Below the pieces are notes generated by a model that ran no database searches, was not told where the DNA came from, and worked only from the letters and a program-made list of their open reading frames with translations. From a virus: a DNA stretch of 62,284 nt. This document shows, piece after piece, positions 1 to 62,284 of the stretch. The position numbers were made by a program, and so were the translations under genes. The stretch spans positions 1 to 62,284 of the IMG/VR virus record IMGVR_UViG_2919730853_000001; one strand, written 5' to 3'. How positions within the stretch are numbered: position 1 is the first letter of the stretch; every line of letters starts with the position of its first letter.

Positions 1-95
1 CCCCCATATAATACCCCCTATATAGCACCCCCTATATGTACCCCTACCTATATACCAGTAGTAGTAGTGGTAGTAGTACCCATACCAGTACACCA
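1..95. repeat. Terminal direct repeat, copy A (identical to 62190..62284)
   Basis: The first 95 nt of the window match the last 95 nt letter for letter. Confidence 0.9.
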
Positions 96-330
96 GCACC
101 AGCACACAGGCAAGGCAGTGAGGCAAGGCAGTAGACAGACAGGCAGGGCACACCATACCCACTACCCATACCCCATACCCATGCACACATACACTTCCAC
201 AACTCAAGACATGTGAAAGTGAAAGCGAAACAGCGAAACAACAACATCAATTCACTTCCAAAAGTGTCACCACAATACACCCACATATCCACCCCCATAC
301 ACCCCATATATACCTAGTGATAACGCTGGA
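1..330 (+). repeat. Non-coding C/A-rich mosaic of short tandem repeats (continues from 62100..62284)
   Basis: CCCC(C)TATAT units about every 13 nt; (AGT)n at 57-78; GGCAAGGCAGT x2 at 109-132; ATACCC-type units at 155-180; GTGAAA/GCGAAACA units at 213-246. No RBS-led ORF. Confidence 0.7.
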
Positions 331-538
331 ATAGAAACTAGAATGCAAGAAGGGGTACAACAGGGGAGGCACACCCCCTACACCCCCCGGACTGATCCCT
401 GCAAAATATTTATACAATTTTTGAAACTATTGATACCAGTTACTTCCAGTAGGGTAAGGGGTACTTACTGAAAACACTGCTGCTTAATAGTGCGGCCCTG
501 TAAAAAAATTTTTGCGAAATTTTTCTAATTCTTTTCCG

Positions 539-566
539 TGTCCTAAAAGTAGATCAGCTTGCAAGT
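539..566 (+). promoter_or_regulatory. Phage-specific bipartite promoter-like motif TGTCCT-N16-GCAAGT (copy 1)
   Basis: Exact motif and spacing, 22 nt upstream of the ATG at 588. Confidence 0.6.
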
Positions 567-587
567 CTCCACACGGAGGCGATAAAA

Positions 588-1334
588 ATGAATGAAATTA
601 TTGAAACTATCAAATACGGAATTGAACCATACGAAATTAAGAAAGAACTTAAATTTGAGTTATTGACTGAACCAACAGAGATTCCAAAGGGTTCAGGGCT
701 ATACATGATTATGTCCGGTGACAAAGTGCTTTACATTGGAGAGTCTTCAGTTTTGCGTCGAAGAGTACATGCACATATGAGAGGGTCTGACGTTACTGAA
801 AAGTTCATGGAAGAGTGGACACATATTCTAATCACTAAATCGGAAATGAATAAGAATGTACGCACTTTAGCTGAATCACTTCTTATTGAAAAGTACAGCC
901 CTAAATACAACACGTCGGACACTAAGCGTTTAATCGATAAGTACGGAAGTATGGAAGTAGTTATGGATTTAGTCTACTACTTACGTGTAGTTGGCTTAGA
1001 GTTTGCGTATGTTGCTGAAGAGTTCAATATAACAAGAAATGCCGTTGAGAACATAGCTAAGAAAGCTACTGCTAGTAATATAGAAGTTCCTATGGATTAT
1101 GTTCCTACAAAGAAACTGGATATGACAAGAACAAGGGCTATGCGGTCTACCATTACTAAGAGTCTTTTCTATACGGCTTATGATTATCTTCAAAAGGATG
1201 GAATTGTTCAAAGGGACTTAACACGCCTGTACGGAATTCCTGAAGGCACTATTAACGCTATTAAAAAAGCGTCCACAGAAAAATATAAACGTTGGTTAAA
1301 AGAAAGAGAAGAAAGCGAACTTACCACTGTCTAA
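588..1334 (+). CDS. GIY-YIG family endonuclease-like protein with two C-terminal HTH-like repeats
   Basis: 248 aa. Motifs GLYMI, VLYIGES, RRRVHAH and LIEKYSPKYN. RBS GGAGG lies 8 nt before the ATG. Repeated segments NITRNAVENIAKKA and IPEGTINAIKKA. Confidence 0.7.
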   Translation: MNEIIETIKYGIEPYEIKKELKFELLTEPTEIPKGSGLYMIMSGDKVLYIGESSVLRRRVHAHMRGSDVTEKFMEEWTHILITKSEMNKNVRTLAESLLIEKYSPKYNTSDTKRLIDKYGSMEVVMDLVYYLRVVGLEFAYVAEEFNITRNAVENIAKKATASNIEVPMDYVPTKKLDMTRTRAMRSTITKSLFYTAYDYLQKDGIVQRDLTRLYGIPEGTINAIKKASTEKYKRWLKEREESELTTV

Positions 1335-1354
1335 TGACGGTGGTATTTTTTTTT
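1324..1354 (+). terminator. Rho-independent terminator
   Basis: Stem CCACTGTC/GACGGTGG followed by a T9 run. Confidence 0.7.
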
Positions 1355-1376
1355 GGAATTAATTTAGTGTAAGGTA

Positions 1377-1405
1377 TTGTAATTCACAGTCATGTAGTGT
1401 AATAT
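1377..1405 (+). promoter_or_regulatory. Sigma-A-like early promoter TTGTAA-N17-TAATAT, with a GTAAGG leader at 1413-1418
   Basis: The hexamers and spacing were read directly. The leader resembles those of the early cassettes at 56-60 kb. Confidence 0.5.
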
Positions 1406-1450
1406 ACTAAGAGTAAGGAATACGAATTAAATAAACGGAGGGGACACACA

Positions 1451-1630
1451 ATGAAATCCTTTGAACAGTTAATGGCTACACAGCCGGACACGGGATTGGA
1501 CAAGCTGGATGAATTACTGGTCAAGCACATCGAGATCATGAACGCATTCAGAGAAAATCTAAGTGAAATAGTTGATTACGCTAATGAAGCAGTAATGGAA
1601 AGATATAATGAAAGAGGTAATGGACAATGA
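1451..1630 (+). CDS. Hypothetical protein (59 aa)
   Basis: Below the ORF-track length cutoff. RBS ACGGAGGGG is upstream. The stop overlaps the next start (ATGA at 1627-1630). Confidence 0.5.
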   Translation: MKSFEQLMATQPDTGLDKLDELLVKHIEIMNAFRENLSEIVDYANEAVMERYNERGNGQ

Positions 1631-2175
1631 CAACTGAAAAAGTAACTAAGAAAAAGAAATCAATCTTCAAACGCTGGTGGTTTTGGGTGGTACTAGTTAT
1701 CCTTATTGGGGCGGTTGCTTCAGGAGGAAGTGGCGACGATACGGATAAAATCACAGATGAAGGTTCTACCAGTGAAACAACTAAAGCAGATAAAGGTATC
1801 ACAAGCGAAGCAAGCACTGAACCGAAAGAGGAAGCACCAAAAGCTGAACCTACAAAAGTGTGGGAAGGTAACGGGGTTACAATCTACTTCAAGGAAGCTA
1901 ACGATGAAGGACTTAAATTCCTAGTAGAAAACACTAATGATAAGTCGGTAACAATCCAGGCTGATAGTGTATCATTGAATGGCTTCTCTTCAAATGACAT
2001 TATGATGTCTGACGACATTTCACCGAACTCTAAAGGATATGCAACTGCAATGACTTCTGAATTATCAGATGCAGGAACACCGGAAAAAGTAAGTGGTAAC
2101 TTAACAGTAATTGATTCAGATACATTTGATACAATCGCAAACGCACAGTTTACAGATGTACCAGTAAATAAGTAA
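1627..2175 (+). CDS. Membrane-anchored protein (N-terminal TM helix, S/T/E-rich linker, beta-rich C-terminal domain)
   Basis: 182-aa ORF. KKKKSIFKRWWFWVVLVILIGAV is a signal-anchor-type segment. Translationally coupled to the upstream ORF. Confidence 0.6.
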   Translation: MTTEKVTKKKKSIFKRWWFWVVLVILIGAVASGGSGDDTDKITDEGSTSETTKADKGITSEASTEPKEEAPKAEPTKVWEGNGVTIYFKEANDEGLKFLVENTNDKSVTIQADSVSLNGFSSNDIMMSDDISPNSKGYATAMTSELSDAGTPEKVSGNLTVIDSDTFDTIANAQFTDVPVNK

Positions 2176-2184
2176 AATAAGGGG

Positions 2185-2209
2185 TAGGGCTACGTGCCCT
2201 ATCTTTTTT
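2185..2209 (+). terminator. Rho-independent terminator
   Basis: Stem TAGGGC/GCCCTA followed by a T6 run. Confidence 0.6.
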
Positions 2210-2226
2210 ATTTAGGAGGAATAGTG

Positions 2227-2535
2227 ATGGAAGAGAAAGACCAAAAGGCTAGTAAGGATTTAATGGCGTTCGGAATATTGATACTAGGTTCAGGTGTTCT
2301 AACAATACTATTGTTCCTTATCTCCACGAAAAACCATGAGTTCGCAAGTATGGCTAGATTCATGTTCGCATTAACAAGTGCGTTCGGTGTCTCATTTATG
2401 ATATATATGAAAGAGTTTCGTTCTGTCGGTAACTGGTTCGAGTTGCCTATCGCATTTCGCTTCATTTGGTGGACTATCTTTGTTGGAAATACATTTAACT
2501 TTACAGAATACGCAATAACGACGTTTATCTTATAA
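2227..2535 (+). CDS. Small integral membrane protein
   Basis: RBS TAGGAGGA precedes the ATG at 2227. The track start at 2194 lies inside the terminator. Several hydrophobic helices. Confidence 0.55.
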   Translation: MEEKDQKASKDLMAFGILILGSGVLTILLFLISTKNHEFASMARFMFALTSAFGVSFMIYMKEFRSVGNWFELPIAFRFIWWTIFVGNTFNFTEYAITTFIL

Positions 2536-2556
2536 CGAGATAAGCGTCTTTTTTTT
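2520..2556 (+). terminator. Rho-independent terminator
   Basis: 10-bp stem GACGTTTATC/GATAAGCGTC followed by a T8 run. Confidence 0.7.
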
Positions 2557-2583
2557 GTCTCAAAAAGCCCCGAAACTGCAAGT
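2556..2583 (+). promoter_or_regulatory. Bipartite motif TGTCTC-N16-GCAAGT (copy 2)
   Basis: Lies directly after the terminator T-run, upstream of the methyltransferase gene. Confidence 0.55.
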
Positions 2584-2618
2584 AACCACCTGTAGCAAAA
2601 CTACAGGGAGGTTGTTAG

Positions 2619-3758
2619 ATGTATACAGTAAATTCATTTTTCTGCGGTGGCGGTGGGTTCGATTTAGGATTCATTAACGCTGGCTTTGAAGTGGTTGGGG
2701 CTTGGGACTTCGACAAATATGCAGTACAATCCTATGCACACAATATCGACACGTTAGTTAAAGAAGCAGACGTTAGTACAATGTCATGGAGAGACTTACG
2801 ACCAGCTTCAGTATGGTTGTTCGGGTTTCCGTGTCAGGATATAAGTATAGCTGGACTGAAAGCAGGAATGATTAAAGGAGAAACTAGAAGTGGTCTTTTC
2901 TATGAAATCATGCGATTGCTGCAAGAAGTTCGAACTGCTACCCCTGGATCTCTTCCTGAAATTATACTTGCCGAAAACGTCAAGGCAGTAAAGAAGTACT
3001 TACCTACGATTGAAGAAGAGTATGCCAAGGTGGGCTACAAGATGTACTACGTTCTGTACAATTCAAAGTATCAAGGTTTAGCCCAAAACAGGGAACGTTA
3101 TTTCATCTTGGGTGTTCGAGAGGATATTAAACAAACGTTTGTTTTTGAAGAACAACAGACTGAATTTGTGCCAAAACTGAAAGACTTTCTAGAAGATCAT
3201 GCCGACGAAAAGTTTTATGTAGAGGATATTAAAGCACTTCATATCATTGAAAAAGCTGAAGAAGGGCTTCGAGTAAAACAGGCTACCAAGAAAGGTTACG
3301 ATGTTGCAGTAGAGGGCGACATGATTAATGTTACCCGTCCTAATAGTAAAACAAGACGTGGCCGCATTGGAAAACAGATAGCACAAACGCTATTAACTGG
3401 TCATGAACAGGTTGTAGTTGAATCGTTACCTACTATCAATGTTCTAGGAATGTTGGACATTAACGGTCATGACAATATTCGTCGTGTCTATGATGTTGAC
3501 GGGTTAAGCCCAACACTCAATACCGGAGGCGGTGGAAATCGCCAACCTAAAATTTTGGACTACGATAGATTAAAGGTAAGGAAATTAACACCGAGAGAAT
3601 TTGCTAGGCTTCAGGGTTTTCCAGAGTCATACCAACAAGTAGTATCTAACGTTCAATTCTATAAGCAGATGGGGAATGCCGTATCTGTTCCTGTAGCTGA
3701 ATTCGTGGCAGGGCAGATTAAACAGTACCTTGAATATTTAGAAATGTGTTCTAATTAA
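2619..3758 (+). CDS. dcm: DNA (cytosine-5)-methyltransferase
   Basis: FCGGGGFDLGF (motif I), FPCQDIS (IV), ENV (VI), QNRERYFILG (VIII), TPREFARLQGFP, GNAVSVPV (X). Confidence 0.9.
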   Translation: MYTVNSFFCGGGGFDLGFINAGFEVVGAWDFDKYAVQSYAHNIDTLVKEADVSTMSWRDLRPASVWLFGFPCQDISIAGLKAGMIKGETRSGLFYEIMRLLQEVRTATPGSLPEIILAENVKAVKKYLPTIEEEYAKVGYKMYYVLYNSKYQGLAQNRERYFILGVREDIKQTFVFEEQQTEFVPKLKDFLEDHADEKFYVEDIKALHIIEKAEEGLRVKQATKKGYDVAVEGDMINVTRPNSKTRRGRIGKQIAQTLLTGHEQVVVESLPTINVLGMLDINGHDNIRRVYDVDGLSPTLNTGGGGNRQPKILDYDRLKVRKLTPREFARLQGFPESYQQVVSNVQFYKQMGNAVSVPVAEFVAGQIKQYLEYLEMCSN

Positions 3759-3770
3759 TCAATATATAGA

Positions 3771-3802
3771 CCTCACTATTAATTTAGTGGGGTTCTTTTT
3801 TT
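3771..3802 (+). terminator. Rho-independent terminator
   Basis: Stem CCTCACTA/TAGTGGGG followed by a T-run. Confidence 0.7.
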
Positions 3803-3829
3803 GTCCCATTTCGCCTGAACTTCGCAAGT
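3802..3829 (+). promoter_or_regulatory. Bipartite motif TGTCCC-N16-GCAAGT (copy 3)
   Basis: Exact spacing, abutting the terminator. Confidence 0.55.
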
Positions 3830-3854
3830 GTACACAAGAAGGGAGGGCGTTAGG

Positions 3855-4364
3855 ATGATAGGTCATAGACGCATTAAGGTATGGGAAGATAATGGAGACG
3901 TGAAGGAAACAGAGGTGTACTTGCCAAACATTCGAGATATTGTAGGGTTCTTGAATGGGACGTGGGATTTAAAAATGTACGATGATTGTTTCGACGGTAA
4001 GAATAAGATGGGTGATGTAGATGCATCTATAGAACTGTTCGGTCATACGCTGCTACTTGAATTCAAACGAGATAGAACAGCTTTGACTGCTGGACAGATA
4101 GTTAAAGCAATTCGCCAAGCTAGACATAGCAACATTACAACCATCTTTGTTTTTGGCGACACGAATAGACCTCATGAGTATTTGAGATTTTCGCCTAACT
4201 GCTTGGACGGTACTGGATTCATTAAGACTGACATTATAGGACTAAGTAAGGTATTGAGATCATGGCACAATTACGCCAAGAAAAACGCCCTTACTAAAAA
4301 GAGTGACCCCGATTGGAAAACAGCGAAGAGATATTTAGCTAGTGTTGGAGGCGGTAAGAAATGA
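3855..4364 (+). CDS. Hypothetical protein with a possible PD-(D/E)xK nuclease-like core
   Basis: RBS GGGAGGG precedes the ATG at 3855. GDVDASIELFGHTLLLEFKRD matches a D..ExK pattern. The product assignment is weak. Confidence 0.5.
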   Translation: MIGHRRIKVWEDNGDVKETEVYLPNIRDIVGFLNGTWDLKMYDDCFDGKNKMGDVDASIELFGHTLLLEFKRDRTALTAGQIVKAIRQARHSNITTIFVFGDTNRPHEYLRFSPNCLDGTGFIKTDIIGLSKVLRSWHNYAKKNALTKKSDPDWKTAKRYLASVGGGKK

Positions 4365-4561
4365 AGGCATTTTTGATTGTAATGTCAGTACTATGTGTAG
4401 CTGGAATAGCGTTATTGATTTATGCCATGATTCAGGAAACTAAAAGCTGTGAAGCTAGAGGCGGTAAGATGGAAGGGAACGGGCAACACTACACTGTTAT
4501 GTCTACAGTAAATAACGTTACTACTATTTATACGTATGAAGAAATGGAGTGTACAAAATGA
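4361..4561 (+). CDS. Small membrane protein (66 aa)
   Basis: ATGA overlap with the upstream ORF. N-terminal TM helix. Confidence 0.5.
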   Translation: MKAFLIVMSVLCVAGIALLIYAMIQETKSCEARGGKMEGNGQHYTVMSTVNNVTTIYTYEEMECTK

Positions 4562-4704
4562 CTAGAGAGGAAAAGATCAAATTTATTATAGATTGTATAT
4601 GGGAAATAGAAGAGGCAGCAGTTGGTCCAGCTTATTTTGAAGACTATACTGATGAACAGTTAGATAAAGAAGTAGTATGGTACGAATATCTGTTAACTAA
4701 GTAG
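4558..4704 (+). CDS. Hypothetical protein (48 aa, acidic)
   Basis: ATGA overlap at 4558-4561. Below the ORF-track cutoff. Confidence 0.4.
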   Translation: MTREEKIKFIIDCIWEIEEAAVGPAYFEDYTDEQLDKEVVWYEYLLTK

Positions 4705-4735
4705 GCGTGGGGCTAGTCCTCACGTCTTTTTTTTT
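4704..4735 (+). terminator. Rho-independent terminator
   Basis: 9-bp stem GGCGTGGGG/CCTCACGTC followed by a T9 run. Confidence 0.7.
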
Positions 4736-4820
4736 ATGCCCGAAAACCTGTATTTGGGCGGTGTTTCTTACACCTTTTAGTAGGACGTTGCATCGGCAAC
4801 AAATTACAGGAGGTGGCACG

Positions 4821-5509
4821 GTGAACCTGAAAGGAAAAGTAAAGGGAAAGTCTTATGAAGAGTGGATTAATCGCCTTCAGGAGATTGACAACTTTCTCGA
4901 TAGAGTAAAAGAAAAAGCACAGCAAGGCAAAGAAATGTCAAGAGAAGTACTAGAACGTGCTGTAATGCTAAAGAAGGAACGGGAACAGTGCGAACGTATC
5001 ACTAGATGTTGGGGCAGTACATTAGAGTACATGTATGAATATTTTTCGCATGACAAGAATCCTGAAAATGAAAATAATTTAATTCCCGAAGGCATAGGCA
5101 TTGAGGACGCACCAGCCTTTCATAGAGAGTTAACGGACTATTTGGATAGCTACCATTCAGACCCTACACAACGCATCGCATGGAGTGTCCCACGAAGCCA
5201 TGCGAAGTCCACATACCTTTCGAATATGTACCCACTGTACAATATTGTCTATAACTTACGGTCATTCATAGTCATAGTGTCTGAAACACAAGACGGTGCT
5301 AAACTGTTCGCTGACTACGTTAACAATCAACTAAAGCACAATGCAAAACTACGTGAAGATTTTGGCGAATTAATGGACGAAACTGGACGGGGAAACATTA
5401 AGGATAATGCAGAGAAGTTTGTAACAAAGAACAATATAATGGTAGCCATTGGTTCAACGCAGAAACAATTGCGAGGCATGAAGTTCCTCAACGCGAGACC
5501 TGACTTGAT
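4821..5509 (+). CDS. terL: Terminase large subunit, exon 1 (ATPase N-terminal part with Walker A)
   Basis: GTG at 4821 follows RBS AGGAGG. Walker A PRSHAKST is at 5190-5213. The frame ends ..RPDLI, then W and a stop, unless it is spliced. Confidence 0.75.
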
Positions 5510-5773
5510 TTGGTAAAACTGGTCACTTTTAGTAGAAATACTAATCGAACATCGGGCAATATCGGTAAACGCTGAAACGCCAATACCGAGATAAGGTAGA
5601 GGAGTAAAGACCTCTACCCATCGTAACGCATAGGTGGTGAAACTGCTTGCAGAATATAACCCACCCAAGAGTGTCCGACACCTAAACGTAAAGTCGTAGG
5701 TGAAAATGTATGCTGAACTATGACGAATACAAGTCATAGAAGTAAGGATAAAAAGCCTTGCGATAACATATTG
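5510..5773 (+). ncRNA. Group I-like self-splicing intron (ORF-less) within terL
   Basis: Removing it restores RPDLIILDDLES (Walker B). It starts after a U, ends in G, and contains multiple hairpins. Confidence 0.6.
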
Positions 5774-6806
5774 CATTTTAGATGATCTCGAATCGGAGAA
5801 GAACACAAACACGCCTGAACTAAGACAGAAGAACCTAACATGGTACACCAAAGTAATTAACCCACTTGGAGACCCACAACGTACCGGTTTCATTTACATG
5901 GGTACATTGGTGAACCCTAATGGACTGCTGCCATATGTAATGCAACGTGCTGATTTCAAAGCGAAAAGATATTCGGCTATCGTTTCCCCACCTGACAACG
6001 TTGAAATGTGGGAAGAGTATGAAAGAATTTATCGTGACGTTGAAGACCCTGACCGTAAAGATAATGCGGAACATTACTACTTTATGAATCAAGAAGAAAT
6101 GGATAAGGGCACGGAAGTATTATGGCAAGACAGAATGCCTTACTACAAACTCATTCAAGAGAAATGTAACGTTGGTACAAGGGCATTCAACAGTGAGTAC
6201 TTGAATCTACCATACAGTGACGAAGACGCTATTTTCAGACAAGAGTACTTCACATTCTATGACGACAAAGACCTGTACGATGATTCAGGGCGAATGATAC
6301 CATTGGAATATTATGGATTTTGGGATGTTGCCATTACAGGTAAGGGAGACTACAACGCTATCATTACACTTGGTAGAGACCGACGCACTGGCATCTTTTA
6401 CGTTGTAGATGCATGGGCGGCAAAGGTCAATGCACATGAGGCACTTAAAATGGCAGAGAATAAAATACTTGAATACAATCATCACACATTTGGAGTTGAA
6501 ACTATTCAGGCACAATGGTCTATGTTTCAACAGTTAAAAGTTAACCTCTCTAAACGTTCGTATTTCAGAACTAGGTTGAAAGCAGTTAACCCACGTACAA
6601 AGAAAGAGATTCGTATTGAGGCACTTGAACCACTTGTAGAAGCAGGACAGATACGTTTTAAACGACAACATAGGTTATTGCTGGAAATGTTGGAATTATT
6701 TCCACAACATGAACACGATGATCTACCCGATGCATTGGCATCTTGTGTAGACATGGCTGGCACACACCGCAAAAGAATGTTTCAAAATAAACCGAAAGGC
6801 TGGTAG
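5774..6806 (+). CDS. terL: Terminase large subunit, exon 2 (Walker B and nuclease domain)
   Basis: The frame is open from 5775 (ILDDLESEKN...) and is the same frame as the 5898..6806 ORF. The C-terminal part is typical of a terminase nuclease domain. Confidence 0.75.
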
Positions 6807-6845
6807 GAAACTACCGGTCTTTTTACTTTATAAGGAGGAAAAGAA

Positions 6846-8396
6846 ATGAATTTGCAAGACCTTTTCGTTAAAGGTGAATATTTCCCTTTGACTGACCATG
6901 AAATGCGTATTCAGAAATACCGACGTAATGAAAAGCTTGCTAGAGGAGATCATGAAGAAGTTTTCCCTGAATCGGCAGAAAAGAACGAAGCGTATCTTTC
7001 AGCCAATTTTTCGGGTTTAATTGTTCGCAAGTCGAGTGATTTTCTTTTTGGTGAAGTACCTACTATTTCAAGTGGTAAAGAATCACAATCACCGGAACAA
7101 AAAGCATTAGACCGTTTCACTGAAGAAAACAAGATGCATCGCCTTAACTATCAGCAAGCACTTATTGCTGCTACAAATGGAGACGCTTTCTACAAGGTAC
7201 GTTACGGTCAAGAGTATAATGGACTGTTCCCTGAAACGGCTGACCCTAAAAGACTTATCATCGAAGCGATTGACCCTAAAAAGGTGTACCCTCAAACGTC
7301 ACCATTCGATAAGTCAAAGATTGTTGTGTATCACGTTGCTGAACCTATCCTTATTGAAGGCACAAGCGATAAGTGGTTACTACATGTTGAATCACACTAT
7401 GCTGGTAAGATTGTTTACCGTCAATTCAAATTAGATATTTTCCGTACTGATAAATTCGGAAACATTCTATTATTCAAAATCGGTGACGAGTTACCGGAAG
7501 GTTACGACGAAGAAGTAACAGGAGTTCCACTTCCATTAGTGGTTCACGTTCCGAACTACAATGACGGTATCGATTGGCACGGGCAAGATGATATTTCAGA
7601 ACACATTAAATTGTTCGATGAAATCAATAACCGTATTTCACAGATAAGTGCAATACTGGACAAACATGCAGACCCTAGCATTGCAGTCCCTTCAGGTCTA
7701 TTACAAGTAGATGGTGATGGAAACACGTACTTCAATGTTGCTGCTAACAAAGTCTTTGAGGTTATGGGTAAAGAGGATATTATTCCTCAGTATATCACTA
7801 ATTCAAATCCACAACTTGCCGAAGCATTCAAGGAGTTAGAAATGCTTATTGAGTTCTTACTATCTACTACTGAAATTCCTCCTGTTGCAGTTGGACTTAA
7901 AGACAGTGGTACAAGTGGAAACTCAGGTCTTTCAATCAAATGGAGAATGAACAGCTTAATTGCAAAAATCAATCGTAAGCGTCAATTCTTTGATGAAGGC
8001 TTAAAGAAAGTGTACCTAATTGCACAGATGCTAGAAGCATATGCAAATCCTAGTATTGTTGACTATGAAGTTACAGTACCACAAATCGGATTCAAAGAAG
8101 GTCTTCCACAGGATGATGATAGCACTGCGTCTCGTATGGCTGTTTTAACGAATGGGAGTCAATTACTATCTCAGAAAACAGCTATCATGCAAGCCTTTGG
8201 TCTTACTGAAGAACAAGCTGAAGCTGAAATGGAACGCATTAAAGAAGAGAGAGAAGCAGCAATGGTTGCTGACCCTTCTGTATTTAATGAAGCTGGTCTT
8301 CCAGAGGATGCACCACAGAACCATGTAGATAACAAACAGAAACAAGAAGAAAAGCCTGGACAAAAAGAGGACAAGAAGAAGGAGGAAGATAAGTAA
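6846..8396 (+). CDS. Portal protein
   Basis: 516 aa, directly after terL. SPP1-type portal size and position, with an acidic/basic C-terminal tail. Confidence 0.8.
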   Translation: MNLQDLFVKGEYFPLTDHEMRIQKYRRNEKLARGDHEEVFPESAEKNEAYLSANFSGLIVRKSSDFLFGEVPTISSGKESQSPEQKALDRFTEENKMHRLNYQQALIAATNGDAFYKVRYGQEYNGLFPETADPKRLIIEAIDPKKVYPQTSPFDKSKIVVYHVAEPILIEGTSDKWLLHVESHYAGKIVYRQFKLDIFRTDKFGNILLFKIGDELPEGYDEEVTGVPLPLVVHVPNYNDGIDWHGQDDISEHIKLFDEINNRISQISAILDKHADPSIAVPSGLLQVDGDGNTYFNVAANKVFEVMGKEDIIPQYITNSNPQLAEAFKELEMLIEFLLSTTEIPPVAVGLKDSGTSGNSGLSIKWRMNSLIAKINRKRQFFDEGLKKVYLIAQMLEAYANPSIVDYEVTVPQIGFKEGLPQDDDSTASRMAVLTNGSQLLSQKTAIMQAFGLTEEQAEAEMERIKEEREAAMVADPSVFNEAGLPEDAPQNHVDNKQKQEEKPGQKEDKKKEEDK

Positions 8397-8758
8397 TGGC
8401 ACTAACTGAATTACAGAAAAAATGTGCAATGATTATGGTTGAACACCCTGAAATTACTCAGCAAGCTTTAGCTGACACTTTAGAAGTTCATCGTAATACT
8501 ATCGGTAACTGGAATAGAAGTAAGGAATTCATTTCATATAAAAATGAACTTGCTATGACAGTACATGAAAGCTTCCTTGCTGACACACTGAAATTACTTC
8601 GAATGAAAACGTTAGACCCTAATAGTCGTGGTCATTCACGCTATATGGAAATGGCACTTAAAACTTATGGTGTTATGACGGACAAATCGGAACAAACGGT
8701 TACTGTTAAGGAAGAGAAATCGGAAGAAGATTTACTGAAAGAATTATTAGCTGACTAA
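8396..8758 (+). CDS. HTH DNA-binding protein, terminase small-subunit-like
   Basis: N-terminal LTELQKKCAMIMVEHPEITQQALADTLEVHRNTIGNW resembles the TerS-type HTH. ATG overlaps the portal stop. Confidence 0.4.
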   Translation: MALTELQKKCAMIMVEHPEITQQALADTLEVHRNTIGNWNRSKEFISYKNELAMTVHESFLADTLKLLRMKTLDPNSRGHSRYMEMALKTYGVMTDKSEQTVTVKEEKSEEDLLKELLAD

Positions 8759-8771
8759 GGAGTGAGATAGG

Positions 8772-9674
8772 TTGAGTGAGTTTGAAAATACGGATTTTCC
8801 CCAATATGAAAGTGACCCTGAATCATTAGAAGTACTCTATGCTACTGCATGGTTGCTTACTGTGAGGGCGGTATTAAAACTACTTAGCCTTCCTCCATAT
8901 GCTTCTAATACTGTGATGTTACGGCATCAACAAACTGTAATTAATGAGTTATCAAAAATATTCAATGACTTACGAGTGGGTACGGTGAAAACCGTGCCCC
9001 TTTTAATTACAGAGGCTTATACAGAAGGAGTTAAGTATTCCCGTGAAGCTTTAGGGAATGCGGCCCAAGGAGATCAGTTAACCATTACTAACAAAACGAA
9101 GATGGAGAAAATGATTGCTGATACTCAAAGTGACTTACTCAAAGCTACTCATAATACGGAAGAAAACGTGAAGAAACTTGTACGTGCAACAGTAGCTAAA
9201 GAAATGAGTTCCACAGGTGGGCGTACCCTGAAATATTCTAATATGTCAAAACGAGTTCAGGACTCACTTAAAAAGAAGATGCTGCTAGAAGGTATTGAGG
9301 ATGCAAACAAAGCCATCGTAGATAAAGCTGGACGAACTTGGAAACTCAAAACTTATAGTTCGATGGCGGTAAAGACCAAAATGAATTCCGCATATATGAG
9401 TGCGATTCAAGATGAAGCATTAGCAAATGGTTCTGACTTGGCTATTATCTCAACTAAGCCTGACACAGTAGATGCATGTAAAAACTACGAAGGCATGATT
9501 ATCTCATTGAATGGACTAACTGCTGGCTATAAAACGTATGCAGAATTAAAAGCTAGTAAGAACATTTTTCATCCCAATTGCGGGCATTTCTGTCGCCCCG
9601 TTTCTAGTGAGGCAATGATTCCTCCTGCTTACTGGAAGAAACATAAGCAACAAATGGACAAGTTAAATAGTTAA
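8772..9674 (+). CDS. Head morphogenesis protein (SPP1 gp7 / Mu F-like)
   Basis: 300 aa after the portal gene. C-terminal HPNCGHFCRP resembles the HxNCRC signature. Confidence 0.7.
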   Translation: MSEFENTDFPQYESDPESLEVLYATAWLLTVRAVLKLLSLPPYASNTVMLRHQQTVINELSKIFNDLRVGTVKTVPLLITEAYTEGVKYSREALGNAAQGDQLTITNKTKMEKMIADTQSDLLKATHNTEENVKKLVRATVAKEMSSTGGRTLKYSNMSKRVQDSLKKKMLLEGIEDANKAIVDKAGRTWKLKTYSSMAVKTKMNSAYMSAIQDEALANGSDLAIISTKPDTVDACKNYEGMIISLNGLTAGYKTYAELKASKNIFHPNCGHFCRPVSSEAMIPPAYWKKHKQQMDKLNS

Positions 9675-9677
9675 AAC

Positions 9678-9707
9678 GAACAGGCGATTATCCGTCTGTT
9701 CTTTTTT
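9678..9707 (+). terminator. Rho-independent terminator
   Basis: Stem GAACAG../..CTGTTC followed by a T6 run. Confidence 0.65.
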
Positions 9708-9867
9708 ATTTTCACTACAAACACAATTAATTTTCGCTTTTGCGAAAAAAGTTTTACTTTGCACCTGTAATTTAGGGGGTGTTTGTAGACAGGTATAATA
9801 GGAAGGTTTATTTACTGTTCCTGACTGTACGTGATAGCAACTTCCAACACAGTCAGTGACAGTGCAT

Positions 9868-9943
9868 TGAAGTATAACTCAGTTGGTAGAGTGACGCACT
9901 GTTAATGCGTTTGTCGCTGGTTCGAATCCAGCTACTTCAGCCA
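9868..9943 (+). tRNA. tRNA-Asn (anticodon GTT) with encoded CCA
   Basis: Manual cloverleaf: acceptor TGAAGTA/TACTTCA, D stem ACTC/GAGT, anticodon stem ACGCA/TGCGT with loop CTGTTAA, T arm GCTGG-TTCGAAT-CCAGC. Confidence 0.85.
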
Positions 9944-10028
9944 TACGTGAGTCGGGGGCATGACCCTGACCTATGTTCCACACAAATACCTATCGTGTCG
10001 TTGCACGTTAATCACGTAATAGGAAAGG

Positions 10029-10583
10029 ATGTTTCAAATGGAAGAAGTAACACAAGCAACACCGGAAGCAGTTGAACCGGAAGTAAAAGAACCGGAAGCA
10101 AAGGCTGACCCGATGATTCCTAAATCACGTTTCGATGAGATCAATAGCAAGTATAAAGAAATGCTTGCAAAGATTGAGGCTTTTGAATCGGCTGACTTAA
10201 AACGTCAAGAAGAAGAAGCAGCACGTGAATTAGAACGCAAAAAAGAACAAGGCAAATTTGAAGAATTGTACCAAAGTTCTCAAAAGGAACTAGAAGCTTT
10301 CAAGAAATATGAAAGCCGTACACAAGAACTTGAATCAGTAATTAATGGAATGGTTGAAACAAAACTCAAATCAATTCCTGAAGATATGGTGGATTTAATT
10401 CCAGCAAACTTATCTGCTGAACAGACATTAGCATGGCTAGATAAAGCCGAGTCTAAAGGACTATTCGGCAAGCCTGAACCTAAAGAAGTTGGAAAACCTT
10501 CGAACAAATCAAACGAAGCACCAAAAATCGATAATGCAAACTTATCGCCTTTGGACAAGATTCTTGCAGGTTTAGGACGTTAA
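10029..10583 (+). CDS. Scaffolding protein
   Basis: Acidic, coiled-coil-rich 184 aa immediately upstream of the capsid gene. An alternative start at ATG 10038 fits the RBS better. Confidence 0.6.
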   Translation: MFQMEEVTQATPEAVEPEVKEPEAKADPMIPKSRFDEINSKYKEMLAKIEAFESADLKRQEEEAARELERKKEQGKFEELYQSSQKELEAFKKYESRTQELESVINGMVETKLKSIPEDMVDLIPANLSAEQTLAWLDKAESKGLFGKPEPKEVGKPSNKSNEAPKIDNANLSPLDKILAGLGR

Positions 10584-10623
10584 TAACAAATCATCTTAGA
10601 TTATTTATGGGGGTATTTTTTTA

Positions 10624-11517
10624 ATGGCACTTACATTAGTAGATGCACAGGTATTGTCCCACGATGTATTACAAGCTGGCGTAATTGAAACGATTGTAAA
10701 GGAAAGTTCAGTATTATCTGTATTGCCCTTCCAAACAATCGAAGGAAACGCTTACTCTTACAACGTAGAAAAGGCATTACCGACTGTTGCATTCCGACAA
10801 GTTAACGAAGCTTACACTGCTTCAGAGGCACAGTTCGAACAACGTAGCGAGAATTTGGTAATACTTGGAGGAGATGTCGAATTAGACCGTTTCATCATCC
10901 AGACGTTATCAAACGTGAACAGTCAAGTAGCTGTACAAATTGCAGAGAAAGCTAAAGCAATTGCTAACACATTCACTAAGACTTTCTTCAATGGTAGCAA
11001 GGCACAAAACGCTAAAGAGTTTGACGGTCTTGCAGTGCGTATTGCTGGTACTGAACAAGAAATCGACGGTAAATTATCTGCTGGTTTAGACAAAGCTGGT
11101 GAAGACCGTGAAATCGTAGACAAGCTTAACGAATTACTTGACGCTGTTCGTGGCGGTGCAGATGCATTATTCATGAACAAACGTACTCGTCGTCGTATCT
11201 TAGCTGTACTACAAAACTCTAACCACTACGTTGAACAAGGTTCTGACGCATTTGGTCGTCCTATTCAAATGTATGCTGGTGTTCCATTACTTGTAGTTGA
11301 AAATGAAATCCTTGCTGACACAGACGTTTACGCTGTTAAGTTTGGCGTTTACACGCATGTAACTGGTTTAACTAACGGAGGCGTACAAGTACGTTCTCTA
11401 GGTGAGACTTCAGCGAAAGCTGTTGAAGTAACTCGTATTGAGTTCTTCTGCGGTCTTGCAATGTACAACCCATACTCAGTAGGTCGTCTAAAGAACTTCG
11501 GTGTAGTTGGGGCGTAA
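10624..11517 (+). CDS. Major capsid protein
   Basis: 297 aa, positioned after the scaffold gene and followed by a strong terminator. Composition is typical of a capsid protein. Confidence 0.75.
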   Translation: MALTLVDAQVLSHDVLQAGVIETIVKESSVLSVLPFQTIEGNAYSYNVEKALPTVAFRQVNEAYTASEAQFEQRSENLVILGGDVELDRFIIQTLSNVNSQVAVQIAEKAKAIANTFTKTFFNGSKAQNAKEFDGLAVRIAGTEQEIDGKLSAGLDKAGEDREIVDKLNELLDAVRGGADALFMNKRTRRRILAVLQNSNHYVEQGSDAFGRPIQMYAGVPLLVVENEILADTDVYAVKFGVYTHVTGLTNGGVQVRSLGETSAKAVEVTRIEFFCGLAMYNPYSVGRLKNFGVVGA

Positions 11518-11537
11518 TTGAATAACGGTAATTCACT

Positions 11538-11573
11538 GTGAGGTAGGGCACTTTGCCTTGCCTCACTTTTTTT
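11538..11573 (+). terminator. Rho-independent terminator
   Basis: 13-bp stem followed by a T7 run. Confidence 0.75.
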
Positions 11574-11594
11574 ATGTATAAGGGGGTAAAATAA

Positions 11595-12002
11595 ATGGCT
11601 GACGCTTTACAATATGCACGTAATATCAAGATTGTTGGTTCTGATGTAATGCAACCTGTAGAAATTCAAGGACGCATTTCACAAGTGGTTCAAGCACAAA
11701 ACGCTGTTTCTGTTGCTGCTAACACTTGGAACAATAGTTCATTTATTGACTGTGCAGGATTCGATACAATCACAGTTAACGTAGTAGTTGATAACATTTC
11801 TGCTAATGCATTTGTTGAATGTGGGTGGTCAACTGATGGAGTGAACATTCACGGAAAATCATTACTATCTTCAGGCATGGGTGCTGCTTTACAAGGAACA
11901 TATGTTGTTCCGACGGGCTTACGTTATGCACGTATTCAAATCAAAAACCAAGATGCAACTAATGCACGTACTGTTTCTGCACTAGTGAATATGAAAGCGT
12001 AG
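11595..12002 (+). CDS. Hypothetical beta-rich protein, possible head decoration protein
   Basis: 135-aa ORF with RBS GGGGGT. The call rests on its position after the capsid gene. Confidence 0.4.
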   Translation: MADALQYARNIKIVGSDVMQPVEIQGRISQVVQAQNAVSVAANTWNNSSFIDCAGFDTITVNVVVDNISANAFVECGWSTDGVNIHGKSLLSSGMGAALQGTYVVPTGLRYARIQIKNQDATNARTVSALVNMKA

Positions 12003-12013
12003 GAGGAAATTAG

Positions 12014-12238
12014 ATGCAATACGAATATGGTTTAACAGAGGAACAAATTAAATTAATTCAAGAACGCTGCCAGGCTATTATTGATGCGTTTGTACCTGAC
12101 CAGAACTACGGTTCACCTAATACGATGTACGTAGTTTCAAAATATAATGAACAGTTTCCTAATGAGGTTATCGGTGGCAATATTTATGAATACGCTATGT
12201 CAATTTCATTTGAGGAACAACCACAAGAAGAGGCTTAA
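12014..12238 (+). CDS. Hypothetical protein (74 aa)
   Basis: ORF with RBS AGGAGGAAA. Confidence 0.5.
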   Translation: MQYEYGLTEEQIKLIQERCQAIIDAFVPDQNYGSPNTMYVVSKYNEQFPNEVIGGNIYEYAMSISFEEQPQEEA

Positions 12239-12252
12239 ACGCCTCTTTTTTT
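12230..12252 (+). terminator. Rho-independent terminator
   Basis: Stem GAGGC/GCCTC followed by a T7 run. Confidence 0.6.
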
Positions 12253-12277
12253 ATTTATCTAAAAGGAGGTAATTCTA

Positions 12278-14563
12278 TTGATCTTAAATTACAAAACGCC
12301 TAAGAAAATTAGAACAGGGAAGAACTTACTTCCTAACTTTAATAGCCCTGAGTGGTTCAGTGATGATTCATCTGTAGGTGGAACAATGGTTGTAGACCAA
12401 CAGAACCCACATAAAATGAGTCTTGTTCTTAGTCAATCGGCACAAGGAAGATTAATTCAAATTCCTGTAAAGGCTGGACAAGCATACACGATTTCATTTA
12501 AGACAATGACAGGTCTTTACCGATTATACAGAGGTAGAACAAAACACCACGATGTTGCTATCACTATTGTTCAAGATACTGTCCCTACTACATTCACGTT
12601 TGTAGCTGATGCTAGTTATGGTGGATATGTGACATTGCGATTAACACAAGGTCTAGCTGGTACATTTACTTTTGAGAACTTGCAAATAGAAGAGGGCTAT
12701 GCTAAGACAGCATTTGAACCTTACGAGGAAGTTAACAAGGTAGCTAAAGGTGTTCCACAATATAACCTAGTTCCTCCTTTCTCACAATGGAATAAGTCAA
12801 GTGCTTTCACTGTGAATTCAGATTCTAAAATTACTGCATCATTCAAAGCAGGAACAATAAACTCATGTGATGTAACCATTCCCGTAGTAAAGGGTAAATC
12901 GTACACAGTATCCGGTAAGATTAATGAAGCTGTTTCTCGTATTCGTGTAGGACGTAAATCTGATGGTGGATATATTGGTGTACAGGTGGGTGGTTCAATT
13001 ACCTTTACGGCTACTGAAAACTTCATACTGCTATCCATTGACAACAATATGGGTTCACCTGTCTATGGTGGAGTAGCTACTTTTGAGGACATTGTAATGG
13101 TGGAAGGTTCTGTGAAAGTTCCCTTTAAGCCTTACAAAGAAATCAGCAAGAAAGCTTCATTAGTTCCTAAGAAGAACTTAGTTCCTAAACTATCCGATAG
13201 TTGGACAAGAAACGGTAGTGTAGCCGAGTTAGTATATTCGGATGATTATGCCTTGGAAATAAACCCTACGGGAACGTATAGATATGTAGCTTACAAAAAT
13301 ATTCCTGTTGTTATTGGTAAAACCTATGTAGTTAGTGGAGAGATTGAAAATAACACTAGCACATCTGCTATTCGAGTGTTTAAATCTTCAGACCTTTCTT
13401 CTGGAAACATTATAGCAAGAAATGGACAATCATTTACTGTTGATTCTAGTTATGGTGGTGTGGTTTCTGTAGTACTTAGTAACGGTGAACAGCTTACTAA
13501 AACTAAGATAAAGAACTTCCAGCTAGAAGAAGGTTCTGTAGTTACCCCATTCGAATCATATAAATTGGCAACTAAGAAGCCTGGATCTTCTATCAAAAAA
13601 GCACCTTATCGTAACTATCCTTTCTTATTCAAACGTGAAAACGTAGAAGTATTTGAAGGTGTTCAGTATGGTATCAATAACCCACGAATTAAGAATGGTG
13701 GACTATTTCTTGAAGAATATACATTTAACTTACTTAGTGGAAAAACTTTTCTACCTAACAACCCTACAACGATTGTAGATAAAGGTGATTCTTATTTAGT
13801 AACTGCTGGTTCGACTAGTAACTTCCAAGGGGCGTACCTAACAGGAATTACAGTAAAGGCGGTAACTACTTATACTCTATCTGCGAAGATTGAAGAACTT
13901 GGTTCGGCAAAAGGTAAGATAGACTTTGTTATTGAACAAACTGGCGGTACTACTATTAGAAAAAAACCTGTTAAATTCGGTGACAGATATTACATCACAT
14001 TTACAACGGGTTCAGGTGTCACTAGAATTTCAACATGCTTCTACTTGGGTGGCGGTGTTATTGGTGACGCATTTACTTTAGGTAAAGATGTTCAATTAGA
14101 AGAAAGAGGCTATCCAACCTCACCTGCAAACGGTGTCCATAAAGCAGATGATTTACAGATTCCAGTTAAGTTTGATGTACAAGGCGGCAGCATTGAAATA
14201 GAGTTTGACTATCATTATAGTGAGGGGGCTACTCAATACCTATTTGATACAAACCCTGAAGAACGATGGTTAATCTACAAAGAAACATATAACTCTTGGA
14301 TTATCTACACTAATGGAGTAAGTAGAGGCTATCTGTCTAAACTACCTGTAGAGGGAAGGAACACGCTGAAACTTTCTTGGACTGCTACCAGTTTTGAATT
14401 AATTCTTAATGGTGAAAAAGTTGCAGGAAAAGCACACTCTATTGATGGACGACAAAATAAAATTTTCTTAGGTCAACGATACACAGTAGGAAGTCATTTA
14501 GACGATGTTATCTATTCTTGTGTTATCAAAGATCATAACGGAAATATCCAGTTTCAATTTTAA
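12278..14563 (+). CDS. Structural protein with four tandem carbohydrate-binding-module-like repeats and a C-terminal ConA/LamG-like domain
   Basis: 761 aa. TTG start after AAGGAGG. The repeats of about 145 aa each end with a (Q/M)(L/V)EEG..PF.PY motif. Confidence 0.55.
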   Translation: MILNYKTPKKIRTGKNLLPNFNSPEWFSDDSSVGGTMVVDQQNPHKMSLVLSQSAQGRLIQIPVKAGQAYTISFKTMTGLYRLYRGRTKHHDVAITIVQDTVPTTFTFVADASYGGYVTLRLTQGLAGTFTFENLQIEEGYAKTAFEPYEEVNKVAKGVPQYNLVPPFSQWNKSSAFTVNSDSKITASFKAGTINSCDVTIPVVKGKSYTVSGKINEAVSRIRVGRKSDGGYIGVQVGGSITFTATENFILLSIDNNMGSPVYGGVATFEDIVMVEGSVKVPFKPYKEISKKASLVPKKNLVPKLSDSWTRNGSVAELVYSDDYALEINPTGTYRYVAYKNIPVVIGKTYVVSGEIENNTSTSAIRVFKSSDLSSGNIIARNGQSFTVDSSYGGVVSVVLSNGEQLTKTKIKNFQLEEGSVVTPFESYKLATKKPGSSIKKAPYRNYPFLFKRENVEVFEGVQYGINNPRIKNGGLFLEEYTFNLLSGKTFLPNNPTTIVDKGDSYLVTAGSTSNFQGAYLTGITVKAVTTYTLSAKIEELGSAKGKIDFVIEQTGGTTIRKKPVKFGDRYYITFTTGSGVTRISTCFYLGGGVIGDAFTLGKDVQLEERGYPTSPANGVHKADDLQIPVKFDVQGGSIEIEFDYHYSEGATQYLFDTNPEERWLIYKETYNSWIIYTNGVSRGYLSKLPVEGRNTLKLSWTATSFELILNGEKVAGKAHSIDGRQNKIFLGQRYTVGSHLDDVIYSCVIKDHNGNIQFQF

Positions 14564-14591
14564 CGCTATGGCTTCGGCTGTAGCGTTTTTT
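14563..14591 (+). terminator. Rho-independent terminator
   Basis: Stem ACGCTA../..TAGCGT followed by a T-run. Confidence 0.65.
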
Positions 14592-14662
14592 CTTTTTATT
14601 TGTGCAAAGAACCTGTAATTAGTAGGCGTTTCCTGTGCCTGTATTATAGGGAGGTGTTATAG

Positions 14663-14896
14663 ATGGCAGTAGAAGTACACGTACCTAACAAGTCTTATAG
14701 TGGCGTACTTTCAGGTGTTCATTTTCACCGTGGCATTGGTGTTTTCGAAGACGAAGCTAAAGCCCGTGAATTAGCTGAACAGTTTGGTTTTGAGGTAATT
14801 GCTGCTGGCGGCCAAGAAGAAAAGGCTGAACCAGTAGAAGAGAAACCGAAGGCAAAAAGAAAGCCACGTAAGAAAGTCGTTAAGGAGGCTGAGTAA
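14663..14896 (+). CDS. Hypothetical protein with a Lys-rich C-terminus
   Basis: 77-aa ORF with RBS GGGAGG. Confidence 0.5.
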   Translation: MAVEVHVPNKSYSGVLSGVHFHRGIGVFEDEAKARELAEQFGFEVIAAGGQEEKAEPVEEKPKAKRKPRKKVVKEAE

Positions 14897-15336
14897 TGGA
14901 ATTCACGTTAGTAGATGAATACATTAAGTCCAATTTGTTCTTTACAGAACCTTGGGACGAACTCACGGCTAGAGACGACGCTGAAAGAATCAAACAAGTC
15001 ATTGTAAATAACGCTGAAGCAATTCTGAAGCGTGAACTACCTCACCACTTCGATAGAGGGGAAGAGATTCCTCTTGATGTTATGGCTGAACAATGTCTAC
15101 ACGTTATCACTCGTGATGATTCAACTAGACGTGCCGAACAGGGCGTTAGTTATTTCATGGCAAGTGGTCTTTACCTTTCATTTGATAAAAACTTCAAAGA
15201 TTGGGCTATCGCACCTACAATTCTAAGACGTTATCCACGTCGAAGAGTTGCTAGTTATGCTTACGGGCGTAGCGATACGTACCGCACTAAGACAATGCTT
15301 GACCGTCCTTATGACGGTAAAACGAGGTATGAATAA
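14896..15336 (+). CDS. Head-tail connector (gp6-like)
   Basis: The call rests on position and size. Start and stop overlap the neighbouring genes. Confidence 0.45.
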   Translation: MEFTLVDEYIKSNLFFTEPWDELTARDDAERIKQVIVNNAEAILKRELPHHFDRGEEIPLDVMAEQCLHVITRDDSTRRAEQGVSYFMASGLYLSFDKNFKDWAIAPTILRRYPRRRVASYAYGRSDTYRTKTMLDRPYDGKTRYE

Positions 15337-15659
15337 TGATTCCTTTGAATCAGAAGGTTAATGTTTATTTCTCAAATCAAGGAGAGGACGAATGGGGTTT
15401 ACCTATTCCTGCACCTTCTCCTGTTGTCTATAAGTGTCGATTAGACTTCAACGCTGAAGCACGAATTATTCAAAGTGATGATGGTAAAGAATACGTTTTC
15501 TCCGCAACTATCTATTTCAATAACGCTGTACCGATTGGTTACAACGATTTCATTGAATATGATTCAGGCGTAGATGGCATTAAGAAAGTCAATCCCCGTG
15601 TTATCTTCCCTATCACTGACCTTGCTGGCAAGGTACTGTACACGAAGGTAATTGTCTAA
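15336..15659 (+). CDS. Head closure / head-tail adaptor protein
   Basis: 107 aa, translationally coupled, in the synteny expected for a siphovirus. Confidence 0.45.
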   Translation: MIPLNQKVNVYFSNQGEDEWGLPIPAPSPVVYKCRLDFNAEARIIQSDDGKEYVFSATIYFNNAVPIGYNDFIEYDSGVDGIKKVNPRVIFPITDLAGKVLYTKVIV

Positions 15660-16084
15660 TGGCTATTGTAGTCAAAGGCTTACGTTCAAATAGTGCAAAG
15701 ATAAAAGGGATTGTACACGACATGGGATTGAAAGCCATGAAAGCTAATATGCAGGACTTAAACCGTGTCGCTTCAGAAGCAGCACCTTTAGACGAAGGTG
15801 TGCTAGAAATGAGTGGTACTAACTCTGCTACTAGTACTGGTACTAGGATTGTTGGCGAAGTTGGTTTTGAAGCTTATAACGAAGATTTCAACTACGCTAT
15901 TTGGACTCATGAAGAGACCTACAATCTTGGTGAACGGTCTGCTAAAAAGTCCGGTGGTTCAGGGCTTAGTGGTAAGTCTTACGAAGTTGGTAAGGGCTAT
16001 TTGATTCGACCTTTTGAGGGTGAAGCGAAAACCTACCGTGGGATTATTGAGAAGGAAATTAAAGACGGGCTGAAAAATGCTTAG
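15659..16084 (+). CDS. HK97 gp10-like tail-completion/neck protein
   Basis: 141 aa, in the expected synteny. Contains an ASEAAPLDEGVLEMSG-type segment. Confidence 0.45.
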   Translation: MAIVVKGLRSNSAKIKGIVHDMGLKAMKANMQDLNRVASEAAPLDEGVLEMSGTNSATSTGTRIVGEVGFEAYNEDFNYAIWTHEETYNLGERSAKKSGGSGLSGKSYEVGKGYLIRPFEGEAKTYRGIIEKEIKDGLKNA

Positions 16085-16095
16085 GAGGGTTTTAG

Positions 16096-16476
16096 GTGAT
16101 TTCACTAATTGATGTTGTGCGATTCCTTAAAGAAGAATTGCCCGAACTAAATATCTATCCTTTGGAGTTTCCTTTAAAGTCTCCTAACAATTCAGTCGTA
16201 GTTGACATGACGGGAAATCAAAGCCCTGTCGCTGGTCTCTTTCCTATCAATGTTCAAATCAAGGTAAGGGAAGATCATCCTACAAAAGCTGAAAATGTTT
16301 GTTACGAGATTAGAAATCTCTTAGGAAATACAAGGGGAATTACCCTTGGAACTACACAGGTAGTACTTATTCAAGCTGTGAATCCTGTTCCTTTATACAT
16401 GGGGAAAGACACAGAAAGTCGTTACCTGTATAGCAATAACTTTAGATTCATGATTAATGAGGGGGAACTTAAATAA
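16096..16476 (+). CDS. Tail terminator / tail completion protein
   Basis: 126 aa immediately upstream of the major tail protein gene. Confidence 0.45.
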   Translation: MISLIDVVRFLKEELPELNIYPLEFPLKSPNNSVVVDMTGNQSPVAGLFPINVQIKVREDHPTKAENVCYEIRNLLGNTRGITLGTTQVVLIQAVNPVPLYMGKDTESRYLYSNNFRFMINEGELK

Positions 16477-16880
16477 TGGCAACTGGTCAAAAAATTGCTG
16501 GTGTTGATGTCCTTGTTAAGATTGGTTCACCTGCTGCTGCTATCGGCGGTCAGTCAGGGGCTACACTAAACCGTAGTATGAACGTAATTGAAACAACTGA
16601 CAAAACTTCCAATGGCTGGGTTACAAAAATTGGTGGAACAAAAGAATGGTCTGTAGACATGGACGCATTCATGGTAGTGGGCGATGCAGGCTATACTGCA
16701 CTGTCAACTGCATTCAAAAACCGTACGGAGGTGGACGTTGAAATGGCTATCGGTAGCATTACTTACAAGGGTAAAGCCTTACTAAGTGATTTTCCGGTAG
16801 AAGCACCAGCAGATGATGCTGTAACATTCTCAATTACACTAGAGGGAACGGGCGAGTTGACGGAAACTCCCATCGCATGA
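16476..16880 (+). CDS. Major tail protein (TP901-1/phi13-like)
   Basis: 134 aa. GATLNRSMNVIETTDKTSNGW..KEWSVDMDAFMV is typical of the family. Ends in a tandem TGA TGA. Confidence 0.7.
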   Translation: MATGQKIAGVDVLVKIGSPAAAIGGQSGATLNRSMNVIETTDKTSNGWVTKIGGTKEWSVDMDAFMVVGDAGYTALSTAFKNRTEVDVEMAIGSITYKGKALLSDFPVEAPADDAVTFSITLEGTGELTETPIA

Positions 16881-16902
16881 TGAGTACCCTACTTCACCTT
16901 AC

Positions 16903-17160
16903 TTGACTTTAAGTAACGGTACTTGGTACTCACCTACTTTAGATGCGGTGGACAAAACGAAAGCAGTGATTCGATTATTTGCTGTTACTTCAGGAACGCA
17001 AGTTACTATTCAGAAAGCTTCTGATGCAGAGACTTGGACAAACGTAACAACGTTGTCGCCTCCTGTTAACCAATTCTATTACTTCGATTACAACGTAGAT
17101 ACGGATTACTTACGAATTGTAAGTACAAACGATTTACAAGTATCAGTAGTGTTTGAGTAA
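16903..17160 (+). CDS. Small beta-sandwich-like ORF, possibly a +1 frameshift extension of the major tail protein
   Basis: TTG start with no SD. The +1 frame is open from 16861 and overlaps the end of the major tail protein gene. Confidence 0.4.
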   Translation: MTLSNGTWYSPTLDAVDKTKAVIRLFAVTSGTQVTIQKASDAETWTNVTTLSPPVNQFYYFDYNVDTDYLRIVSTNDLQVSVVFE

Positions 17161-17173
17161 GGAGGAATAAGAC

Positions 17174-17791
17174 GTGGCTGATTTATATGCAAACTTTGAA
17201 GCATTGCGAAAAGCGAATGTTTATCAGACAGATTACAATATCCGTTTTGGGATGCGTAACTCTAAGATAACTTTCTTCGCTATTCATGGAGGCGGTATTG
17301 AGGCAGGCAGTTCTGAATTAGCTATTTATTCGGCTGGTACTGAACACTCTTACTATTGCTTTGAAGGATTCAAGGCTAGTAATAATACTGATCTTCACAT
17401 CACTAGTACTAATTTTGATGAACCTAACGGATTAGCAGTCGTGAGTCAAGGACATTATCTTGTCTCTTATCACGGCTATTCTAGTTCAACTAAGAACACC
17501 AAAATTGGTGGACTTGACTTAGCCTTAAAAAAGCTAATCCAAAATGAGTTAATCGCTGCTGGATATACATGCGAAATCGAACCTGACGATAGTTCTATCA
17601 CTGGTCAAGAACCTGATAACATCGTAAACATTGGACGCAGAGGCATGGGAGTTCAACTAGAAATTTCCACAGCACAGCGAAACGCATTCTTTGGAACTAA
17701 CACACGGGCACAACGTATGGCAACAATTAATGACGAATTCAAAAACTATGTTGCTTGCGTCATGCGTGCATTAGATAAATACGTACAGTAA
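17174..17791 (+). CDS. pghP: Poly-gamma-glutamate hydrolase (PghP / UPF0714 family)
   Basis: FAIHGGGIEAGSSELA, LHITSTNFDEP, VSYHGY and GMGVQLEIS motifs. GTG start after GGAGGA. Confidence 0.7.
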   Translation: MADLYANFEALRKANVYQTDYNIRFGMRNSKITFFAIHGGGIEAGSSELAIYSAGTEHSYYCFEGFKASNNTDLHITSTNFDEPNGLAVVSQGHYLVSYHGYSSSTKNTKIGGLDLALKKLIQNELIAAGYTCEIEPDDSSITGQEPDNIVNIGRRGMGVQLEISTAQRNAFFGTNTRAQRMATINDEFKNYVACVMRALDKYVQ

Positions 17792-17795
17792 GGTG

Positions 17796-17857
17796 AACTA
17801 AAGTTGACCTTGTTTTGTCATGTACATTACATCGCAAGACATTGCACGACTTTAGTT
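17796..17857 (+). other. Long intergenic hairpin (arms AACTAAAGT/ACTTTAGTT) with TGTACATTACA in the loop
   Basis: Read directly. A related element lies at 29235..29269. Confidence 0.5.
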
Positions 17858-17927
17858 TAACTTATTGCATATTAAGTTTAACTTAGTAGTCTTATAAATT
17901 AACTAAATTTCAGGAGGAAATACACCA

Positions 17928-18212
17928 ATGGCAAACGTAGAACGAGGACTTGTAACAATTACTTTAGACAAAGAGAGAACATTAAAATTCACTTTAAACA
18001 CATTAATTGATGTTGAGGATTCAATTGGATTTTCACTATCTAAGTTAGGTGACAACATTTCTATTCGTGTAATGCGTACTTTATTAACTGCTGGCTTACG
18101 CCACGAAGATAAAGACCTTACAGAAGAAATGGTAGGGGAGTACATTACTATGGATAACATGGAAGAGGTACAAGAAGCTTTAGCTAAGGCTATGGGCGAT
18201 ACAAAAAACTAA
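17928..18212 (+). CDS. Tail assembly chaperone (gpG-like)
   Basis: 94 aa directly upstream of the tape measure module. Ends at the slippery site A AAA AAC TAA. Confidence 0.7.
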   Translation: MANVERGLVTITLDKERTLKFTLNTLIDVEDSIGFSLSKLGDNISIRVMRTLLTAGLRHEDKDLTEEMVGEYITMDNMEEVQEALAKAMGDTKN

Positions 18213-18562
18213 AGTGGAGTGAGGTAAAGAATTTGGGTTATGGTCTTTTAGGACTTCTACCTGAACAGCTTTTCTCACTCACTATAGTTGAGTTTTGGGA
18301 CATGGTGAACGCTAAAATGCTTCACAACTATGTCATAGAAGATCGTGAAATGGAACGCCTTGCATGGCAGTCTTCATTACTTATGTCTGCTACAGGCAAC
18401 TTCGGTAAAAAAGGCGTTAAGCCTAAGAAGTTGTTTGAACGACACTTCGACGACATGGGTAATGTTATCAGTAAGAATGAGGGTCAAGGGGTATTTACCT
18501 CTATTGATAAAGAAGTTAAAGACAATAAGCTGAATGAGTTAATCGCAAAATTTAATAAGTAA
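17928..18562 (+). CDS. Tail assembly chaperone G-T fusion (made by a -1 frameshift at 18203..18209)
   Basis: Canonical siphovirus G/GT arrangement. The downstream ORF has only a TTG start and is in the -1 frame. Confidence 0.65.
18203..18209 (+). promoter_or_regulatory. Programmed -1 ribosomal frameshift slippery heptamer A AAA AAC
   Basis: The heptamer is in the correct phase. The -1 frame stays open from 18203 into the 18233..18562 ORF. Confidence 0.7.
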
Positions 18563-18635
18563 TTTCCTAGGGTGGCTAAAGTTGAATAATTCTACTTTGG
18601 TCACTCTTTTTTTCTTTATATAAAGGGGTGAAGAT

Positions 18636-21389
18636 ATGGCAAAACTGGCTGATATTTTGGTTTCGTTAACACTAGAAACTAAAGACTTCAATAGAAGATT
18701 AAACATTGTAGCAAAGAACATTGAGAAATTAAGTGCTTCAGTCGCTACAGCAACCACTACATTAGAGTCCACGGTACAAACCTCTACTGACGGAATGGCT
18801 ACGGGACTAGGAACTGTAGGTACTGCAATGGAACGCATGGAGTCTATTATTCAAGAAACTACGGGAACTGCTTCAGGTAGCTTTCAACGAATGGGCGAGT
18901 CCTCTAGTTCAATGACTAGGCGACTAGGGACAGATATGCAAAGCAGTTACAAGATACTTAAACAGGCAAACAAAGAATTCGAAAACTTCTCAATGGTGGG
19001 GCGAAGAGTTTCACAAGAGATTAAAGACGAATTCTCCGCATTACCTTCTCACTTACAAAGATACGTACAGACATTACGTGAGGCAGGAAAGTCTACACAA
19101 GGCTTTGCCGTATTGAACCAACAATACAGTCAAAGAATCATAGCTAGTATGAGTCAAGCAAATGATGTACTACAGGCAAAAACTACACAGTCTACAAAAT
19201 TGATGCAGTCATTTGCACAGAACACTAACCTAGCACCGTTAACAAACGGATTCTTAGCGTTGGGGAATCGAATGGAAGAGGCAGCGAAAAGGGGAACACT
19301 CCTTAATATTGCGTTGCAGCGAATTGGTCCGAACGCTTCACTGAAAGACCTGAACGACCAATTAAACTTCCTGTCACAAGGGCTTGCCCGTGCTAGAGGT
19401 GCTTTCCTTGTATTCGGTGTAGCTTCATTAGTTGCCTGGGGTGGAATGATTATGCTTGCATCTGCCGTAGATGAACGGGTAAATCCAGCCTTTGAAAGAA
19501 TGAAGAAGCATTTAATAGATGCATTTATGCCTTTCATTACTTCCTTTGCTACGGCAATGGTAGTCGTAATGAACTTTGTTACTCAATTAGCTGATATGAT
19601 TGGCAAATTCTCCGAAGCAAATCCATTGATCTTTCAGATGATTATGTGGATTGGAATGTTAACTACAGTGTTCGGGACTTTACTTGCACCATTGGCTTTC
19701 ACTGGTATAGCAGCAGAAGGTGTTGCTGCTTCATTCACAGCACTATGGGCAATCATCGGACCATTTGTTTTAGGCTTCCTAGCAGTAATCGGAATAGCTG
19801 TTGCGTGTGCTGCGGCCTTTGTTGGTTTATGGGTTGCTATTCAGCAATTATGGACTAACTCAACTACGTTTGCATCTGCATTTACGAATCTATGGAACGG
19901 CATCAAAGCAGCAGTAATGGATAATTTCCTTACTCCGGTTATGGGTGCTTTTGGAAATCTAAAGTTGGCATTTACAGATTTAGTTGCAAGCTTTACTGGT
20001 GGGTCAACTACTATGTCTAGCTTGTGGACGACGTTAGGGAATGCAATCGGATTAATAGTCGGAAATATCGCTGACGTGGTACTTCCATTATTCCGTTCAG
20101 CTATGACGAACCTAGGTAACGCAGTAGCTTCAGTAGTTAATGTAGTTACGGCTGGTGTTCAATGGATGGGTCAAGCGTGGCAAAATCACTCTTCTACTAT
20201 CCTACCAATCTTAACAACTATTTGGAATGCGGTACTTACAGCCTTCCAAGGAATTTCTAGTTTCATACAGTCAATCATGCCTCAAATTATTGACATTGCA
20301 TCAAACGGGTGGGACTTAATCAAGAGTGCAATTGACTTTACTATGAAGTACATTGCACCGGTTGTAGTTGCAGCATTTAAGATTATTTGGCAAATAATTC
20401 AATTCGTTATGCCTATGGTACTGTCAATAATTGTCGGTACATGGAATAATATTAAGTCTGTAATCACTTCAAGTATTGCAATTATTAACAATGTAATTCA
20501 GTTATTTTCCAATATCTTGAAAGGGAATTGGAAGGGTGCATGGGACAATGTAAAAAATATCCTGAAGAACGCCCTTATTCTAATTTGGAACTTAGTGCAA
20601 TTGTACATGCTTGGTAAACTCCTTGCACCACTACGAGGTTTTGCAAAGACAGGACTTTCACTAGTCAAGTCGGCATGGAACGGAATAAAGACAGCAATTT
20701 CGTCGGTTCTAAAATATCTGAAATCTTTCATAGTTAACGTATGGCAGGCGATAACTTCAAGTCTTCGAGGAAGCTTTACGGGTATCAAAAACCTTGCAAC
20801 CACAACGTTTAACGGATTGAAAACTGCCGTGATGAATGCCTTTAACGCAGTAAAGAGTGGGGCTACAAGAGTTTGGAATGCGGTAAAATCTGCCATCGAA
20901 AAACCAGTACAGAAGGCTAAGTCAACTGTCCTGAAAATCGTGAAGGAGATTGTAAGTGCCTTTGCTAGAATGAAGATTTCAATACCTAAATTCAAACTGC
21001 CACACGTTGATGTAGGGTCAAAGTCTTTCCTTGACGGTAAAGTAAAAGTACCTACATTCAAAGTTAGTTGGCACGCAAAAGGTGGTATCTTCAACGCTGC
21101 TACATTGTTAGGCGGTGGACAGCATGGCGTAGGTGAGGCTGGCAATGAAGCTGTAATGCCAATACAACACAAGCGTTATATGAAACCGTTTTCAGATGCA
21201 GTCGCTGAGAATCTTATGAAGAATGGACAGTCTTCTAAACAAAATGCTGGTGCGAACCAGTATATCATTCAGTTTAATGAACCTGTATATATCAGGGAAG
21301 AAGCTGATATTAACAAGATTGTCAAAGAAATGGAAAAGAAACAAAGAATCGCTGAACGTGCAAAAGGTACTTTCTCTTACGCTAAGTAA
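18636..21389 (+). CDS. Tape measure protein
   Basis: 917 aa. Helical N-terminus, central multi-TM hydrophobic block and repetitive helical C-terminus, in the expected position. Confidence 0.85.
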   Translation: MAKLADILVSLTLETKDFNRRLNIVAKNIEKLSASVATATTTLESTVQTSTDGMATGLGTVGTAMERMESIIQETTGTASGSFQRMGESSSSMTRRLGTDMQSSYKILKQANKEFENFSMVGRRVSQEIKDEFSALPSHLQRYVQTLREAGKSTQGFAVLNQQYSQRIIASMSQANDVLQAKTTQSTKLMQSFAQNTNLAPLTNGFLALGNRMEEAAKRGTLLNIALQRIGPNASLKDLNDQLNFLSQGLARARGAFLVFGVASLVAWGGMIMLASAVDERVNPAFERMKKHLIDAFMPFITSFATAMVVVMNFVTQLADMIGKFSEANPLIFQMIMWIGMLTTVFGTLLAPLAFTGIAAEGVAASFTALWAIIGPFVLGFLAVIGIAVACAAAFVGLWVAIQQLWTNSTTFASAFTNLWNGIKAAVMDNFLTPVMGAFGNLKLAFTDLVASFTGGSTTMSSLWTTLGNAIGLIVGNIADVVLPLFRSAMTNLGNAVASVVNVVTAGVQWMGQAWQNHSSTILPILTTIWNAVLTAFQGISSFIQSIMPQIIDIASNGWDLIKSAIDFTMKYIAPVVVAAFKIIWQIIQFVMPMVLSIIVGTWNNIKSVITSSIAIINNVIQLFSNILKGNWKGAWDNVKNILKNALILIWNLVQLYMLGKLLAPLRGFAKTGLSLVKSAWNGIKTAISSVLKYLKSFIVNVWQAITSSLRGSFTGIKNLATTTFNGLKTAVMNAFNAVKSGATRVWNAVKSAIEKPVQKAKSTVLKIVKEIVSAFARMKISIPKFKLPHVDVGSKSFLDGKVKVPTFKVSWHAKGGIFNAATLLGGGQHGVGEAGNEAVMPIQHKRYMKPFSDAVAENLMKNGQSSKQNAGANQYIIQFNEPVYIREEADINKIVKEMEKKQRIAERAKGTFSYAK

Positions 21390-21431
21390 GGGCGAGTGCC
21401 TTTTCTTTTTATCTAAGAAAGGGTGACTTGA

Positions 21432-22877
21432 ATGTTAAAATTCGCTGGCGTAGAAATGCCAAGCTATTTGAAATTAAATAAATTAACTTACTCTGTGCTA
21501 CCTACAATCGACCCAAAAACAGAAAAGGTTTACGGGCGAAACGGTGAGTATGACTTTGGTATTGAAGTTGGTACTAAAACTATTAAAGCTGAAGTTCAAC
21601 TTATCGGTGACGGTGGGAACGACATTATTACTAAGGCACGTGATCTAGCTTCATGGCTGTTCTATTCTGACTTACAACCGTTAATCATTGACGATGAACC
21701 GGACAAACAATACATGGCAAGAATCGTTAACGACACTGAAGTTGACGAGGTGTTTCGTGTTGGTACAACTACTTTAGAGTTCCTTGTTCCTAGTGGCATG
21801 GCTGAAGCTATTACTGATACTACATTTAGTATTAGTCCTAGTACTACAGACCCCTTTACAGTCACTAATAATGGTGGAGTTGATGCTTACCCTGTTATCG
21901 ATTTAACAATGAAACAGGACTCTACTTCTATTGCTTTAATTGCAGAAGACAAGTTTGTGCTGCTAGGTCAAAGTGCTGATGTAGAACGAACTTCTGTAGC
22001 TGTTGACCCTCTAGTTTTAACTGACACATTCTCTTCTTATAGTGGATGGAGTACAGCAAGTAACGTAGATGGGGGCGTAGTGACTGGTTCGTTCTCTTCA
22101 AACGGTTCTCGACTTTCGCAATCGGGTAATGATTTCGGCACTGGAACGACATGGAAGGGTGCAAGTGCTATCAAGTCCCTATCCCGTGCAATACAGGACT
22201 TTGAAGTAGAGACACTTGTAGGACTAGACAGTGATGCAGTATCACAGATAGGACGTGTTGAGGTTTACTTATTAGATGCGAACAACACACAACTGGGTAA
22301 GATTGCCATTAAGGACATGGCGAGTGAAGGTGAATATCCTATGGCAGAAGCACGTGCTGGTGCTTTAAGTGGGGGTAAATATTTCGTTCAATCTTATGGA
22401 GATAAGAAAGGCGTATATGCTAACTTCGCTGGAATGATGCGTATTTCTCGTAAAGGAAAAAGATGGAGTGCGTACTTTGCAAAAGTGGACACTAAAGGAA
22501 ATCACACTACACGTATGTACAAAGAATGGTACGACTCTTCTAGTCTATTCACTACCAAACTTGCAAAAATTCAGATACACATTGGTGCATTTAATGATAG
22601 AACACCTGTAAAAACTATGTATCTCGAAGACCTAAAAGTAAGAGAGTTAACAAGTGGCACGGTAGATAATTCGACGCAAGTTCCTATTATCTTCAAGTCG
22701 GGCGACGTTGTAACTATCGATAACGAAAAAGCTATCGTGCTAAAGAACGGTGAACCTATCTTCTATTACTTAGACCCGTCTTCTGACTTCCTTAGTCTAA
22801 AGAAAGGGGATAACGGTCTCATTCTTTCTCCTGCAATAGCTAACGTATCCATTCGATTTAGAAAAAGGTGGTTATAA
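21432..22877 (+). CDS. Distal tail protein (Dit, Sipho_tail-like) with a C-terminal extension
   Basis: 481 aa directly after the tape measure gene. The N-terminus MLKFAGVEMPSYLKLNKLTYSVLP is typical. Confidence 0.65.
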   Translation: MLKFAGVEMPSYLKLNKLTYSVLPTIDPKTEKVYGRNGEYDFGIEVGTKTIKAEVQLIGDGGNDIITKARDLASWLFYSDLQPLIIDDEPDKQYMARIVNDTEVDEVFRVGTTTLEFLVPSGMAEAITDTTFSISPSTTDPFTVTNNGGVDAYPVIDLTMKQDSTSIALIAEDKFVLLGQSADVERTSVAVDPLVLTDTFSSYSGWSTASNVDGGVVTGSFSSNGSRLSQSGNDFGTGTTWKGASAIKSLSRAIQDFEVETLVGLDSDAVSQIGRVEVYLLDANNTQLGKIAIKDMASEGEYPMAEARAGALSGGKYFVQSYGDKKGVYANFAGMMRISRKGKRWSAYFAKVDTKGNHTTRMYKEWYDSSSLFTTKLAKIQIHIGAFNDRTPVKTMYLEDLKVRELTSGTVDNSTQVPIIFKSGDVVTIDNEKAIVLKNGEPIFYYLDPSSDFLSLKKGDNGLILSPAIANVSIRFRKRWL

Positions 22878-22880
22878 TTA

Positions 22881-25800
22881 ATGATTTACATTTTAGATAG
22901 AACACAGACTACAGTAGGGGTTGCCAGTAATGGTAGCCCTCTTTCTATGCCCTATTTTGCAGATAAACACACGGAGTCTTTGGACGATGTAAGTACTTAT
23001 GAGTTTAGCGTTCCTTCTGACCATGAAACTGCTGACCTCCTGCAAGTTGAGGGACATATCATAATTAGGGACTTGGACGGGAATAACATCCTCTTCACTA
23101 TTAAGGAAGTTCAGGACGGAAGAGATTCAGGAAAGAAGATCAAGACAGTCTTTGCGGAAAACACTGCTGTTACTGAATTACTTAGCGACGTTCAGCGTCC
23201 TATGACAATGAACTCTACAACTGTAACTGCTGCCGTTAATGCGGTTATGGCTAACTCTGGAACATGGCAAGTTGGTACTATCGAAGACGACAACTTTAGT
23301 ATTGACTTTAGTATTGACGACCATACTACAGTCTTGGATGCATTACAACAAATCAGAACGGCATTTAACGTTGAAATGTATTACACAGTAGACTTAGTTG
23401 GAACTCAACTAGTGAATAAGAAAGTTCACTTTGTAGAAAAGCGTGGACTTGCTACAGGAGTACGGTTTGACTACTCATATGACTTAATCGGTGTAAGTCG
23501 TACTGAAAATAGTGAACAGATTGTAACCGCACTTGTAGCCGTGGGTAAAGGTGATGATGCTAGTACTCGTGTTGACCTTACTAGCCTGGGCGATTTTACG
23601 GAAGGTGAGTTTTACCACAACCAAGGAACGGACTGGATTGCCTCCACAATCGCATTAAATAATTGGGGCTTCAATGGTAAGCATAGATTCGGTGTGTTCA
23701 TCGATGATGAATCCGAAACGGTAGAACGATTGAAAGAAAGAACAATGAAGGAACTTGCAGACCGTTCACAACCTGTACTGACATATTCAGCAAGTGTAGC
23801 TAACTTGGAACGTATCACTGGATATGAAGCTAAGAAACTTCGACTAGGTGACACTATCATAGTTAATGATAAGTCATTCTCTACGCCTATCGTTGTCGAA
23901 GCTAGGGTGAAGCAACTAGTTCGTTCATACACAAATCCTTCAGACGACGAAGTGGATTTAGGGAACTATGTACCTCTTGAATTATGGGTAGACCCACGTA
24001 TTAAAGCATTGCAACAAAAGATCAGTATGAATGAGGCTTTATGGGGTTCTTCAGGTGAGTTAATTATTAAACAACCTACTCAACCTACGGGCACATTCAA
24101 TGACGGTCAATTATGGTTGAATACGGACACTAATGTAATGATGCGTTATAACGCTTCTACTGGTACTTGGGAGAAAGTAACCCGTGAAGACTTCGCTGAT
24201 TTAGCTGGACAAGCTACAGAAAGTCAAATCGCTAACGATGCAATTACCCGTGATAAGCTAATCGACGGTGCTGTGACGGGTTCGAAGCTAGGTAACGGTT
24301 CTGTAAGTGAGGTTAAAATTCGTGACCTTTCCGTGACTTCAGCTAAGATAGCACAAGCAGCGATTCAGGCGGCCCACATAGACCAATTAGCTGTAGGCAC
24401 TGCTGCTATTCAGGATGCGAGTATTACTCAGGCAAAGATAGGTAACTTGCAAGTAGGTACTGCACAGATAATGGATGCTGCTATCAACAATGCTAAAATT
24501 GCTACTGCTGCAATTGGTTCAGCTAACATCATTGACGGTAACATTACTAATGCGAAGATAGCTAATGCATCGGTGGACACTGCTAAGATAAAAGATGCTT
24601 CTATTACAAACGCTAAGATTGACCGTGCATCGGTGAACAAGCTTGTAGTAGACACTGCTGACATTAAAGACGCAAGTATTACTAATGCAAAAATTGCTAA
24701 CCTTGCCGTGTCTTCAGCACAGATACAAGATGCTAGTATCACAAATGCAAAGCTAGGAAACGCTTCGATAGACAATGCAAAGATTCAGAACGCTAGTATT
24801 TCCACTGCAAAGATTCAGACGGGTGCAATTGACACAGGTTTAATCAAAGACGGTGCGATTACTTCAGCTAAAATCATGGATGCTGCTATCGGAACAGCAC
24901 AAATTGCTGACGCTTCTATCGTGGATGCAAAAATCGGAAACATTTCAGCTAATAAGATTTCTACCGGAACTCTTGACGCTGACAAGGTAACGATTAAGAA
25001 CTTGAAAGCTGACTCTATTGTTGCTGGTGCGTTAACTATTGATGGTGTCAATTACATCAAGAATGCAAAGCTACTGAAACCTACGGGTTCGGATTGGTAT
25101 TTTGCAACTGGTGTTAGTGTTGATACTAGTACTACATTTGATGGCAATGCTAGTATTAAAAACATTCAGTCCGGTCTATCGGCTGATACTTGGACGAATG
25201 CAATTTACTACTACAAGAACACGCCAACCACGGAAGGGCAAGCTTGGGTAGCTTCTGTTTACACAATGACCGACGATGTATCATCGTTCGATAACGGGGC
25301 TAAAATGAACATCGATTTCATGGACGCTGGTGGTTATCGTATTGCAGGATTCCCAACAGTGCAAGTTGTTCCTTCTAAGAATAATGAATGGCAAAGATTC
25401 ATTCTAACGGGGATCGCACCAGCTAATACGGCTTATGTTCGTATTCAAGTCTACATCGTTCGTAACGGTAGATTATGGTTCGCTAAACCAATGTTACAGA
25501 AAGGGCAAATCGCTTCTGAATGGAAACCTTCTACTGATGAATTGATTTCTGATGGTGCTATCGATAACAGTAAGTTAGCTGACAATGCCGTGGATTCAGA
25601 TGTATTGCAAGATAACTCTGTATCGAATAGTAAGGTACAAAACCAAGCTATCGACACTGCGAAAATCAAAACTGCTGCTATCACGACTGCTTTAATCGCT
25701 GATGCTAGTATCACTAATGCTAAAATTATGGACTTGTCTGTTTCTAGTGCAAAGCTTATTGATGCAAGTATCACTACTGCGAAGGTGGGCGATGCACAGA

Positions 25801-27689
25801 TAACTAATGCGAAGATTGCTAACTTAGCCGTGGACAATGCAAAGATAGCTAACTTAGCTGTATCGACTGCAAAGATACAAGATTTAGCAGTAGACAATTC
25901 GAAGATAGCCAATGCAACTATCACTAGTGCAAAAATTGGTAATGCACAGATTACTAATGCACTTATAGCTGATTTAGCTGTGACCGATGCAAAGATAGCT
26001 AACGCTACAATTTCTAGTGCCAAGATAGCTTCATTAGATGCTGGTAAGATTACGACAGGCTTTTTAAGTTCTGACCGTATCGATGCTAACGCTATTACGG
26101 CTAGACAACTACTTATCGGAACATGGGAAAACTTATTCCAAAATCCTGACTTTGAAAAGGGTTCGGCTGGATGGAAGAGTGCTTCTATTTGGTCAGTAGT
26201 CAATGACTCTACTAAGGCGTATATCGGAAGTCAGTTTGCAAAAGGTACGTGGGGTTCTGCAAGTTCGGTGTCTTACTACAATGACACAACATTCCCTGTA
26301 CGTGCTGGTGAACAGTATTATATTGAAGGCTACTTTAAAACTGAAGTTAGTACTAGTACTGCTACCCGTACTATTCTTGTTAAGTATACGGATGGTGCTG
26401 GTAACGACACTTACTACTTACCTACGGAAACTCTTTCTACTACTTGGACTAAGTATAGTTATACGTTCACTATTCCGGCTGGTACAGTGTCTATGCAAAT
26501 TGGTTTATCTGTTAAGAGTGGAATGCCTTCGGGTAACGCTACTTATGTAGATAACCTATATTGTCGCAAGATGATTTCAGGGGAACTTCTTGTAGATGGT
26601 TCTGTCACTGCTAATACAATTAAGTCTCTAAATGGCTTGAATGTTGGTAACGGTCAATTCGTTGTAGATGCAAACGGAAACGTAACTCTTGGGGCTGGTG
26701 CTGTTTTAACTTCAGTAACTATCAAGACATCTACCTTTGAATCATTACGAGGTAACACATTCTATCTTGGTGATGATGGTGCAAAGATTGACTACTCTAT
26801 CGCTGGTACTATTAAGCGTACACGTTATGGAACGAACGACTTAACATACTTAGCGATTGACGATACGCCTGTATATAACTTTGTTATGAATGGTGCATTT
26901 GACGTAACACTGAAACCTTATGGTTCTCATTACGGATTGAAACTAGGTTCACCAATCATCAAAGGTCTTATGGGTACGGATGCTGTACAAATTCGTAACT
27001 ATAATGATACGGACTATGCGGATATTGCTGCTAAGAACGGAACTTTCACAAACTCTATTGACGTGTGGGGTGCTTCTTCTCTGAAAGGTGTAACTACTAT
27101 CTCTGCAAGTTCAGGCGGTATGCTGAAAATGGTAGGTACGGCTGACTCTTACATTGAGTTCTTCCCTGACGGTACAAGTGCTGGACGTAAGGGCTTTGTA
27201 GGTATGGAGAGTGCAACGGGCAATAACCTTGTACTTTCTTCTGATAGTGATGAAATCATTTTGCGTACTGATGTTAACCGTGTCAAAATCGACAACGGAG
27301 TTGTGGGTGTTTACTTCCGTAATGCTGCTGACTCTGCTTATGTTCCGATTTATGCGAGTGCGTTCACTGTTAACTCACTTCGAGACAGTAAGAAGGACAT
27401 TACACCGTTTGAAAAGACATTCATGGACAGAACTGCTTTAGATGAAATCTTAGATACAACTATCTATAACTATCGTCTAAATGAGGAAAACGAACATGAC
27501 CCTGTTCATATCGGCTTAATTTACGAAGAATCACCAATGGAAGTAGTTGATCTACGGGGCAAAGGTATCGATTCATACGCCATGATTGCAATGTCTTGGC
27601 AAGGACTGAAAGACCTTAATGCGAAGCTTGAAAACAAAGTGGCCGCCCTTGAAGAAAGACTAGCTAAACTAGAAGGAGGAACTGAATAA
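22881..27689 (+). CDS. Tail-associated protein / tail fibre (Prophage_tail-type N-terminus, two 11-residue repeat blocks, CBM-like domains, C-terminal S74 chaperone domain)
   Basis: 1602 aa. N-terminus MIYILDR.... Repeats of the DASITNAKIAN type. C-terminus IYNYRLNEE..HIGLIYEESP..LENKVAALEERLAKLE. Confidence 0.75.
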   Translation: MIYILDRTQTTVGVASNGSPLSMPYFADKHTESLDDVSTYEFSVPSDHETADLLQVEGHIIIRDLDGNNILFTIKEVQDGRDSGKKIKTVFAENTAVTELLSDVQRPMTMNSTTVTAAVNAVMANSGTWQVGTIEDDNFSIDFSIDDHTTVLDALQQIRTAFNVEMYYTVDLVGTQLVNKKVHFVEKRGLATGVRFDYSYDLIGVSRTENSEQIVTALVAVGKGDDASTRVDLTSLGDFTEGEFYHNQGTDWIASTIALNNWGFNGKHRFGVFIDDESETVERLKERTMKELADRSQPVLTYSASVANLERITGYEAKKLRLGDTIIVNDKSFSTPIVVEARVKQLVRSYTNPSDDEVDLGNYVPLELWVDPRIKALQQKISMNEALWGSSGELIIKQPTQPTGTFNDGQLWLNTDTNVMMRYNASTGTWEKVTREDFADLAGQATESQIANDAITRDKLIDGAVTGSKLGNGSVSEVKIRDLSVTSAKIAQAAIQAAHIDQLAVGTAAIQDASITQAKIGNLQVGTAQIMDAAINNAKIATAAIGSANIIDGNITNAKIANASVDTAKIKDASITNAKIDRASVNKLVVDTADIKDASITNAKIANLAVSSAQIQDASITNAKLGNASIDNAKIQNASISTAKIQTGAIDTGLIKDGAITSAKIMDAAIGTAQIADASIVDAKIGNISANKISTGTLDADKVTIKNLKADSIVAGALTIDGVNYIKNAKLLKPTGSDWYFATGVSVDTSTTFDGNASIKNIQSGLSADTWTNAIYYYKNTPTTEGQAWVASVYTMTDDVSSFDNGAKMNIDFMDAGGYRIAGFPTVQVVPSKNNEWQRFILTGIAPANTAYVRIQVYIVRNGRLWFAKPMLQKGQIASEWKPSTDELISDGAIDNSKLADNAVDSDVLQDNSVSNSKVQNQAIDTAKIKTAAITTALIADASITNAKIMDLSVSSAKLIDASITTAKVGDAQITNAKIANLAVDNAKIANLAVSTAKIQDLAVDNSKIANATITSAKIGNAQITNALIADLAVTDAKIANATISSAKIASLDAGKITTGFLSSDRIDANAITARQLLIGTWENLFQNPDFEKGSAGWKSASIWSVVNDSTKAYIGSQFAKGTWGSASSVSYYNDTTFPVRAGEQYYIEGYFKTEVSTSTATRTILVKYTDGAGNDTYYLPTETLSTTWTKYSYTFTIPAGTVSMQIGLSVKSGMPSGNATYVDNLYCRKMISGELLVDGSVTANTIKSLNGLNVGNGQFVVDANGNVTLGAGAVLTSVTIKTSTFESLRGNTFYLGDDGAKIDYSIAGTIKRTRYGTNDLTYLAIDDTPVYNFVMNGAFDVTLKPYGSHYGLKLGSPIIKGLMGTDAVQIRNYNDTDYADIAAKNGTFTNSIDVWGASSLKGVTTISASSGGMLKMVGTADSYIEFFPDGTSAGRKGFVGMESATGNNLVLSSDSDEIILRTDVNRVKIDNGVVGVYFRNAADSAYVPIYASAFTVNSLRDSKKDITPFEKTFMDRTALDEILDTTIYNYRLNEENEHDPVHIGLIYEESPMEVVDLRGKGIDSYAMIAMSWQGLKDLNAKLENKVAALEERLAKLEGGTE
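24225..25040 (+). repeat. Coding tandem repeat block 1 (about 33-nt / 11-aa units, xASIxxAKIxx)
   Basis: Read in the translation. It also generates long spurious antisense ORFs. Confidence 0.8.
25550..26110 (+). repeat. Coding tandem repeat block 2 (same 11-aa unit)
   Basis: Read in the translation. Confidence 0.8.
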
Positions 27690-27811
27690 TGGAAATGAAA
27701 ACAGAACAAATCCTTGCTGGTTATCAGCAAAAGGTTATGGAGTTAATGCATGAAGTAATTCTGCTTAAAGAATATATTCGTACCCTAGAAACTTCAAAGA
27801 CAAGTAAATAA
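27689..27811 (+). CDS. Hypothetical small coiled-coil protein (40 aa)
   Basis: TAATG overlap with the tail fibre stop. Below the ORF-track cutoff. Confidence 0.4.
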   Translation: MEMKTEQILAGYQQKVMELMHEVILLKEYIRTLETSKTSK

Positions 27812-27824
27812 TAGTAATTCACTT

Positions 27825-27851
27825 CCCCTACCTGTATTGGTGGGGGTTTTT
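27825..27851 (+). terminator. Rho-independent terminator
   Basis: Stem CCCCTACC/GGTGGGGG followed by a T5 run. Confidence 0.6.
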
Positions 27852-27901
27852 ACTTACATATAAGAGAAAGTACCTCAACGGGTAGGAGGTGAAAACATGC
27901 G

Positions 27902-28210
27902 ATGAATGAAATGGAATTGTTTCAGATGTTCGGAAAAGAAGGGGTAACTTTCTTAGCAATTATCCTTGTATATGTTCTGTTTGTACGTCCTAAAGACATG
28001 CAGATGGATAAGAAGGATGCACAAATTACTGAATTAGTCGAAACAAATAGATTGATTGTTGCGGAGAACAGTGAACAGCTTGGCAACATTTCAAGTACTT
28101 TAGAAAAAATCTCTACTGAAATGACTAGTCTATCGGAGAACCAAAAAAAGTTGAACGATGGACAGGACGAGTTGTGGAAAGAGATTGTTTATTTGAAGAA
28201 GGAGAGATAA
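27902..28210 (+). CDS. BhlA/UviB-like holin-like membrane protein (N-terminal TM plus coiled coil)
   Basis: 102 aa. RBS AGGAGGTG. Architecture matches the family, and the gene lies next to the endolysin gene. Confidence 0.45.
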   Translation: MNEMELFQMFGKEGVTFLAIILVYVLFVRPKDMQMDKKDAQITELVETNRLIVAENSEQLGNISSTLEKISTEMTSLSENQKKLNDGQDELWKEIVYLKKER

Positions 28211-28215
28211 AGGCA

Positions 28216-29211
28216 TTGGGTAAAATCGTTGATATTTCAAAATGGCAAGGCACTATTGATTTCGCTAAATTTGCTACTGAAGCAGATATGGCAATTGTTA
28301 GGGTGCAATATGGTTCTAGCACTGAAGATATTAAACACAAAGAATATGAAGCTGGTCTTAAAGCTAACGGTGTCCCTTTTGGTGCTTATGCTTACGCTAG
28401 ATTCGTGTCTGTTGCTGATGCGAAAGTGGAAGCCCAAGACTTTCTAGCACGTGCTGATGCTGCTACTAAATTTTATGTAGTTGACGTTGAGGAACTTACT
28501 TGTCCAGCTAGTGAAGTAGTTGCTGCTACTCAGGCGTTCATCGATGTATTGCGTAGTGCTGGCAAGAAAGCTGGATTATACACAGGTCATTCATTCTACA
28601 AGACTTATAACATGGGTGCTGTAGATGCTGATTTCGTATGGATTCCACGCTATCAAACAAATGACGACGGAACTATTCACCAATATGTACCGGACATGCC
28701 GTGTGATCTTTGGCAGTATAGCCAAAACGGACGCATTGCTGGCGTTGCTGGTGCGGTAGATTTAAACACACTTAACGGTGAAAAATCATTAGATTGGTTT
28801 ACTGGTAAGGTATCTGCTTCTATCACTGAACCTACTGCTGTAGGCGATGTGAAGGTATATCCGTATGTAAAAATTACTGCTGATGTATGGATGCACTCTA
28901 GTCCTGACTTTGAAGTTAGTACTAGAGTTAGAGTCTTAAAAGCTGGTGAGATTTATAAAAATTACGGAGAGAATAACGGTCTTATCGGCATCGGTGGTGG
29001 CTATGTATCTGCTAAGTATGTAGAGAATACAAATCAAGTTGCAACTACTACTAGTGATGTATGGACACATTCTACACCGGACACTGACGTGGCAAGCCGT
29101 GTGAAAGTATTATCGGCTGGCACTTCATGGAAAATCTACGCTGAAACTTCTAACAACATGTTCAAAGTTGGTGGCGAGTACGTGTCTAAGTCGTACATGA
29201 CTATCAACTAG
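28216..29211 (+). CDS. Endolysin: GH25 muramidase with two SH3b-like cell-wall-binding repeats
   Basis: TTG at 28216 follows GAAGGAGAG. GKIVDISKWQGTIDF is a GH25 N-terminus. Two C-terminal repeats: DVWMHSSPDF.. and DVWTHSTPDT... Confidence 0.8.
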   Translation: MGKIVDISKWQGTIDFAKFATEADMAIVRVQYGSSTEDIKHKEYEAGLKANGVPFGAYAYARFVSVADAKVEAQDFLARADAATKFYVVDVEELTCPASEVVAATQAFIDVLRSAGKKAGLYTGHSFYKTYNMGAVDADFVWIPRYQTNDDGTIHQYVPDMPCDLWQYSQNGRIAGVAGAVDLNTLNGEKSLDWFTGKVSASITEPTAVGDVKVYPYVKITADVWMHSSPDFEVSTRVRVLKAGEIYKNYGENNGLIGIGGGYVSAKYVENTNQVATTTSDVWTHSTPDTDVASRVKVLSAGTSWKIYAETSNNMFKVGGEYVSKSYMTIN

Positions 29212-29234
29212 TTCAACATAAGTTAAACTAATTC

Positions 29235-29269
29235 ACTATGACTTGTTGTACATTACAGTAAGTCATAGT
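29235..29269 (+). other. Intergenic hairpin (10-bp arms ACTATGACTT/AAGTCATAGT) with TGTACATTACA in the loop
   Basis: Read directly. Related to the element at 17796..17857. Confidence 0.5.
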
Positions 29270-29315
29270 TTAAGTTAATCTTTAGTTCAACTAAATCCTT
29301 TAAGGAGGTGAGATC

Positions 29316-29516
29316 ATGCTGAAGAAACTGGGTACACGTTTGAAAAACGGTAAAGTATTAATGTCTGTTATCTCAGGAATTATCTTAATTCTTGTTAACC
29401 TTGGCGTTATTGATGCTGAATTCGTTTCTCATTACGAAGTAACAATTAATACCATTCTTGGTATTCTTGTCGGATTGGGTGTCATTTCTGACCCTGAATC
29501 ACACTTGAAAAAATAA
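29316..29516 (+). CDS. Holin (two TM helices)
   Basis: 66 aa, basic N- and C-termini, RBS AAGGAGGTG, adjacent to the endolysin gene. Confidence 0.6.
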   Translation: MLKKLGTRLKNGKVLMSVISGIILILVNLGVIDAEFVSHYEVTINTILGILVGLGVISDPESHLKK

Positions 29517-29574
29517 TAGCAGCACACTATATGTAGTAGAGATCCACAGCTGTAGACATACTATATATAGACAA

Positions 29575-29612
29575 AACCCACTTATCATTATCGATAGGTG
29601 GGTTCTTTTTTT
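29575..29612 (+). terminator. Rho-independent terminator at the end of the late region
   Basis: 12-bp stem AACCCACTTATC/GATAGGTGGGTT followed by a T7 run. Confidence 0.8.
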
Positions 29613-29656
29613 GTGGTCATTTAGAACTAGTTTCTCTATAGGGAAATAAAAAATAG

Positions 29657-29685
29657 TTGCATTTTGTAGAATCTTAGTTTAATAT
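29657..29685 (+). promoter_or_regulatory. Sigma-A-like promoter TTGCAT-N17-TAATAT
   Basis: Hexamers and spacing were read directly. It is followed by a leader of about 250 nt before the ATG at 29939. Confidence 0.5.
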
Positions 29686-29938
29686 AGTTTTCAGGCAAAG
29701 AAAAAAGCACTTCCTGTAGTATGATAGCTGGCAGGCTATCAAAGGAAGCACTCTTTCGACACATTGATTTCGGCAAAGAAATCTTTTACATAATGTAGTT
29801 TAGTTCTTATTTAGTTAACACAGAAAATCTGTGCTGCTTATTTAAGTATGTCCTCATTTTACTACATAATTTCCGCAATATCAAGTCGAAACGTACTTTT
29901 TTCTTTCCTAAATTTAAACTTTTAGGAGAGATTATCCA

Positions 29939-30871
29939 ATGACAACTCAAACACAAGAAATTCAAGTACAAGCAGGATTTAGTATCAACTTTACAATGGT
30001 GCAAAATGAAGTGATGGACAGTATGGCTTTCGAGAAGCCTATTGACAAATTAGCTTATTACCACTTATTACGTTTTGCATTCGGTAAAGGATATGCGTTT
30101 CCTTCAGTGCCAAAACTAGCTTTAATGTGTTCAGTAACCTCACTAACTACTATGCGTTCATCACTGAAACGATTACAGAATATGGGACTGCTGACTATTG
30201 AACCACAGGAAAACGAAGACGGTTCTTCAGCACCTAACCTCTACACTATCTTTGAATTAACTACGGCTATGAAAGAGAATAGTGTATCAAATAAAGATTT
30301 ATTTAGTGAAGCGAAGAAAATTTTCAAGAAGGATAAAAAGAAGAAGGGGGGTCAAAAATTAGCCCCTACCGAAAACGATGAAAAGGAGGGTACAAAAAAT
30401 GACCCCCCTACCCCACAAAATTTGACGGGTGAGGGTACAAAAAATGACCCCAAAGAAAAAGAACTTAATAATATTAATCTTAATAATACTAAATCTCTCT
30501 TAGAACAACATGCGAGTGAGAGAGTTTTCAAATACATGCAAGACAAGTCTGAAGACCTTCAGGCTAATAAGGTAGATATGATTATTCTATGTGATTGGAT
30601 TATTAAAAATACCTCTATGTCTGACGATAATGTTATACATATTATTAATCAGCTTAAAGACTGTGTAGGTGGAGTAACTAATACTGGTGGACTAATTAAA
30701 TATCATGTAGAAAAACTATCTAGTGGACGCAAAGAAATGAATCCTGAATGGCTAGGAAAAGAAGGGGAAGTACTGCCTAAAGTAGAAACAGTAACAGGTG
30801 AAGTATTAACTGATGAAATGAAGGCTATTCTTAAAGCTGAACTGGATGAACTCTCAGGAGGTAAAAACTAA
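29939..30871 (+). CDS. Winged-helix replication initiator/organizer-like protein (paralog A)
   Basis: N-terminus NFTMVQNEVMDS..LAYYHLLRFA..FPSVPKLALMCSVTSLTTMRSSLKRLQNMGLL. Contains an internal EGTKNDP repeat. Confidence 0.5.
   Translation: MTTQTQEIQVQAGFSINFTMVQNEVMDSMAFEKPIDKLAYYHLLRFAFGKGYAFPSVPKLALMCSVTSLTTMRSSLKRLQNMGLLTIEPQENEDGSSAPNLYTIFELTTAMKENSVSNKDLFSEAKKIFKKDKKKKGGQKLAPTENDEKEGTKNDPPTPQNLTGEGTKNDPKEKELNNINLNNTKSLLEQHASERVFKYMQDKSEDLQANKVDMIILCDWIIKNTSMSDDNVIHIINQLKDCVGGVTNTGGLIKYHVEKLSSGRKEMNPEWLGKEGEVLPKVETVTGEVLTDEMKAILKAELDELSGGKN
30346..30451 (+). repeat. Iteron-like repeats inside the initiator gene (GAGGGTACAAAAAATGACCCC x2, 45 nt apart, plus a degenerate copy)
   Basis: Perfect 21-mers at 30386-30406 and 30431-30451. 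A related copy, GGGGGGTCAAAAATTAGCCCC, starts at 30346. Confidence 0.6.
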
Positions 30872-31128
30872 TGGAATTACTAGACCGTTATGTAAGACAA
30901 GCTAGAATATTGGAAAGCGTGGAGAGAAGACATTTACAAAGCAATTCCCCTACAGAGGTAAGGGTAGTTATGGCTGACTTCTTTTCATACTTCAAAGACA
31001 TAGATAAAATGAGTGAATCAGAATTAGATTCGTTTATTTTTAATGAGATTGTAGCCCTATGTGATGCAGAGATTAAGACCTCACTAGATGCTTATACGTT
31101 TTATCAAAAGGAATATAATCTTGAATAA
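30871..31128 (+). CDS. Hypothetical protein (85 aa)
   Basis: ORF whose start overlaps the upstream stop. Confidence 0.5.
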   Translation: MELLDRYVRQARILESVERRHLQSNSPTEVRVVMADFFSYFKDIDKMSESELDSFIFNEIVALCDAEIKTSLDAYTFYQKEYNLE

Positions 31129-31271
31129 AAACTAAAAATTTTGATCAAAATATAAATAAGCAAGCTGTCTATACACTTTCAGAGGTGTTAGCATATAGCA
31201 GTGGAAGGGCATTCCTGAAAATGGGATGTCCTTTTTTGCGTTCAATTTATTTTTATTAATCACAAATTTAA

Positions 31272-31299
31272 TGTCCCGAACGCTTAGTCGTTTGCAAGT
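31272..31299 (+). promoter_or_regulatory. Bipartite motif TGTCCC-N16-GCAAGT (copy 4)
   Basis: Exact motif upstream of 31326. Confidence 0.55.
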
Positions 31300-31325
31300 G
31301 TACCCATGTAACCACTAAAGAAAGG

Positions 31326-32198
31326 GTGTTAAATTTGGACAATATATTTTCAGTATCACATAACAAAGAAGTTGATTTAGGAAACGGAGAAGTTACTAGC
31401 AACGTCTTTGTACGAGTTTATACAAGCATGTTCACTACGGGCTTAGTCGCTAACATGGGGGCGAATAACTTCACTACTCTAATGGCACTTGCATCTTTCA
31501 TGGATGAACAGGGCGAATGTTATCCTACTCAACAACAACTAGCAGAACGAATTGGCGTTCATAAAAATACGATTAACAAATACGTGAATGAGTTACTTGA
31601 CTTTAGAGTTAATGACCAACCTATTGTCACTAGACAGAAAATCAATAAGGGACAAGGTAAGATTTTTAGTTTCTACAAAATCCATCCTTTAAGTCAACTA
31701 GCGAAGTTTCAAGGTTCAATATCACAAATTGAAAGTCCTTCATCTAGTGATTCGTTAATCACAAGTAAAGGCACAAACGCTAGTGCTGTAATAATACCTA
31801 AAAATAAGCAAGTAAATAATAATCAAGATAATAAGCTAACAGCAAATGACTTACTATCTGTTTTCCTAGACACATATAGAGAAGTATACAACGTTAACTA
31901 CGTGGTAGATAACTACCCTAAAACAATGACTATCTTACGTAGCAAGGTATTAAAACCTCATCCTACACTAGCATTACAAATAGTTGAAACTGCTGTTAGA
32001 GAATATGATAAACGATTCAAGAACGGGAATTTCCCACGTCCTAGCATTGGTATGTTTTCTTGGGCTGTAAATCAAATCGTACCTATCCTAGAGGAACAGC
32101 AAAAAATTAATGACCAGGCATCACAATCGGATGATTTAGAAAAAGAAGCAGCACAAAAGATGGCTGATAAGTTAGCGAAGCTTGGAGGCGGTATGTAA
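31326..32198 (+). CDS. Winged-helix replication initiator/organizer-like protein (paralog B)
   Basis: FTTLMALASFMDEQGECYPTQQQLAERIGVHKNTINKYVNELLDF. The start is uncertain (GTG 31326 or TTG 31335). Confidence 0.5.
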   Translation: MLNLDNIFSVSHNKEVDLGNGEVTSNVFVRVYTSMFTTGLVANMGANNFTTLMALASFMDEQGECYPTQQQLAERIGVHKNTINKYVNELLDFRVNDQPIVTRQKINKGQGKIFSFYKIHPLSQLAKFQGSISQIESPSSSDSLITSKGTNASAVIIPKNKQVNNNQDNKLTANDLLSVFLDTYREVYNVNYVVDNYPKTMTILRSKVLKPHPTLALQIVETAVREYDKRFKNGNFPRPSIGMFSWAVNQIVPILEEQQKINDQASQSDDLEKEAAQKMADKLAKLGGGM

Positions 32199-32974
32199 TG
32201 GAATTGATGAATAGCATATGTAAATTAGCCCCTCATTGCAAACATGCCGGTAAAGAGGGTATTTGTAATGCACTTTGTTCTCCATTCATGCTTTTACATG
32301 GTGAAGGCAATAGTGGGCTATGGAAGGCTACTAACGTGCCTCCTAAGTATCGAAACGTTACGTTCGAGACCTTACCTATTCAGAAGGACAATCCAACCGC
32401 ATACGGCTTCCTGAAGGCTTACAGAGGCAATGTAGTAGAGAACGCTAGAAACGGTATCGGATTATTCTTCTATTCCATCCCAAATAATTCTAACAAGTTC
32501 GGGACAGGGACAGGCAAGACAACCTCAGCTGTAGCTATACTTCACGCCTATTTACTAGAGAGAGTAAAAGAGGACTCTACCGGAGGGCAGAAGATTGACC
32601 AAAACCCTGCATTGTTCTACAAGGCATCGGAATTACAGACTTTGTATAACGCACAGTTTCGAGGCACACCGGACATGCAAGAGAAAGCAAGCTTACGATA
32701 TTACAAGATTAAGAAATTGCTTATGTCGGCTGAAATGGTTGTTCTGGACGACGTTGGAATTAGACAAAAAATCACTGATGCTTTTGAAAACGAATTGACT
32801 GAAATTATTGATTCAAGGGACTCCAAGGTTCTTATGACAATTTACACGTCAAACTTGCCAATCGATAAACTAGCTGAAACTTTAGGCGAACGAATTGCTA
32901 GTCGCATTGAGGGAATGACGGAACAAGTTGCATTCGTAGGTAAAGATCATAGACGTGGAGGCGTATTGAAATGA
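32198..32974 (+). CDS. DnaC/IstB-like AAA+ helicase loader
   Basis: Walker A GTGTGKTT, Walker B VVLDDVG, Cys-rich N-terminus. Confidence 0.7.
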   Translation: MELMNSICKLAPHCKHAGKEGICNALCSPFMLLHGEGNSGLWKATNVPPKYRNVTFETLPIQKDNPTAYGFLKAYRGNVVENARNGIGLFFYSIPNNSNKFGTGTGKTTSAVAILHAYLLERVKEDSTGGQKIDQNPALFYKASELQTLYNAQFRGTPDMQEKASLRYYKIKKLLMSAEMVVLDDVGIRQKITDAFENELTEIIDSRDSKVLMTIYTSNLPIDKLAETLGERIASRIEGMTEQVAFVGKDHRRGGVLK

Positions 32975-34221
32975 TTGAAGCAGAACTGCTTTCGAAAGTT
33001 ATAGACAACAATGAATTTTACACAATGAATAAGTACAACGTCACAGAAGCCGATTTTAGGACGTATCAGCACGTTTATCGTTACGTAAGGGAATATGTCT
33101 CGGAATACAACGAAACGCCCTCATATCGAAACGTCGTAGCTAAGTTTAAGGATTTTGACTACAAGCCGGAAGTAAACGACAACATTCGCTATCTTTGCCG
33201 TGAAATTAAAGCAAAGGCAACTAGACATGAATCAGTTAAACGACTAGCTAAAGTAAACGAGAACTTCAAAATGATGCATCCTGAAGAGTTTACAAAATGG
33301 CTGAAGGAAGAAGCTGAAGCACTAGAAGCTATTGCAAACTTTGGTGCATCTACAGTCACTAACTACGCTACTAACGGTACGGAACGTAAGGAATGGTATG
33401 TAGAGAGTAAAGAGAACCGTACACACAGTTACATTGCAACACCGTACCCTACTTTGACTAAGTGGCTTGGAGGTGGCTTTGAAGTAGGCGACTATATTTT
33501 ACTTCTTGCATATACCAATCGAGGAAAAAGCTGGTTAGGAAGTCACATTGGTAACAAGGCACATGAAGAGGGGTTCGGTGTTCTGCATTACAGTCCCGAA
33601 CTTTCAAAGAAGCAGCAAGTATTTAGAAACGATACTTTACGGGGGCACTTCGACAACGTTGCTATTCGTCGTGGGGAACTTAAAAACGAAGATCAGTACT
33701 ACGAATACCTTGACGAATTCAACGAAAACAAGGAAGTTCCTTACTACATCAAGACAATGGAAGACCTTCCGAAAGGCTTATCTACAGATGTAATTGAGGC
33801 AGATTTACAGGTTTATAAAGACGTGAAATTAATCATCATCGATGGCTTCAATTTGATGCAACATGAACGCATTGGACGTGATGGAATGTCTAGCACTTCA
33901 CGTAAACTTCGACAACTATTCGGACGTTATGGGGTTGCCGGTCTAGTAATTCACCAAACACCTACTGGTGCTGAAAAGGAACAGAAGGTAGACGAAGATG
34001 ATTTAGAGGTAGAAATTCCAGTACCACAAATTACAGATTACAGTGAAACAATTGCAGTTATTCAAGATGCTGCTACTGTACTTACATTCAATCAGAAGGA
34101 CGGTAGAGGACGGTTACATCTTGCGAAGTGCCGTGAACCAAACGTGGGTAAAATACTAGACTTGCGTTGTAACTTCAATTTAGGGTACATCACTGAAAGC
34201 ACAATCGTTGACCATTTTTAA
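32971..34221 (+). CDS. DnaB-like replicative helicase
   Basis: 416 aa. Walker A AYTNRGKS, Walker B LIIIDGFNLM. Overlaps the loader gene. Confidence 0.75.
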   Translation: MIEAELLSKVIDNNEFYTMNKYNVTEADFRTYQHVYRYVREYVSEYNETPSYRNVVAKFKDFDYKPEVNDNIRYLCREIKAKATRHESVKRLAKVNENFKMMHPEEFTKWLKEEAEALEAIANFGASTVTNYATNGTERKEWYVESKENRTHSYIATPYPTLTKWLGGGFEVGDYILLLAYTNRGKSWLGSHIGNKAHEEGFGVLHYSPELSKKQQVFRNDTLRGHFDNVAIRRGELKNEDQYYEYLDEFNENKEVPYYIKTMEDLPKGLSTDVIEADLQVYKDVKLIIIDGFNLMQHERIGRDGMSSTSRKLRQLFGRYGVAGLVIHQTPTGAEKEQKVDEDDLEVEIPVPQITDYSETIAVIQDAATVLTFNQKDGRGRLHLAKCREPNVGKILDLRCNFNLGYITESTIVDHF

Positions 34222-34285
34222 ACTAATGTTAGTACTAGTATCGGTATCGGTGCTAGTACTCAATTTAATACTAGGAGGGAAACTA

Positions 34286-34492
34286 ATGTCAGAGTTGGCA
34301 AAATTACAAGCAAAACTATTTAATCGTATTGGAATGAAAGTACTTCACGGAACTAAAAGAGGAATGATGTGTACATTCAATGTAGAACAGAAGGGCGAAG
34401 GATTGACAGTAAGCTATCTAGTCGATTTTGAAGACCATTATGAGTGGGTGAATGAATCGGAACTAGTTTTCATTAAGGGCACAGAAATATGA
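34286..34492 (+). CDS. Hypothetical protein (68 aa)
   Basis: RBS TAGGAGGGA precedes the ATG at 34286. The longer track ORF starts inside the helicase gene. Confidence 0.5.
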   Translation: MSELAKLQAKLFNRIGMKVLHGTKRGMMCTFNVEQKGEGLTVSYLVDFEDHYEWVNESELVFIKGTEI

Positions 34493-35445
34493 TTACTATT
34501 GTTCGTAATGGAATAAGCCATGAATTAGAGGTAGACGTTCTTGAAGAATTGCAACCTTTTGATTGGAGTAGGGGAAGAGTAAGGGTGGAGGAATTCACCG
34601 CCTGTTCTCCTTTTCGTGATGAAAGTTCACCTTCATTTTCAATCAATTTGATTTCCGGTCAATGGATAGATTTCGGGTCTAGTGACCATTACAGTAAAGG
34701 AAATCTTGTGACACTGCTATCTTACTTACATAATGATACACCGACAGAGGTAGAAACATATCTCCTTGAAAAATACGGTATTGATTTTATGGACACGGAT
34801 AGCTTGGAATTGAACTTCAATTTGTCACTGGAAGACCAAGTGGAAAAGAAGATCATAACACTGGAAGACTATAAACAATATAGTTACCGTCATAATTATT
34901 TGAATGGACGGGGCATTAATGAGAAGGTACAACGGGCATTTAAAATAGGGTACGACAAAAAAGGCAAAGCTATTGCTATTCCTTGGTTCGATAAAGACGG
35001 GAATATCATTAATGTAAAGTTTCGTTCTGTCAGTACAAAACGCTTTTACTATTTTCCGACAGGACAAGCTATAAAAAATCACCTGTATGGAATGCACTTT
35101 GTATTCAAGCTGAATCTAAAGAGGGTATTCATAGTAGAAAGTGAAATCGATGCTTTATATTTATGGAGTTGTGGCTTTCCTGCTATCGCCTTGGGTGGTT
35201 CAAATATAAGTGCGGCCCAGCAGCAATTAATCTTACGTTCACCGATTACTGATTTAGTTATCGCCACGGATAACGATGCAGTAGGAAGACAAATAAGAGA
35301 ACGCATCATAAGTAATTTCGTGGGCTACACAGAATTACATGATTTAAACCTGCCCCCAAACGTTAAAGACGTGAATGAACTTTCCCCGACACGCCTTACA
35401 GCTTTAGCAAAAAATACTAACGAAGTTAATATTAAGATAATATAG
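34489..35445 (+). CDS. DNA primase (TOPRIM, DnaG-like)
   Basis: IVESEIDALYLW..ALGGSN and ATDNDAVGRQ TOPRIM motifs. N-terminal CSPFRDESSPSFS-type segment. Confidence 0.75.
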   Translation: MITIVRNGISHELEVDVLEELQPFDWSRGRVRVEEFTACSPFRDESSPSFSINLISGQWIDFGSSDHYSKGNLVTLLSYLHNDTPTEVETYLLEKYGIDFMDTDSLELNFNLSLEDQVEKKIITLEDYKQYSYRHNYLNGRGINEKVQRAFKIGYDKKGKAIAIPWFDKDGNIINVKFRSVSTKRFYYFPTGQAIKNHLYGMHFVFKLNLKRVFIVESEIDALYLWSCGFPAIALGGSNISAAQQQLILRSPITDLVIATDNDAVGRQIRERIISNFVGYTELHDLNLPPNVKDVNELSPTRLTALAKNTNEVNIKII

Positions 35446-35447
35446 AA

Positions 35448-35479
35448 AACCCTGTCCGGTACATTGGACAGGGTTTTTT
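35448..35479 (+). terminator. Rho-independent terminator
   Basis: Perfect 10-bp stem AACCCTGTCC/GGACAGGGTT followed by a T-run. Confidence 0.85.
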
Positions 35480-35533
35480 ACCATATATACTAGTGCTAAA
35501 TAATCAATTTTGTTCATGGAAAATTCACACGTA

Positions 35534-35650
35534 AGAGGTCAGACCTCTAACAACGTGATAACCATGCGGTCTTTCGCTATCGACGAAATTGTTTATACAA
35601 TTTATCTAGCAAATCTTGGCATTGATTCGTGATATACACGATAGCGAAAG
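35534..35650. other. Structured non-coding segment: 15-nt palindrome AGAGGTCAGACCTCT plus a 12-bp long-range inverted repeat
   Basis: CTTTCGCTATCG at 35571-35582 pairs with CGATAGCGAAAG at 35639-35650. A nested hairpin AAATTGT/ACAATTT lies between them. Confidence 0.6.
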
Positions 35651-36016
35651 TATTGTATGATATACGTACGGCTTAGTGAGGTACACGGCAATGTACTTTT
35701 TCACTATTATTAAACACAAAATAACACAAAGTATACATATGGCATTCTTGCGTATCGCAGGGGTATAGATAGGTCGGCAAACTTCTCTATATCACTGTAC
35801 GCTTATTCGGCATTCTTAAAACTTTAAAAATCGTTTCAAGCTATTCAAGGGGATTTTTCTGCCCTTTTATAGTTTTATAGCCCCCGTCTGTCCTTTTTAC
35901 CGAACATTCGTTCGTAAAAAATAAGAACAGGTACGGTTTATTTGTCATGCCTTCTTTTAGTTTATACCCAAAGAAAGATGATTGAAACCTTTTTTTAAAA
36001 CTTTTTTTAAATTCCG

Positions 36017-36044
36017 TGTCCCAAAGCTAGGTCGTTTTGCAAGT
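36017..36044 (+). promoter_or_regulatory. Bipartite motif TGTCCC-N16-GCAAGT (copy 5)
   Basis: Exact motif upstream of 36092. Confidence 0.55.
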
Positions 36045-36091
36045 TACCACATGTATACGAAACAAAACAGACCTGAAGGTGGAATTTAAAA

Positions 36092-36838
36092 ATGAAAACT
36101 TACTATGAAATCGTTGGAACTAAAACTTATCGTCAATTAACTCTTGTTGAGAAAGAAGCTATTCAAGATCGTCAAACTGAATTAGTTCAGCTATGGCAAG
36201 ATGAATCACTTCCTGAAAAACAAGAATTAATCTTCGATGAACTTTACGATTCGTTTAAAGGACTAGTTAAGGCAATGGCTTACAAGAAGTCAGAACAAAG
36301 TTACACAGTAGATATGGATGATTTTGAAGGGCTAATTAATTTAACTCTTGTTGAATCACTACTATCTTTTGACCGAACTTTGAACAAGCCTTTCCAACCT
36401 GTATTCATTATGAATGTTAACAACGCTGTGAAAATGATGTATCGCCAAAAAGGTTATGACCTACACGATACAACTTATTCAAGTGCGAAGCAACGACTAG
36501 ATGCTGATGGGGGTCTACTATCAGATGGTTCTAAAGTAGATGTTTCCGAAAAGCAATTATCGTCGCAAGCGACTTTAACAGTTACTTCACAAGTGGACTT
36601 CACAATGGAAGTTGAACACTCGATGGTGACAGAGAAAATTCTATCGGGTCTCTTTGGCATGGACGAAATTAAGAAAACTATCGTTCACATGCATCTACAG
36701 GGCTTTAAACGTAATGAAATTGTTTCAGCGATTGCAGAGGAAGGTAAGTCTTCAGATTCCCTAGCAAAGAAGGTTAATAGAACCTTATCGAAATTTAAGG
36801 ATGCTTACGCTTTAGTGCATGAAAGTGCAATGGCGTAA
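36092..36838 (+). CDS. Sigma-70-family-like transcription factor (region 2-like and region 4-like segments)
   Basis: 248 aa. DDFEGLINLTLVESLLSF..VNNAVKMMYRQ, and a C-terminal HTH-like segment LQGFKRNEIVSAIAEEGKSSDSLAKKVNRTLSKF. Confidence 0.45.
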   Translation: MKTYYEIVGTKTYRQLTLVEKEAIQDRQTELVQLWQDESLPEKQELIFDELYDSFKGLVKAMAYKKSEQSYTVDMDDFEGLINLTLVESLLSFDRTLNKPFQPVFIMNVNNAVKMMYRQKGYDLHDTTYSSAKQRLDADGGLLSDGSKVDVSEKQLSSQATLTVTSQVDFTMEVEHSMVTEKILSGLFGMDEIKKTIVHMHLQGFKRNEIVSAIAEEGKSSDSLAKKVNRTLSKFKDAYALVHESAMA

Positions 36839-37028
36839 GTCACCCTGCATCACTTTACCTGACTTATGTAATATTAGCATGTATTTCCTCCTGTTCCAAG
36901 AGAACGCTTGTTCTGAAATAGACTTTTTTTACTATTAATTTGAAATTTTTGTATTGACCGATGGCATTAAGTCGAAAAACTGCTGACCTAAATTAATAGC
37001 TTAGAAAGCTTCAGGAGGAAAATACATT

Positions 37029-37715
37029 ATGACATTATTTACAGCAACAGGTGAAGAGGCAAAAAAATCAGCTTCAGCAAAGAACGTAGACCTTAAAACG
37101 GCTTACATTCGTCTGAAGGAAAATGAAGCAGTACGAGTACGAGTGTTGGGCTTAACTGATTACGTCGAATATCGTTCTCATGGAAACTATAACCTTGGCA
37201 TTTACAACCAACCATGCCGTGTGCCACTAGACGGAGAACTTGATCCCCTATGTGTCGCTGCTAAATCAGGCATCGAAGGTTTTGACCAATTAGTAGCTAA
37301 GAAACGTTATATTTTCGCACTTTACGATATTGATAAAAAAATGGTGCGTTTCTGGGACGCTTCAAAAAATCAGGCTACGAAGATGATTGCTGACATTGAA
37401 GAATACGCTGATAGCCTAGATGAAATCGCTTTCAACTTTAAGCGAACTGGAACAAAAACAGATACAGTTTACTCATTAAACCCAATCTTAAAACTAGATG
37501 CTTCAGGCAAAGAAGGCTTCGAAGCTGGTGCAGAAGAGAAGGTAGAATTAAGTCACTTTGAATCTGTATTAATTCCACGTACTGTAGAACAACAAATCGA
37601 AGCATTACGTCAAGCTGGTTTTCCAGTAGACGAGTACTTTGACGTTACGGGTAAAGAAGTTTCTGACGAAGAACTAGACTTAGAAGCTGACGAAAACCCA
37701 ATGGAAAACTTTTAA
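37029..37715 (+). CDS. Putative ssDNA-binding protein
   Basis: 228 aa between the regulator and polymerase genes. The acidic C-terminal tail ends in aromatic F (..DEELDLEADENPMENF). Confidence 0.45.
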   Translation: MTLFTATGEEAKKSASAKNVDLKTAYIRLKENEAVRVRVLGLTDYVEYRSHGNYNLGIYNQPCRVPLDGELDPLCVAAKSGIEGFDQLVAKKRYIFALYDIDKKMVRFWDASKNQATKMIADIEEYADSLDEIAFNFKRTGTKTDTVYSLNPILKLDASGKEGFEAGAEEKVELSHFESVLIPRTVEQQIEALRQAGFPVDEYFDVTGKEVSDEELDLEADENPMENF

Positions 37716-37801
37716 TTAATCGGGGGTTAATAGCCCCCACCTTTAACTTTAATACTAACTTTAATACTAAATATATTACTTATTAAATGGAGGAAACAAA
37801 C

Positions 37802-38125
37802 ATGTTAACAGGATTCGGAATTGGTTCAGGCATGAAAGCAGCACGTACAGGAGACCAAATCGATGCACAAGTAACTGCTGCACGTGGCTTACTTAACCAA
37901 GCATTAACAGCTTCAAATAACTTTGACAACATTGAAATGCAAATGCAACAAATTTCACAGATGCTAGGTCAAGTACAAGACCCTTCTATGCAAATGTTAG
38001 CTATGCAATTCCAAATGTTACAACAAAACATCGATGCTACACAGAAGCAAATTCAAGGGGCTTTAGGTCAACTATCTCCTATCATGCAAGAAATCGACAA
38101 CCTGACGAATAAAATCCAAGCATAA
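37802..38125 (+). CDS. Gln/Met-rich coiled-coil protein
   Basis: RBS GGAGGA precedes the ATG at 37802. Contains MQMQQISQMLGQVQDPSMQMLAMQFQMLQQ. Confidence 0.55.
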   Translation: MLTGFGIGSGMKAARTGDQIDAQVTAARGLLNQALTASNNFDNIEMQMQQISQMLGQVQDPSMQMLAMQFQMLQQNIDATQKQIQGALGQLSPIMQEIDNLTNKIQA

Positions 38126-38148
38126 TTAAATAACTCATTCAGCTTAAA

Positions 38149-38184
38149 AGGACATACCAAAAAACGGTGTGTCCTTTTTCTTTT
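38149..38184 (+). terminator. Rho-independent terminator whose 3' arm overlaps the next promoter box
   Basis: Stem AGGACATA/TGTGTCCT followed by a T-run. Confidence 0.6.
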
Positions 38185-38197
38185 CTAAATCGCAAGT
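38170..38197 (+). promoter_or_regulatory. Bipartite motif TGTCCT-N16-GCAAGT (copy 6)
   Basis: Exact motif upstream of the polymerase gene. Confidence 0.55.
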
Positions 38198-38218
38198 GTT
38201 CCCATGAGGTGAAGACAT

Positions 38219-40519
38219 ATGGAACTAAATTTCAATTTAGAAATGTTCGATGAAGAGAAAGAAAAGATTGCACGTGTTAAAGAAGCAGAAAGAAAGAAGG
38301 CACTTAAAGAATACCAACCTACTGATGATGAATTATGGTACACGGGATATGACACTCATACGGGTAGACGAAAAGCTGGTATCTTTCAAACAAAGATTTC
38401 TGACGCTGATCTACGCAAGCTGGAAGCAGTAAAGCAAGCTATCGATAGTGGAGAACTTGGCAAGGGCGTAGACGATATGAAGAAGTTTACTAAATCACAC
38501 GCCCTACGATTATACCAAGTCCTTTTAAAAATCCGTCGTGAATCAATGATTAAACACATGATTGAAACGAAACCGGATAACTACATTTTAGTTCAAACCC
38601 CTGGGCAATTAACAAAGGTATGTTCTCAACTAGATAGAGAAGCACGGGCACGTGGAATTATCAGCTTAGATACTGAGACAACCGGTTTAAATATCCACGG
38701 TATCGGTGGAGAGGAATATTCGAAAATTGTAGGGTTCGTTATCACTATTCCATCTTACGATGTTAATTATTATATTCCTTTCGGTCACATCACAGGTGAA
38801 ATGATGTTACCGGAACACATTGTAGTACCAGCATTGAAACCATTTCTTGAAGCTGAAGGGCTAAAGAAGGTCTTGCATAATGCAAAATATGACATTCATA
38901 TGATGCGAAATCATGGTATCGAAATGGGAGGATTTTACTTCGACACGATGGTTGCTATGTCGCTGCTAAATGAAAATGAAATGTCATTCGCTTTGAAAAA
39001 TCTTGCTAATAGATATGGACGTTTCTTTGGTTATGAAGATAGCAGCAGTACTTATGAAGAGTTGTTCGGCAAGGGTGGATTCGAGGGCACACCGTTAGAT
39101 ATCGGAACGGTCTACGCTTGTAAAGATGGTCATTTAACTTGGATGTTTTATCAATTTATTATGGAACAGTTTGAGAAACAGCCTGAATTAAAGGACTACT
39201 ATTTCAACATAGAACAACCTATTACGCTAGTGTCTTGTGAAATGGAAAAGAACGGTTTCCTCATTGATATGGATTATGCGGAGAAATACGCTGATGAATT
39301 ACAAAAGGACGTAGACAAGCTAGAAGAGGAATTGAAGAAATACTTCGGAGACATTAACGTGAATTCTCCAAAACAATTATCTGAAACTCTTTACGATAAG
39401 TTGGGACTTCCTGACCTATCCAAGAAAAGATCAACGGACGCAAACACGCTGAAGAAGCTTGCTAGAGAAAACGAAGGTTGTAAAGTCCTTCTTGAATACA
39501 GGGATTTAAACAAACTTCTTTCTACTTATGTAATTCCACTACCACAGAAGGTAGATAAGAACGGACGTTTACATGGTCAATTTAAACAGAGTGGAACGGT
39601 TACGGGGCGTTTTTCAAGTTCAGAACCTAACTTACAGAACCTACCGAAAAAGGCTAGAAAGTTAATCAAAGCTGGTGACGGTAAATTAATCATCGGTATT
39701 GACTTCTCACAAATTGAACCACGTGTATTAGCAAGTATGAGTAAAGATGAAGTCTTTAAAGTTCCTTATGCTACTGGACAAGACTTGTATTCTTCAATCG
39801 GTTCACGTGTATTTAACAAGCCTTTAGAAGAGTGCGGAGACGGTTCACCGGAACGAAAAGCCTCAAAAGTTATTCTCCTTGGAGTAATGTATGGCATGTC
39901 ACCAAAAGCACTTGCAGATATGTTGAAAATTCCACAATACGAGGCAGAGTCATTTATTACAGACTTCTTTAATTCGTATGACGGTGTTAGTGACTTTGTT
40001 GCATTACAAAGCAAGTTAGCAGATAGACAAGGATTCGTTAAAACGTTGTTCGGACGTAAACGCAGATTCATCGGGCATCAACAAGTAGCTGAAGCTTATT
40101 ACAGAATGTGTACAAAGATTGAGGCTAAATATGGTGAAGTACCTACTGACATATGGGGTTCAGATATGGACTACAAAGATAAGGCAAGTTTTTGGAAGGT
40201 TGCTAAACCGTATGGAGTAGTAAAACGTCAATCAGTAAATGCAGTGATCCAGGGGACTGCTGCTGAAATTATGAAAATCGCAATGATTAAGTTATGGAGA
40301 CATTGTTTAAAGATGGGCTATAAAATGCTGGCGACGGTGCATGACGAAATCTTAATCGAAGTTCCTGAGAACATCACATTAGAAGAGGTTAACGCATTGG
40401 AAGAAATCATGTGTAATGCAGTTTCTTTAGATGGTGTTCCCATCAAAGTAGATACAGCAATGATGAAAGTATGGGGAGAAGAAACAGGAAAAAATGAATG
40501 GTTTAAGGAGGCAGTATAA
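38219..40519 (+). CDS. polA: Family A DNA polymerase with a 3'-5' exonuclease domain
   Basis: SLDTETTGL (Exo I), HNAKYD, DFSQIEPRVLA (motif A), RKASKVILLGVMYGMS (B), VHDEILIE (C). Confidence 0.9.
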   Translation: MELNFNLEMFDEEKEKIARVKEAERKKALKEYQPTDDELWYTGYDTHTGRRKAGIFQTKISDADLRKLEAVKQAIDSGELGKGVDDMKKFTKSHALRLYQVLLKIRRESMIKHMIETKPDNYILVQTPGQLTKVCSQLDREARARGIISLDTETTGLNIHGIGGEEYSKIVGFVITIPSYDVNYYIPFGHITGEMMLPEHIVVPALKPFLEAEGLKKVLHNAKYDIHMMRNHGIEMGGFYFDTMVAMSLLNENEMSFALKNLANRYGRFFGYEDSSSTYEELFGKGGFEGTPLDIGTVYACKDGHLTWMFYQFIMEQFEKQPELKDYYFNIEQPITLVSCEMEKNGFLIDMDYAEKYADELQKDVDKLEEELKKYFGDINVNSPKQLSETLYDKLGLPDLSKKRSTDANTLKKLARENEGCKVLLEYRDLNKLLSTYVIPLPQKVDKNGRLHGQFKQSGTVTGRFSSSEPNLQNLPKKARKLIKAGDGKLIIGIDFSQIEPRVLASMSKDEVFKVPYATGQDLYSSIGSRVFNKPLEECGDGSPERKASKVILLGVMYGMSPKALADMLKIPQYEAESFITDFFNSYDGVSDFVALQSKLADRQGFVKTLFGRKRRFIGHQQVAEAYYRMCTKIEAKYGEVPTDIWGSDMDYKDKASFWKVAKPYGVVKRQSVNAVIQGTAAEIMKIAMIKLWRHCLKMGYKMLATVHDEILIEVPENITLEEVNALEEIMCNAVSLDGVPIKVDTAMMKVWGEETGKNEWFKEAV

Positions 40520-41416
40520 ATGAGTTTAGTTTCAAAACCGACTGACCTACGGGACAGGGTTTTAAATAAGAAGAAAAGTGAGAAGCGTGGAGATAAACTT
40601 GTCCACGCTTTTTCTGAACATATAAATGCAATTAACAGTATCGATTATTTTAATGTCCTATCGGTGGAAGAGTTACTATTGAAGGAACATGCTTTCATGA
40701 TTGAGAAATTAAAATCACGTCCAAACTTCCCAAAAGGCTTAACAAGGTTCTCGCCTTCTAGTGCGGCCAAATGCGAACGGGAGTTATTTTTCAAGGCTAT
40801 TAAGGCAGAACAAGACGAAAAAACGGGGCATCCTTTTCAGCGACGTTGGACTAGAAATAGTACCGCAGTACACGGTGCAGTACAGAAACAGCTATTAGAA
40901 GCTGAAGTATTATTAGACAAGCCAAAATTTAGAGTGATGCGTCTTGCGAATGACCTTCCAGCATGGGAAAAGAACATCGAAAAAACAAAGATCATAAAGC
41001 ACGGGGGCGTGGAATTCTGTATCTTTGGAATGTGCGATGGTGTTCTGGAATATGAAGACGGTACTAAAATTGGATTCGAATTTAAGACGAAGAGTAATAG
41101 TGTAGCCCAAATTAAACAGGTGAAAGATATTAAACAGTATCAGCACCAGCTAACAGCATATTCTATTTTGTTCGGTATCAATGAATGGTTAGTAATGGTT
41201 GAGGCGGTAGCAAAAGATAAGTGGTCAACTGGCAGCATTGCAAGGGATGATTTTAAACTCTTCTATCATAAGGTATCTGAAGCAGACAGAAAGGCACTAC
41301 TAGATAAATGGGCTAGAGTTGCTATGAATGTGCAGGATGGAGAGATTAGCAAACCCGAATACAGTAAATGCCTTTTCTGCCCCTTCAAAGGAATTTGTCA
41401 AGAGGTGGGATTGTGA
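40520..41416 (+). CDS. PD-(D/E)xK exonuclease, Cas4/RecB-like with a Cys cluster
   Basis: MCDGVLEYEDGTKIGFEFKTK core. Cys at AAKCERE plus the C-terminal CLFCPFKGIC. Confidence 0.65.
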   Translation: MSLVSKPTDLRDRVLNKKKSEKRGDKLVHAFSEHINAINSIDYFNVLSVEELLLKEHAFMIEKLKSRPNFPKGLTRFSPSSAAKCERELFFKAIKAEQDEKTGHPFQRRWTRNSTAVHGAVQKQLLEAEVLLDKPKFRVMRLANDLPAWEKNIEKTKIIKHGGVEFCIFGMCDGVLEYEDGTKIGFEFKTKSNSVAQIKQVKDIKQYQHQLTAYSILFGINEWLVMVEAVAKDKWSTGSIARDDFKLFYHKVSEADRKALLDKWARVAMNVQDGEISKPEYSKCLFCPFKGICQEVGL

Positions 41417-41892
41417 GTAAGATTATACTTTCACTAGACCTCTCTTTGGCGTGTCCAGCCTTTGCAGTCCTAAAAGTAACCGATGGAAAAGTCAAGGTGA
41501 TTGAAGTTTCCCATGTGAAAACGAAAGCCAAGGATTCGACTGGACAACGCCTTTTCATTATTGCCAATCATCTGCAAGATATACTAGATAGATATGAATT
41601 CGATGCATATGTAATGGAAAAAGGTTTCAGCAAATTTCCAGTAGCTACCCAACAACTACAAAGAGTAGTAGGAGTTACACTTGTTACCCTATACCGAAAT
41701 GGTGTTATAAATGTAGGCGAATTATCTCCTACTACAGTAAAGAAAGGTATCACAGGTTCAGGTAAAGCAAGTAAAGAGGAATTAGCAACTTGTCTACATG
41801 ATTATGTAGGAGACGTTAAATATAAAACTGATGATGAATCAGATGCGGTGGGCGTAGGTATCGCCTTTGCAAAATCTAAAGGGTGGATTTAA
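41413..41892 (+). CDS. RuvC-like Holliday junction resolvase
   Basis: GTG at 41413 overlaps the upstream stop. IILSLDLS, YVMEKGF and DESDAVGVG carry the acidic catalytic residues. Confidence 0.6.
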   Translation: MSKIILSLDLSLACPAFAVLKVTDGKVKVIEVSHVKTKAKDSTGQRLFIIANHLQDILDRYEFDAYVMEKGFSKFPVATQQLQRVVGVTLVTLYRNGVINVGELSPTTVKKGITGSGKASKEELATCLHDYVGDVKYKTDDESDAVGVGIAFAKSKGWI

Positions 41893-41907
41893 TTCCACTC
41901 TTTTTTT
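41883..41907 (+). terminator. Rho-independent terminator
   Basis: Stem GTGGA/TCCAC followed by a T7 run. Confidence 0.6.
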
Positions 41908-41915
41908 ATTTTACC

Positions 41916-41943
41916 TGTCCTAAAGTTTCAGGTACTTGCAAGT
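41916..41943 (+). promoter_or_regulatory. Bipartite motif TGTCCT-N16-GCAAGT (copy 7)
   Basis: Exact motif. Confidence 0.55.
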
Positions 41944-41988
41944 GTCCACATGTAACGACCAATAACTTATAAAAAGGTGGAAATAAAA

Positions 41989-42366
41989 ATGACAGGTTTA
42001 ACTAAAAAATTAGAAGTAAATAAAGATGTAAAATTAGCACTGGATTCTGTAGCAGATTCTTCTTCATGGACAAAAGGCGAAATCATCCAAAAATCAATTG
42101 AAAAAACATGGACAACGCCACTAAGAAAACCATTAAACGAAATGAAGCTAGACGACCTTATTCAAGCACTTTATGACGGGTATGTTCGAAAAGACATTAT
42201 CATGCAAACTGGTTCACGTCCTAACCAAGAAAAGTTAGATGAACTAGTAACTTCTTATAATAAACATAAGATGGCACAGTCATATACTTACGAGGACGGA
42301 ATTTCTGACGGCATCCAATTCGCCCTTTCAAAACTGAATATTAACATTGAAGGAATTAACCTTTAA
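41989..42366 (+). CDS. Hypothetical protein (125 aa)
   Basis: RBS AAAGGTGGAAA precedes the ATG at 41989. Confidence 0.6.
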   Translation: MTGLTKKLEVNKDVKLALDSVADSSSWTKGEIIQKSIEKTWTTPLRKPLNEMKLDDLIQALYDGYVRKDIIMQTGSRPNQEKLDELVTSYNKHKMAQSYTYEDGISDGIQFALSKLNINIEGINL

Positions 42367-42376
42367 TAATTACCAA

Positions 42377-42406
42377 GGGACTAGTCAAACGGCTGGTCTC
42401 TTTTTT
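42377..42406 (+). terminator. Rho-independent terminator
   Basis: 10-bp stem (with G.U pairs) followed by a T6 run. Confidence 0.6.
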
Positions 42407-42416
42407 ATTTTTTCCT

Positions 42417-42444
42417 TGTCCTAAAGAAGATCCATTCTGCAAGT
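42417..42444 (+). promoter_or_regulatory. Bipartite motif TGTCCT-N16-GCAAGT (copy 8)
   Basis: Exact motif. Confidence 0.55.
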
Positions 42445-42478
42445 TACAAACTGAGAACAGAATAAGGAGGAAAACAAA

Positions 42479-43012
42479 ATGTTAACTGTAATTGCAGGGG
42501 GCATGTTTGCTGAAAAAAGTACCGAACTTCAAAGACGTGGTAAACGATTAACCCGTGCTGGTAAAAATGTTGTCTATTTCAAACCTGAATTTGATAACCG
42601 ATACAGTGAAACGGAAATCGTAACCCACGATGGACAGAAGGTAAAAGCCGGTAACGTTCCGACTGATACACCGGAAACTATTTTCATGGCACTACCTAAA
42701 TTTACAGACGTGATTTTAATTGATGAAATTCAATTCTTTAACGCTGGAATTATTGCAGTAATTAATCATCTTTTGAAGGATGGCTATTCTGTAATTGTTG
42801 CTGGACTAGATATGGATTCAGATGCAAAACCGTTTGATGTTACAGCTACTTTGATGGCACTTGCGGAAGAGGTTGTAAAACTGAAAGCCGTTTGTAGTAG
42901 ATGCGGTGACGATGCTTGGGTTACATACAACGATAACAAAATCAATCGTATTGAACTTGGCACGGATGAATACACACCGATGTGTAGATATTGCTACGAC
43001 ACTATAAATTAA
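42479..43012 (+). CDS. tdk: Thymidine kinase
   Basis: GGMFAEKSTEL P-loop, IDEIQFF, CSRCG..., YTPMCRYCY zinc ribbon. Confidence 0.85.
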   Translation: MLTVIAGGMFAEKSTELQRRGKRLTRAGKNVVYFKPEFDNRYSETEIVTHDGQKVKAGNVPTDTPETIFMALPKFTDVILIDEIQFFNAGIIAVINHLLKDGYSVIVAGLDMDSDAKPFDVTATLMALAEEVVKLKAVCSRCGDDAWVTYNDNKINRIELGTDEYTPMCRYCYDTIN

Positions 43013-43025
43013 TGGGGGATTTTGA

Positions 43026-43223
43026 ATGGCACAAAATTATATTTCATTAGAGGATTTAGACACTTTAATCGTTAAATTAGACGAACTTTTTCCTTTACCA
43101 GTAGAGGCAGCAAAGGAAGAAAAAGTATTCAAATGTGAACTTGAAGGTATGAAGTTTGAAGGTACACCAAGTCAGTTTGAAGCATTCATGAAAACATTAA
43201 CTATTTATATGAAAAAGTTTTAA
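43026..43223 (+). CDS. Hypothetical protein (65 aa)
   Basis: ORF with an RBS. Confidence 0.5.
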   Translation: MAQNYISLEDLDTLIVKLDELFPLPVEAAKEEKVFKCELEGMKFEGTPSQFEAFMKTLTIYMKKF

Positions 43224-43241
43224 GGGAGTGGGGAGGTAGAA

Positions 43242-44129
43242 ATGAAAGTGATTACTGTTGCTGGAATGATTAGTGCAGGGAAAAGCACATTAACTGAGTT
43301 GATAAGTGAGAAGTATAACTCTTTAGCTAAGTATGAACAGATTCCTGAAATCTTAGCTAAATGGTACGGTGATGCACGGGTTGTGACGGATGGTGAACGT
43401 ATTCCATTCTTAACTCAACTAACATTCTTAAATAGCCGTATGAATATGCTACGTTCTTGCATGACTGATAAAAGAAGTGGCTTTGCAGTTTTAGACAGAA
43501 GTATCTACGAGGATAAATTGTTCGCCCAAATTGCTTGGGAAGATGGAGGCATTAGTGACGCTGAGTGGGAAGTTTACTGTAGCTTACTAGATACAATGTG
43601 GGCTGAACTAGATATGATTCCTAAAAAAGCACCTGACTTAACTATCTATATTCGTATCAGTTTTGAAACGTTTATGGAACGTCTTATTAAACGTGGTCGA
43701 GATATTGAAGTTAATAACCTTGAAGCAAATAAGGATTACTTCTATAAACTATGGTCTCGTTATGACGATTTTATGTTTAACCAATATACTCAATCAAGAG
43801 TACTAGTTATTAATGGGGATGAACTTGACTTTGTTGAAAGTCTTGAAGATAGAGAAGTAGTCTTAAATATGATTCACGAAGCTTTAATGGAAGAAGGAGT
43901 TATTGAAGCACCTAAAACAAAGGCTTTTCCTTCATGGGCTGTTGGGAAGAAAGTTCTTGTTAAAGCTTCATGGTACTTAGAACAAGGATTCAAAGAGGGT
44001 ACGGTTGTTGAGGTTTTTCGTTCTCATGACGGGCAATGGATTCTTAATTGTAAAGTCGAAGGGCGTACAAATCAAATCACTTTATGTGGTGAAGAACAGT
44101 ATCAACTATTAGAGAAATTCCCTAACTAA
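43242..44129 (+). CDS. Deoxynucleoside kinase (dCK/dGK family) with an extra C-terminal domain of about 80 aa
   Basis: VAGMISAGKSTL P-loop, LDRSIYEDKLFA, LIKRGRDIE. Confidence 0.75.
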   Translation: MKVITVAGMISAGKSTLTELISEKYNSLAKYEQIPEILAKWYGDARVVTDGERIPFLTQLTFLNSRMNMLRSCMTDKRSGFAVLDRSIYEDKLFAQIAWEDGGISDAEWEVYCSLLDTMWAELDMIPKKAPDLTIYIRISFETFMERLIKRGRDIEVNNLEANKDYFYKLWSRYDDFMFNQYTQSRVLVINGDELDFVESLEDREVVLNMIHEALMEEGVIEAPKTKAFPSWAVGKKVLVKASWYLEQGFKEGTVVEVFRSHDGQWILNCKVEGRTNQITLCGEEQYQLLEKFPN

Positions 44130-44253
44130 TGTTAGTACCAGTATTGATAGTAGTACTATATGCAGTACTAGTAAGAAATTTATTCAAACGTTACGGGGCG
44201 TGACGTTAACCACGCCTACAAAAATAAAGTAAAACACGGGAGGAAATTATCAA

Positions 44254-44553
44254 ATGGATTTAGCACAATTTTTCAGCATGTTACAACTTATCGGTGGAGT
44301 TATCTTGTCAATCGGGTACATTCCTCAAATTATTAAAATGATTAAAACACGTTCGGTAGACGACTTTAGTAAAATTTATCTGGGTTCTATCTTCTTCGGT
44401 ATTGTATTAATGGAAATGTATGCTGTGTACATGTATCTTGTTTTAGGGATTCCTGAAATGCAATCATTCTTTATTACTAACACTGCTTCGACAATTCTTA
44501 GTGGTACGGAGTTCTGCTTGCTTATGGCTTACTCAACTAAAAACAAAAAATAA
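44254..44553 (+). CDS. PQ-loop / SemiSWEET-like 3-TM membrane protein
   Basis: 99 aa. LSIGYIPQIIKMIKTRSVDDFS is a PQ-loop motif. Three hydrophobic helices. Confidence 0.55.
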   Translation: MDLAQFFSMLQLIGGVILSIGYIPQIIKMIKTRSVDDFSKIYLGSIFFGIVLMEMYAVYMYLVLGIPEMQSFFITNTASTILSGTEFCLLMAYSTKNKK

Positions 44554-44567
44554 TATTAAAGGCAAAA

Positions 44568-44597
44568 GGCTGAGGATTTTTCCTCGGTCTTTTTTTT
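44568..44597 (+). terminator. Rho-independent terminator
   Basis: Stem GGCTGAGGA/TCCTCGGTC followed by a T8 run. Confidence 0.7.
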
Positions 44598-44605
44598 ATT
44601 TCATC

Positions 44606-44633
44606 TGTCCCAAAACAATACATAAGTGCAAGT
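44606..44633 (+). promoter_or_regulatory. Bipartite motif TGTCCC-N16-GCAAGT (copy 9)
   Basis: Exact motif. Confidence 0.55.
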
Positions 44634-44670
44634 GTAAACCTGAATCGACTAATTTAATGAGGTGTTAATC

Positions 44671-44883
44671 ATGAGAGAAGAAGTAGAAAATCCAATGGTA
44701 AAGTTCAATGCTAAAGACGTTATTCATAAAAGGGTAGGTGTTTCAAACTGCCATTATTGCGATATGCGTTTATTCGCTGATGAAAGATTCTTGTCATTCA
44801 ATGGCAATCATTTTTGCGACACAACTTGTCTCTTTGATAATTACGATATTGTGAAAATAAAAGGGAGTGAACTACTGGATTGA
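44671..44883 (+). CDS. Small Cys-rich (zinc-ribbon-like) protein
   Basis: RBS GAGGTG precedes the ATG at 44671. CHYC..(x)..FCDTTC. Confidence 0.5.
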   Translation: MREEVENPMVKFNAKDVIHKRVGVSNCHYCDMRLFADERFLSFNGNHFCDTTCLFDNYDIVKIKGSELLD

Positions 44884-45122
44884 AAAAACTTCTTTCATTC
44901 ATCTTAGTAGTATTTTTCTTTGCAATTATCTTAGCTTGCTTAGTGATCTACTATCTAGGAATTCCATATGCCTTCTATCTTGGATATACAAAACTGCATT
45001 ATGCGGTGTATTTATCTATATGGTTAGGTATTCATTTAATTAGAAGAATTATTCAAAACATCGTCTTAAAAAGACGTTTAAAACAATATGACCAAATTAA
45101 TAAAATCTTAGGAGGAAAATAA
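44880..45122 (+). CDS. Small membrane protein (80 aa)
   Basis: TTG start overlapping the upstream stop. Two hydrophobic helices. Confidence 0.5.
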   Translation: MKKLLSFILVVFFFAIILACLVIYYLGIPYAFYLGYTKLHYAVYLSIWLGIHLIRRIIQNIVLKRRLKQYDQINKILGGK

Positions 45123-45123
45123 T

Positions 45124-45483
45124 ATGCGTATCGTTTTTCAAGGTGCTGCTACACCACAACAAGTAGGAAAGGCTGTTCAAGAAATTTTGAACAACACATT
45201 AGAGAAGTTAGAAACAAAAGGAAAACGCCAACCTATTCAAAATGCTATTATCGAATTTACTCTAAACTTACAAGGGCACGAAGAACCTCAATTAATCGTA
45301 GTTGACGAAGGCACTAAAATGTTAACTATTCACACTGGAATTGAAAACGGTGAATTAACTGAATATGTTCCGGTTGACCGTACTGAGTTATTAGAGAAAT
45401 TTGACCGCATGGTTGAAGAGGGTAAGAAGGAAGAGGAAAAAGAAGACGACGTTATTGATGCTGAATTCACGGAGGTTGAATAA
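45124..45483 (+). CDS. Hypothetical protein with an acidic C-terminus
   Basis: 119-aa ORF with RBS AGGAGGAAA. Confidence 0.55.
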   Translation: MRIVFQGAATPQQVGKAVQEILNNTLEKLETKGKRQPIQNAIIEFTLNLQGHEEPQLIVVDEGTKMLTIHTGIENGELTEYVPVDRTELLEKFDRMVEEGKKEEEKEDDVIDAEFTEVE

Positions 45484-45633
45484 TTGCTTTTTCGTACACT
45501 TTCAGTAATTTTTATTATCGGTCTTTCATTATGTCTAGCAGTAGATATTATGCATAAAGACGCAATTCAAATCTGTATAGATGTATTCTTTCTATTATGG
45601 AATGGCTTATATTTAATTACAGATAAGAGTTAA
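45484..45633 (+). CDS. Small hydrophobic protein (49 aa)
   Basis: TTG start 7 nt after GGAGGT. Below the ORF-track cutoff. Confidence 0.4.
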   Translation: MLFRTLSVIFIIGLSLCLAVDIMHKDAIQICIDVFFLLWNGLYLITDKS

Positions 45634-45671
45634 AAAGAAACCCCCAAGCTTAAATGCCTGGGGGATTTTTT
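45632..45671. terminator. Bidirectional terminator between convergent genes
   Basis: Stem CCCCCA/TGGGGG flanked by an A-run and a T-run. Confidence 0.7.
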
Positions 45672-46086
45672 ATTGTTCTTTTTTAGTTTTTCTAGCTTCT
45701 CTTTCTTTCTCCAATATTGCCTTATTCTTTTCCATTCTTCTTTCCATATCTTGCGTCATTCCTAGCGATTCTTGTAAATGTCTTTCTGTCTTAAATTTAC
45801 GTCTAGTTTCCTCTTCCATTGTAAATCCATAGAGTTGTCTAATATCTGTAATTTTTAAAGCAGATGCAATAGCAGTTATATGTCCAACATTAATAGTCGA
45901 TTTTTTATGATTCATTATGAATGAAAGCGTAGATGTTCTTATTCCGGTAAGTAGGCTTAGTTCATCTAGTTTCAATCCTCTTTCCTCTAACAATTCAGCT
46001 AGTCTACATTCTAATCCAAAATCAGGATATTCCTGTAAAACATCACGTGTAGCACCATTAGTTTGTCCATTCAAAGTATGTGTCAT
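45670..46086 (-). CDS. XRE-family HTH transcriptional regulator (repressor-like)
   Basis: LAELLEERGLKLDELSLLTGIRTSTLSFIMN HTH. Lys/Glu-rich C-terminus. One of only three - strand genes. Confidence 0.75.
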   Translation of the reverse strand: MTHTLNGQTNGATRDVLQEYPDFGLECRLAELLEERGLKLDELSLLTGIRTSTLSFIMNHKKSTINVGHITAIASALKITDIRQLYGFTMEEETRRKFKTERHLQESLGMTQDMERRMEKNKAILEKEREARKTKKEQ

Positions 46087-46161
46087 TTTATTACCGCCTT
46101 ATAGTTAATTTCCTTACAGAACAAAATTATATACGCTATAGCGAAAAAAATCAACATTTTT

Positions 46162-46189
46162 TGTCCCAAAAGTTCACACATATGCAAGT
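46162..46189 (+). promoter_or_regulatory. Bipartite motif TGTCCC-N16-GCAAGT (copy 10)
   Basis: Exact motif in the divergent region between the XRE gene and 46231. Confidence 0.55.
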
Positions 46190-46230
46190 TACACACTGTA
46201 AGACAATGACAATCTAAAGAGGTGTAACTA

Positions 46231-46776
46231 ATGAAACAAATCAAAATCGCTGTAACAGGCGAAATAAGATCAGGCAAAGATACGGTGTGCGAATATATCA
46301 TGCGTAGGATTTACGACTGTGAAAAGCTTTATTTTGCTGAAGGTATTGAAAAAATTATTCGTGAGTTTTTCCCTGAAGCTTTTGCTAACGGAAAACCACG
46401 CAAACACTTTCAAGACATTGGAACATTTATGAGAACTATTAACGCTAATGTATGGGTTGAATATACAGCAAATAAATATTATCTCCACAATGAACTATCA
46501 TCACCTAACTTTATTTGTACTGACCTTCGACAACCTAATGAATATGAATGGTTAAAATCTGAAGGCTTTACAGTTATCAAAGTAGATGCAGATTTTGAAA
46601 TCAGAAAAGAACGTGCTTTAAAAGCTGGTGACAACTTCACTGAAGAGACATTTAATCATCCGGTGGAACAGGCTATTAGAAGTTTACCATATGACTACTT
46701 AATTACAAACAATACGACTTTAGAAGATTTATTCGAACAAGTTGATTATATATTACAGAAATTTGAGGGGAGTTGA
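46231..46776 (+). CDS. P-loop nucleotide kinase (dNMP kinase-like)
   Basis: IAVTGEIRSGKDTV P-loop. Size and downstream Arg/Asp pattern are typical of phage dNMP kinases. Confidence 0.55.
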   Translation: MKQIKIAVTGEIRSGKDTVCEYIMRRIYDCEKLYFAEGIEKIIREFFPEAFANGKPRKHFQDIGTFMRTINANVWVEYTANKYYLHNELSSPNFICTDLRQPNEYEWLKSEGFTVIKVDADFEIRKERALKAGDNFTEETFNHPVEQAIRSLPYDYLITNNTTLEDLFEQVDYILQKFEGS

Positions 46777-46783
46777 GTTTTTC

Positions 46784-47110
46784 ATGAACAAATATGAAAA
46801 CGCTTACAAATTAGAAACCGAGGCTGGTGTATCAGCTTTTTTAAATGATTATCACAAGATTGCAGAGGCACGATTTTATGCGAATGATTTAGCAATATCT
46901 GATATGCTGCTAGATTTTGAATTCGCAATGAGAAAGTGTCTAACAGAGAGACAAAGAGAGGTAGTGAAGCTTCGCTTCTTCAATGATCTACGACAGGTAG
47001 ACGTTGCCGATTTACTTAAATTGAATCAGCAAACTATTCAGGAACACATTCAGAAAGCAGTAAAAAACCTTGCATCTTATCACATGATTTTAAAGGCAAG
47101 AGGTGAGTAA
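46784..47110 (+). CDS. Sigma-70 region-4-type transcription regulator (ECF/RinA/ArpU-like)
   Basis: LTERQREVVKLRFFNDLRQVDVADLLKLNQQTIQEHIQKAVKNL. Confidence 0.6.
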   Translation: MNKYENAYKLETEAGVSAFLNDYHKIAEARFYANDLAISDMLLDFEFAMRKCLTERQREVVKLRFFNDLRQVDVADLLKLNQQTIQEHIQKAVKNLASYHMILKARGE

Positions 47111-47483
47111 GTTGAGTTTGAAATCACAATTTGAATCTGATGTAGAGTTACTTGTAAATACAAAAGAGTTGCTGCCATTAGAAATGCGTATTAAACAGGT
47201 GGAGGATTTAACAGAATGGTACTTCAAAATTGCTGGAAAGCATTATGAAGGAAGTTACTATTTAGATATGTTAGCTACATATATTTTAGCCGACACAATG
47301 AGAGATAAAGGAACTCATAAAGTACGCCATACTGAGTACCCTATTCTATCTCAATCACAACAAAAATTAAGAAATCGTAGGGAATCCCGTGTAGGTGATG
47401 ATAACCTAGATTTCATTAAATTAAGAGAAGTACACAATCATCCAAACGCATTTAAAACAGCGACGCAAAATAAGGAGGATTGA
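47103..47483 (+). CDS. Hypothetical protein (126 aa)
   Basis: ORF overlapping the upstream gene. Confidence 0.5.
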   Translation: MSKLSLKSQFESDVELLVNTKELLPLEMRIKQVEDLTEWYFKIAGKHYEGSYYLDMLATYILADTMRDKGTHKVRHTEYPILSQSQQKLRNRRESRVGDDNLDFIKLREVHNHPNAFKTATQNKED

Positions 47484-47485
47484 CA

Positions 47486-47563
47486 ATGGAGATATGGACT
47501 GCCTTATTTGCATTTGTACTATTCTTTGCATGGTTTATGAAACCTAGAGACGAGGACGAGTGA
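47486..47563 (+). CDS. 25-aa hydrophobic micropeptide
   Basis: Strong RBS TAAGGAGG lies 7 nt before the ATG. Sequence MEIWTALFAFVLFFAWFMKPRDEDE. Confidence 0.45.
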   Translation: MEIWTALFAFVLFFAWFMKPRDEDE

Positions 47564-47573
47564 GAAAATCACT

Positions 47574-47600
47574 TGTCCTTTTTTTCATTTTTTCGCAAGT
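47574..47600 (+). promoter_or_regulatory. Bipartite motif variant TGTCCT-N15-GCAAGT (copy 11)
   Basis: The spacer is one nt shorter than in the other ten copies. Confidence 0.4.
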
Positions 47601-47637
47601 ATACCAATGTAAAGATCATCACGAAGGGGGCTAGTTA

Positions 47638-47967
47638 TTGGATTATCTACTCTATATAAATCCTTGGATTAAGGGACTTAATTCTGATGAATATGTTTCT
47701 TATCTGAACAGGTTTTTAAAGCAACGTAAGAAACGGAGAATTGCTTATGCTTTATGCATTATTGGCGGTGGCTTGGGTTTTCATCGTTTTTATTTGGGGC
47801 GTTATGGCACTGGTCTGATGATGTTATTTTTAACTATCTTCACTTGTGGGATTGCGGCCCTTGCAGCACTATTTGATTTACAGAACATTGAAAGATACAT
47901 TCGAGAACATGACAACGAAATCAGTTTAAAAATCATAAAAGATATTAAAAGGAAAGAGGTATTATAA
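47638..47967 (+). CDS. TM2-domain membrane protein
   Basis: CIIGGGLGFHRFYLGRYGTGLMMLFLT. Confidence 0.65.
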   Translation: MDYLLYINPWIKGLNSDEYVSYLNRFLKQRKKRRIAYALCIIGGGLGFHRFYLGRYGTGLMMLFLTIFTCGIAALAALFDLQNIERYIREHDNEISLKIIKDIKRKEVL

Positions 47968-48396
47968 ATGGCAAAAATCTATTTAGCTTCACCGTTTTTT
48001 AATGAAAAGGAATTAGCACAGGTTGAGGAAGCAGAAGCACTTTTAAGAGACTTAGGACATACAGTTTTCAGTCCACGTGAAAACCAGTTACCAATGGTAG
48101 AATTCGGTTCATTTGAATGGAGAACTAATGTATTTAGAAATGATATTAAACACATCCATTGGGCTGATTATGTTTTTGGAATTATTGGTGATAACTACGA
48201 TGATACAGGAACAGCTATGGAACTAGGATATGCTTATGCAATTTCTAAACCTGTTTTGTTATTCAATCCTACAGGAAACATTATCAACTTAATGTTAACA
48301 GATAGCTTACACGCTTACTTCGAAGATTGGGGCGAGGTTGCTAGATATGATTTTGAAAACCTACCTATTCTTCCATATATGAAGGAGGTTAAATAA
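47968..48396 (+). CDS. Nucleoside 2-deoxyribosyltransferase
   Basis: KIYLASPFFNEKE and DTGTAMELGYA motifs. Confidence 0.75.
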   Translation: MAKIYLASPFFNEKELAQVEEAEALLRDLGHTVFSPRENQLPMVEFGSFEWRTNVFRNDIKHIHWADYVFGIIGDNYDDTGTAMELGYAYAISKPVLLFNPTGNIINLMLTDSLHAYFEDWGEVARYDFENLPILPYMKEVK

Positions 48397-48794
48397 TGGC
48401 TGAGAGACTTTACACATACGGTGAATTATTTATTCACGGAAAAGATAAAGAAGTTTACGAAGTTGCACATAGTCCATTAAGTAACTACGTTGGGAAACGT
48501 TTTGTAATTCGTGGTGCTATTCATGGGGGAAATACTTTAAAGCATGAAAGCATGTATGACAATGTTTCAGAAACGGCATTAGTTACACCTACTAGTGCTT
48601 TAACGGGTTCTAAATTTAAGAAGGTAGAAGCATATACAAAGATTACTCTATCAAATGCATTAGCACGAATTGAACGTGGCGACGAAGTTTATTTAGGTGC
48701 TGGAAAAACACGCATCGGACGTTATACCGATATTTCAGATACTTACATTGTAGACTTTGATGATTTATTCGAAGCAGATTTCTATATTAAGTAA
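48396..48794 (+). CDS. Hypothetical protein (132 aa)
   Basis: ORF translationally coupled to the upstream gene. Confidence 0.55.
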   Translation: MAERLYTYGELFIHGKDKEVYEVAHSPLSNYVGKRFVIRGAIHGGNTLKHESMYDNVSETALVTPTSALTGSKFKKVEAYTKITLSNALARIERGDEVYLGAGKTRIGRYTDISDTYIVDFDDLFEADFYIK

Positions 48795-48821
48795 CATTAC
48801 AATCATATTACAAAAGGAGTT

Positions 48822-49187
48822 TTGACCTGTAAAATGGGGGAGTTTTATAGAGTTATAGTTACAAGAGTTAAAGACGGGGATACGTTTGTAGGAACGCTTA
48901 TTATTCCCGTCCCTACTCTTCAAATGAAGATGCATTTAGAGGAACAGGTATTCAGGTTAAATACGGCAGATACACCGGAACTAAGTAAACACGAACCTTT
49001 GGCTGAAGAGGCTAGAGACTATACAATTGAACATCTTTTAGATAAAGAAATTCTAGTCCAGTTTTCTAAAAAAGACGCATTCGGTAGATGGTTAACAGAT
49101 GTTTATTTAGACGGAGATTTAAACAATCGATTTAATGATCTTTTACTGAAAGAAGGTTTAGCACACATCTATAAAAAGGGAGAGTAA
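48822..49187 (+). CDS. Thermonuclease (SNase)-like nuclease
   Basis: VKDGDTF, RLNTADTPE, DAFGRWLTDVY. The start is uncertain (TTG 48822 or ATG 48834). Confidence 0.65.
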   Translation: MTCKMGEFYRVIVTRVKDGDTFVGTLIIPVPTLQMKMHLEEQVFRLNTADTPELSKHEPLAEEARDYTIEHLLDKEILVQFSKKDAFGRWLTDVYLDGDLNNRFNDLLLKEGLAHIYKKGE

Positions 49188-49193
49188 TTTATA

Positions 49194-49823
49194 ATGATTA
49201 AAAAAGTAACGGCACTAGCATTAGCTGGTGCTTTTGCTTTAGTAGGTTTTTCATCTACTTCAGCATTCGCATATGAGGCAAAAAGTGGAGACACTATGAA
49301 TAAAATCGCCCAACAAAATAATATGAGTTTACAAGAGTTAGCAAAGTTAAATCCAAGTATTAAGGATTTAAACAGAATTTATGTGGGTCAGAATATCATC
49401 ACGAATCAAAATAACACTACACAGGCATCTACTATTAGTACTAATGTTACTACTAATACTAGTGTGAGTGCTTACGAGAAAGACTTATTAGCCCGTCTAG
49501 TACGTGCTGAAGCTGAATCAGAACCTTATGCTGGTAAGGTTGCGGTAGCTACGGTTGTTTTGAATCGTGTCGATAATTCTTCATTTCCTAACTCTATTTC
49601 AGCAGTAATTAATCAATCTGGTCAATTCTCACCAGTAAGTAACGGAGAGATTAATAAACCAGCAGATAGTGAGTCAATCCGTGCCGTGAATGAGGCTTTA
49701 ACTTTAAATCGTTCACAAGGGGCAGGAAGTCTATTTTTCTATAATCCTAAAACTAGTACTAGTAGATGGTTAGATTCAAGACCAACCACTATTACAATTG
49801 GGAATCACGTTTTTAAAAAGTAA
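49194..49823 (+). CDS. Secreted LysM-domain cell-wall hydrolase, SleB (Hydrolase_2)-like
   Basis: Signal peptide. LysM segment GDTMNKIAQQNNMSLQELAKLNP. LLARLVRAEAESEPYAGKVAVATVVLNRV..GQFSPV. Confidence 0.75.
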   Translation: MIKKVTALALAGAFALVGFSSTSAFAYEAKSGDTMNKIAQQNNMSLQELAKLNPSIKDLNRIYVGQNIITNQNNTTQASTISTNVTTNTSVSAYEKDLLARLVRAEAESEPYAGKVAVATVVLNRVDNSSFPNSISAVINQSGQFSPVSNGEINKPADSESIRAVNEALTLNRSQGAGSLFFYNPKTSTSRWLDSRPTTITIGNHVFKK

Positions 49824-49876
49824 GCATATACTATACCGAGAATATACCTAGTTAACCTGAATACCTTAATGACTGC

Positions 49877-49915
49877 AAAAAGGACACGGCATTTAGCCAT
49901 GTCCTCTTTTTTTTT
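49877..49915. terminator. Bidirectional terminator between convergent genes
   Basis: Stem AGGACA-GGC/GCC-TGTCCT with an A-run upstream and a T9 run downstream. Confidence 0.7.
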
Positions 49916-51065
49916 ATTTACCTTCTACACGATTCTTTAATGAATTATAAACCGCAGAAATTCCAGCTTCTCCACCATTAAAGGCAAGAATACCATTAAT
50001 TTCACTTAAACGTCCACCGAAATTATACCAGTGTTTTGAATCCATTTCCCACTCTTCACTCTTAATTGCTGCCATTATATCTTTGTCGTCAATCTTGTTT
50101 AATTTAGCCCAATGAATGAACTTTGCAACACCTTTTAAAGCATAGTTTTTCTCTAACAAATACTTACCTTTGATGTGTAGATCGGTAGGAAGATTTTTAA
50201 AAACCATATCTAAAGTATTATCTACAATGGTTTTATAAAGTCCATAATTCTTAGAGTTTAGGAAATCAATATCTTTCTTATATTCTGACCAAAACAGTCT
50301 TTTAATAAATTCATAGACAGTAGTTAAAAGTATAAAGTTAGAGTTATTTCTTTGAATACTCATTTTATCCATCTCTACGCCATATCGTTTTAAATACATA
50401 TTTTGTTCTGTAAGTTCACGTGATAATTTTGCAATATAATCAGTCTGTGCAAGTCTGATAGTTGCTGAACGGCTTGGACGTTGGGCTTTTGCATTTGTAT
50501 CATAGAATAGTTGACTTTCTTCAATCTCATTTAATCCAGCAAATATAGTTAAAGGTATAACCATTTCTTCTAATTCTCTAATATAATCATTAATTTGTTG
50601 TCTAGTCGCCTGGTCTTTTGCTTTGTTACTTCTACCCTCTAATTCTCTTAAAGCTTCACACACGCCAAAGTGTCTATGTTGTCCATCATTTAATGAGAGT
50701 TTACTATTTTGAGTATCTATAGCTAATTGTTTTGAAGATTCATCATAGAATACATTACCTCTAGCTGTAGCTGTAACTGAAGGGAAAAAACGCATTGTAG
50801 ATTTATCTGTAACACCTGAAATAGTATAAGTTTTAATTTTAGAAACTTTTCTAGCTACTGTATTTCTTTGAACATTTGGGAAAACATCTAAAAAGGTTCT
50901 TAAATCTTTAAACTTAATTAAAGTTGTAAATATATCATTCCCGAACTGCTTGCCTTTTATACCACTAAGCGTGGCATATTGCTGAACCTTCATATCATGG
51001 TCACGTTTCGCTTTCAGCATTGCCTCTACTTCTTGCATTGGTTCGTTATAAAGTTGTTTTGCCAT
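49914..51065 (-). CDS. DGQHR-domain protein (DndB-like, ParB/Srx fold)
   Basis: LSLNDGQHRHFG and QLFYDTNAKAQRPS motifs. The start is probably ATG 51065 (RBS AAGGTAGG); the track ORF extends to TTG 51110. Confidence 0.75.
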   Translation of the reverse strand: MAKQLYNEPMQEVEAMLKAKRDHDMKVQQYATLSGIKGKQFGNDIFTTLIKFKDLRTFLDVFPNVQRNTVARKVSKIKTYTISGVTDKSTMRFFPSVTATARGNVFYDESSKQLAIDTQNSKLSLNDGQHRHFGVCEALRELEGRSNKAKDQATRQQINDYIRELEEMVIPLTIFAGLNEIEESQLFYDTNAKAQRPSRSATIRLAQTDYIAKLSRELTEQNMYLKRYGVEMDKMSIQRNNSNFILLTTVYEFIKRLFWSEYKKDIDFLNSKNYGLYKTIVDNTLDMVFKNLPTDLHIKGKYLLEKNYALKGVAKFIHWAKLNKIDDKDIMAAIKSEEWEMDSKHWYNFGGRLSEINGILAFNGGEAGISAVYNSLKNRVEGK

Positions 51066-51478
51066 TTGAATACCTACCTTTTCCATTAATTTAATTTGCT
51101 TACTAGTCAATTATACCCTATAAAGATGTTCTTATCTGTGTTAATTTATGTCAAATTTCGACACGAAAAAACCCCCATGCACTAGGCACAGGGGCTTTCT
51201 CTGTAAGGATGATACTTTCCGGTATCATTATCAAATTAAATTAACTTTCAAGGCGTAATGCATCTACCCAAAGGATTAGACCATTACTTTTTAGTTAAAA
51301 AAAAAACTAACTTTCAAGGTAAGTACAGTATAGCATTGTAATGTACTCGAAGTAAAGGAAAAATATTCACTGGAATTAACTTTCTTATTACAAACAGATT
51401 AAGTTGAATAAAAAAGATTGTACTACACAGAGTAGTTATTATATTATGTACTTATACGTGTAGGGAGAGTGAGAAATA

Positions 51479-51688
51479 GTGTCTAGCACAGGCAAACAAA
51501 AGAACTTAACCATAACCTTAAATAGAGAAGAAAATGAAGACTTGGAATTCTTAATTGATTATTTCCAAAGACAAAGTATTTCAACAGTTACAAAGACTGA
51601 CCTCATTAAATTCTTAATTAAACAAGCTAAATTTAATATAGAGAATGGCAATAAGCCTAAAATTTCTGAGATAATGGAAGCTGATTAA
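51479..51688 (+). CDS. Ribbon-helix-helix (CopG/Arc-like) small DNA-binding protein
   Basis: KNLTITLNREENEDLEFLIDYF fits a strand-helix pattern. GTG start after GGGAGAG. Confidence 0.45.
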   Translation: MSSTGKQKNLTITLNREENEDLEFLIDYFQRQSISTVTKTDLIKFLIKQAKFNIENGNKPKISEIMEAD

Positions 51689-51846
51689 GTTAACTTAACT
51701 TACTCTAATGAGTATTAAATTAAGTTAACTTAATTGTTTATATAGTACCTGAAATTTTACTCCAATAAGTAAAACAATTTTATTGAAATTTAATTTCAAT
51801 CATAAGAGGCGTGGTATATATGACCATGCCTCTTTTTCTATGTAAT

Positions 51847-51869
51847 GTTAGTACTAATACTAGTATTAA
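51847..51869. repeat. 23-nt double-palindrome GTTAGTACTAATACTAGTATTAA (copy 1)
   Basis: Identical to 58769..58791. Contains the palindromes TTAGTACTAA and ATACTAGTAT. Confidence 0.8.
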
Positions 51870-51889
51870 AATTAAATTCAAAATTAATA

Positions 51890-51918
51890 TTGACTTTAGA
51901 TAATCTTTCCTGTATAGT
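51890..51918 (+). promoter_or_regulatory. Sigma-A-like early promoter TTGACT-N17-TATAGT, GTAAGG at 51927
   Basis: Read directly. Lies upstream of parA. Confidence 0.55.
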
Positions 51919-51976
51919 TTGTAAATGTAAGGCAAAGATCATTGAAAATTAAATAACTTTAAAGGTGGAATTATTC

Positions 51977-52774
51977 ATGGAAATCATTTGTGTATCAAAC
52001 AACAAAGGCGGAATTCTTAAAACTACCACAGCTACAAACCTTGCTGGTGTATTGGCTAAACAAGGTAAGAAAGTTCTTATCATTGACGCTGATAATCAAA
52101 GCAATGTTCTCCTAACTTTTGACCTGAACCCCGACGAAATATCTGAAGGTATGTTCGAAGTCCTCACAGGTCAGTGTGACGTTAACGATGCCATCATTAA
52201 CGTATACGACAATATTGACGTAATTCCTTCTACGGACAATATGACGGGTTTTGAGTTCCGAATTCTTAGAAATAGAGAAGCTTATCCCGATGATAAAATC
52301 TTTGATATTATGAAAGATACCTTCGCAAATCTTGAAGAGAAATATGACTATGTTTTTATTGATACACCGCCATCTTTAGGGCTAATTGTAGGGAATGCTT
52401 TTAACTACGCTGATAAAGTTTTAATCCCATACGTACCGGAGAAATACGCACAACGTTCATTAACAAAGGTTATCGAAGAGATTAAAGAATTCGCTTTTGA
52501 TTCTAACCCTAAACTTGAAATTATGGGCGTAGTTGCTACATTAACTAGAATGCATACAAAGGTGCATAGACGTGTAATGTTAGAAACACAAGAATGGTGT
52601 AAAGTAATGAAGATACCATTATTTGACACGCAAATCCCTATGACTATCTCCTATGCTGATGCAGTGGACGATAAGCATTTACCAGCAGTATTAGACGAAA
52701 CTACTACTTCAGGTATTCATTATGAAATGTTATGGGAGGAAATTTGTAACTATGAGTATGAAACGAAACGCTAA
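51977..52774 (+). CDS. parA: ParA/Soj-family partition ATPase
   Basis: Deviant Walker A SNNKGGILKTT. IIDADNQ. RBS AAAGGTGGAA precedes the ATG at 51977. Confidence 0.85.
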   Translation: MEIICVSNNKGGILKTTTATNLAGVLAKQGKKVLIIDADNQSNVLLTFDLNPDEISEGMFEVLTGQCDVNDAIINVYDNIDVIPSTDNMTGFEFRILRNREAYPDDKIFDIMKDTFANLEEKYDYVFIDTPPSLGLIVGNAFNYADKVLIPYVPEKYAQRSLTKVIEEIKEFAFDSNPKLEIMGVVATLTRMHTKVHRRVMLETQEWCKVMKIPLFDTQIPMTISYADAVDDKHLPAVLDETTTSGIHYEMLWEEICNYEYETKR

Positions 52775-53117
52775 AAAACAATTAGAGGAAGTAAGGGAAT
52801 CTAACTTTAATAAGGTTGCTACACCTAGTACTGAAGTTAAAGAAGAGACTAAACCTAAAACTACTCGTAATACTAAATCTAAAAATAGTACTAAAAATGA
52901 AGTTAAAACTGATACTAATAATGAAACTGAAGTTAAAGTCGATTTAAGTAGTATTCTTAAACCTAAGAAAAAGCTTAAAAAGACACAGGTTTCAGTGTAT
53001 TTAGATGAAGAGGTTTTAAAGATTTATAATGCGTTCGGTGAACAGAATCCACGTGAGAAATCACGACTAGTCAATAAAGTTTTAAGACAAGTTTTTGGAC
53101 TACCGGAAGAGGATTAA
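52752..53117 (+). CDS. Small centromere-binding-like protein (ParG/RHH-type C-terminus, Lys/Thr-rich N-terminus)
   Basis: C-terminus KTQVSVYLDEEVLKIYNAFGEQNPREKSRLVNKVLRQVFG. Overlaps the end of parA. Confidence 0.5.
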   Translation: MSMKRNAKKQLEEVRESNFNKVATPSTEVKEETKPKTTRNTKSKNSTKNEVKTDTNNETEVKVDLSSILKPKKKLKKTQVSVYLDEEVLKIYNAFGEQNPREKSRLVNKVLRQVFGLPEED

Positions 53118-53121
53118 AATA

Positions 53122-53146
53122 GGACAGGCTTAGACCTGTCTTTTTT
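53122..53146 (+). terminator. Rho-independent terminator (GACAGG/CCTGTC family)
   Basis: Stem followed by a T6 run. Confidence 0.65.
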
Positions 53147-53168
53147 AGCATATAAGGAGGTTTTCTTA

Positions 53169-53477
53169 ATGGAGAAGATAAAAGCATATGAACTTTCTGA
53201 AATGGAATTTATCGAAGTTACGGGCGGTATAGAGAACGTACAGGATTTATATAAATGGTCAGGTTTTTTCTTTAGTCAAGGTGAAGGATTTAAAGGTAAA
53301 AAGTTATATTATGTGATTCATCATTTTTTAATCAATAATGATTTACCCCCTAAATACTTTCTAGTTACTAAGGATTTTATAGAAGAGATAGGCGAAATTA
53401 CTGAACACAAGAATAGTGAAATGATAAACGAATTAATGTTAACACTTTTACTTGAAAATGGAATTTTAAAAATTTAA
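53169..53477 (+). CDS. Hypothetical protein (102 aa)
   Basis: RBS block AAGGAGGTTTTCTTAATGGA, identical to that of the next gene. Confidence 0.55.
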   Translation: MEKIKAYELSEMEFIEVTGGIENVQDLYKWSGFFFSQGEGFKGKKLYYVIHHFLINNDLPPKYFLVTKDFIEEIGEITEHKNSEMINELMLTLLLENGILKI

Positions 53478-53490
53478 GGAGGTTTTCTTA

Positions 53491-53778
53491 ATGGAATATA
53501 AAGCTGTTAAATTGTCTTATAATGGTTACATGGAACGGGCAAAGAATGGTGTATCAATTCTGTTTGAATGGAAGGGCTACCGATTTGCAGAAGGAGATAA
53601 CTACGATAGAAAGGTGGAAACTTCTTTCTTTATATTTGACAATAAAGGAGACACTTATTTAATTAGTGAAAGTGATATGTTTCATTTTGTTAAAATAAAC
53701 TTTTGTTATAATCAAGAATATAAAGACGAAATGATGGATGATAAGTTAGATGAATTATTAGTATTATCTCAGCTATGA
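53491..53778 (+). CDS. Hypothetical protein (95 aa)
   Basis: Same 20-nt RBS/start block as 53169. Confidence 0.55.
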   Translation: MEYKAVKLSYNGYMERAKNGVSILFEWKGYRFAEGDNYDRKVETSFFIFDNKGDTYLISESDMFHFVKINFCYNQEYKDEMMDDKLDELLVLSQL

Positions 53779-53784
53779 AAAAAA

Positions 53785-53817
53785 AGAGGACGGGCTAAAA
53801 TGCCTGTCCTCTTTTTT
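53785..53817. terminator. Terminator between convergent genes
   Basis: 11-bp stem AGAGGACGGGC/GCCTGTCCTCT, with an A-run upstream and a T-run downstream. Confidence 0.7.
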
Positions 53818-53884
53818 ATACATTATATTTATTCGCAATACGCAATATAGGTTAAATAATATAGAGAAGATGGTTTATTTTAAA

Positions 53885-54580
53885 TTATTGTGGTTTACCG
53901 AACTGTTGTGTCCAATAAGAACCGTCTGAAACGTACCCTACACCGATTTCTGTAAAGTTAGGGCTTAAAATGTTTGCTTTATGACCTGAACTATTCATCC
54001 AAGCTTTCATGACCTCTGAAGGCGTTTTTTGCCCCATAGCAATGTTTTCACCAGCATATGAATATTTATATCCAAACTTAGTCATCATATCAAATGGAGA
54101 ACCATAAGTAGGTGAGTTGTGGTCAAAGTATTTCTTATCATGCATATCTTGGCTTTTAGCCTGTGCGGATTTAGTTAATGTAGAATTGATTGTAAGAGGT
54201 TTTAAACCAGCTTTCGCACGTTCCTGATTAACTAAAGTTACGACCTGTTTTGCATACGCTGAAACCGATGTGCTGCCTGCGGCCCCAGTAGCAGCAGAAG
54301 TGCCTGAACCCGTTGAGGCTGTAGGCGTTGACGGTTTTAATTGAATGATTGAACCGACTTTCATATTATAAGGATCAACGGAAGGATTAAGCTTCATAAG
54401 TTCTAAATAGTTTAATCCGTAACGTTTAGCGATAAAGAAAAATGTATCTCCTTTATCTACTTTATACGCCTGAAATGGTGGTTCTTTAAACATCTTAATT
54501 GTACTAGCATTTGCTGAAGTAACTCCGATACCACCGAGAATACTTAAAGCTAGTACAGAAGAAATAATTTGTTTCTTCAT
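53885..54580 (-). CDS. Secreted LysM plus CAP/SCP (YkwD-like) domain protein
   Basis: Signal peptide. LysM segment GDTFFFIAKRYGLNYLELMKLNP. CAP motifs LVNQERAKAGLKPL and GHKANILSPNFTEIGVGY. Confidence 0.75.
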   Translation of the reverse strand: MKKQIISSVLALSILGGIGVTSANASTIKMFKEPPFQAYKVDKGDTFFFIAKRYGLNYLELMKLNPSVDPYNMKVGSIIQLKPSTPTASTGSGTSAATGAAGSTSVSAYAKQVVTLVNQERAKAGLKPLTINSTLTKSAQAKSQDMHDKKYFDHNSPTYGSPFDMMTKFGYKYSYAGENIAMGQKTPSEVMKAWMNSSGHKANILSPNFTEIGVGYVSDGSYWTQQFGKPQ

Positions 54581-54812
54581 AGTAGCCTCCCTTGAAAGTT
54601 AATGGTGTGTGTGTTTTGTCTGTGTGCTTGTGTAAGTTGTTGTTGTTTTAATGTTCGATAGTTGATTTTAGTGTGTTACACGTTAGCACCTGTATAACTA
54701 TACTTTGCACACGAATAGTTTTAAAGAGGTATATTTTACCGAACTAACTAGTTTTCTATATTTTGTAAAACATATTTTTTTAAATCAATTGAAATTTATT
54801 TTAATATTTTTG

Positions 54813-54842
54813 TTGCAAAAGTGTAGACACATATGATAGTAT
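54813..54842 (+). promoter_or_regulatory. Sigma-A-like promoter TTGCAA-N18-(TGn)TAGTAT
   Basis: Read directly. Lies upstream of the recombinase gene. Confidence 0.4.
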
Positions 54843-54886
54843 TTTCTTATCAAATAAATTAACTTAAAACAAGCGAGGTTATTATA

Positions 54887-55717
54887 ATGACAACAACTGA
54901 AGGCACTATTTATGGATATGCACGTGTATCGACTCAACAACAAGATTTAACTTTACAAATTGAGTCACTTTTGAAAGCAGGAATTGAACATAAAAATATC
55001 TATACTGATAAGCAAACAGGGAAGAATATGGATAGAGAAAGTTTAAATGAATTACTTAAAAAGGTTCGACCAGGCGACATTATTTTAGTTAAAAAATTAG
55101 ACCGTCTTGGACGTTCCGTATCACAAGTAATTGCTTTACTTGAAAAATTATATGAACGAGATATTTATGTAAAATCTATAGATGATGGCGTGGACACGTC
55201 AAACAATTCTCCAATGGCACAAGCTATGGTTCACCTATTAGCCATGTTTGCTGAGATGGAGAGACGTTTTATAAAAGAGAGAACAGAACCGGCTATTGCA
55301 AGGGCACGTGCTGAAGGTAGACAATTTGGGCGTACTGAATCAAATAAAGGTTTATATGAACGTGCATTAGAGGAATTTTTAAGCCCTGAAAATAAGAAAA
55401 CTTTTAAAACGATTCAAGAGGAATACGGGAAAGATGATAATGGTAAATGGTTTCTAAGTCAAACAACCTTCTTTAGACGTGTCGCTGAACGTCGTGCGGT
55501 GGAAGCTTATTTAGAAGGTAAATTTCCAAGCGAGATAGAAGCAGTAGAAGATACTAAGGAAAATCAAAGAGAAGTTTATGATGCTGAGTCAGGGAAAAGT
55601 ATATGGGTGGATAACCAAGAATTAGGTGACTTCCGTTTATTCTTAAAAAACGAATACATGGGGTTAACGCCTAAACGTTTTCACCGTGTTCTGAAAGAGT
55701 TTAAAAAGAATAAGTAA
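54887..55717 (+). CDS. Small serine recombinase (resolvase/invertase family) with a C-terminal extension
   Basis: IYGYARVSTQQQDLTLQ and VKKLDRLGRS motifs. At 276 aa it is too short for a large serine integrase. Confidence 0.8.
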   Translation: MTTTEGTIYGYARVSTQQQDLTLQIESLLKAGIEHKNIYTDKQTGKNMDRESLNELLKKVRPGDIILVKKLDRLGRSVSQVIALLEKLYERDIYVKSIDDGVDTSNNSPMAQAMVHLLAMFAEMERRFIKERTEPAIARARAEGRQFGRTESNKGLYERALEEFLSPENKKTFKTIQEEYGKDDNGKWFLSQTTFFRRVAERRAVEAYLEGKFPSEIEAVEDTKENQREVYDAESGKSIWVDNQELGDFRLFLKNEYMGLTPKRFHRVLKEFKKNK

Positions 55718-55745
55718 TTAAAGATAATTTTATGATATAATATTT

Positions 55746-55772
55746 AGGCAGGTTAACTAACCTGTCTTTTTT
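55746..55772 (+). terminator. Rho-independent terminator (..AACCTGTCTTTTTT family)
   Basis: Stem AGGCAGGTT/AACCTGTCT followed by a T-run. Confidence 0.7.
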
Positions 55773-55788
55773 ATTTTGTCGAAACATG

Positions 55789-55818
55789 TAGACGATATAC
55801 ATGTTTTACCTGTATTAT
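55789..55818 (+). promoter_or_regulatory. Early promoter-like TAGACG-N18-TATTAT
   Basis: Read directly. Confidence 0.4.
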
Positions 55819-55889
55819 CGTTGTTACATAGTTTGTTACAATAGGTAAGTTCTACTATCCCCGATACATTTTTTAAAGGAGTGTTACCA

Positions 55890-56177
55890 ATGGCAAAAAA
55901 GGAATACACTGTGGTTGACCATAACCGTGAAGGCTATAAGCAACGTAATAACTTCACTGATTCAGACTATTTTAAAATTGTTTCTCTTTCTATGAAATTT
56001 TATAGGCAGGGAGTAGAATATGGTAAGGATATTGCTGGAAATGATTTAACAGAAGAAGAAATTAAAATCTGTGAAATCTTAATCGAAAAGATGAAGCGAG
56101 AAATGGCTATCACTAAAGAGGCTTTCGAGAAGAAAGAAGACGAAAGAGAAGAATGTGAAGAGTCAAAACAAAAATAA
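55890..56177 (+). CDS. Hypothetical early protein (95 aa)
   Basis: RBS AAGGAG precedes the ATG at 55890. Confidence 0.55.
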   Translation: MAKKEYTVVDHNREGYKQRNNFTDSDYFKIVSLSMKFYRQGVEYGKDIAGNDLTEEEIKICEILIEKMKREMAITKEAFEKKEDEREECEESKQK

Positions 56178-56199
56178 AGATCAGGAAATTTTTAGGTGA

Positions 56200-56226
56200 A
56201 GACAGGGGCTGAACCTGTCTTTTTTA
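56200..56226 (+). terminator. Rho-independent terminator (same family)
   Basis: Stem AGACAGG/CCTGTCT followed by a T-run. Confidence 0.65.
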
Positions 56227-56271
56227 TTGGTATTTTTTGACGTAGTGACAACCATAAATATATAGGATATT

Positions 56272-56598
56272 ATGGTTTTAAGCTTTAATGAATATGCTAC
56301 ACTGATAGGATTTTTTGGCTTTTGGAGGGGTAATGTTTTGAGTGATAATTTAGTCAAAGATTTTAATGAATTTCTATATAATTCACGCAAAGAGGCAGTA
56401 AATGAAGGGTATGGAAAATTTTCGTATCCTGAAATGGTTGAATGGTGGATTAAAATGCTGGTGCTAATAAGAGATGCAGAAGTCTTGCCGAATGGAGAGA
56501 AGACTACAGAGGAAGATAGAGAAAAGGCGAGAGAATCAATCCAAAGGCTAGAATTTGAGATAAATTTATATGTGATAGTTAATGAGGGACAGGACTAG
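56272..56598 (+). CDS. Hypothetical early protein
   Basis: The start is uncertain: TTG at 56338 follows GGAGGGG and is more plausible than ATG 56272. Confidence 0.45.
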   Translation: MVLSFNEYATLIGFFGFWRGNVLSDNLVKDFNEFLYNSRKEAVNEGYGKFSYPEMVEWWIKMLVLIRDAEVLPNGEKTTEEDREKARESIQRLEFEINLYVIVNEGQD

Positions 56599-56611
56599 AA
56601 CCTGTCTTTTT
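56588..56611 (+). terminator. Rho-independent terminator (same family)
   Basis: Stem GACAGG/CCTGTC followed by a T5 run. Confidence 0.6.
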
Positions 56612-56629
56612 ATTTTGTCTAAATAACTG

Positions 56630-56658
56630 TTGACTTTCGCAATAGAGTAATTTAAAAT
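56630..56658 (+). promoter_or_regulatory. Early promoter TTGACT-N17-TAAAAT, GTAAGG at 56667
   Basis: Read directly. Confidence 0.55.
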
Positions 56659-56728
56659 GAATTACTGTAAGGGACATTGATGTAAGGCAATGCACTTTAC
56701 AATACTTTCAAGGACGGTGTTTTTTTAG

Positions 56729-56956
56729 ATGAAGAAAAAACAAGTAAGAGTTAGAAAGAACTGGACAGCTAGACAGAAGACAGGTTTAATTATCTTGGCA
56801 TTTATCGAAGAGGTAACAAAGCTTTATCATCTTTTCAATAAACATTATGGGCTACGTAAAAAATCTGATAGAAGAATTATCTGGACGGTTTTAATATCTC
56901 TATCTACAATTGTATTTTTCTTGTGGCTATTCTTTATTAGAAAGTACGAAATCTAA
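56729..56956 (+). CDS. Small membrane protein (basic N-terminus, C-terminal TM)
   Basis: 75-aa ORF with RBS AAGGACGG. Confidence 0.5.
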   Translation: MKKKQVRVRKNWTARQKTGLIILAFIEEVTKLYHLFNKHYGLRKKSDRRIIWTVLISLSTIVFFLWLFFIRKYEI

Positions 56957-56968
56957 GAAACAAAAGAG

Positions 56969-56997
56969 GACTGGTGAACTTTCACCGGTCTTTTTTT
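56969..56997 (+). terminator. Rho-independent terminator
   Basis: Stem GACTGGTGAA/TTCACCGGTC followed by a T7 run. Confidence 0.7.
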
Positions 56998-57104
56998 ATG
57001 TTCATTTTCTTGTTATCTCTTTATGATCTACTATCATGCTGCCACTACAGCTGTAAATAAATTACAAAGAAATGCGGCCTTTGTCCCATCTTTTAAAAAA
57101 GTGA

Positions 57105-57133
57105 TTGACTTTCAAAAGTGTGTACAGTAAAGT
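57105..57133 (+). promoter_or_regulatory. Early promoter TTGACT-N17-TAAAGT
   Basis: TTGACTTTCAAAAGTGTGTACAGTAAAGT. Confidence 0.6.
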
Positions 57134-57166
57134 AAGTATCAGATAAACGAAACGAGGTTATGAGAA

Positions 57167-57307
57167 ATGAAAAAAGATATTCGTGATTTATACAGAACTT
57201 TCCGTTATACATATTTAATGATTAAGCGTAAACGCCTTTATATCAAGGCTTACAAGATTGTGTTCTATGCAATCGGTGTATTAACAATCATGGAAATGTT
57301 TAAATAA
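57167..57307 (+). CDS. Small basic membrane protein (46 aa)
   Basis: RBS GAGGT lies 8 nt before the ATG. Below the ORF-track cutoff. Confidence 0.4.
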   Translation: MKKDIRDLYRTFRYTYLMIKRKRLYIKAYKIVFYAIGVLTIMEMFK

Positions 57308-57327
57308 AAAAGTTTTAAAAAAAGGTA

Positions 57328-57356
57328 TTGACTTTCAAAAGTCTATACAGTAAAGT
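57328..57356 (+). promoter_or_regulatory. Early promoter TTGACT-N17-TAAAGT, GTAAGG at 57365
   Basis: TTGACTTTCAAAAGTCTATACAGTAAAGT. Confidence 0.6.
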
Positions 57357-57403
57357 AAGTAACTGTAAGGAACAAACAAATTAACTGAAATGAGGTACTA
57401 AAA

Positions 57404-57886
57404 ATGAGTGAACAATTATCATTATTCGGATTCGATGAAGTAGTAGAAGAGGTTGTAGAAGTTGTGGAAGTTGCCCCTGTAGTAGAGGAAGTTGTACCAG
57501 CTAAACCGGCTAAAAAGAAAGCTGTTAAAAAAGCACCAGCTAAAAAGAAAGCCCCTGCTAAAAAGGTAGCTTCTAAAAAGTCAGAACTTATAAAATCTCG
57601 TACTGCTAAAATGTCAAAACGTGGTATCTATATTCAAGATAAAGCTTTACTTGAAACTAGTTTCCAAGTTGGTACATACTTTGAAGTTAATATTGATACT
57701 AATATTGTCACTGTTTCTAGTACTAAAACTAAAGGTAAAAATACAGTTTCAAAACGTGCTATGAAATCATTCGTAAAGCCTGTTATTGATATTCGTCAAA
57801 AGGATGCATTAGCAACGTTTGAAGGATGTTCTGAATTAACTATCAATATCTATTCAGATAAAATTGAAATCGTGGGGGTTAAATAA
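57404..57886 (+). CDS. Early protein with an N-terminal QLSLF clamp-binding-type motif, an acidic V/E tract and a Lys/Ala-rich histone-H1-like tract
   Basis: MSEQLSLFGFDE..VVEEVVEVVEV..PAKPAKKKAVKKAPAKKKAPAKKVASKK, followed by a C-terminal domain of about 90 aa. Confidence 0.6.
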   Translation: MSEQLSLFGFDEVVEEVVEVVEVAPVVEEVVPAKPAKKKAVKKAPAKKKAPAKKVASKKSELIKSRTAKMSKRGIYIQDKALLETSFQVGTYFEVNIDTNIVTVSSTKTKGKNTVSKRAMKSFVKPVIDIRQKDALATFEGCSELTINIYSDKIEIVGVK

Positions 57887-57888
57887 TC

Positions 57889-58134
57889 ATGGATTTATTA
57901 AATAAGGAATTAGTAGCAAATGTTTTATACGCCCAATATGCAAGCGAAAATCATATGTATTGGGTGTTATCCAAGCAGTATATAAAGACATATGAAAAGG
58001 GGGATTATGCGGAGGCTTTAAGCATTAAAAAAGAAATTGATGCTGTGTATGCAAAGATACAGGCTATCAATGAAAGCAGGGTTCACCTTGGCATTAGTGA
58101 CCATTTATGGGATACGGTCAGTTTGAACTTCTAA
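57889..58134 (+). CDS. Hypothetical early protein (81 aa)
   Basis: ORF close-coupled to the upstream gene. Confidence 0.55.
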   Translation: MDLLNKELVANVLYAQYASENHMYWVLSKQYIKTYEKGDYAEALSIKKEIDAVYAKIQAINESRVHLGISDHLWDTVSLNF

Positions 58135-58166
58135 AAAAAGTTTTTAAAAAAAGTTTCAAAAATGTG

Positions 58167-58195
58167 TAGACATTTGAAAGTTTATAGTGTAAAGT
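58167..58195 (+). promoter_or_regulatory. Early promoter TAGACA-N17-TAAAGT, GTAAGG at 58207
   Basis: Read directly. Confidence 0.5.
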
Positions 58196-58255
58196 AATAA
58201 GTGTCGGTAAGGCGACAACAAATTAAATTAAATTAACTAAAAGGTGGAAATTAAA

Positions 58256-58741
58256 ATGACAAACGTATTAGAACTAAACTACTTAAATCTTGGAAATATG
58301 GACTTCGCAACATTAACTCTTCCGGCTTCAAATGAAGAAATCAATGAGTTCTTTGAAAAGCTTAATCCAATGGACACAGACGTTGAATTACAATGGGTTG
58401 AATCAGATTTTGAATCTAACTTGAATAACCTTTCATTATCACAATTAAAAATCATTGCAGACCTAGATAATGCTGAAGACTTTGATGCAGTATTCTCAGC
58501 GTGTGACGTGTTCAGTGAAGCAATTGAACATCTTGAAAATGGTACATATACAATCTTTGAAAATGTTGAAAATGATTATGACCTTGGGTGGGAACTTGCA
58601 GAACGAAACAACATTGTAGACCCTAACGACGATAGCATTTTAGCTAGATACTTCGACTATGAAAAGTATGGTCAAGATTGTCGCTTTGAAGGTGGTTTTC
58701 ACTGGATTAACTTTAACACAGTGGTAGAACTTCACAGATAA
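58256..58741 (+). CDS. ardA: ArdA-like anti-restriction protein (acidic DNA mimic)
   Basis: Highly acidic, 161 aa. The C-terminal YFDYEKYGQDCRFEGGFHWI resembles the ArdA motif Y.DY..YGRD....G.F. Confidence 0.55.
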   Translation: MTNVLELNYLNLGNMDFATLTLPASNEEINEFFEKLNPMDTDVELQWVESDFESNLNNLSLSQLKIIADLDNAEDFDAVFSACDVFSEAIEHLENGTYTIFENVENDYDLGWELAERNNIVDPNDDSILARYFDYEKYGQDCRFEGGFHWINFNTVVELHR

Positions 58742-58768
58742 AAACAAAGGGGTATTTTTTACCCCTTT

Positions 58769-58791
58769 GTTAGTACTAATACTAGTATTAA
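58769..58791. repeat. 23-nt double-palindrome GTTAGTACTAATACTAGTATTAA (copy 2)
   Basis: Identical to 51847..51869. Both copies are followed by AAATTAAATTCAAAAT and a TTGACT promoter. Confidence 0.8.
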
Positions 58792-58823
58792 GTTTAACTT
58801 TAAAATTAAATTCAAAATAAGTG

Positions 58824-58853
58824 TTGACTTTCAAAAGTGTACAGTGTTATGAT
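58824..58853 (+). promoter_or_regulatory. Early promoter TTGACT-N18-(TGn)TATGAT, GTAAGG at 58861
   Basis: Read directly. Confidence 0.55.
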
Positions 58854-58907
58854 AATTCTCGTAAGGAACAAACAAACAAATTAAATTGACAAAAGGTGGA
58901 AATCAAA

Positions 58908-59951
58908 ATGAACTCAATTACTTCTAAAAAACATTATCTAACTAACTCAATGACAGGCTTTAAAAATATCCTAGGTTCTAAAATTACTAGTGTTGTTAAC
59001 TACTGCAATGAACCTGAAATCTTATATATCAATATGTATATGAATCCTACGGTAGACCCATACACAAGCGTAGACAAAGTGGAAACAACTGTTATCTATA
59101 ACATGGCTACTGATTCTTTCAAAGTGAAGGTAACAGGAAAGGGTTCTCGTAAATATGGAAAAGCTGTAAAAGAAGACGCAACTATGATTATCAAACATCT
59201 AGTAAAAGAAGCTAACGACTTCTATAAAGGTGATGTTGCCGATGCGGTTTTCATGACTCAAATCTATGCACACGACGCTTTAAAAGAAGCTGGTTACAAC
59301 GTGGCAGTACTTAATGAAATCAATTGCAACATTTCTCATAATGAACTATCTGTAGAGGTTATTGTACCTATGGTAGAAGACTTAGTGGCAAAGAAAAATT
59401 ATCCAAGTATGTCAAGTGTGAAAAATAAAGATCATCGTCGCGGGACGAAAAAATTCTTCATGGCTACAGGGGTTAGTCCAATGGATAGCGACGACTTTTC
59501 TTGGGCTGAAAAAGGATGGATTTATGAAGGATATGAAACAACTAAGGAAGGTGTTTACAGTCTTGAAAATCCACTTGAAAGATTTTCATATGAAGAGTTT
59601 TTTAGAAGTGACCAGGTGAAAGAAATTAGTGAAGAGTTATACAACCATATTTACAAAATGAATTGTAAAGAGGAAGGATGGGGCGACGAAGAGACGGAGG
59701 AACTAGAAGAGATAATGAAAGAGGTTTTCAAAGAGGAAAACAAGCCCGTTAAAAAGACTCTAATTATTCCTGACATCGTAGCAAATCCAAGTTCTTACAT
59801 AAGCGATTGGCAACTTAAAACAGATAAGCTGTTAGAACCCATGAGAGGCTTAAAATACTATAGCTTTGATAGTTCAGGCTATAGAATCTATTTTGCCACT
59901 CAGAAGGCTTATGAGAAGCTTACAGACATGTACACAGTAGTGAAAGCATAA
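58908..59951 (+). CDS. Hypothetical early protein (347 aa)
   Basis: RBS AAAGGTGGAAA precedes the ATG at 58908. Confidence 0.6.
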   Translation: MNSITSKKHYLTNSMTGFKNILGSKITSVVNYCNEPEILYINMYMNPTVDPYTSVDKVETTVIYNMATDSFKVKVTGKGSRKYGKAVKEDATMIIKHLVKEANDFYKGDVADAVFMTQIYAHDALKEAGYNVAVLNEINCNISHNELSVEVIVPMVEDLVAKKNYPSMSSVKNKDHRRGTKKFFMATGVSPMDSDDFSWAEKGWIYEGYETTKEGVYSLENPLERFSYEEFFRSDQVKEISEELYNHIYKMNCKEEGWGDEETEELEEIMKEVFKEENKPVKKTLIIPDIVANPSSYISDWQLKTDKLLEPMRGLKYYSFDSSGYRIYFATQKAYEKLTDMYTVVKA

Positions 59952-60025
59952 GACAGTTATTCCACCTTTACAGACGGGGGTTTTTACCCCCTACCAAAAG
60001 AAAATAAAAAACTTTCAAAAATGTG

Positions 60026-60055
60026 TAGACAAGTGAAAGTATATCATGTTATATT
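60026..60055 (+). promoter_or_regulatory. Early promoter TAGACA-N18-(TGn)TATATT, GTAAGG at 60065
   Basis: Read directly. Confidence 0.5.
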
Positions 60056-60107
60056 TAAGAAGTCGTAAGGGACAAATCAAATTAACTGTAAAAAGGTGGA
60101 AAACATT

Positions 60108-60590
60108 ATGTCAAACTTATCAATCTTCAAAAACGAAACAATCAAAGCAGAAATCAATGGTCATGTAGTAGTAGGAAAGGTTTACGATTATAACGACCGT
60201 TACCTTCACATCGAAACTGAAAATGATTTTTATGTTATCGATGCTAGACAATCATTTGAAGTTATCAAGCCTGAAGTAAAAGGTATGACAGACCAAGAGT
60301 TTGCAGAAATGCAAATCGAAGCTTTCTTGGAAGAGAAAGGATATACTTGGGACTCTTACAGTGGTATGGGCGAGGTTGTCTATCACATTGAGGGCATTAC
60401 ATACAGCGTTATGTTGACTGTCTACGAGGATGGAGAATACCACATCGAAACTACTCACATTGAACGTGCTAGACGTGAAGAGGAAAAGCCATCTTGGGAA
60501 CAAGACCATAGTAAAGCGTGGGCTAACTCAGTAACACGTAAAACTATCCGTGGTGCTTTAAACTACACGCTGAAATACTTAGTAGCATAA
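60108..60590 (+). CDS. Hypothetical early protein (160 aa)
   Basis: RBS AAAGGTGGAAA precedes the ATG at 60108. Confidence 0.6.
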   Translation: MSNLSIFKNETIKAEINGHVVVGKVYDYNDRYLHIETENDFYVIDARQSFEVIKPEVKGMTDQEFAEMQIEAFLEEKGYTWDSYSGMGEVVYHIEGITYSVMLTVYEDGEYHIETTHIERARREEEKPSWEQDHSKAWANSVTRKTIRGALNYTLKYLVA

Positions 60591-60656
60591 GAGGGGGCTT
60601 TTCCCCTCACTTACATAAATAACCAAAACAAACTAATAAAAGGACGGTAACAAAAA

Positions 60657-60899
60657 ATGACAAATTACAATATTCATCCAATGTACAGATTCTTCGATTG
60701 CTATTTTAAATCACTAAAGGATATTGACCCAATTGAATTACAAGAGTGGTCACACAAGGAAACGCCACAACTACGATTCATCATTGTAGAAGAGGACGTT
60801 TATGATAATAACGTTGCGTTGTACCCTGAAACTATCGATTATGTTGCAAATGATATGACAGAGGCTAGAAGAGTGTTAAAAGAAGAATATAGCGAATAA
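60657..60899 (+). CDS. Hypothetical early protein (80 aa)
   Basis: ORF with RBS AAGGACGG. Confidence 0.55.
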   Translation: MTNYNIHPMYRFFDCYFKSLKDIDPIELQEWSHKETPQLRFIIVEEDVYDNNVALYPETIDYVANDMTEARRVLKEEYSE

Positions 60900-60922
60900 G
60901 AGGGCGAAAGCCTTCTTTTTTT
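60898..60922 (+). terminator. Rho-independent terminator
   Basis: Stem AAGAGGGC/GCCTTCTT followed by a T-run. Confidence 0.7.
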
Positions 60923-61253
60923 GTGTTCTCCAATAGTACATGCGTATGTGATTATAGTTTTGACGCTTCAGAATGCCTCAAATCACACGTGTATGTGTCT
61001 TTGAATACCAAAGTATAGGCACAAGGTAAAAGACCTTTAAAAAGGGACTATAAGCGTCTCACGTATATAGAGGGTGTTAATCACATAATTTGTTACTTTG
61101 CTGAACCCTTGGGAGAGTAAGGACGAAAAATTTGTGCATATTTTAGCCTGTAAAATGTATTAGTCCCATGTACTAGTAATAGAGAAAGAATAACGGTGAA
61201 TCTAACTAAACTAATACTTATCTATCTGTGTACTACACTATAAACAAATGGAC

Positions 61254-61283
61254 TTGCTAGACATTGCTATATTTTGCTATACT
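61254..61283 (+). promoter_or_regulatory. Sigma-A-like promoter TTGCTA-N18-(TGn)TATACT
   Basis: Read directly. Lies upstream of 61326. Confidence 0.5.
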
Positions 61284-61325
61284 CTACTAGAAATCAAATT
61301 AATTAATTTAAGAGGTGGTTAGAGT

Positions 61326-61544
61326 ATGGCACAAGCCAATTATACTAACATTAGTGTTAGGTTATCAGAAGAGGAAACAAAAGCATTAGAAGCAGTACAC
61401 CGTTATGAAAATAGAGGTATGGGAAAGGTATCTAAAGCACAAGTTATTAGATATTCATTCCTAGAGTACATCAAACAAAATCCTGCTTATAAAGACCTTA
61501 TAAAAGGGATTAACTTGGACGTAGTAGCAGAAGAGGAAGAATAA
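61326..61544 (+). CDS. Ribbon-helix-helix (CopG/Arc-like) small DNA-binding protein
   Basis: TNISVRLSEEETKALEAVHRYE fits a strand-helix pattern. Acidic C-terminus. RBS AGAGGTGG. Confidence 0.5.
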   Translation: MAQANYTNISVRLSEEETKALEAVHRYENRGMGKVSKAQVIRYSFLEYIKQNPAYKDLIKGINLDVVAEEEE

Positions 61545-61562
61545 TAGAATAGAGTTATACAT

Positions 61563-61598
61563 AGTGCCTTATCCGTTATTGGATAGGGTACTTTTTTT
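61563..61598 (+). terminator. Rho-independent terminator
   Basis: Stem AGTGCCTTATCC/GGATAGGGTACT followed by a T7 run. Confidence 0.7.
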
Positions 61599-62099
61599 AT
61601 GTACTTTTTTACTGATCTTTTATCGATGAAATGAAAACTTGACAGGAATCAAAATCTGTGTATATAGGTAGCAGCAAACACATATTTGACAAGATTAAGA
61701 AAGTGTGATATGAAGAGGGATTTTTTATGTACATTTGACAGAATGGAAAAAGTGTGCTTACACCTTGCAGCAATTACATTAATTAGGAGAAAAAGAGGTA
61801 ACTTGACAAAGGGATTTTTTTATGTATAGAGGTCTGATTTTAAGGAACTTGACAAGCTAGTTTTTTTATGTATTCAAGGTGAAAAAACAGTGATTTGACA
61901 AGATGGTTTTTTTATGTATTAGGTCAGAAAAAAGGGGTGTTTGACAAGTCACTTTTTTTATGGTATGCACAAGTGAATTTTTTTAAACAGTTATATAGAA
62001 GAAACTAGGAAAAAGGACTTTTTTTAATTAGGTTTTTTTGTGCAAATATCGCTTCCTTGCCTTTTTTACAGACCGCCTCCAAGAACTTTTTTTATGCAC
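61592..62099 (+). repeat. Array of promoter-like units: seven TTGACA boxes and about nine T7-ATG(T/C)A boxes
   Basis: TTGACA at 61639, 61686, 61735, 61803, 61849, 61895 and 61941. The last four units have a 46-nt period with invariant TTGACA-N6-TTTTTTT-ATG. Confidence 0.75.
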
Positions 62100-62284
62100 A
62101 ATTACAGGGCTTTAAATAACCCACCTATGCAATACCCCTCCCTATATAGAACGCCCCTATATGACCCCATATAACGCCCCTATGCAGTACCCCCATATAA
62201 TACCCCCTATATAGCACCCCCTATATGTACCCCTACCTATATACCAGTAGTAGTAGTGGTAGTAGTACCCATACCAGTACACCA
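62100..62284 (+). repeat. CCCC(C)TATAT-type 13-nt periodic repeats (C/A-rich region, left part)
   Basis: At least eight units between 62134 and 62245. Continues into 1..330. Confidence 0.7.
62190..62284. repeat. Terminal direct repeat, copy B (identical to 1..95)
   Basis: Direct comparison. Confidence 0.9.

Follow-up and report, generated by a model that had tools for sequence, protein, structure and literature searches.

Phages of Bacillus are known to redirect the host core RNA polymerase with sigma factors of their own, in a temporal cascade. In SPO1, a large virulent myovirus without an SOS gate, gp28 serves the middle promoters and gp33/gp34 the late ones, with the consensus sequences AGGAGA-N17-TTTnTTT and CGTTAGA-N-GATATT. 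Split or bipartite sigma factors exist both in Bacillus and in its phages, as with SigO-RsoA and SPO1 gp33/gp34.

A closely comparable circuit has been demonstrated experimentally for SigN (ZpdN) of the Bacillus subtilis plasmid pBS32, which is 84 kb long and carries a cryptic prophage. The sigN gene is preceded by a LexA box and, nearer to the gene, by a promoter of its own class that provides positive feedback, and SigN promoters follow the consensus TTTACG(TTT)...AGATATAA (Burton et al. 2019, PMC6751061). Two further groups of regulators are relevant here: BacL2, which is plasmid-borne and acts positively on transcription of the Bac41 bacteriolysin locus in Enterococcus faecalis (bioRxiv 10.1101/2020.11.20.391417), and the RinA/ArpU-type superfamily of late transcriptional regulators of Gram-positive phages (PMC3753634).

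The DNA analysed here (the window, 62,284 nucleotides) is a temperate, circular phage-plasmid of Priestia megaterium. A sequence-only reading had proposed that a two-part motif in it marks a phage-specific class of middle-gene promoters. Judging from sequence comparison and structure prediction, I consider it likely that the motif copies are promoters for the core polymerase carrying the sigma factor encoded at 36092-36838, with positive feedback, probable SOS gating, and a regulon of replication and nucleotide genes.

A two-box motif in the phage-plasmid and its relatives

A regular-expression scan of the window identified ten exact copies of TGTCYY-N16-GCAAGT, all on the + strand and at the positions first reported (Table 1), where 0.03 are expected; the maximum in any of 100 shuffled controls was one match. 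The variant with a 15-nt spacer at 47574 is also present. Its pattern is weak by itself (one match in 4% of shuffles), and the orthologous site in the B. licheniformis plasmid has an N16 spacer. The GCAAGT box alone is enriched, with 53 matches against 31 expected. A position weight matrix was built from the ten N16 sites, which score 36-50 bits. When both strands were scanned, the only further site above 8 bits was the frame-shifted N15 copy (12.6 bits). The absence of weaker sites shows that the motif set is sharply defined.

Related elements of about 60 kb, from Bacillus and from metagenomes, share the boxes at orthologous positions. The motif search in these relatives that had been suggested gave, with the window included, 81 distinct copies in 309 kb, every one on the coding strand; the opposite strand had none. 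The boxes recur at orthologous gene starts (those of the initiator, sigma, polA, tdk and dNMP kinase genes are examples) in more than 15 relatives with other hosts, with diverged flanks. Elements whose hosts belong to different genera share the motif, and members of the family occur in Priestia, the B. cereus group, B. licheniformis and B. altitudinis. Among 18 IMG/VR loci with at least two motif copies, 17 have every copy on a single strand, and homologues of the phage-plasmid family's genes are present in eight.

All 11 window copies, and all 81 with the relatives, lie between genes, in the orientation of the gene that follows; the equal frequency inside genes or on the - strand that had been named as counter-evidence was not found. 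The genes downstream match those listed in the sequence-only reading (GIY-YIG, dcm, an HTH_36/DnaD_N initiator, polA, tdk, DNMK and TM2), and the structural module indeed lacks the motif, with zero copies between 3802 and 31272; none lies past 47600 either. Every copy stands upstream of a ribosome-binding site (RBS), which begins 9-32 nt after GCAAGT. The shortest distance, 9 nt, is that of polA, and the geometry permits a transcription start 5-9 nt past the second box.

Table 1. Positions of the motif copies and of associated features in the window. Functions are predicted.
Feature	Position	Strand	Context
Copy 1, TGTCCT-N16-GCAAGT	539..566	+	upstream of GIY-YIG nuclease gene 588-1334
Copy 2	2556..2583	+	after terminator 2520-2548; upstream of C5-cytosine methylase gene 2619-3758
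Copy 3	3802..3829	+	after terminator 3769-3794; upstream of ORF from 3855, no function assigned
Late-promoter box (candidate), ACCTGTATT	4746..4754	+	upstream of terL
Copy 4	31272..31299	+	upstream of operon 31326-35445
Operon	31326..35445		DnaD/HTH_36 initiator, DnaC-like loader, DnaB helicase, primase
LexA (Cheo) box, CGAACATTCGTTCG	35901..35914		~105 bp upstream of copy 5
Copy 5	36017..36044	+	upstream of sigma gene; proposed autoregulatory promoter
Divergent sigma-70-family factor gene (sigma-2, linker, sigma-4)	36092..36838	+	proposed reader of the motif
Second Cheo-like palindrome, AGAACGCTTGTTCT	36901..36914		just downstream of sigma gene; kept in several relatives
Copy 6	38170..38197	+	upstream of polA; TGTCCT is the 3' arm of terminator 38146-38178
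Copy 7	41916..41943	+	after terminator 41878-41903; upstream of ORF 41989-42366
Copy 8	42417..42444	+	after terminator 42375-42402; upstream of thymidine kinase and deoxynucleoside kinase genes
Copy 9	44606..44633	+	after terminator 44564-44593; upstream of small ORFs from 44671
Cro/C1-type HTH regulator gene	45670..46086	-	divergent from copy 10
Copy 10	46162..46189	+	upstream of dNMP kinase gene and region-4-only regulator gene
Region-4-only small protein gene	46742..47110	+	predicted to be transcribed from copy 10; probable late-gene activator
Copy 11, N15 spacer	47574..47600	+	TGTCCT inside terminator 47552-47580; upstream of TM2 and nucleoside 2-deoxyribosyltransferase genes

The spacer is fixed in length (N16 in ten of the 11 window copies; the 81 instances with the relatives were gathered using the N16 pattern) and free in sequence, its sole information being an A- or T-tract beside the first box. 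Downstream of the second box, the conservation already noticed is present in the window as tTGCAAGT-nnnC-aCaTG-nA, and the consensus across the 81 instances is TGCAAGTa..tAagTGta..g. Conservation extends ~12 nt beyond the second box, which is unusual for a sigma-70-type promoter and a point against that reading. A further functional element, of a kind that ordinary sigma-70-type promoters lack, may be present in the TG(T)AAgG segment 8-13 nt past GCAAGT, which could serve as a contact for the sigma factor or a cofactor, or as an mRNA-stabilising 5' leader.

Most copies follow a terminator, as had been described: a hairpin with a T-run is found within ~45 nt upstream of eight of the 11, and is absent at 539, 36017 and 46162. 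The TGTCCT box lies in the terminator arm at 38170, and at 47574 too it forms the 3' arm of the hairpin. This overlap at two copies, the position of the sites at gene-cassette boundaries, and conservation reaching into sequence that would be transcribed are what one would expect of a role in RNA (terminator, processing site or 5' leader) or of a DNA signal for recombination, replication or packaging. I nevertheless regard such a role as highly improbable, as the spacer shows neither conserved sequence nor conserved pairing, three copies are free of hairpins, and an Rfam search gave no match. Recombination or packaging sites would also not need the fixed short distance to an RBS on the coding strand that is seen in 81 of 81 instances.

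The motif was said not to resemble the SigA consensus, and a consensus scan agrees, with no SigA-like site at any copy; GCAAGT has C at position 2, where SigA needs A. Ordinary promoters of the TTGACA/TATAAT type occur elsewhere in the window, in the early and maintenance region. One could suppose that the boxes are repressor or activator sites, for instance for the Cro/C1-type HTH protein whose divergent gene adjoins copy 10, and that the core promoter elements lie elsewhere; conserved regulator sites before several operons are common. This is very unlikely, however, since the motif is asymmetric, with no dyad, it is always oriented with the gene, and its 16-bp spacing is that of a -35/-10 pair. 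In addition, no TATAAT-like hexamer accompanies it, and the polA RBS follows too closely for a further core promoter to fit in between.

A divergent sigma factor as the proposed reader

The gene at 36092-36838 had been described as sigma-like, and profile and fold searches reveal a sigma-70-family fold in its product, although the protein has no PHROG match and no Pfam match, failing all Pfam sigma models. The family profile matches region 2 of S. aureus SigB in the PDB (8x6g_H, E=1.5e-5), and the NCBIfam SigB model matches the protein with E=8.5e-6. Its remote profile matches bear Pfam Sigma70_r2 and r4_2 above threshold, and some bear Sigma70_ECF. The AlphaFold model (pLDDT 80.6) consists of four helices, a disordered linker and four more helices. 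All of the best 50 Foldseek matches in the PDB are sigma factors, aligned over 240-300 columns with low TM-scores (~0.3), as expected for two domains on a flexible linker. The clade is rare: a search of 1.84 billion representatives gave only ~10 clusters at 50% identity.

This gene sits behind its own motif copy, and its product is most likely the factor that pairs with the motif. In the proposed mechanism, host core RNA polymerase carrying it would use each copy, with sigma-4 reading TGTCCY at about -35 and sigma-2 reading (T)GCAAGT at about -10, over a rigid 16-bp spacer. From the motif geometry, the transcription start is proposed to lie ~7 nt downstream of GCAAGT, where the conserved (A)TG(T)AA segment begins. 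The upstream intrinsic terminators would insulate most units, two of them sharing the TGTCCT box with the promoter.

A sister clade provides a natural comparison. Its elements carry TGTCCT-N16-GCAATT at the same positions, and its sigma factor is ~45% identical. One of these elements is likewise from P. megaterium; two elements of one species with different second boxes argue that the specificity is encoded by the element and not by the host. Residues 95-120, where sigma-2 ends, are among the alignment columns in which the sigma factors of the clades differ, and the sigma-4 helix-turn-helix is nearly unchanged, which fits a changed -10 box and an invariant -35 box, though with just two or three independent lineages compared this co-variation is inseparable from shared ancestry.

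A second candidate reader had been put forward, the product of 46784-47110. It (gene 46742-47110) has a sigma region-4 helix-turn-helix only, and an activator of late genes is a likelier function than reader of these promoters. It is unlikely that the motif copies are promoters read by an alternative sigma factor of the host or by this protein, whether it appropriates SigA or forms one half of a split sigma. The gene is conserved in relatives and is also located behind a motif copy, so that autoregulation does not single out 36092, and the split factors of Bacillus provide a precedent. On the other hand, no sigma-2 part was found in the protein, the neighbouring ORF 47103-47483 resembles nothing in searches, and the C at position 2 makes the second box unusable as a SigA -10, against appropriation. 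A host factor is difficult to reconcile with two second boxes in one host species and with a motif kept across host genera. Sigma appropriation of the T4 MotA/AsiA type was considered for this class and rejected, as the copies have no TAnnnT hexamer at the right distance.

Reading by the 36092 sigma factor therefore remains the preferred explanation. Strand, position, conservation, dialect, separation from the other promoter classes and the sigma fold all support a dedicated promoter class as originally proposed, and none of the in-silico tests able to contradict it did so. The label "middle" was reworded: for a temperate circular phage-plasmid, these units are more aptly seen as the lytic class expressed first, which would need the element's own sigma factor.

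A LexA box and candidate late promoters

Upstream of the sigma gene is a LexA (Cheo) box. By count, a lone site of this kind has no significance in 62 kb, but its arms are invariant in a non-coding alignment otherwise 62% identical, and at least nine relatives have a Cheo box before the sigma gene. At the corresponding position, three relatives (L010, L012 and L025) have a different palindrome, one (L023) has no palindrome at all, and two (L003 and L004) have divergent HTH genes in the control-region gap. A convincing SigA promoter was sought at the box, and none could be placed. The conservation of the box suggests that the sigma gene is probably under LexA control. DNA damage would then first release expression of the sigma factor from a SigA-type promoter, the gene's own motif copy would add positive feedback, and the lytic replication, recombination and nucleotide-salvage genes would be switched on.

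The structural genes are preceded by a separate motif, ACCTGTAWT, with further copies at 9763, 14611 and 27830 besides the one upstream of terL. This motif is the more natural target for a small region-4-only activator, which also weighs against that protein as reader of the TGTCCY class. Since one sigma-dependent unit carries its gene, the circuit would probably extend to the late genes through the ACCTGTAWT class. In three of the four copies the box is followed, 22 nt further on, by a TATAAT-like hexamer, a layout that fits sigma appropriation.

A wider version of the scheme can be offered tentatively: a LexA-gated, self-locking orthogonal sigma factor throughout the family, with another palindrome or divergent HTH genes in the control region of sister lineages, the -10 box retuned from GCAAGT to GCAATT, and an additional initially transcribed element. 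This Bacillaceae phage-plasmid family may thereby have host LexA directly gating a private sigma factor as one master switch.

Comparison with known systems

The regulation proposed here is of a known phage kind; the sigma factor and its promoter sequence are new. By description, the system resembles that of SPO1 in that a Bacillus phage has its own sigma factor and a -35/-10 pair not recognised by SigA, but the SPO1 consensus sequences are unlike TGTCCY-N16-GCAAGT, and the lifestyle differs. Like ECF (group 4) factors, the protein combines sigma-2 and sigma-4 without sigma-3, with a 16-bp spacer and an own-class promoter on the sigma gene. Assignment to the ECF promoter class was rejected, as the consensus TGTCCt...TGCAAGT lacks the AAC (-35) and CGT (-10) cores, and no anti-sigma gene is evident, unlike in ECF systems. 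The best NCBIfam match of the protein is BacL2 (E=1.4e-7, nearly full length), with a score of 31.6 bits that is far under the 200-bit family cut-off; BacL2 too is a plasmid-borne positive regulator, as predicted for the 36092 product. The likeness to RinA/ArpU-type regulators concerns 46742-47110 only and is again by description, that of a small phage protein with a sigma-4-like HTH, placed, like those regulators, to activate the packaging and structural operon. Recognition of TGTCCY-N16-GCAAGT promoters is not known for RinA/ArpU-type regulators.

The analysis yields a regulatory map, concrete enough to be tested, of a hitherto uncharacterised family of circular phage-plasmids of ~60 kb. In the proposed cascade, SigA-type maintenance and early transcription comes first, the SOS-gated replication and nucleotide units that depend on the sigma factor come next, and a late operon that needs an activator comes last. 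The two natural promoter dialects and the terminator-promoter cassettes would provide orthogonal sigma/promoter pairs for Bacillus engineering.

SigN offers the closest parallel in circuit logic. Both sigma factors are encoded on a prophage-bearing plasmid, the LexA box (a predicted site) and the own-class motif are conserved here, and the regulons, the present one as predicted, are alike in being made up of replication and nucleotide-metabolism genes and in leaving out the structural genes. The promoters differ, TTTACG...AGATATAA against TGTCCY-N16-GCAAGT, and so do the proteins: a BLASTP search comparing SigN with the 36092 protein detected no similarity, and an hhalign comparison of SigN with the 36092 family gave 21% probability, over region 2. 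In contrast to pBS32, the present elements look like intact ~60-kb phage-plasmids. The shared circuit suggests that SigN of pBS32 is one instance of a strategy used more widely by Bacillaceae plasmid prophages.

Genomic setting of the motif

A pattern scan of both strands of the window identified ten matches to TGTCYY-N16-GCAAGT in 62,284 bases, where 0.03 are expected, and more than one match was obtained in none of 100 dinucleotide-preserving shuffles. They all lie on the + strand, and their coordinates are precisely those listed in the sequence-only reading of this DNA; the variant with a 15-nt spacer that it had described at 47574 is also present. I built a position-weight matrix from the ten sites, and used it to scan both strands. 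The sites themselves score 36–50 bits, and elsewhere in the window, on either strand, nothing exceeds 8 bits except the frame-shifted N15 site (12.6 bits). The motif set is therefore sharply bounded, with no continuum.

All 11 sites are intergenic and co-oriented with the next gene, the opposite of an equal occurrence inside genes or on the − strand, and a ribosome-binding site starts 9–32 nt past GCAAGT. The genes behind them are annotated as had been proposed, and include those for a GIY-YIG nuclease, a C5 methylase, an HTH_36/DnaD_N initiator, a DnaC-like loader, DnaB, primase, a PD-(D/E)XK nuclease, RuvC, a family-A DNA polymerase, thymidine kinase, dNMP kinase, a deoxynucleoside kinase, a nucleoside 2-deoxyribosyltransferase and a TM2 protein. 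Most copies had been described as abutting a terminator. This holds for 8 of the 11, with a hairpin and T-run no more than about 45 nt upstream, and a search for such elements found none upstream of 539, 36017 and 46162. At 38170, as claimed, and also at 47574, the TGTCCT box itself forms the 3′ arm of the upstream hairpin.

The motif fails SigA, ECF-core and MotA-type promoter tests, in agreement with the view that it is not of the SigA type. Rfam matched only a tRNA in the whole window, and the AT-rich TTAACTTA/AGTTTAAC repeats present in some intergenic regions are not enriched over shuffles.

The sigma-like protein and the motif in relatives

The product of the sigma-like gene (248 amino acids) matches no Pfam or PHROG family, and 34 aligned homologues yielded sub-threshold Pfam hints only. 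Among PDB sequences, however, the family profile matches region 2 of Staphylococcus aureus SigB (E=1.5e-5), and the NCBIfam SigB model matches the protein with E=8.5e-6. In the AlphaFold2 model (mean pLDDT 80.6), two four-helix domains, one N-terminal and one C-terminal, are joined by a disordered linker (residues 137–167); when the model was compared to the PDB with Foldseek, the best 50 matches were all sigma factors, aligned along the whole length. A profile search of 1.84 billion representative proteins returned only 10 clusters at E<=1e-30, and 18 remote matches of sigma-like size, several of which carry above-threshold Pfam Sigma70_r2, r4_2 and ECF domains. Together, the SigB matches, the model layout, the Foldseek result and the domains of the remote matches argue that this is a sigma-70 superfamily member with an ECF-like two-domain layout, from a rare clade missed by current family libraries, as the label sigma-like had anticipated. 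The second candidate reader in the sequence-only reading, a region-4-only protein, possesses only a region-4 helix-turn-helix. The neighbouring ORF at 47103–47483 was considered as a possible sigma-2 partner and rejected, as it resembles nothing.

DNA around homologues of the sigma-like gene was collected from NCBI assemblies, JGI and Logan metagenomes, IMG/VR and PLSDB. In relatives whose sigma-like protein is ∼47–62% identical to that of the window, both boxes recur with the 16-nt spacer unchanged at orthologous gene starts (initiator, sigma, polA, tdk, dNMP kinase and others), with diverged spacers and flanks. There are 14 copies in a Bacillus licheniformis plasmid and 13 in a Bacillus altitudinis plasmid; a B. 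cereus-group contig has 8 within 16.6 kb, and four further loci of 18–21 kb have 5–7 each. Pooling yielded 81 distinct instances in 309 kb, 81 on the coding strand and 0 on the opposite one, with the consensus ttt...TGTCCtaaa-N11-TGCAAGTa..tAagTGta..g. When IMG/VR was searched with a 14-base form of the pattern, most matches were single chance ones; 18 loci have at least two strict copies, all on one strand in 17 of these, and 8 of the 18 contain homologues of genes of the phage-plasmid family.

As had been proposed, conservation extends beyond the second box, with tTGCAAGT-nnnC-aCaTG-nA in the window. Positions 8–9 past GCAAGT are TG in 9 of the 11 window copies, as they are in all the relatives' instances behind the 81-instance consensus (loci L001, L017, L019 and L023–L026). 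This dinucleotide precedes TAA(G/A)G or leads straight into the ribosome-binding site, giving a conserved stretch 8–13 nt past GCAAGT. This segment would correspond to the first transcript bases, where such conservation is unusual for sigma-70-type promoters.

In a sister clade (L003 and L004, from another Priestia megaterium isolate, and L013–L016), where the sigma is about 45% identical, the strict TGTCYY-N16-GCAAGT pattern is absent, and the same gene starts carry TGTCCT-N16-GCAATT-AC(A/G)TT. Only the second box thus differs from that of the window, and the clade shares its first box and spacer length. That two elements of one host species have different second boxes argues that the motif reader would be encoded by the element rather than the host. 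In the alignment, the columns separating the two clades include residues 95–120, at the end of the predicted sigma-2 domain, and the C-terminal helix-turn-helix (FKRNEIV.A....GKS.D..A..VNRT) is nearly invariant across both. This would fit sigma-4 reading TGTCCT and sigma-2 reading the second box, but the co-variation is suggestive rather than callable, since the GCAATT clade comprises only two or three independent lineages.

Control region of the sigma gene and proposed promoter layout

A motif copy of its own lies ahead of the sigma gene, and between that copy and the primase gene is a non-coding control region (about 570 bp, a length kept in relatives). Within it lies a palindrome, CGAAC-N4-GTTCG, predicted to be a Bacillus LexA (Cheo) box, with arms that are invariant in five aligned control regions of 62% mean identity. 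By count alone, a single box in 62 kb does not reach significance. At least nine relatives, however, have a Cheo box 131–242 bp ahead of the start codon of the sigma gene, and the B. licheniformis plasmid and locus L006 have two or three, at 31-bp intervals. In these two, a TATAAT or TAAAAT hexamer adjoins the box. It is from the conserved position that I infer LexA control of the sigma gene, since no convincing SigA −35/−10 pair was found on the box in the window or in the other relatives. Loci L010, L012 and L025 have another palindrome, TCTGA-N-TCAGA, in the matching part of the control region; no Cheo box was found in the GCAATT clade, where the L003/L004 gap holds divergent HTH genes, and there is none at all in L023. 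The second palindrome, directly after the sigma gene, is also conserved.

The control region also holds ACACGA/TACAC repeats and inverted repeats, and may include a lytic origin or operators. Further downstream, a gene with a weak SSB-like PHROG match has an upstream block common to relatives, TGACC(A/G)ATGGCATTA(A/C)GTC...AAACTG, which does not fall in the TGTCCY class and is not clearly a SigA promoter either.

The TGTCCY-N16-GCAAGT class would be one tier in a three-tier promoter layout. The region at 51.8–62.3 kb, containing partition, recombinase, anti-restriction-like and small genes, has TTGACT/TTGACA-N17-TAnAAT sites adjoining terminators. Near its end is a tandem array of about seven TTGACA-N16/17(...TTTTTTTATG)-TATnnn units, ∼55 nt apart and with no ORFs between, which could be a strong SigA-type promoter cluster or protein-binding iterons. 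The third sequence, ACCTGTAWT, occurs 7 times in the window (1.4 expected). Three of its four intergenic + strand copies have a TATAAT-like hexamer 22 nt downstream, and the one ahead of terL is conserved in the B. licheniformis and B. altitudinis plasmids. From their sequence, these look like activator-dependent SigA promoters, a candidate late class, and the region-4-only protein is the obvious candidate for their activator; small phage-encoded activators are known for late operons of Gram-positive phages (PMC3753634). A separate class ahead of the structural genes provides a positive explanation for the absence of the motif from the structural module, a previous observation that was confirmed.

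Coordinates of features in the window
Feature	Position	Remarks
Large terminase gene, split	4707–6806	gap about 5517–5775
Terminase, first part	4707–5516	residues 41–268 align to B. licheniformis TerL residues 4–231, 82% identity
Terminase, second part	5820–6806	translation aligns to B. licheniformis TerL residues 247–574, 86% identity
ACCTGTAWT	4746	terL; hexamer
ACCTGTAWT	9763	tRNA and capsid region; hexamer
ACCTGTAWT	14611	before 14663; hexamer
ACCTGTAWT	27830	before 27902
tRNA-Asn (GTT)	9868–9943	in structural module; one ACCTGTAAT box just upstream
SigA-like TTGCAT-N17-TAATAT	near 29655	
HTH_36 initiator, first	29939–30871	
HTH_36 initiator, second	31326–32198	
Conserved stretch past GCAAGT (example)	31307–31312	
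Control region	35446–36016	
Predicted LexA (Cheo) box	35901–35914	
Motif copy of sigma gene	36017	
Sigma-like gene	36092–36838	
Second palindrome	36901	AGAACGCTTGTTCT
Conserved upstream block	36915–37028	
Gene with SSB-like match	37029–37715	
Region-4-only gene	46742–47110	downstream of motif copy at 46162
DGQHR-domain gene	49914–51110	− strand; 398 amino acids
Tandem array	61630–61970	
Junction region	62100–62284/1–340	spans circular junction

The element and comparable systems

The sigma-like protein has a 100% identical counterpart in P. megaterium. The first 96 bases of the window are the same as the last 96, indicating a circular assembly. Its genes include a complete siphovirus-type set for structure and lysis, as well as those for a ParA-like partition ATPase and for a serine recombinase. 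Two relatives are complete circular plasmids, from B. licheniformis (NZ_CP154900.1, 59,575 bp) and B. altitudinis (NZ_CP101507.1, 60,381 bp). Phage genes, partition and recombinase genes and circular plasmid relatives together identify the element as a predicted temperate phage-plasmid. Zero matches in the cultured-phage collection were returned by megablast of window 36000–42000 and by tblastn of the sigma, which found only the two relatives among plasmids; a search of genome contigs with the sigma profile gave no match. A literature search on these phage-plasmids and on the box sequences found no description (the boxes matched primers only), although such absence is not proof.

Several other features were observed. 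The junction region is strongly strand-asymmetric, T-poor and C/A-rich; CCCC(T)ATAT units recur in it, alongside GTAGTAGTAG runs and CAGGCAAGGCAG repeats. It could be an origin, centromere or packaging site. The DGQHR-domain protein, encoded between the lysis genes and the partition region, has a weak DndB-like match, and may be DNA-modification-associated or defence-related. The first HTH_36 initiator paralogue lacks the TGTCCY motif and lies behind a SigA-like site, and the second is the first gene of the motif-driven helicase-primase operon, an arrangement that points to one initiator for plasmid maintenance and another for lytic replication. The gap in the terminase gene is probably a small intron, as the intervening 260–300 nt contain no ORF; no Rfam group I or II intron model matched there, even at E<=1.

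Every computational test available supported the reading of TGTCCY-N16-GCAAGT as a phage-specific promoter class, here predicted to be specific to phage-plasmids. Its promoters would almost certainly be read by the element's own divergent sigma factor, whose own motif copy would provide positive feedback, probably with an SOS gate on the sigma. The result is a clean, conserved and experimentally tractable putative sigma/promoter pair with a natural second dialect, of moderate interest.

The closest described system is SigN (ZpdN) of pBS32 in B. subtilis, where sigN has two upstream promoters, a SigA promoter repressed by LexA and one that depends on SigN, and where the regulon is plasmid-restricted, rich in replication and nucleotide-metabolism genes, and excludes the prophage structural region (PMC6751061). 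The circuit logic is the same as in the window, but the parts are different: SigN promoters have the consensus TTTACG(TTT)...AGATATAA (PMC6751061), which differs from TGTCCY-N16-GCAAGT. The sigma-like protein was rejected as a SigN homologue, with no BLASTP similarity to SigN (L022:21324–21923) and a profile comparison reaching only 21% probability, over region 2. Its best named family match is BacL2, a plasmid-borne positive regulator from Enterococcus, at E=1.4e-7, far under the BacL2 cut-off. SPO1 gp28 and the ECF sigmas are the same in kind, with different consensus sequences. The sigma/promoter pair belongs to a well-known kind of system, of which it is itself a new member.

Follow-up and report, generated by a model that had tools for sequence, protein, structure and literature searches.

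A probable ORF-less IA-type group I intron in the Walker B codon of a phage terminase gene belongs to a family missed by the Rfam group I model

The window, that is, the whole stretch of DNA analysed here, comprises 62,284 nucleotides of a virus (IMG/VR record IMGVR_UViG_2919730853_000001). It carries a terminase large-subunit gene (terL) whose reading frame is broken by 264 nt. The features of the locus are as follows.

4821..5509, + strand: terL exon 1, codons 1-229 plus the AT of codon Ile230 (from the sequence and a PHROG match)
5510..5773, + strand: putative group I intron, 264 nt, ORF-less, with an in-frame TAA at 5514-5516 (from folding and covariation)
5774..6806, + strand: terL exon 2, the C of codon 230, codons 231-573 and the stop, with the Terminase_6C nuclease domain
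5774..5809, + strand: remainder of the Walker B motif, (I)ILDDLES, at the start of exon 2; D233, D234 and E236 are kept without exception by 62 relatives

The terL frame starts with GTG at 4821, with AGGAGG 7 nt ahead of it, encodes the Walker A motif PRSHAKST at 5190-5213 within exon 1, and ends in ...NARPDLIW before it closes at the TAA of 5514-5516. From 5775 (ILDDLESEKNTNT... / ILDDLESEKNTNTPELRQKNLTWY...) the frame can be read on through to 6806, with zero ATG, GTG or TTG codons ahead of the Met at 5898. When 5510-5773 is taken out, the frame encodes a 573-aa TerL, the junction 5509|5774 builds the codon AT|C of Ile230, and the expected ligated sequence is ...GACTTGAT|CATTTTAGAT. The spliced product has a single match to PHROG 38 (phrog_38, terminase large subunit), spanning residues 8-566. 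A sequence-only reading of this DNA had given the positions of Walker A (5190-5213), the stop at 5514, the re-opening at 5775 and the junction, all of which agree with the sequence. It had also proposed that joining 5509 to 5774 yields a Walker B motif, and the spliced frame does read RPDLIILDDLES, in agreement with over 100 uninterrupted relatives.

The spliced TerL retrieved 1027 protein matches at E ≤ 1e-30, which are colinear with the product. The best matches are 574-aa proteins of B. subtilis, B. spizizenii and B. licheniformis, with 84% identity over 100% of the query; these are uninterrupted and named ‘phage terminase large subunit’. Alignments with 13 and with 62 relatives are ungapped at the junction and read RPDL[IV]I.DDLES, and residues R226, P227, D228, D233, D234, L235, E236 and S237 are invariant across the aligned relatives. 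On a 62-kb contig of Neobacillus niacini, an intron-less terL allele reads AGACCTGACCTCATAATTCTTGATGAT across the site, a codon-for-codon match to the spliced window sequence AGACCTGACTTGAT|CATTTTAGATGAT. The alignment of related TerLs across the junction, which had been put forward as a check, has thus returned colinear, ungapped relatives and a continuous empty-site allele. A profile search of genome contigs with the TerL alignment identified five loci, of which four are uninterrupted TerLs and none has the intron, while a search of genome contigs with the single TerL protein returned no matches. The closest TerL relatives lie on contigs of 57-63 kb, several of them labelled ‘plasmid’ (B. 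subtilis, B. licheniformis), which suggests that the window and these relatives form a family of ~60-kb phage-plasmids or extrachromosomal prophages.

The AlphaFold2 model of the spliced TerL has a mean pLDDT of 88. In the model, strand 118-122, the PRSHAKST loop and helix 129-143 form a P-loop arrangement, and strand 229-233 (LIILD) carries the split codon and is followed by D234 and E236. The top Foldseek matches in the PDB are the full-length large terminases of PhiV-1, T4 (gp17), Sf6 (gp2) and D6E. A PDB sequence search with TerL gave 0 matches, and hhalign of the TerL alignment against T4 gp17, aimed at a residue-level mapping of Walker B, gave no meaningful alignment. From the predicted strand 229-233 and the invariant D233, D234 and E236, together with the motif pattern and the fold similarity to solved terminases, the split codon of Ile230 is predicted to lie within the Walker B strand.

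An antisense ORF of 188 aa (window positions 5327-5893, - strand) covers the entire intron and both exon edges, and the public Logan assembly lists it as a gene (contig positions 2430-2996). This gene call is almost certainly artefactual and due to the gap left by the unrecognised intron. The proper annotation of the locus is a single joined terL CDS (4821..5509, 5774..6806) and not two fragments with a spurious antisense gene between them. An assembly error behind the split terL, which the sequence-only reading had named as a possible refutation, is contradicted: the same arrangement is found on the independent public Logan contig SRR35197096_23 (62,219 nt), and a diverged copy of the insert occupies the same site in another IMG/VR contig, L017. 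The insert is not an assembly artefact.

The insert has a G+C content of 41%, the same as the exons, and stops in all three + frames. A 296-nt stretch with the insert folds at -78.9 kcal/mol, against -59.5 ± 4.0 kcal/mol for shuffled sequences (z = -4.9), and 0 of 200 shuffles folded as well. Rfam cmscan of the entire window at gathering scores found tRNA only and no group I intron (RF00028), and at E ≤ 10 on positions 5400-5900 (501 nt) it again gave no RF00028, the sole hit being a chance snoRNA match. The scan with RF00028, which had been suggested as a check, was negative at both levels. In the same search, all three Twort orf142 introns used as a control were found at 64-101 bits, and RF00028 also misses the relatives of the insert in PJN02 and phiCD211. 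Because the Twort control succeeded, we read the negative result as a gap in model coverage and not as a property of the RNA. Elsewhere in the window, a tRNA-Asn (anticodon GTT) lies at 9868-9943 on the + strand (Rfam 70.9 bits; ARAGORN), inside the head-gene block between a minor-capsid-like ORF at 8772-9674 and an ORF at 10029-10583.

The proposed fold of the insert comprises the following elements.

5506..5525, + strand: P1, exon UGAU 5506-5509 with guide GUCA 5522-5525, U5509.G5522 at the 5' splice site 5509|5510 (sequence, L017)
5515..5521, + strand: candidate P10 guide, short, AAAACUG with exon-2 CAUUUU 5774-5779 (sequence, L017)
5529-5534 / 5539-5544, + strand: P2 with a GAAA loop; both-side changes at 6/6 pairs, 90.8% paired
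5552..5558 with 5672-5678, + strand: P3, 5' strand; both-side changes at 6/7 pairs, 94% paired
5562-5567 / 5584-5589, + strand: P4; 94.6% paired, 5/6 pairs covary
5568-5569 (AA) and 5581-5583 (CAA), + strand: A-rich J4/5 and J5/4 (sequence)
5571-5572 / 5579-5580, + strand: minimal P5 inside P4; 93% paired, a long hairpin in some members
5590-5592 / 5620-5622 and 5595-5602 / 5611-5618, + strand: P6 and P6a (covariation)
5627..5632, + strand: P7, 5' strand, CGCAUA with 5709-5713 and 5715, U5714 bulged; 95% paired
5633-5637 / 5661-5665, apical 5643-5645 / 5650-5652, + strand: P7.1; 98% paired, 4/5 pairs covary
5672..5678, + strand: P3, 3' strand, UGUCCGA, with the conserved J7.1/3 CAAGAG just before it
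5679-5684 / 5697-5702, + strand: P8; 6/6 pairs covary, 91.8% paired
5703..5715, + strand: J8/7 and P7 3' strand, AAAAUG and UAUGC-U-G, near-invariant columns
5718-5724 / 5733-5739, + strand: P9; 99.2% paired, 5/6 tested pairs covary
5742-5747 / 5756-5761, + strand: P9.1; 99.2% paired, 6/6 pairs covary
5762..5773, + strand: 3' tail with omega G, GAUAACAUAUUG; 3' splice site 5773|5774 fixed by protein colinearity

Family members were searched for with nhmmer profiles and the fold was assessed by pair counting. Forty-three distinct ORF-less members were aligned by MAFFT from sequence alone, and the group I model derived from the window sequence was then applied to this alignment. In the P2-P9.1 model with its P3/P7 pseudoknot, 94.2% of cells are paired, compared with 33-42% when the partners are slid by 1-3 columns (n = 43). 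Changes on both sides occur in 55 of the 64 pairs, and the covariation score is 0.68 versus 0.18 for shuffles, none of which (0/500) equals it. When P3 and P7 are written as nested instead of crossing, those helices drop to 31-67% paired, which serves as an internal control for the pseudoknot. P6 and proximal P6a show both-side changes at 9/9 pairs (93.6% paired), and the two apical P6a pairs are just 59% paired in the MAFFT alignment. Invariant or near-invariant columns lie in the joining segments (J3/4, J4/5, J6/7, J8/7) and in P7, and the window intron agrees with the consensus at 78 of 78 columns that are ≥90% conserved in the other members.

P7 is presumed to be the guanosine-binding helix. 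Its G-C and C-G pairs are invariant in 43/43 members, with a bulged base ahead of the last pair, and two of its pairs show rare compensatory changes (GCGUA/UACGC and GCGCA/UGCGC). The internal loop of P7.1, UGAAAC/GAAUAUAA (5638-5642, 5653-5660), and the P9.1 loop (A)UAAAAAG (5748-5755) are almost invariant across the 43 members; both motifs are unpaired and look like tertiary-contact partners. GAUAAC in the 3' tail is conserved family-wide. An additional helix between P7 and P3' is a hallmark of IA-type introns, and P7.1 at this position marks the insert as one of this type. Some features count against the intron reading: the exon portion of P1 is just 4 bp, with a possible extension G5512-C5519; P5 is only 2 bp; and the candidate P10 (C-G, A-U, one mismatch, three U-A) contains the mismatch.

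These results bear out what had been claimed for the insert from its letters. The five hairpins noticed earlier are real and correspond to P6a, P7.1, P8, P9 and P9.1. The insert had been called ORF-less with a terminal G, and all + frames are closed and G5773 is present. It had been called a group I-like intron, and a P3-P9 core with the P3/P7 pseudoknot is supported by covariation in 43 homologs. The proposed P1-type U.G (TGAT 5506-5509 with GTCA 5522-5525) and the terminal G are backed by compensatory changes in the same-site allele of L017.

The TerL of L017 is 75% (exon 1) and 87% (exon 2) identical to the window TerL, and its intron, 266 nt long and 81% identical, sits in the same codon and phase of terL and ends in ...AAAUUG. 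P1 is UGUU/GACA in L017 and UGAU/GUCA in the window, so that an A-U pair is replaced by U-A while the U.G at the cleavage site is retained. P10 covaries too, with AAU/AUU in L017 versus CA/UG in the window. Nineteen of the first 41 exon-2 codons differ between the window and L017, of which 18 are synonymous and 1 is non-synonymous. The 41 codons that lack a start are thus conserved in the terL frame, and joining to exon 1 is required.

Over 150 relatives of the intron occur in the DNA of phages, plasmids and viral metagenomes. Blastn with the insert matched 69-86 phage records and 19 plasmid records, a scan of IMG/VR for a family motif found at least 120 viral contigs, and the nhmmer family profile gave 157 matches in the retrieved loci. 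A megablast of 4700-6900 against phages of the GenBank collection gave no match; the element is without a close sequenced phage relative at the DNA level. The relatives typically lie inside split essential genes, often with homing endonuclease genes, as in these examples.

RecD-like helicase gene, Bacillus phage PJN02: family intron with ‘mobile intron protein’ and endonuclease ORFs
DNA polymerase gene, Alicyclobacillus phage MMB025: family intron with an endonuclease
TerL gene, Arcanobacterium phage TPWB06: family intron, gene in three pieces
Probable TerL gene, Mammaliicoccus phage phi116: family intron
Tail genes, phiCD211: family intron
TerL gene, B. subtilis plasmid pLS32: family intron with a NUMOD3 endonuclease gene

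In pLS32 (B. subtilis natto, NC_015149.1 73462-78583), the gap between the TerL halves is a family member (131.6 bits) with the NUMOD3 endonuclease gene in its P5 loop; its insertion site precedes VFVADE, the Walker B sequence, by a few codons. In pLS32 and six similar B. subtilis plasmids of 84-86 kb, TerL is annotated as ‘terminase large subunit’ and ‘terminase TerL endonuclease subunit’, with NUMOD3 between them. On plasmid pG9842_140 of B. cereus G9842 (NC_011774.1 1121-6199), a 3'-domain match at ~2501-2579 stops 2 nt before a CDS for a ‘DEAD/DEAH box helicase’; with the long unannotated gap upstream, this is probably another unrecognised intron-split gene. We rejected this match as the published tape-measure IA1 intron because it adjoins the helicase gene, and for the same reason the IA1 label remains a literature lead.

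Several loci carry more than one copy. In phiCD211 (LN681537.2 26122-31367), the family intron (2499-2743) lies directly before an annotated ‘Intron_gpI’ (2770-3035), both between ‘minor tail protein’ and ‘tape measure protein’, and RF00028 finds neither. pCD1602_4 and a 240-kb IMG/VR contig each have two family copies, 500-750 nt apart. These three cases suggest that one tail gene can contain several introns, the situation of Twort orf142. The 3' domain (P7'-P9.1) has partial matches in crAss-like phages with Bacteroidota hosts (NC_055894.1, cr6_1; NC_055902.1, cr131_1; MT774392.1, cr128_1), in a Leptolyngbya phage (PP438436.1, cyanophage) and in an Arcanobacterium phage (PQ358086.1, actinobacterial). 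The family, or its 3' module, therefore extends well beyond Bacillota.

Other explanations of the split gene have to be weighed. The element could be a decayed, non-splicing relic, with terL a pseudogene in a defective prophage or plasmid, as might be argued from the absence of an endonuclease gene, the short P1 and P5, the negative Rfam result and the fact that splicing is a deduction. However, every helix is intact and the consensus base stands at all 78 highly conserved columns, while both exons are open and full length, the region behind the intron is under strong purifying selection (the 18 synonymous versus 1 non-synonymous differences from L017), and the guides have changed in step with their exons between the window and L017 alleles. 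We consider a relic improbable. Still less probable is that TerL consists of two assembling polypeptides, an N-terminal ATPase and a C-terminal fragment, and that the 264 nt are merely a structured spacer. Gene callers and PGAP do annotate such loci as pairs, for example in pLS32, and the Logan contig has two ORFs, but the break falls within the core ATPase β-strand 229-233 and not between domains. Moreover, the first start available to the second part lies 41 codons downstream and would remove the invariant DDLES, although those codons are conserved at the protein level; the supposed spacer has a conserved catalytic-intron fold common to elements in unrelated genes; and close TerL relatives are uninterrupted.

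That the insert is an element of another kind, namely a group II intron, an intein, an IS element or MITE, or a translational bypass of the T4 gene 60 type, has next to no likelihood. All such elements interrupt reading frames, and nothing specific speaks for any of them. An intein needs an open frame, whereas all frames here are closed; a group II intron would be far larger than 264 nt, and the P3/P7 pseudoknot topology is that of group I; deleting exactly 264 nt restores the frame, which argues against an IS element or MITE; and known translational bypassing spans ~50 nt.

Together, our results suggest, with a probability of about 0.9, that 5510-5773 is an ORF-less IA-type group I intron in codon Ile230 of the Walker B strand and that it is spliced out. 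What is established here is where exactly the exons meet, that the group I architecture is conserved and covaries, and that the insert belongs to a large family of elements which interrupt genes. Catalysis and in vivo splicing we infer from the sequence, in the following model. The terL transcript would fold into the P1-P9.1 core, and P7 would bind an external guanosine that attacks the phosphate after U5509, which is held as U.G in P1, and the freed 3'-OH of exon 1 would then attack after G5773, with exon 2 positioned by the short P10. The ligated mRNA would encode the 573-aa TerL. Since the TAA sits 5 nt into the intron, unspliced RNA would yield a 231-aa fragment only, without Walker B and the nuclease domain.

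The intron occupies this site in the window and in L017, and it is absent from 120 full-length TerL relatives among the matches listed and from four genome loci. This patchy occurrence, in two of many related TerL alleles, fits gain by homing or recombination. No homing endonuclease gene lies inside the intron, where all frames are closed, and Pfam found none in the three ORFs upstream of terL. The route of arrival can be inferred in outline: the intron probably arrived by homing or recombination with an endonuclease from a relative, and the endonuclease gene was then lost or never present.

It is tempting to go further and to propose that the family is a distinct, unmodelled group I subgroup and, in addition, that the ORF-less terL copy is not a neutral passenger but has been kept since conditional splicing gates the packaging ATPase late in infection. 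The putative subgroup would be marked by P7 GCAUA/UAUGC, a single long P7.1 with the invariant GAAUAUAA internal loop and the invariant P9.1 loop AUAAAAAG. Such a subgroup would have spread through Bacillota phages and reached crAss-like phages, an Arcanobacterium phage and a cyanophage. We regard this combined proposal as a long shot.

What is known of group I intron biology is unchanged by the window case. Its wider meaning is that RF00028 misses a large phage and plasmid clade of group I introns, and that this unrecognised clade leaves terminase, DNA polymerase, helicase and tape measure genes annotated as split or as ‘hypothetical’, for example in pLS32-type plasmids. A covariance model built from the 43-member alignment would correct many such annotations.

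Among described introns, the annotated TerL intron of Lactobacillus phage JCL1032 (NC_019456.1 127-5190; intron ~2340-2571) belongs to the window family. It is a full-length match to the family profile (nhmmer 93 bits, E 3e-29), is likewise ORF-less, ~250 nt long and located in an ATPase motif of terL, and its CDS is annotated as joined. The two differ in that JCL1032 has a TerL of an unrelated lineage with the insertion site in Walker A (...LIFMGRKNG|K), ~30% of the core positions are different, and P7.1 and P8 are shorter in JCL1032.

The introns of Staphylococcus phage Twort orf142 (type IA2; crystal structure 1Y0Q) share the helix order, the length of ~250 nt and the lack of an ORF. Their 3' domain clearly resembles that of the window intron, with CUGAAC-P9-GAAG-P9.1-...GUAACAUAAUUG in Twort and CUGAAC-P9-GAAG-P9.1-GAUAACAUAUUG in the window. 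In contrast, Twort has the classic P7 GACUA/UAGUC with P7.1 and P7.2 and is detected by RF00028, whereas the window family has P7 GCAUA/UAUGC with a single long P7.1 and its conserved GAAUAUAA loop and is invisible to RF00028. Twort matches the window family profile at E 0.006-0.2, which is not significant.

Group I introns named term-IVS1, term-IVS2 and TMP-IVS3 have been described in prophages of the B. cereus group, with term-IVS1 and TMP-IVS3 classed as IA1 (Tourasse & Kolsto 2008, PMC2504315). Like the window intron, they are phage-borne, interrupt Bacillus terminase or tape-measure genes in frame and have an early stop codon; an early in-frame stop is typical of Bacillus phage introns (PMC2504315). 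In that group, changes in P1 direct one common core to different insertion sites. Unlike the window intron, term-IVS1 has a homing endonuclease gene, and the two are likened by description and not by sequence. JCL1032 is listed as a BLASTN relative of term-IVS1 (PMC2504315), and the literature on these two introns suggests that the window family may be of type IA1.

Group I introns are a common type of element in phages of Gram-positive bacteria, and reports of such introns in terL go back to 1995; the window intron is a new, unannotated member of this known kind. According to its citation in PMC4299906, the terL intron of phage LL-H (Mikkonen & Alatossava 1995) was the first described in a phage terminase gene, and Moonbeam also has a terminase group I intron (PMC4299906). 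LL-H presents the same biological situation as the window, in that a phage terminase gene is split by a group I intron. Because LL-H is missing from the blastn relatives of both the window intron and the JCL1032 intron, its intron is probably of a different lineage.

In Bastillevirinae, which are Bacillus phages, group I introns occur in terL and pol, several per gene, with splicing verified by sequencing (NAR 2025, PMC11878797). These introns differ from ours in that they mostly carry HNH or other endonuclease genes and average ~800 nt. According to the same study, neither the Rfam model nor GISSD covers phage introns completely (PMC11878797), with which the negative RF00028 result here agrees. 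Within TerL, members of the window family have their insertion site in Walker A in JCL1032, a short way ahead of Walker B in pLS32 and within Walker B in the window. The ATPase motifs of TerL thus seem to be recurrent landing sites of this intron family, and the window case is a further example of introns in the most conserved catalytic motifs of TerL.

Follow-up and report, generated by a model that had tools for sequence, protein, structure and literature searches.

A small phage protein with a candidate sliding-clamp-binding motif and a domain shared with Bacillales C5 cytosine methyltransferases

The protein encoded by the open reading frame (ORF) at 57404-57886 of the window (the whole 62,284-nucleotide stretch of phage DNA analysed here) carries a candidate beta-clamp-binding pentapeptide near its N-terminus and a folded domain that also occurs on cytosine methyltransferases. 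The explanation that we favour, tentatively and with somewhat less than even confidence, is that the protein is a modular DNA-binding adaptor that is tethered to the clamp and represents a replication-targeting module in free-standing form. The exposed N-terminal QLSLF, which is identical to the clamp motif of PolC, would dock in the hydrophobic cleft of the host DnaN, and the basic, single-chain, tandem AbrB/SymE-type and MraZ-like domain would bind DNA. The disordered spacer between them is acidic across the family; in this phage a Lys/Ala tract has taken the place of half of it and may contribute some non-specific affinity for DNA. Produced under a sigma-A-type promoter of its own, amid early, anti-restriction-type genes, the protein would gather at sites of clamp loading, on DNA that is being or has just been replicated. 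The module formed by the domain and the clamp motif also appears to precede the catalytic domain in many Bacillales C5 cytosine methyltransferases, and it is from this sharing that we draw the reading of the whole module as a device for targeting the replication fork or nascent DNA. We infer that the protein acts early and that its downstream effect could be to shield or mark nascent DNA, to aid methylation, or to compete with other clamp clients.

Layout of the protein and its N-terminal pentapeptide

The translation begins MSEQLSLFGFDE, an opening also given as MSEQLSLFGFDEVVEEVVEVVEVAPVVEEVVPAKPAKKKAVKKAPAKKKAPAKKVASKKSELIKS. A first-pass annotation of this DNA had described an ORF composed of QLSLF, an acidic tract, a Lys/Ala tract and a folded domain, and all four parts are recovered in the translation and in the AlphaFold2 (AF2) model (Table 1). 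Residues 1-59 are modelled with a pLDDT of about 55 or lower and no predicted secondary structure. The ORF as a whole has no meaningful match in Pfam, PHROGs, NCBIfam or PADLOC, and sequence and profile searches against PDB chains returned nothing. A megablast search of the region against GenBank phages found only short matches of 37-48 nt within unrelated genes, and scans of IMG/VR with the A2 patterns and the KPVIDIRxK DNA pattern found no true relative.

Table 1. Features of ORF 57404-57886 and its surroundings, with positions in the window.
Feature	Position	Strand	Evidence and remarks
Sigma-A-type promoter, TTGACT-17 nt-TAAAGT, with shared box TTGACTTTCAAAAGT	57328..57356	+	Consensus scan 9/12
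Ribosome-binding site TGAGGT	57391..57396	+	8 nt before ATG; read from sequence
Whole ORF	57404..57886	+	160 aa plus stop; eight close homologs, E-values 2e-61 to 1e-23
QLSLF, candidate beta-clamp-binding motif (residues 4-8)	57413..57427	+	Consensus match; homolog conservation
Acidic Val/Glu-rich disordered linker (residues 9-31)	57428..57496	+	pLDDT <50
Lys/Ala/Pro tract PAKPAKKKAVKKAPAKKKAPAKKVASKK (residues 32-59)	57497..57580	+	13 Lys; specific to this lineage
Folded domain (residues 60-160), predicted tandem AbrB/SymE-type swapped-hairpin units, MraZ-like, net basic	57581..57883	+	AF2, Foldseek, profile search
Downstream 81-aa ORF	57889..58134	+	2-nt gap; no promoter or terminator between
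ArdA anti-restriction protein, own promoter	58244..58741	+	Pfam PF07275 E 1.4e-9, 39.2 bits (cut-off 27)
Phage C5 cytosine methyltransferase without the N-terminal domain	2619..3758	+	tblastn; TIGR00675 dcm 2.8e-59

The pentapeptide had been singled out as an exact QL[SD]LF match at an exposed terminus, and this holds: it lies within the part of the AF2 model that is disordered. It is the sole match to QL[SD]LF in the six reading frames of the 62-kb window, and the looser pattern Q[LIM][SD][LIFM]F finds the same single match. From the amino-acid frequencies of the window, 0.019 matches to QL[SD]LF would be expected in the plus-strand proteome and about 0.0009 within the first eight residues of any ORF. 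Conservation in homologs, proposed earlier as a check, is also seen. The motif reads QLSLF, QLSFF or QLDLF in six of the eight close homologs, while its flanks and the linker drift; the homologs P0013 and P0011 have QMDLF and QLDFF, whereas one clade of standalone homologs (P0007-P0010) has no such motif, which counts against the adaptor reading. The pentapeptide thus combines a consensus match with a disordered terminus and with conservation among orthologs amid drifting surroundings. Its retention in close homologs whose flanks and linkers diverge supports the interpretation that it behaves like a selected short linear motif.

The forms found in the close homologs correspond to peptides that bind Bacillus subtilis DnaN in vitro: QLSLF is the motif of PolC (KD 3-7 uM for the isolated peptide, a modest affinity that counts against the adaptor reading), QLDLF that of Pol Y1, and QLSFF that of MutS (PMC12309361; bioRxiv 10.64898/2026.05.27.728225). 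An acidic residue that follows the motif is reported to favour clamp binding (PMC11139829), and one is present in the window protein and in the methyltransferase linkers described below. Motifs at the N-terminus are also found in Hda and MuC (PMC5397184, PMC12867686). Judged by these sequence features, the window protein is a candidate ligand of DnaN.

The linker has a less uniform history. An acidic linker is found in the homologs too, with varying length and sequence. Residues 32-59 do form a Lys/Ala/Pro-rich repeat tract of the kind seen in histone H1-like tails, and the tract contains imperfect direct repeats (repeat family D6). The "histone-H1-like" character that had been offered as a feature of the protein is, however, a property of this lineage and is unconserved, as the tract is missing from all eight close homologs. 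In the DNA alignment it appears as a local swap for a linker of the VEEVAPVEESTV type, and P0013 has another K-rich tract at the same position.

The folded domain and its relatives on cytosine methyltransferases

The folded domain, previously estimated at about 90 residues, is real and slightly longer (about 100 residues). Modelled on its own, it reaches a pLDDT of 96.7 and a pTM of 0.87 and consists of two beta-beta-alpha-beta-beta repeats; within the full-length model its pLDDT is about 90. In a Foldseek search against the PDB only MraZ chains reach a query TM-score of 0.51-0.58, with a probability of 0.72-0.95, and the E-values of these matches are weak (0.2-0.6). Matches to DnaN and to small heat-shock proteins, with TM-scores of 0.28 or lower, were dismissed as noise. 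MraZ (PDB 1n0e, 9qlg, 9r4j, 9sz7) is the sole PDB fold with a query TM-score above 0.5 to the window domain. Like MraZ, the AF2 model contains two AbrB-type swapped-hairpin units in one chain; its sequence identity to MraZ is 10-15%. No match to AbrB, MraZ or SymE, nor to anything else in Pfam, was found for the window protein at E <10, and the MraZ model PF02381 matches neither the window protein nor members of its family. The SymE_toxin model PF08845 matches five of 81 homologous domains (best E 1.8e-5), and the window protein is not among them. By its predicted structure, the domain would be a barrel of tandem AbrB/SymE type, with MraZ as its only structural likeness. It contains 17 K+R against 11 D+E, and it may bind DNA.

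Many Bacillales C5 cytosine methyltransferases, and phage ones too, have an N-terminal domain homologous to residues 60-160 (examples are P0039, L071 and L038); profile E-values are as low as 1e-50, and the nearer fusions are 43-56% identical. A profile search with the domain retrieved 151 cluster representatives, mostly at the N-terminus of C5 methyltransferases; a word-indexed protein search with an 81-sequence profile retrieved only 14 short proteins and no fusions. The domain is without annotation in Pfam, NCBIfam and PHROGs. The window protein itself is not a methyltransferase: PF00145 and TIGR00675, which both match the fusions, do not match the window ORF, and the catalytic domain with motif I (FxGxG) and motif IV (PCQ) is absent from it. 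Because proteins of the window type have no catalytic domain, the name "DNA (cytosine-5)-methyltransferase 1" that JGI gives to the standalone homologs is a misnomer. The standalone gene is also not a truncated fusion, a possibility that we rejected because the two types carry the motif on different sides of the domain.

The methyltransferases share more than the domain with the window protein. A penta- or hexapeptide clamp-motif match is present in the linker of 22 of 83 fusions, whereas 500 shuffles gave 2.0 on average and never more than 8. In the family as a whole, 20 of 150 cluster representatives contain Q[LIM][SDN][LIFM]F outside the domain (0.56 in shuffles); the catalytic parts of roughly 300 residues contain one match only. 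The location of the motif varies between the N-terminus (the window protein, P0001-6, P0013, P0011, P0077 and P0116), the linker and the very C-terminal end (QLALF in P0073 and P0082), and short linear motifs typically show such freedom of position. Extended forms in the linkers of fusions, e.g., EQLELDLF, resemble the clamp binder LQLELDF obtained by phage display (PMC11139829). The domain-plus-motif module is present on methyltransferases of cellular genomes as well; when nine neighbours of genomic fusions were compared with Pfam, only a group II intron reverse transcriptase was matched.

An alternative explanation is that the motif is not a clamp ligand, and that EQLS[LIF]F[DE] is a family-specific peptide recognised by the AbrB-like domain (as an autoinhibitor), by the methyltransferase, or by some other partner, with a coincidental match to the clamp consensus. 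Some three quarters of the fusions contain no strict consensus match, and many have related off-consensus forms such as EQLSFDSLF or EQISWFD; given these forms, the conserved element of the fusions may be a family-specific motif for another partner. The peptide also co-occurs specifically with the domain. In fusions it is preceded by a conserved hhhhSxxxLxxAxG element and is separated from motif I by a fairly constant 34-44 residues, a regularity that, together with the preceding element, could indicate a structural role, and two PADLOC models of type II methyltransferases reach into the linker region. If the peptide acted within the protein, however, it would be hard to see why it can occur before the domain, after it or at the very C-terminal end of the enzyme. 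Furthermore, AF2 does not dock the N-terminus on the domain and leaves it at low pLDDT, and the close homologs vary only among peptides published as DnaN binders. We regard a role unrelated to the clamp as unlikely.

Genomic setting and competing functions

The promoter of the ORF had been described as its own, strong and early. That the gene has its own promoter stands: two related phages (L001 and L005) retain the -35 and -10 hexamers with substitutions in the spacer between them, and both also retain the GAGGTA of the ribosome-binding site. The description as strong finds no support, as the -10 hexamer agrees with the consensus at only four of six positions. The promoter belongs to a repeated family located before neighbouring small genes, with members at 57105, 57328, 58824 and 56630 (D1/D3/D14). 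Early expression is plausible in view of the conserved sigma-A-type promoter and of the neighbouring ardA. The product of this neighbour, whose true start is probably the ATG at 58256, also matches phrog_2059 "anti-restriction protein". It is found at the same relative position in L001, L005 and L002/L072, and it follows within about 1.2 kb of the gene in all three CBM-bearing lineages examined. Among known anti-restriction families, Pfam and PHROG matches were obtained only for this neighbour and not for ORF 57404-57886.

The 81-aa ORF directly downstream is probably co-transcribed with ORF 57404-57886. One could assume that the two form a toxin-antitoxin-like pair, in which the AbrB-fold protein and its small neighbour would serve as an addiction or abortive module of a plasmid-like prophage. 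Systems of this kind typically contain AbrB/MazE and SymE folds (PMC1891008). The two ORFs also sit side by side, and the neighbourhood is one of plasmid maintenance: these phages encode ParA or ParM and a resolvase, which suggests a plasmid-like lysogeny. However, the 81-aa ORF, though conserved in L005 (77%) and L001 (28%), is not conserved in L002/L072 or L003, and it matches no toxin family, nor anything else in Pfam, PHROG or PADLOC. A tandem single-chain domain with an N-terminal tail is also unlike the MazE-type antitoxins, and the domain associates mainly with methyltransferases. A pair of this kind appears extremely improbable.

The phage encodes a C5 methyltransferase of its own, whose translation starts at motif I (FFCGGGG) and which lies about 7 kb downstream of ORF 57404-57886 across the circular junction; the order of the two genes is the same on the contiguous contig L005. 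We considered whether the standalone protein acts in trans with this enzyme and gave the idea less weight, because this enzyme shares only 23-28% identity with the fusions' catalytic parts and because L072 encodes the homolog with no methyltransferase at the syntenic place. The situation in L072 also counts against the adaptor reading.

The phage also encodes its own family-A polymerase, helicase, primase and a DnaD-like gene. The suggestion in the first-pass annotation that the protein recruits the clamp to phage DNA has no evident motive here, since the phage is supplied with a polymerase, helicase and primase of its own. The presence of the polymerase also counts against the clamp-tethered adaptor. 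The same genes could be read in favour of a host-takeover inhibitor, an early protein made in excess that would fill the DnaN cleft and displace PolC, DnaE and repair factors, so that host replication arrests while the phage uses its family-A polymerase. A phage so equipped could tolerate the loss of the clamp, the promoter is of an early type, and the motif is identical to that of PolC (PMC12309361). Overproduced MuC is lethal through titration of clamps (PMC12867686), and SocB and RipA (PMC12795458) and Twort Gp168 (PMC8565349) are precedents for inhibition. Against this, a single motif of micromolar affinity is a weak competitor, and Gp168 acts on the DNA channel and not on the cleft (PMC8565349). 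The module is also present on methyltransferases of cellular genomes, where poisoning the clamp would do harm; a constitutive poison would need tight repression in a plasmid-like lysogeny; and a peptide decoy leaves the conserved DNA-binding-type domain without a role. We consider host takeover distinctly unlikely. The link to methyltransferases points, on sequence grounds, towards replication-coupled targeting and a programme of methylation or anti-restriction rather than towards plain shut-off of the host.

The protein could also be a clamp-dependent transcription factor comparable to Mu MuC or T4 gp45, whose domain would bind phage promoters and whose motif would recruit the loaded clamp as a co-activator, so that middle or late transcription would be tied to replication. 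Transcription factors with this fold include MraZ and AbrB, and the region contains repeated promoter-linked boxes and palindromes (D3, D5) that could be operators. Besides the promoter boxes, the iteron array at 61.6-62.0 kb is a candidate site for sequence-specific binding. MuC uses N- and C-terminal clamp motifs in a strategy that its authors propose to be widespread (PMC12867686). However, more than 80 cluster representatives are fusions of the domain with methyltransferases, an association that fits poorly with a promoter-specific activator, and a separate sigma-like late regulator is available (Sigma70_r4 genes in related loci). Some methyltransferases, such as M.SsoII and M.EcoRII, do autoregulate via N-terminal DNA-binding domains. 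We think a transcriptional role very unlikely.

Comparison with known clamp-linked systems

To our knowledge, clamp motifs occur on polymerases, repair proteins, Hda, some transposases, TrfA and Mu MuC, and neither bacterial DNA methyltransferases nor AbrB/MraZ-type proteins have been described as carriers. Methyltransferases are not mentioned in a 2024 review of the clamp. If the motif is functional, a function open to testing would be at hand for the unannotated domain family (about 150 clusters at 50% identity), and Firmicutes would possess restriction-modification and orphan methyltransferases with an inbuilt means of reaching hemimethylated or unmethylated DNA behind the fork. Phages would own a "go to replicating DNA" tag that could be moved between proteins and combined with various effectors, as is hinted by homologs in which the motif has given way to other C-terminal modules (the standalone proteins P0007-P0010, which form one clade, carry such modules and no motif). 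In its widest form the proposal would be that the AbrB/SymE-like domain with QLSxF is an unrecognised fork-targeting module, with which a sizeable group of Bacillales and phage C5 methyltransferases ride the clamp to methylate nascent DNA, and which phages deploy alone, early and next to ardA, on newly replicated DNA. Deployed alone, the module could protect new DNA against restriction, bring in a partner, or displace host factors from the clamp. We consider this full proposal rather unlikely.

The closest likeness in the motif itself is to PolC, Pol Y1, MutS and Hda, whose clamp motifs follow QL[SD]LF or the hexapeptide QxxLxL. The window protein resembles them in its exact match to the consensus, in a disordered terminus as in Hda, and in the acidic residue that comes next, but the carrier is an uncharacterised phage protein with a predicted AbrB/MraZ-type domain and not a polymerase, a repair protein or an initiation protein.

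QLSLF-type motifs are known on DNA-binding proteins of mobile elements: TrfA (PMC8034659), MuC (PMC12867686) and IS transposases (PMC4549789). TrfA of RK2 engages the host clamp on the plasmid's own DNA with an identical QLSLF at residues 134-138 (PMC8034659). It is, however, a winged-helix Rep initiator that acts at iterons, whereas the window protein has no similarity to Rep proteins and its phage has separate DnaD-like, helicase and primase genes. MuC, of the Mor/MuC family, is likewise a small phage DNA-binding protein with an N-terminal clamp motif, whose overproduction titrates clamps (PMC12867686). It differs in its helix-turn-helix Mor/C fold, its two motifs, its Gram-negative host and its use of the host clamp for late transcription.

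Twort Gp168, Caulobacter SocB and pneumococcal RipA are also proteins of mobile elements that target DnaN (PMC8565349, PMC12795458). Gp168 is the one structurally characterised phage clamp inhibitor that we found, and it plugs the DNA channel, not the peptide cleft (PMC8565349). Searches of Pfam, PHROGs and PADLOC found no sequence-family link between these three proteins and the window protein.

The C5 methyltransferase fusions share with the window protein both homology of the N-terminal domain and a co-occurring QLSxF-type motif. They differ from it in their catalytic domain and in the side of the domain on which the motif lies. In eukaryotes, DNMT1 is tethered to PCNA by a PIP box N-terminal to its catalytic domain. 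The analogy is one of concept only, that of a clamp-tethered cytosine methyltransferase, and clamp, motif and domain all differ; if the proposal is true, clamp-riding methyltransferases would be the bacterial counterpart of DNMT1-PCNA.

The N-terminal motif and its conservation

The product of the gene under study starts MSEQLSLFGFDE, as read from the translation, and continues with an acidic Val/Glu tract, then PAKPAKKKAVKKAPAKKKAPAKKVASKK, and then about 100 residues; start, acidic tract, Lys/Ala tract and C-terminal part are all present as the first-pass annotation described them. Residues 1-59 are unstructured in the AlphaFold model (pLDDT 55 or lower). QL[SD]LF occurs a single time in a six-frame translation of the window, as does the looser Q[LIM][SD][LIFM]F; the composition of the window predicts 0.019 occurrences of QL[SD]LF in the plus-strand proteome and about 0.0009 when only the first eight residues of ORFs are counted. 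The first-pass annotation took QLSLF for a motif that docks on the bacterial sliding clamp, DnaN. Six of the eight close homologs found by database search have the N-termini MSEQLSLFG, MGEQLSFFE, MSEQLSFFE or MSEQLDLFA. The clade P0007-P0010 lacks the N-terminal extension, and with it the motif, and has an acidic linker plus further C-terminal modules instead. Among the close homologs the acidic linker after the motif varies in length and sequence. Two more distant standalone relatives are laid out in the same way, with MTEQMDLFGF ahead of the domain (P0013) and EQLDFFSMFDE upstream of it (P0011). The variants in the close homologs are identical to the motifs of PolC (QLSLF), MutS (QLSFF) and Pol Y1 (QLDLF), and peptides of these three types bind B. 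subtilis DnaN in fluorescence polarisation, QLSLF with a KD of 3-7 uM and QLDLF most tightly (PMC12309361; bioRxiv 10.64898/2026.05.27.728225). The pentapeptide is probably a functional DnaN ligand.

The Lys/Ala tract, previously likened to DNA-binding repeats, is genuine: 13 of its 28 residues are Lys, and its coding stretch contains imperfect internal repeats. It is missing in all eight close homologs. In the DNA alignment this lineage-specific tract stands in place of an acidic VEEV-type linker stretch, and P0013 has a different K-rich stretch in the same place. The tract may add non-specific DNA affinity, but it does not belong to the conserved design.

A tandem AbrB-type domain shared with cytosine methyltransferases

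Residues 61-160 are modeled with a pLDDT of about 90 in the full-length AlphaFold prediction, and a domain-only model built from 81 diverse homologs (pLDDT 96.7, pTM 0.87) contains two beta-beta-alpha-beta-beta repeats. In the PDB, TM-scores above 0.5 were obtained only for MraZ chains (TMq 0.51-0.58, probability up to 0.95), with weak Foldseek E-values of 0.2-0.6. MraZ is a transcription factor with two AbrB-type units per chain; the window domain resembles it in this tandem architecture and differs from it in sequence. Membership in the MraZ family by sequence was rejected, the likeness being at the fold level only. The Pfam search gave no match for the window protein; five of the 81 homologous domains match SymE_toxin (PF08845, best E-value 1.8e-5), and SymE is an AbrB-fold protein (PMC1891008). 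Overall the domain is basic (K+R 17 vs D+E 11). We therefore place it, at the level of fold, in the AbrB/SymE superfamily, with an architecture like that of MraZ.

A profile search of 1.8 billion cluster representatives yielded 151 matches to the domain, the majority in proteins of 450-590 aa that have it at the extreme N-terminus and that PF00145 and TIGR00675 confirm as C5 cytosine methyltransferases. Because the domain is a methyltransferase N-terminus, several standalone homologs carry the JGI label "DNA (cytosine-5)-methyltransferase 1"; the top match among predicted viral structures is a 137-aa marine-phage "C-5 cytosine-specific DNA methylase" (E-value 8e-5). In a DNA-pattern scan of species-representative genomes, true members were confined to Bacillales (Paenibacillus, Cytobacillus, Heyndrickxia, Evansella, Kurthia and Sporosarcina, and also Bacillus rugosus), and a phage-sized metagenomic contig of 63 kb also carries a fusion. 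Some fusions contain inteins, which in P0018 and P0075 carry LAGLIDADG domains and lie inside the methyltransferase part; some have a LysM insertion inside the N-terminal domain (e.g., P0038). The standalone forms P0010 and P0159 have Cys-rich, zinc-ribbon-like C-termini.

In the fusions, two forms of the motif are often seen in the linker that joins the domain to methyltransferase motif I: EQLS[IF]F[DE] (e.g., QLSIFD, QLSFFD, QLNIFD, QLTIFD, QQFSIFD) and an extended version that fits the hexapeptide consensus (e.g., EQLELDLF, EQMELDLFF, GQLSLDLF). An acidic residue directly after the motif has been described for clamp ligands, and LQLELDF is a phage-display clamp binder (PMC11139829). The linker motif lies 34-44 residues ahead of motif I, and the intervening stretch varies in sequence, with many Ser, Thr, Asp and Asn residues. 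Outside the domain, Q[LIM][SDN][LIFM]F was found in 20 of 150 representatives vs 0.56 in composition-matched shuffles; a penta- or hexapeptide clamp-motif match is present in the linkers of 22 of 83 fusions (mean 2.0 and maximum 8 in 500 shuffles), and the catalytic parts contain only one match. QLNFF stands N-terminal to the domain in P0077 and P0116, and QLALF forms the last residues of the enzyme in P0073 and P0082, the latter having both a linker and a C-terminal copy. This positional freedom would be the expected behavior of a portable short linear motif. A strict match is absent from the majority of fusions, off-consensus relatives occur in many (e.g., EQLSFDSLF, EQISWFD), and a conserved hhhhSxxxLxxAxG element precedes the linker motif. 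Because most fusions depart from the strict consensus and the motif follows this element, it could serve a family-specific partner; we regard binding to a partner other than the clamp as unlikely.

Genomic setting

The window is a complete phage-type genome. Its exact 95-bp end repeat indicates a circular or terminally redundant assembly, in which one unit measures about 62,189 bp; the related contig L005 is continuous across the end junction. It encodes structural genes, a replication module (DnaD-like proteins, DnaB-type helicase, Toprim primase and a family-A polymerase with proofreading), nucleotide kinases, ParA, a serine resolvase and a DndB-like protein. Near-identical contigs, 62-64 kb long, come from metagenomes and a Priestia aryabhattai assembly, so the host is probably Priestia or Bacillus. 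The replicase of these bacteria is PolC.

Features of the window and of related contigs
Feature	Position	Strand	Remarks
Gene under study	57404-57886	+	160 aa
Promoter TTGACT-17-TAAAGT	57328-57356	+	ahead of gene under study
Ribosome-binding site TGAGGT	8 nt upstream of gene under study	+	
ArdA anti-restriction protein	58244-58741		PF07275 (E 1.4e-9), phrog_2059; own promoter
DndB-like protein	49914-51110	-	Pfam PF14072 6e-24; PADLOC DndB 6e-14
ParA and serine resolvase	51965-52774 and 54887-55717		
C5 cytosine methyltransferase	2619-3758		TIGR00675 2.8e-59
GIY-YIG protein	588-1334		
Bare second domain copy	L003 6566-6874 (= L073 10566-10877)		103 aa
Direct repeat, 95 bp	1-95 and 62190-62284		exact
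C/A-rich stretch	62100-62284 continuing into 1-330		
Iteron-like array	61640-61965		46-bp period
Shared box	58154-58183, 60013-60042; also 54813-54842, 57110-57139, 58829-58858		partly palindromic

The gene does have its own promoter, as first annotated; both hexamers are kept in two related phages with a changed spacer, and similar promoters precede other small genes at 56.6-60.1 kb. An 81-aa ORF, conserved in the closest phages only, starts 2 nt after the gene; a toxin-antitoxin-like pair is highly improbable. ArdA forms the next transcription unit and lies downstream of the gene in all three motif-bearing lineages examined, one of which also has an ArdC-N-like gene. Upstream are a ParA or ParM-like ATPase and a resolvase, which suggests plasmid-like maintenance. 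A ParM/Alp7A-like actin ATPase occupies ParA's position in related phages (L002/L072, L003/L073), a swap that suggests a plasmid-like prophage state in which partition systems can be exchanged. In the lineage without the clamp motif, the bare second domain copy follows directly as a tandem paralog.

The phage methyltransferase begins at motif I, without the domain, about 7 kb downstream across the circular junction. Its identity to the fusions' catalytic parts is only 23-28%, and at the syntenic place L072 has no methyltransferase; these findings give no support to a fixed partnership in trans. Its gene lies downstream of that for the GIY-YIG protein, in the orientation of the early small-gene array.

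The DndB-like gene is on the opposite strand to nearly all others and keeps its position in every related phage; no dndCDE were seen near it. The C/A-rich stretch looks non-coding, with many CCCCTATAT-like units followed by CAGTAGTAGTAGTGG and ACCCATACCC repeats; the Tyr/Trp/Gly-rich ORFs called there are surely artefacts, and the stretch may serve as a packaging, partition or telomere-like site. The iteron-like array has at least four units of TTGACAAG-(5-6 nt)-TTTTTTTATGTAT, spaced too closely for a sigma-A promoter, with looser copies upstream, and is a candidate origin or centromere-like site. The shared box, TTTCAAAA(A/G)TGTGTAGACA..TTTGAAAG, overlaps early-type promoters and is a candidate operator for a phage repressor or regulator. 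The listed GTG start of ArdA ("MEIKM...") falls within the Shine-Dalgarno sequence AAAGGTGGAAA, so the ATG lying 12 nt further on is probably the true start; the listed starts of the ORFs at 58896 and 60096 have the same problem.

Possible action at the clamp and known systems

What goes beyond sequence, fold and context we infer. Our tentative reading, held with somewhat less than even confidence as a full statement, is that the window protein is a clamp-tethered DNA-binding adaptor. QLSLF would dock into the DnaN cleft and the flexible spacer would let the MraZ-like domain touch DNA beside the clamp, so that the protein would gather, early in infection, on DNA that is replicating or has just been replicated. 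Ahead of methyltransferases, the same module would carry the enzyme to nascent DNA; the free module might shield or mark this DNA or help its methylation or, alternatively, compete with PolC, MutS, MutL, Pol Y or other clients of the clamp.

The host takeover first proposed could take the form of clamp titration that halts host replication, which is compatible with the phage having its own polymerase and with the lethality of MuC (PMC12867686). However, a single motif of micromolar affinity would titrate weakly, the module is present on cellular enzymes too, and Twort Gp168 acts via the DNA channel (PMC8565349); we consider titration improbable. A MuC-like transcription factor that depends on the clamp is a further reading, to which we give little credence.

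A literature search on methyltransferases, clamp-binding motifs and DnaN turned up no bacterial methyltransferase described as a clamp client, and methyltransferases go unmentioned in a 2024 review of the clamp. QLSLF-type motifs are known from the mobile-element proteins TrfA (PMC8034659), MuC (PMC12867686) and IS transposases (PMC4549789), and Hda is listed among their carriers (PMC5397184). The carrier here, an unannotated tandem AbrB/SymE-type domain, is new relative to these systems, and so are the homology of this domain to methyltransferase N-termini and the recurrence of a clamp-type motif in those methyltransferases.
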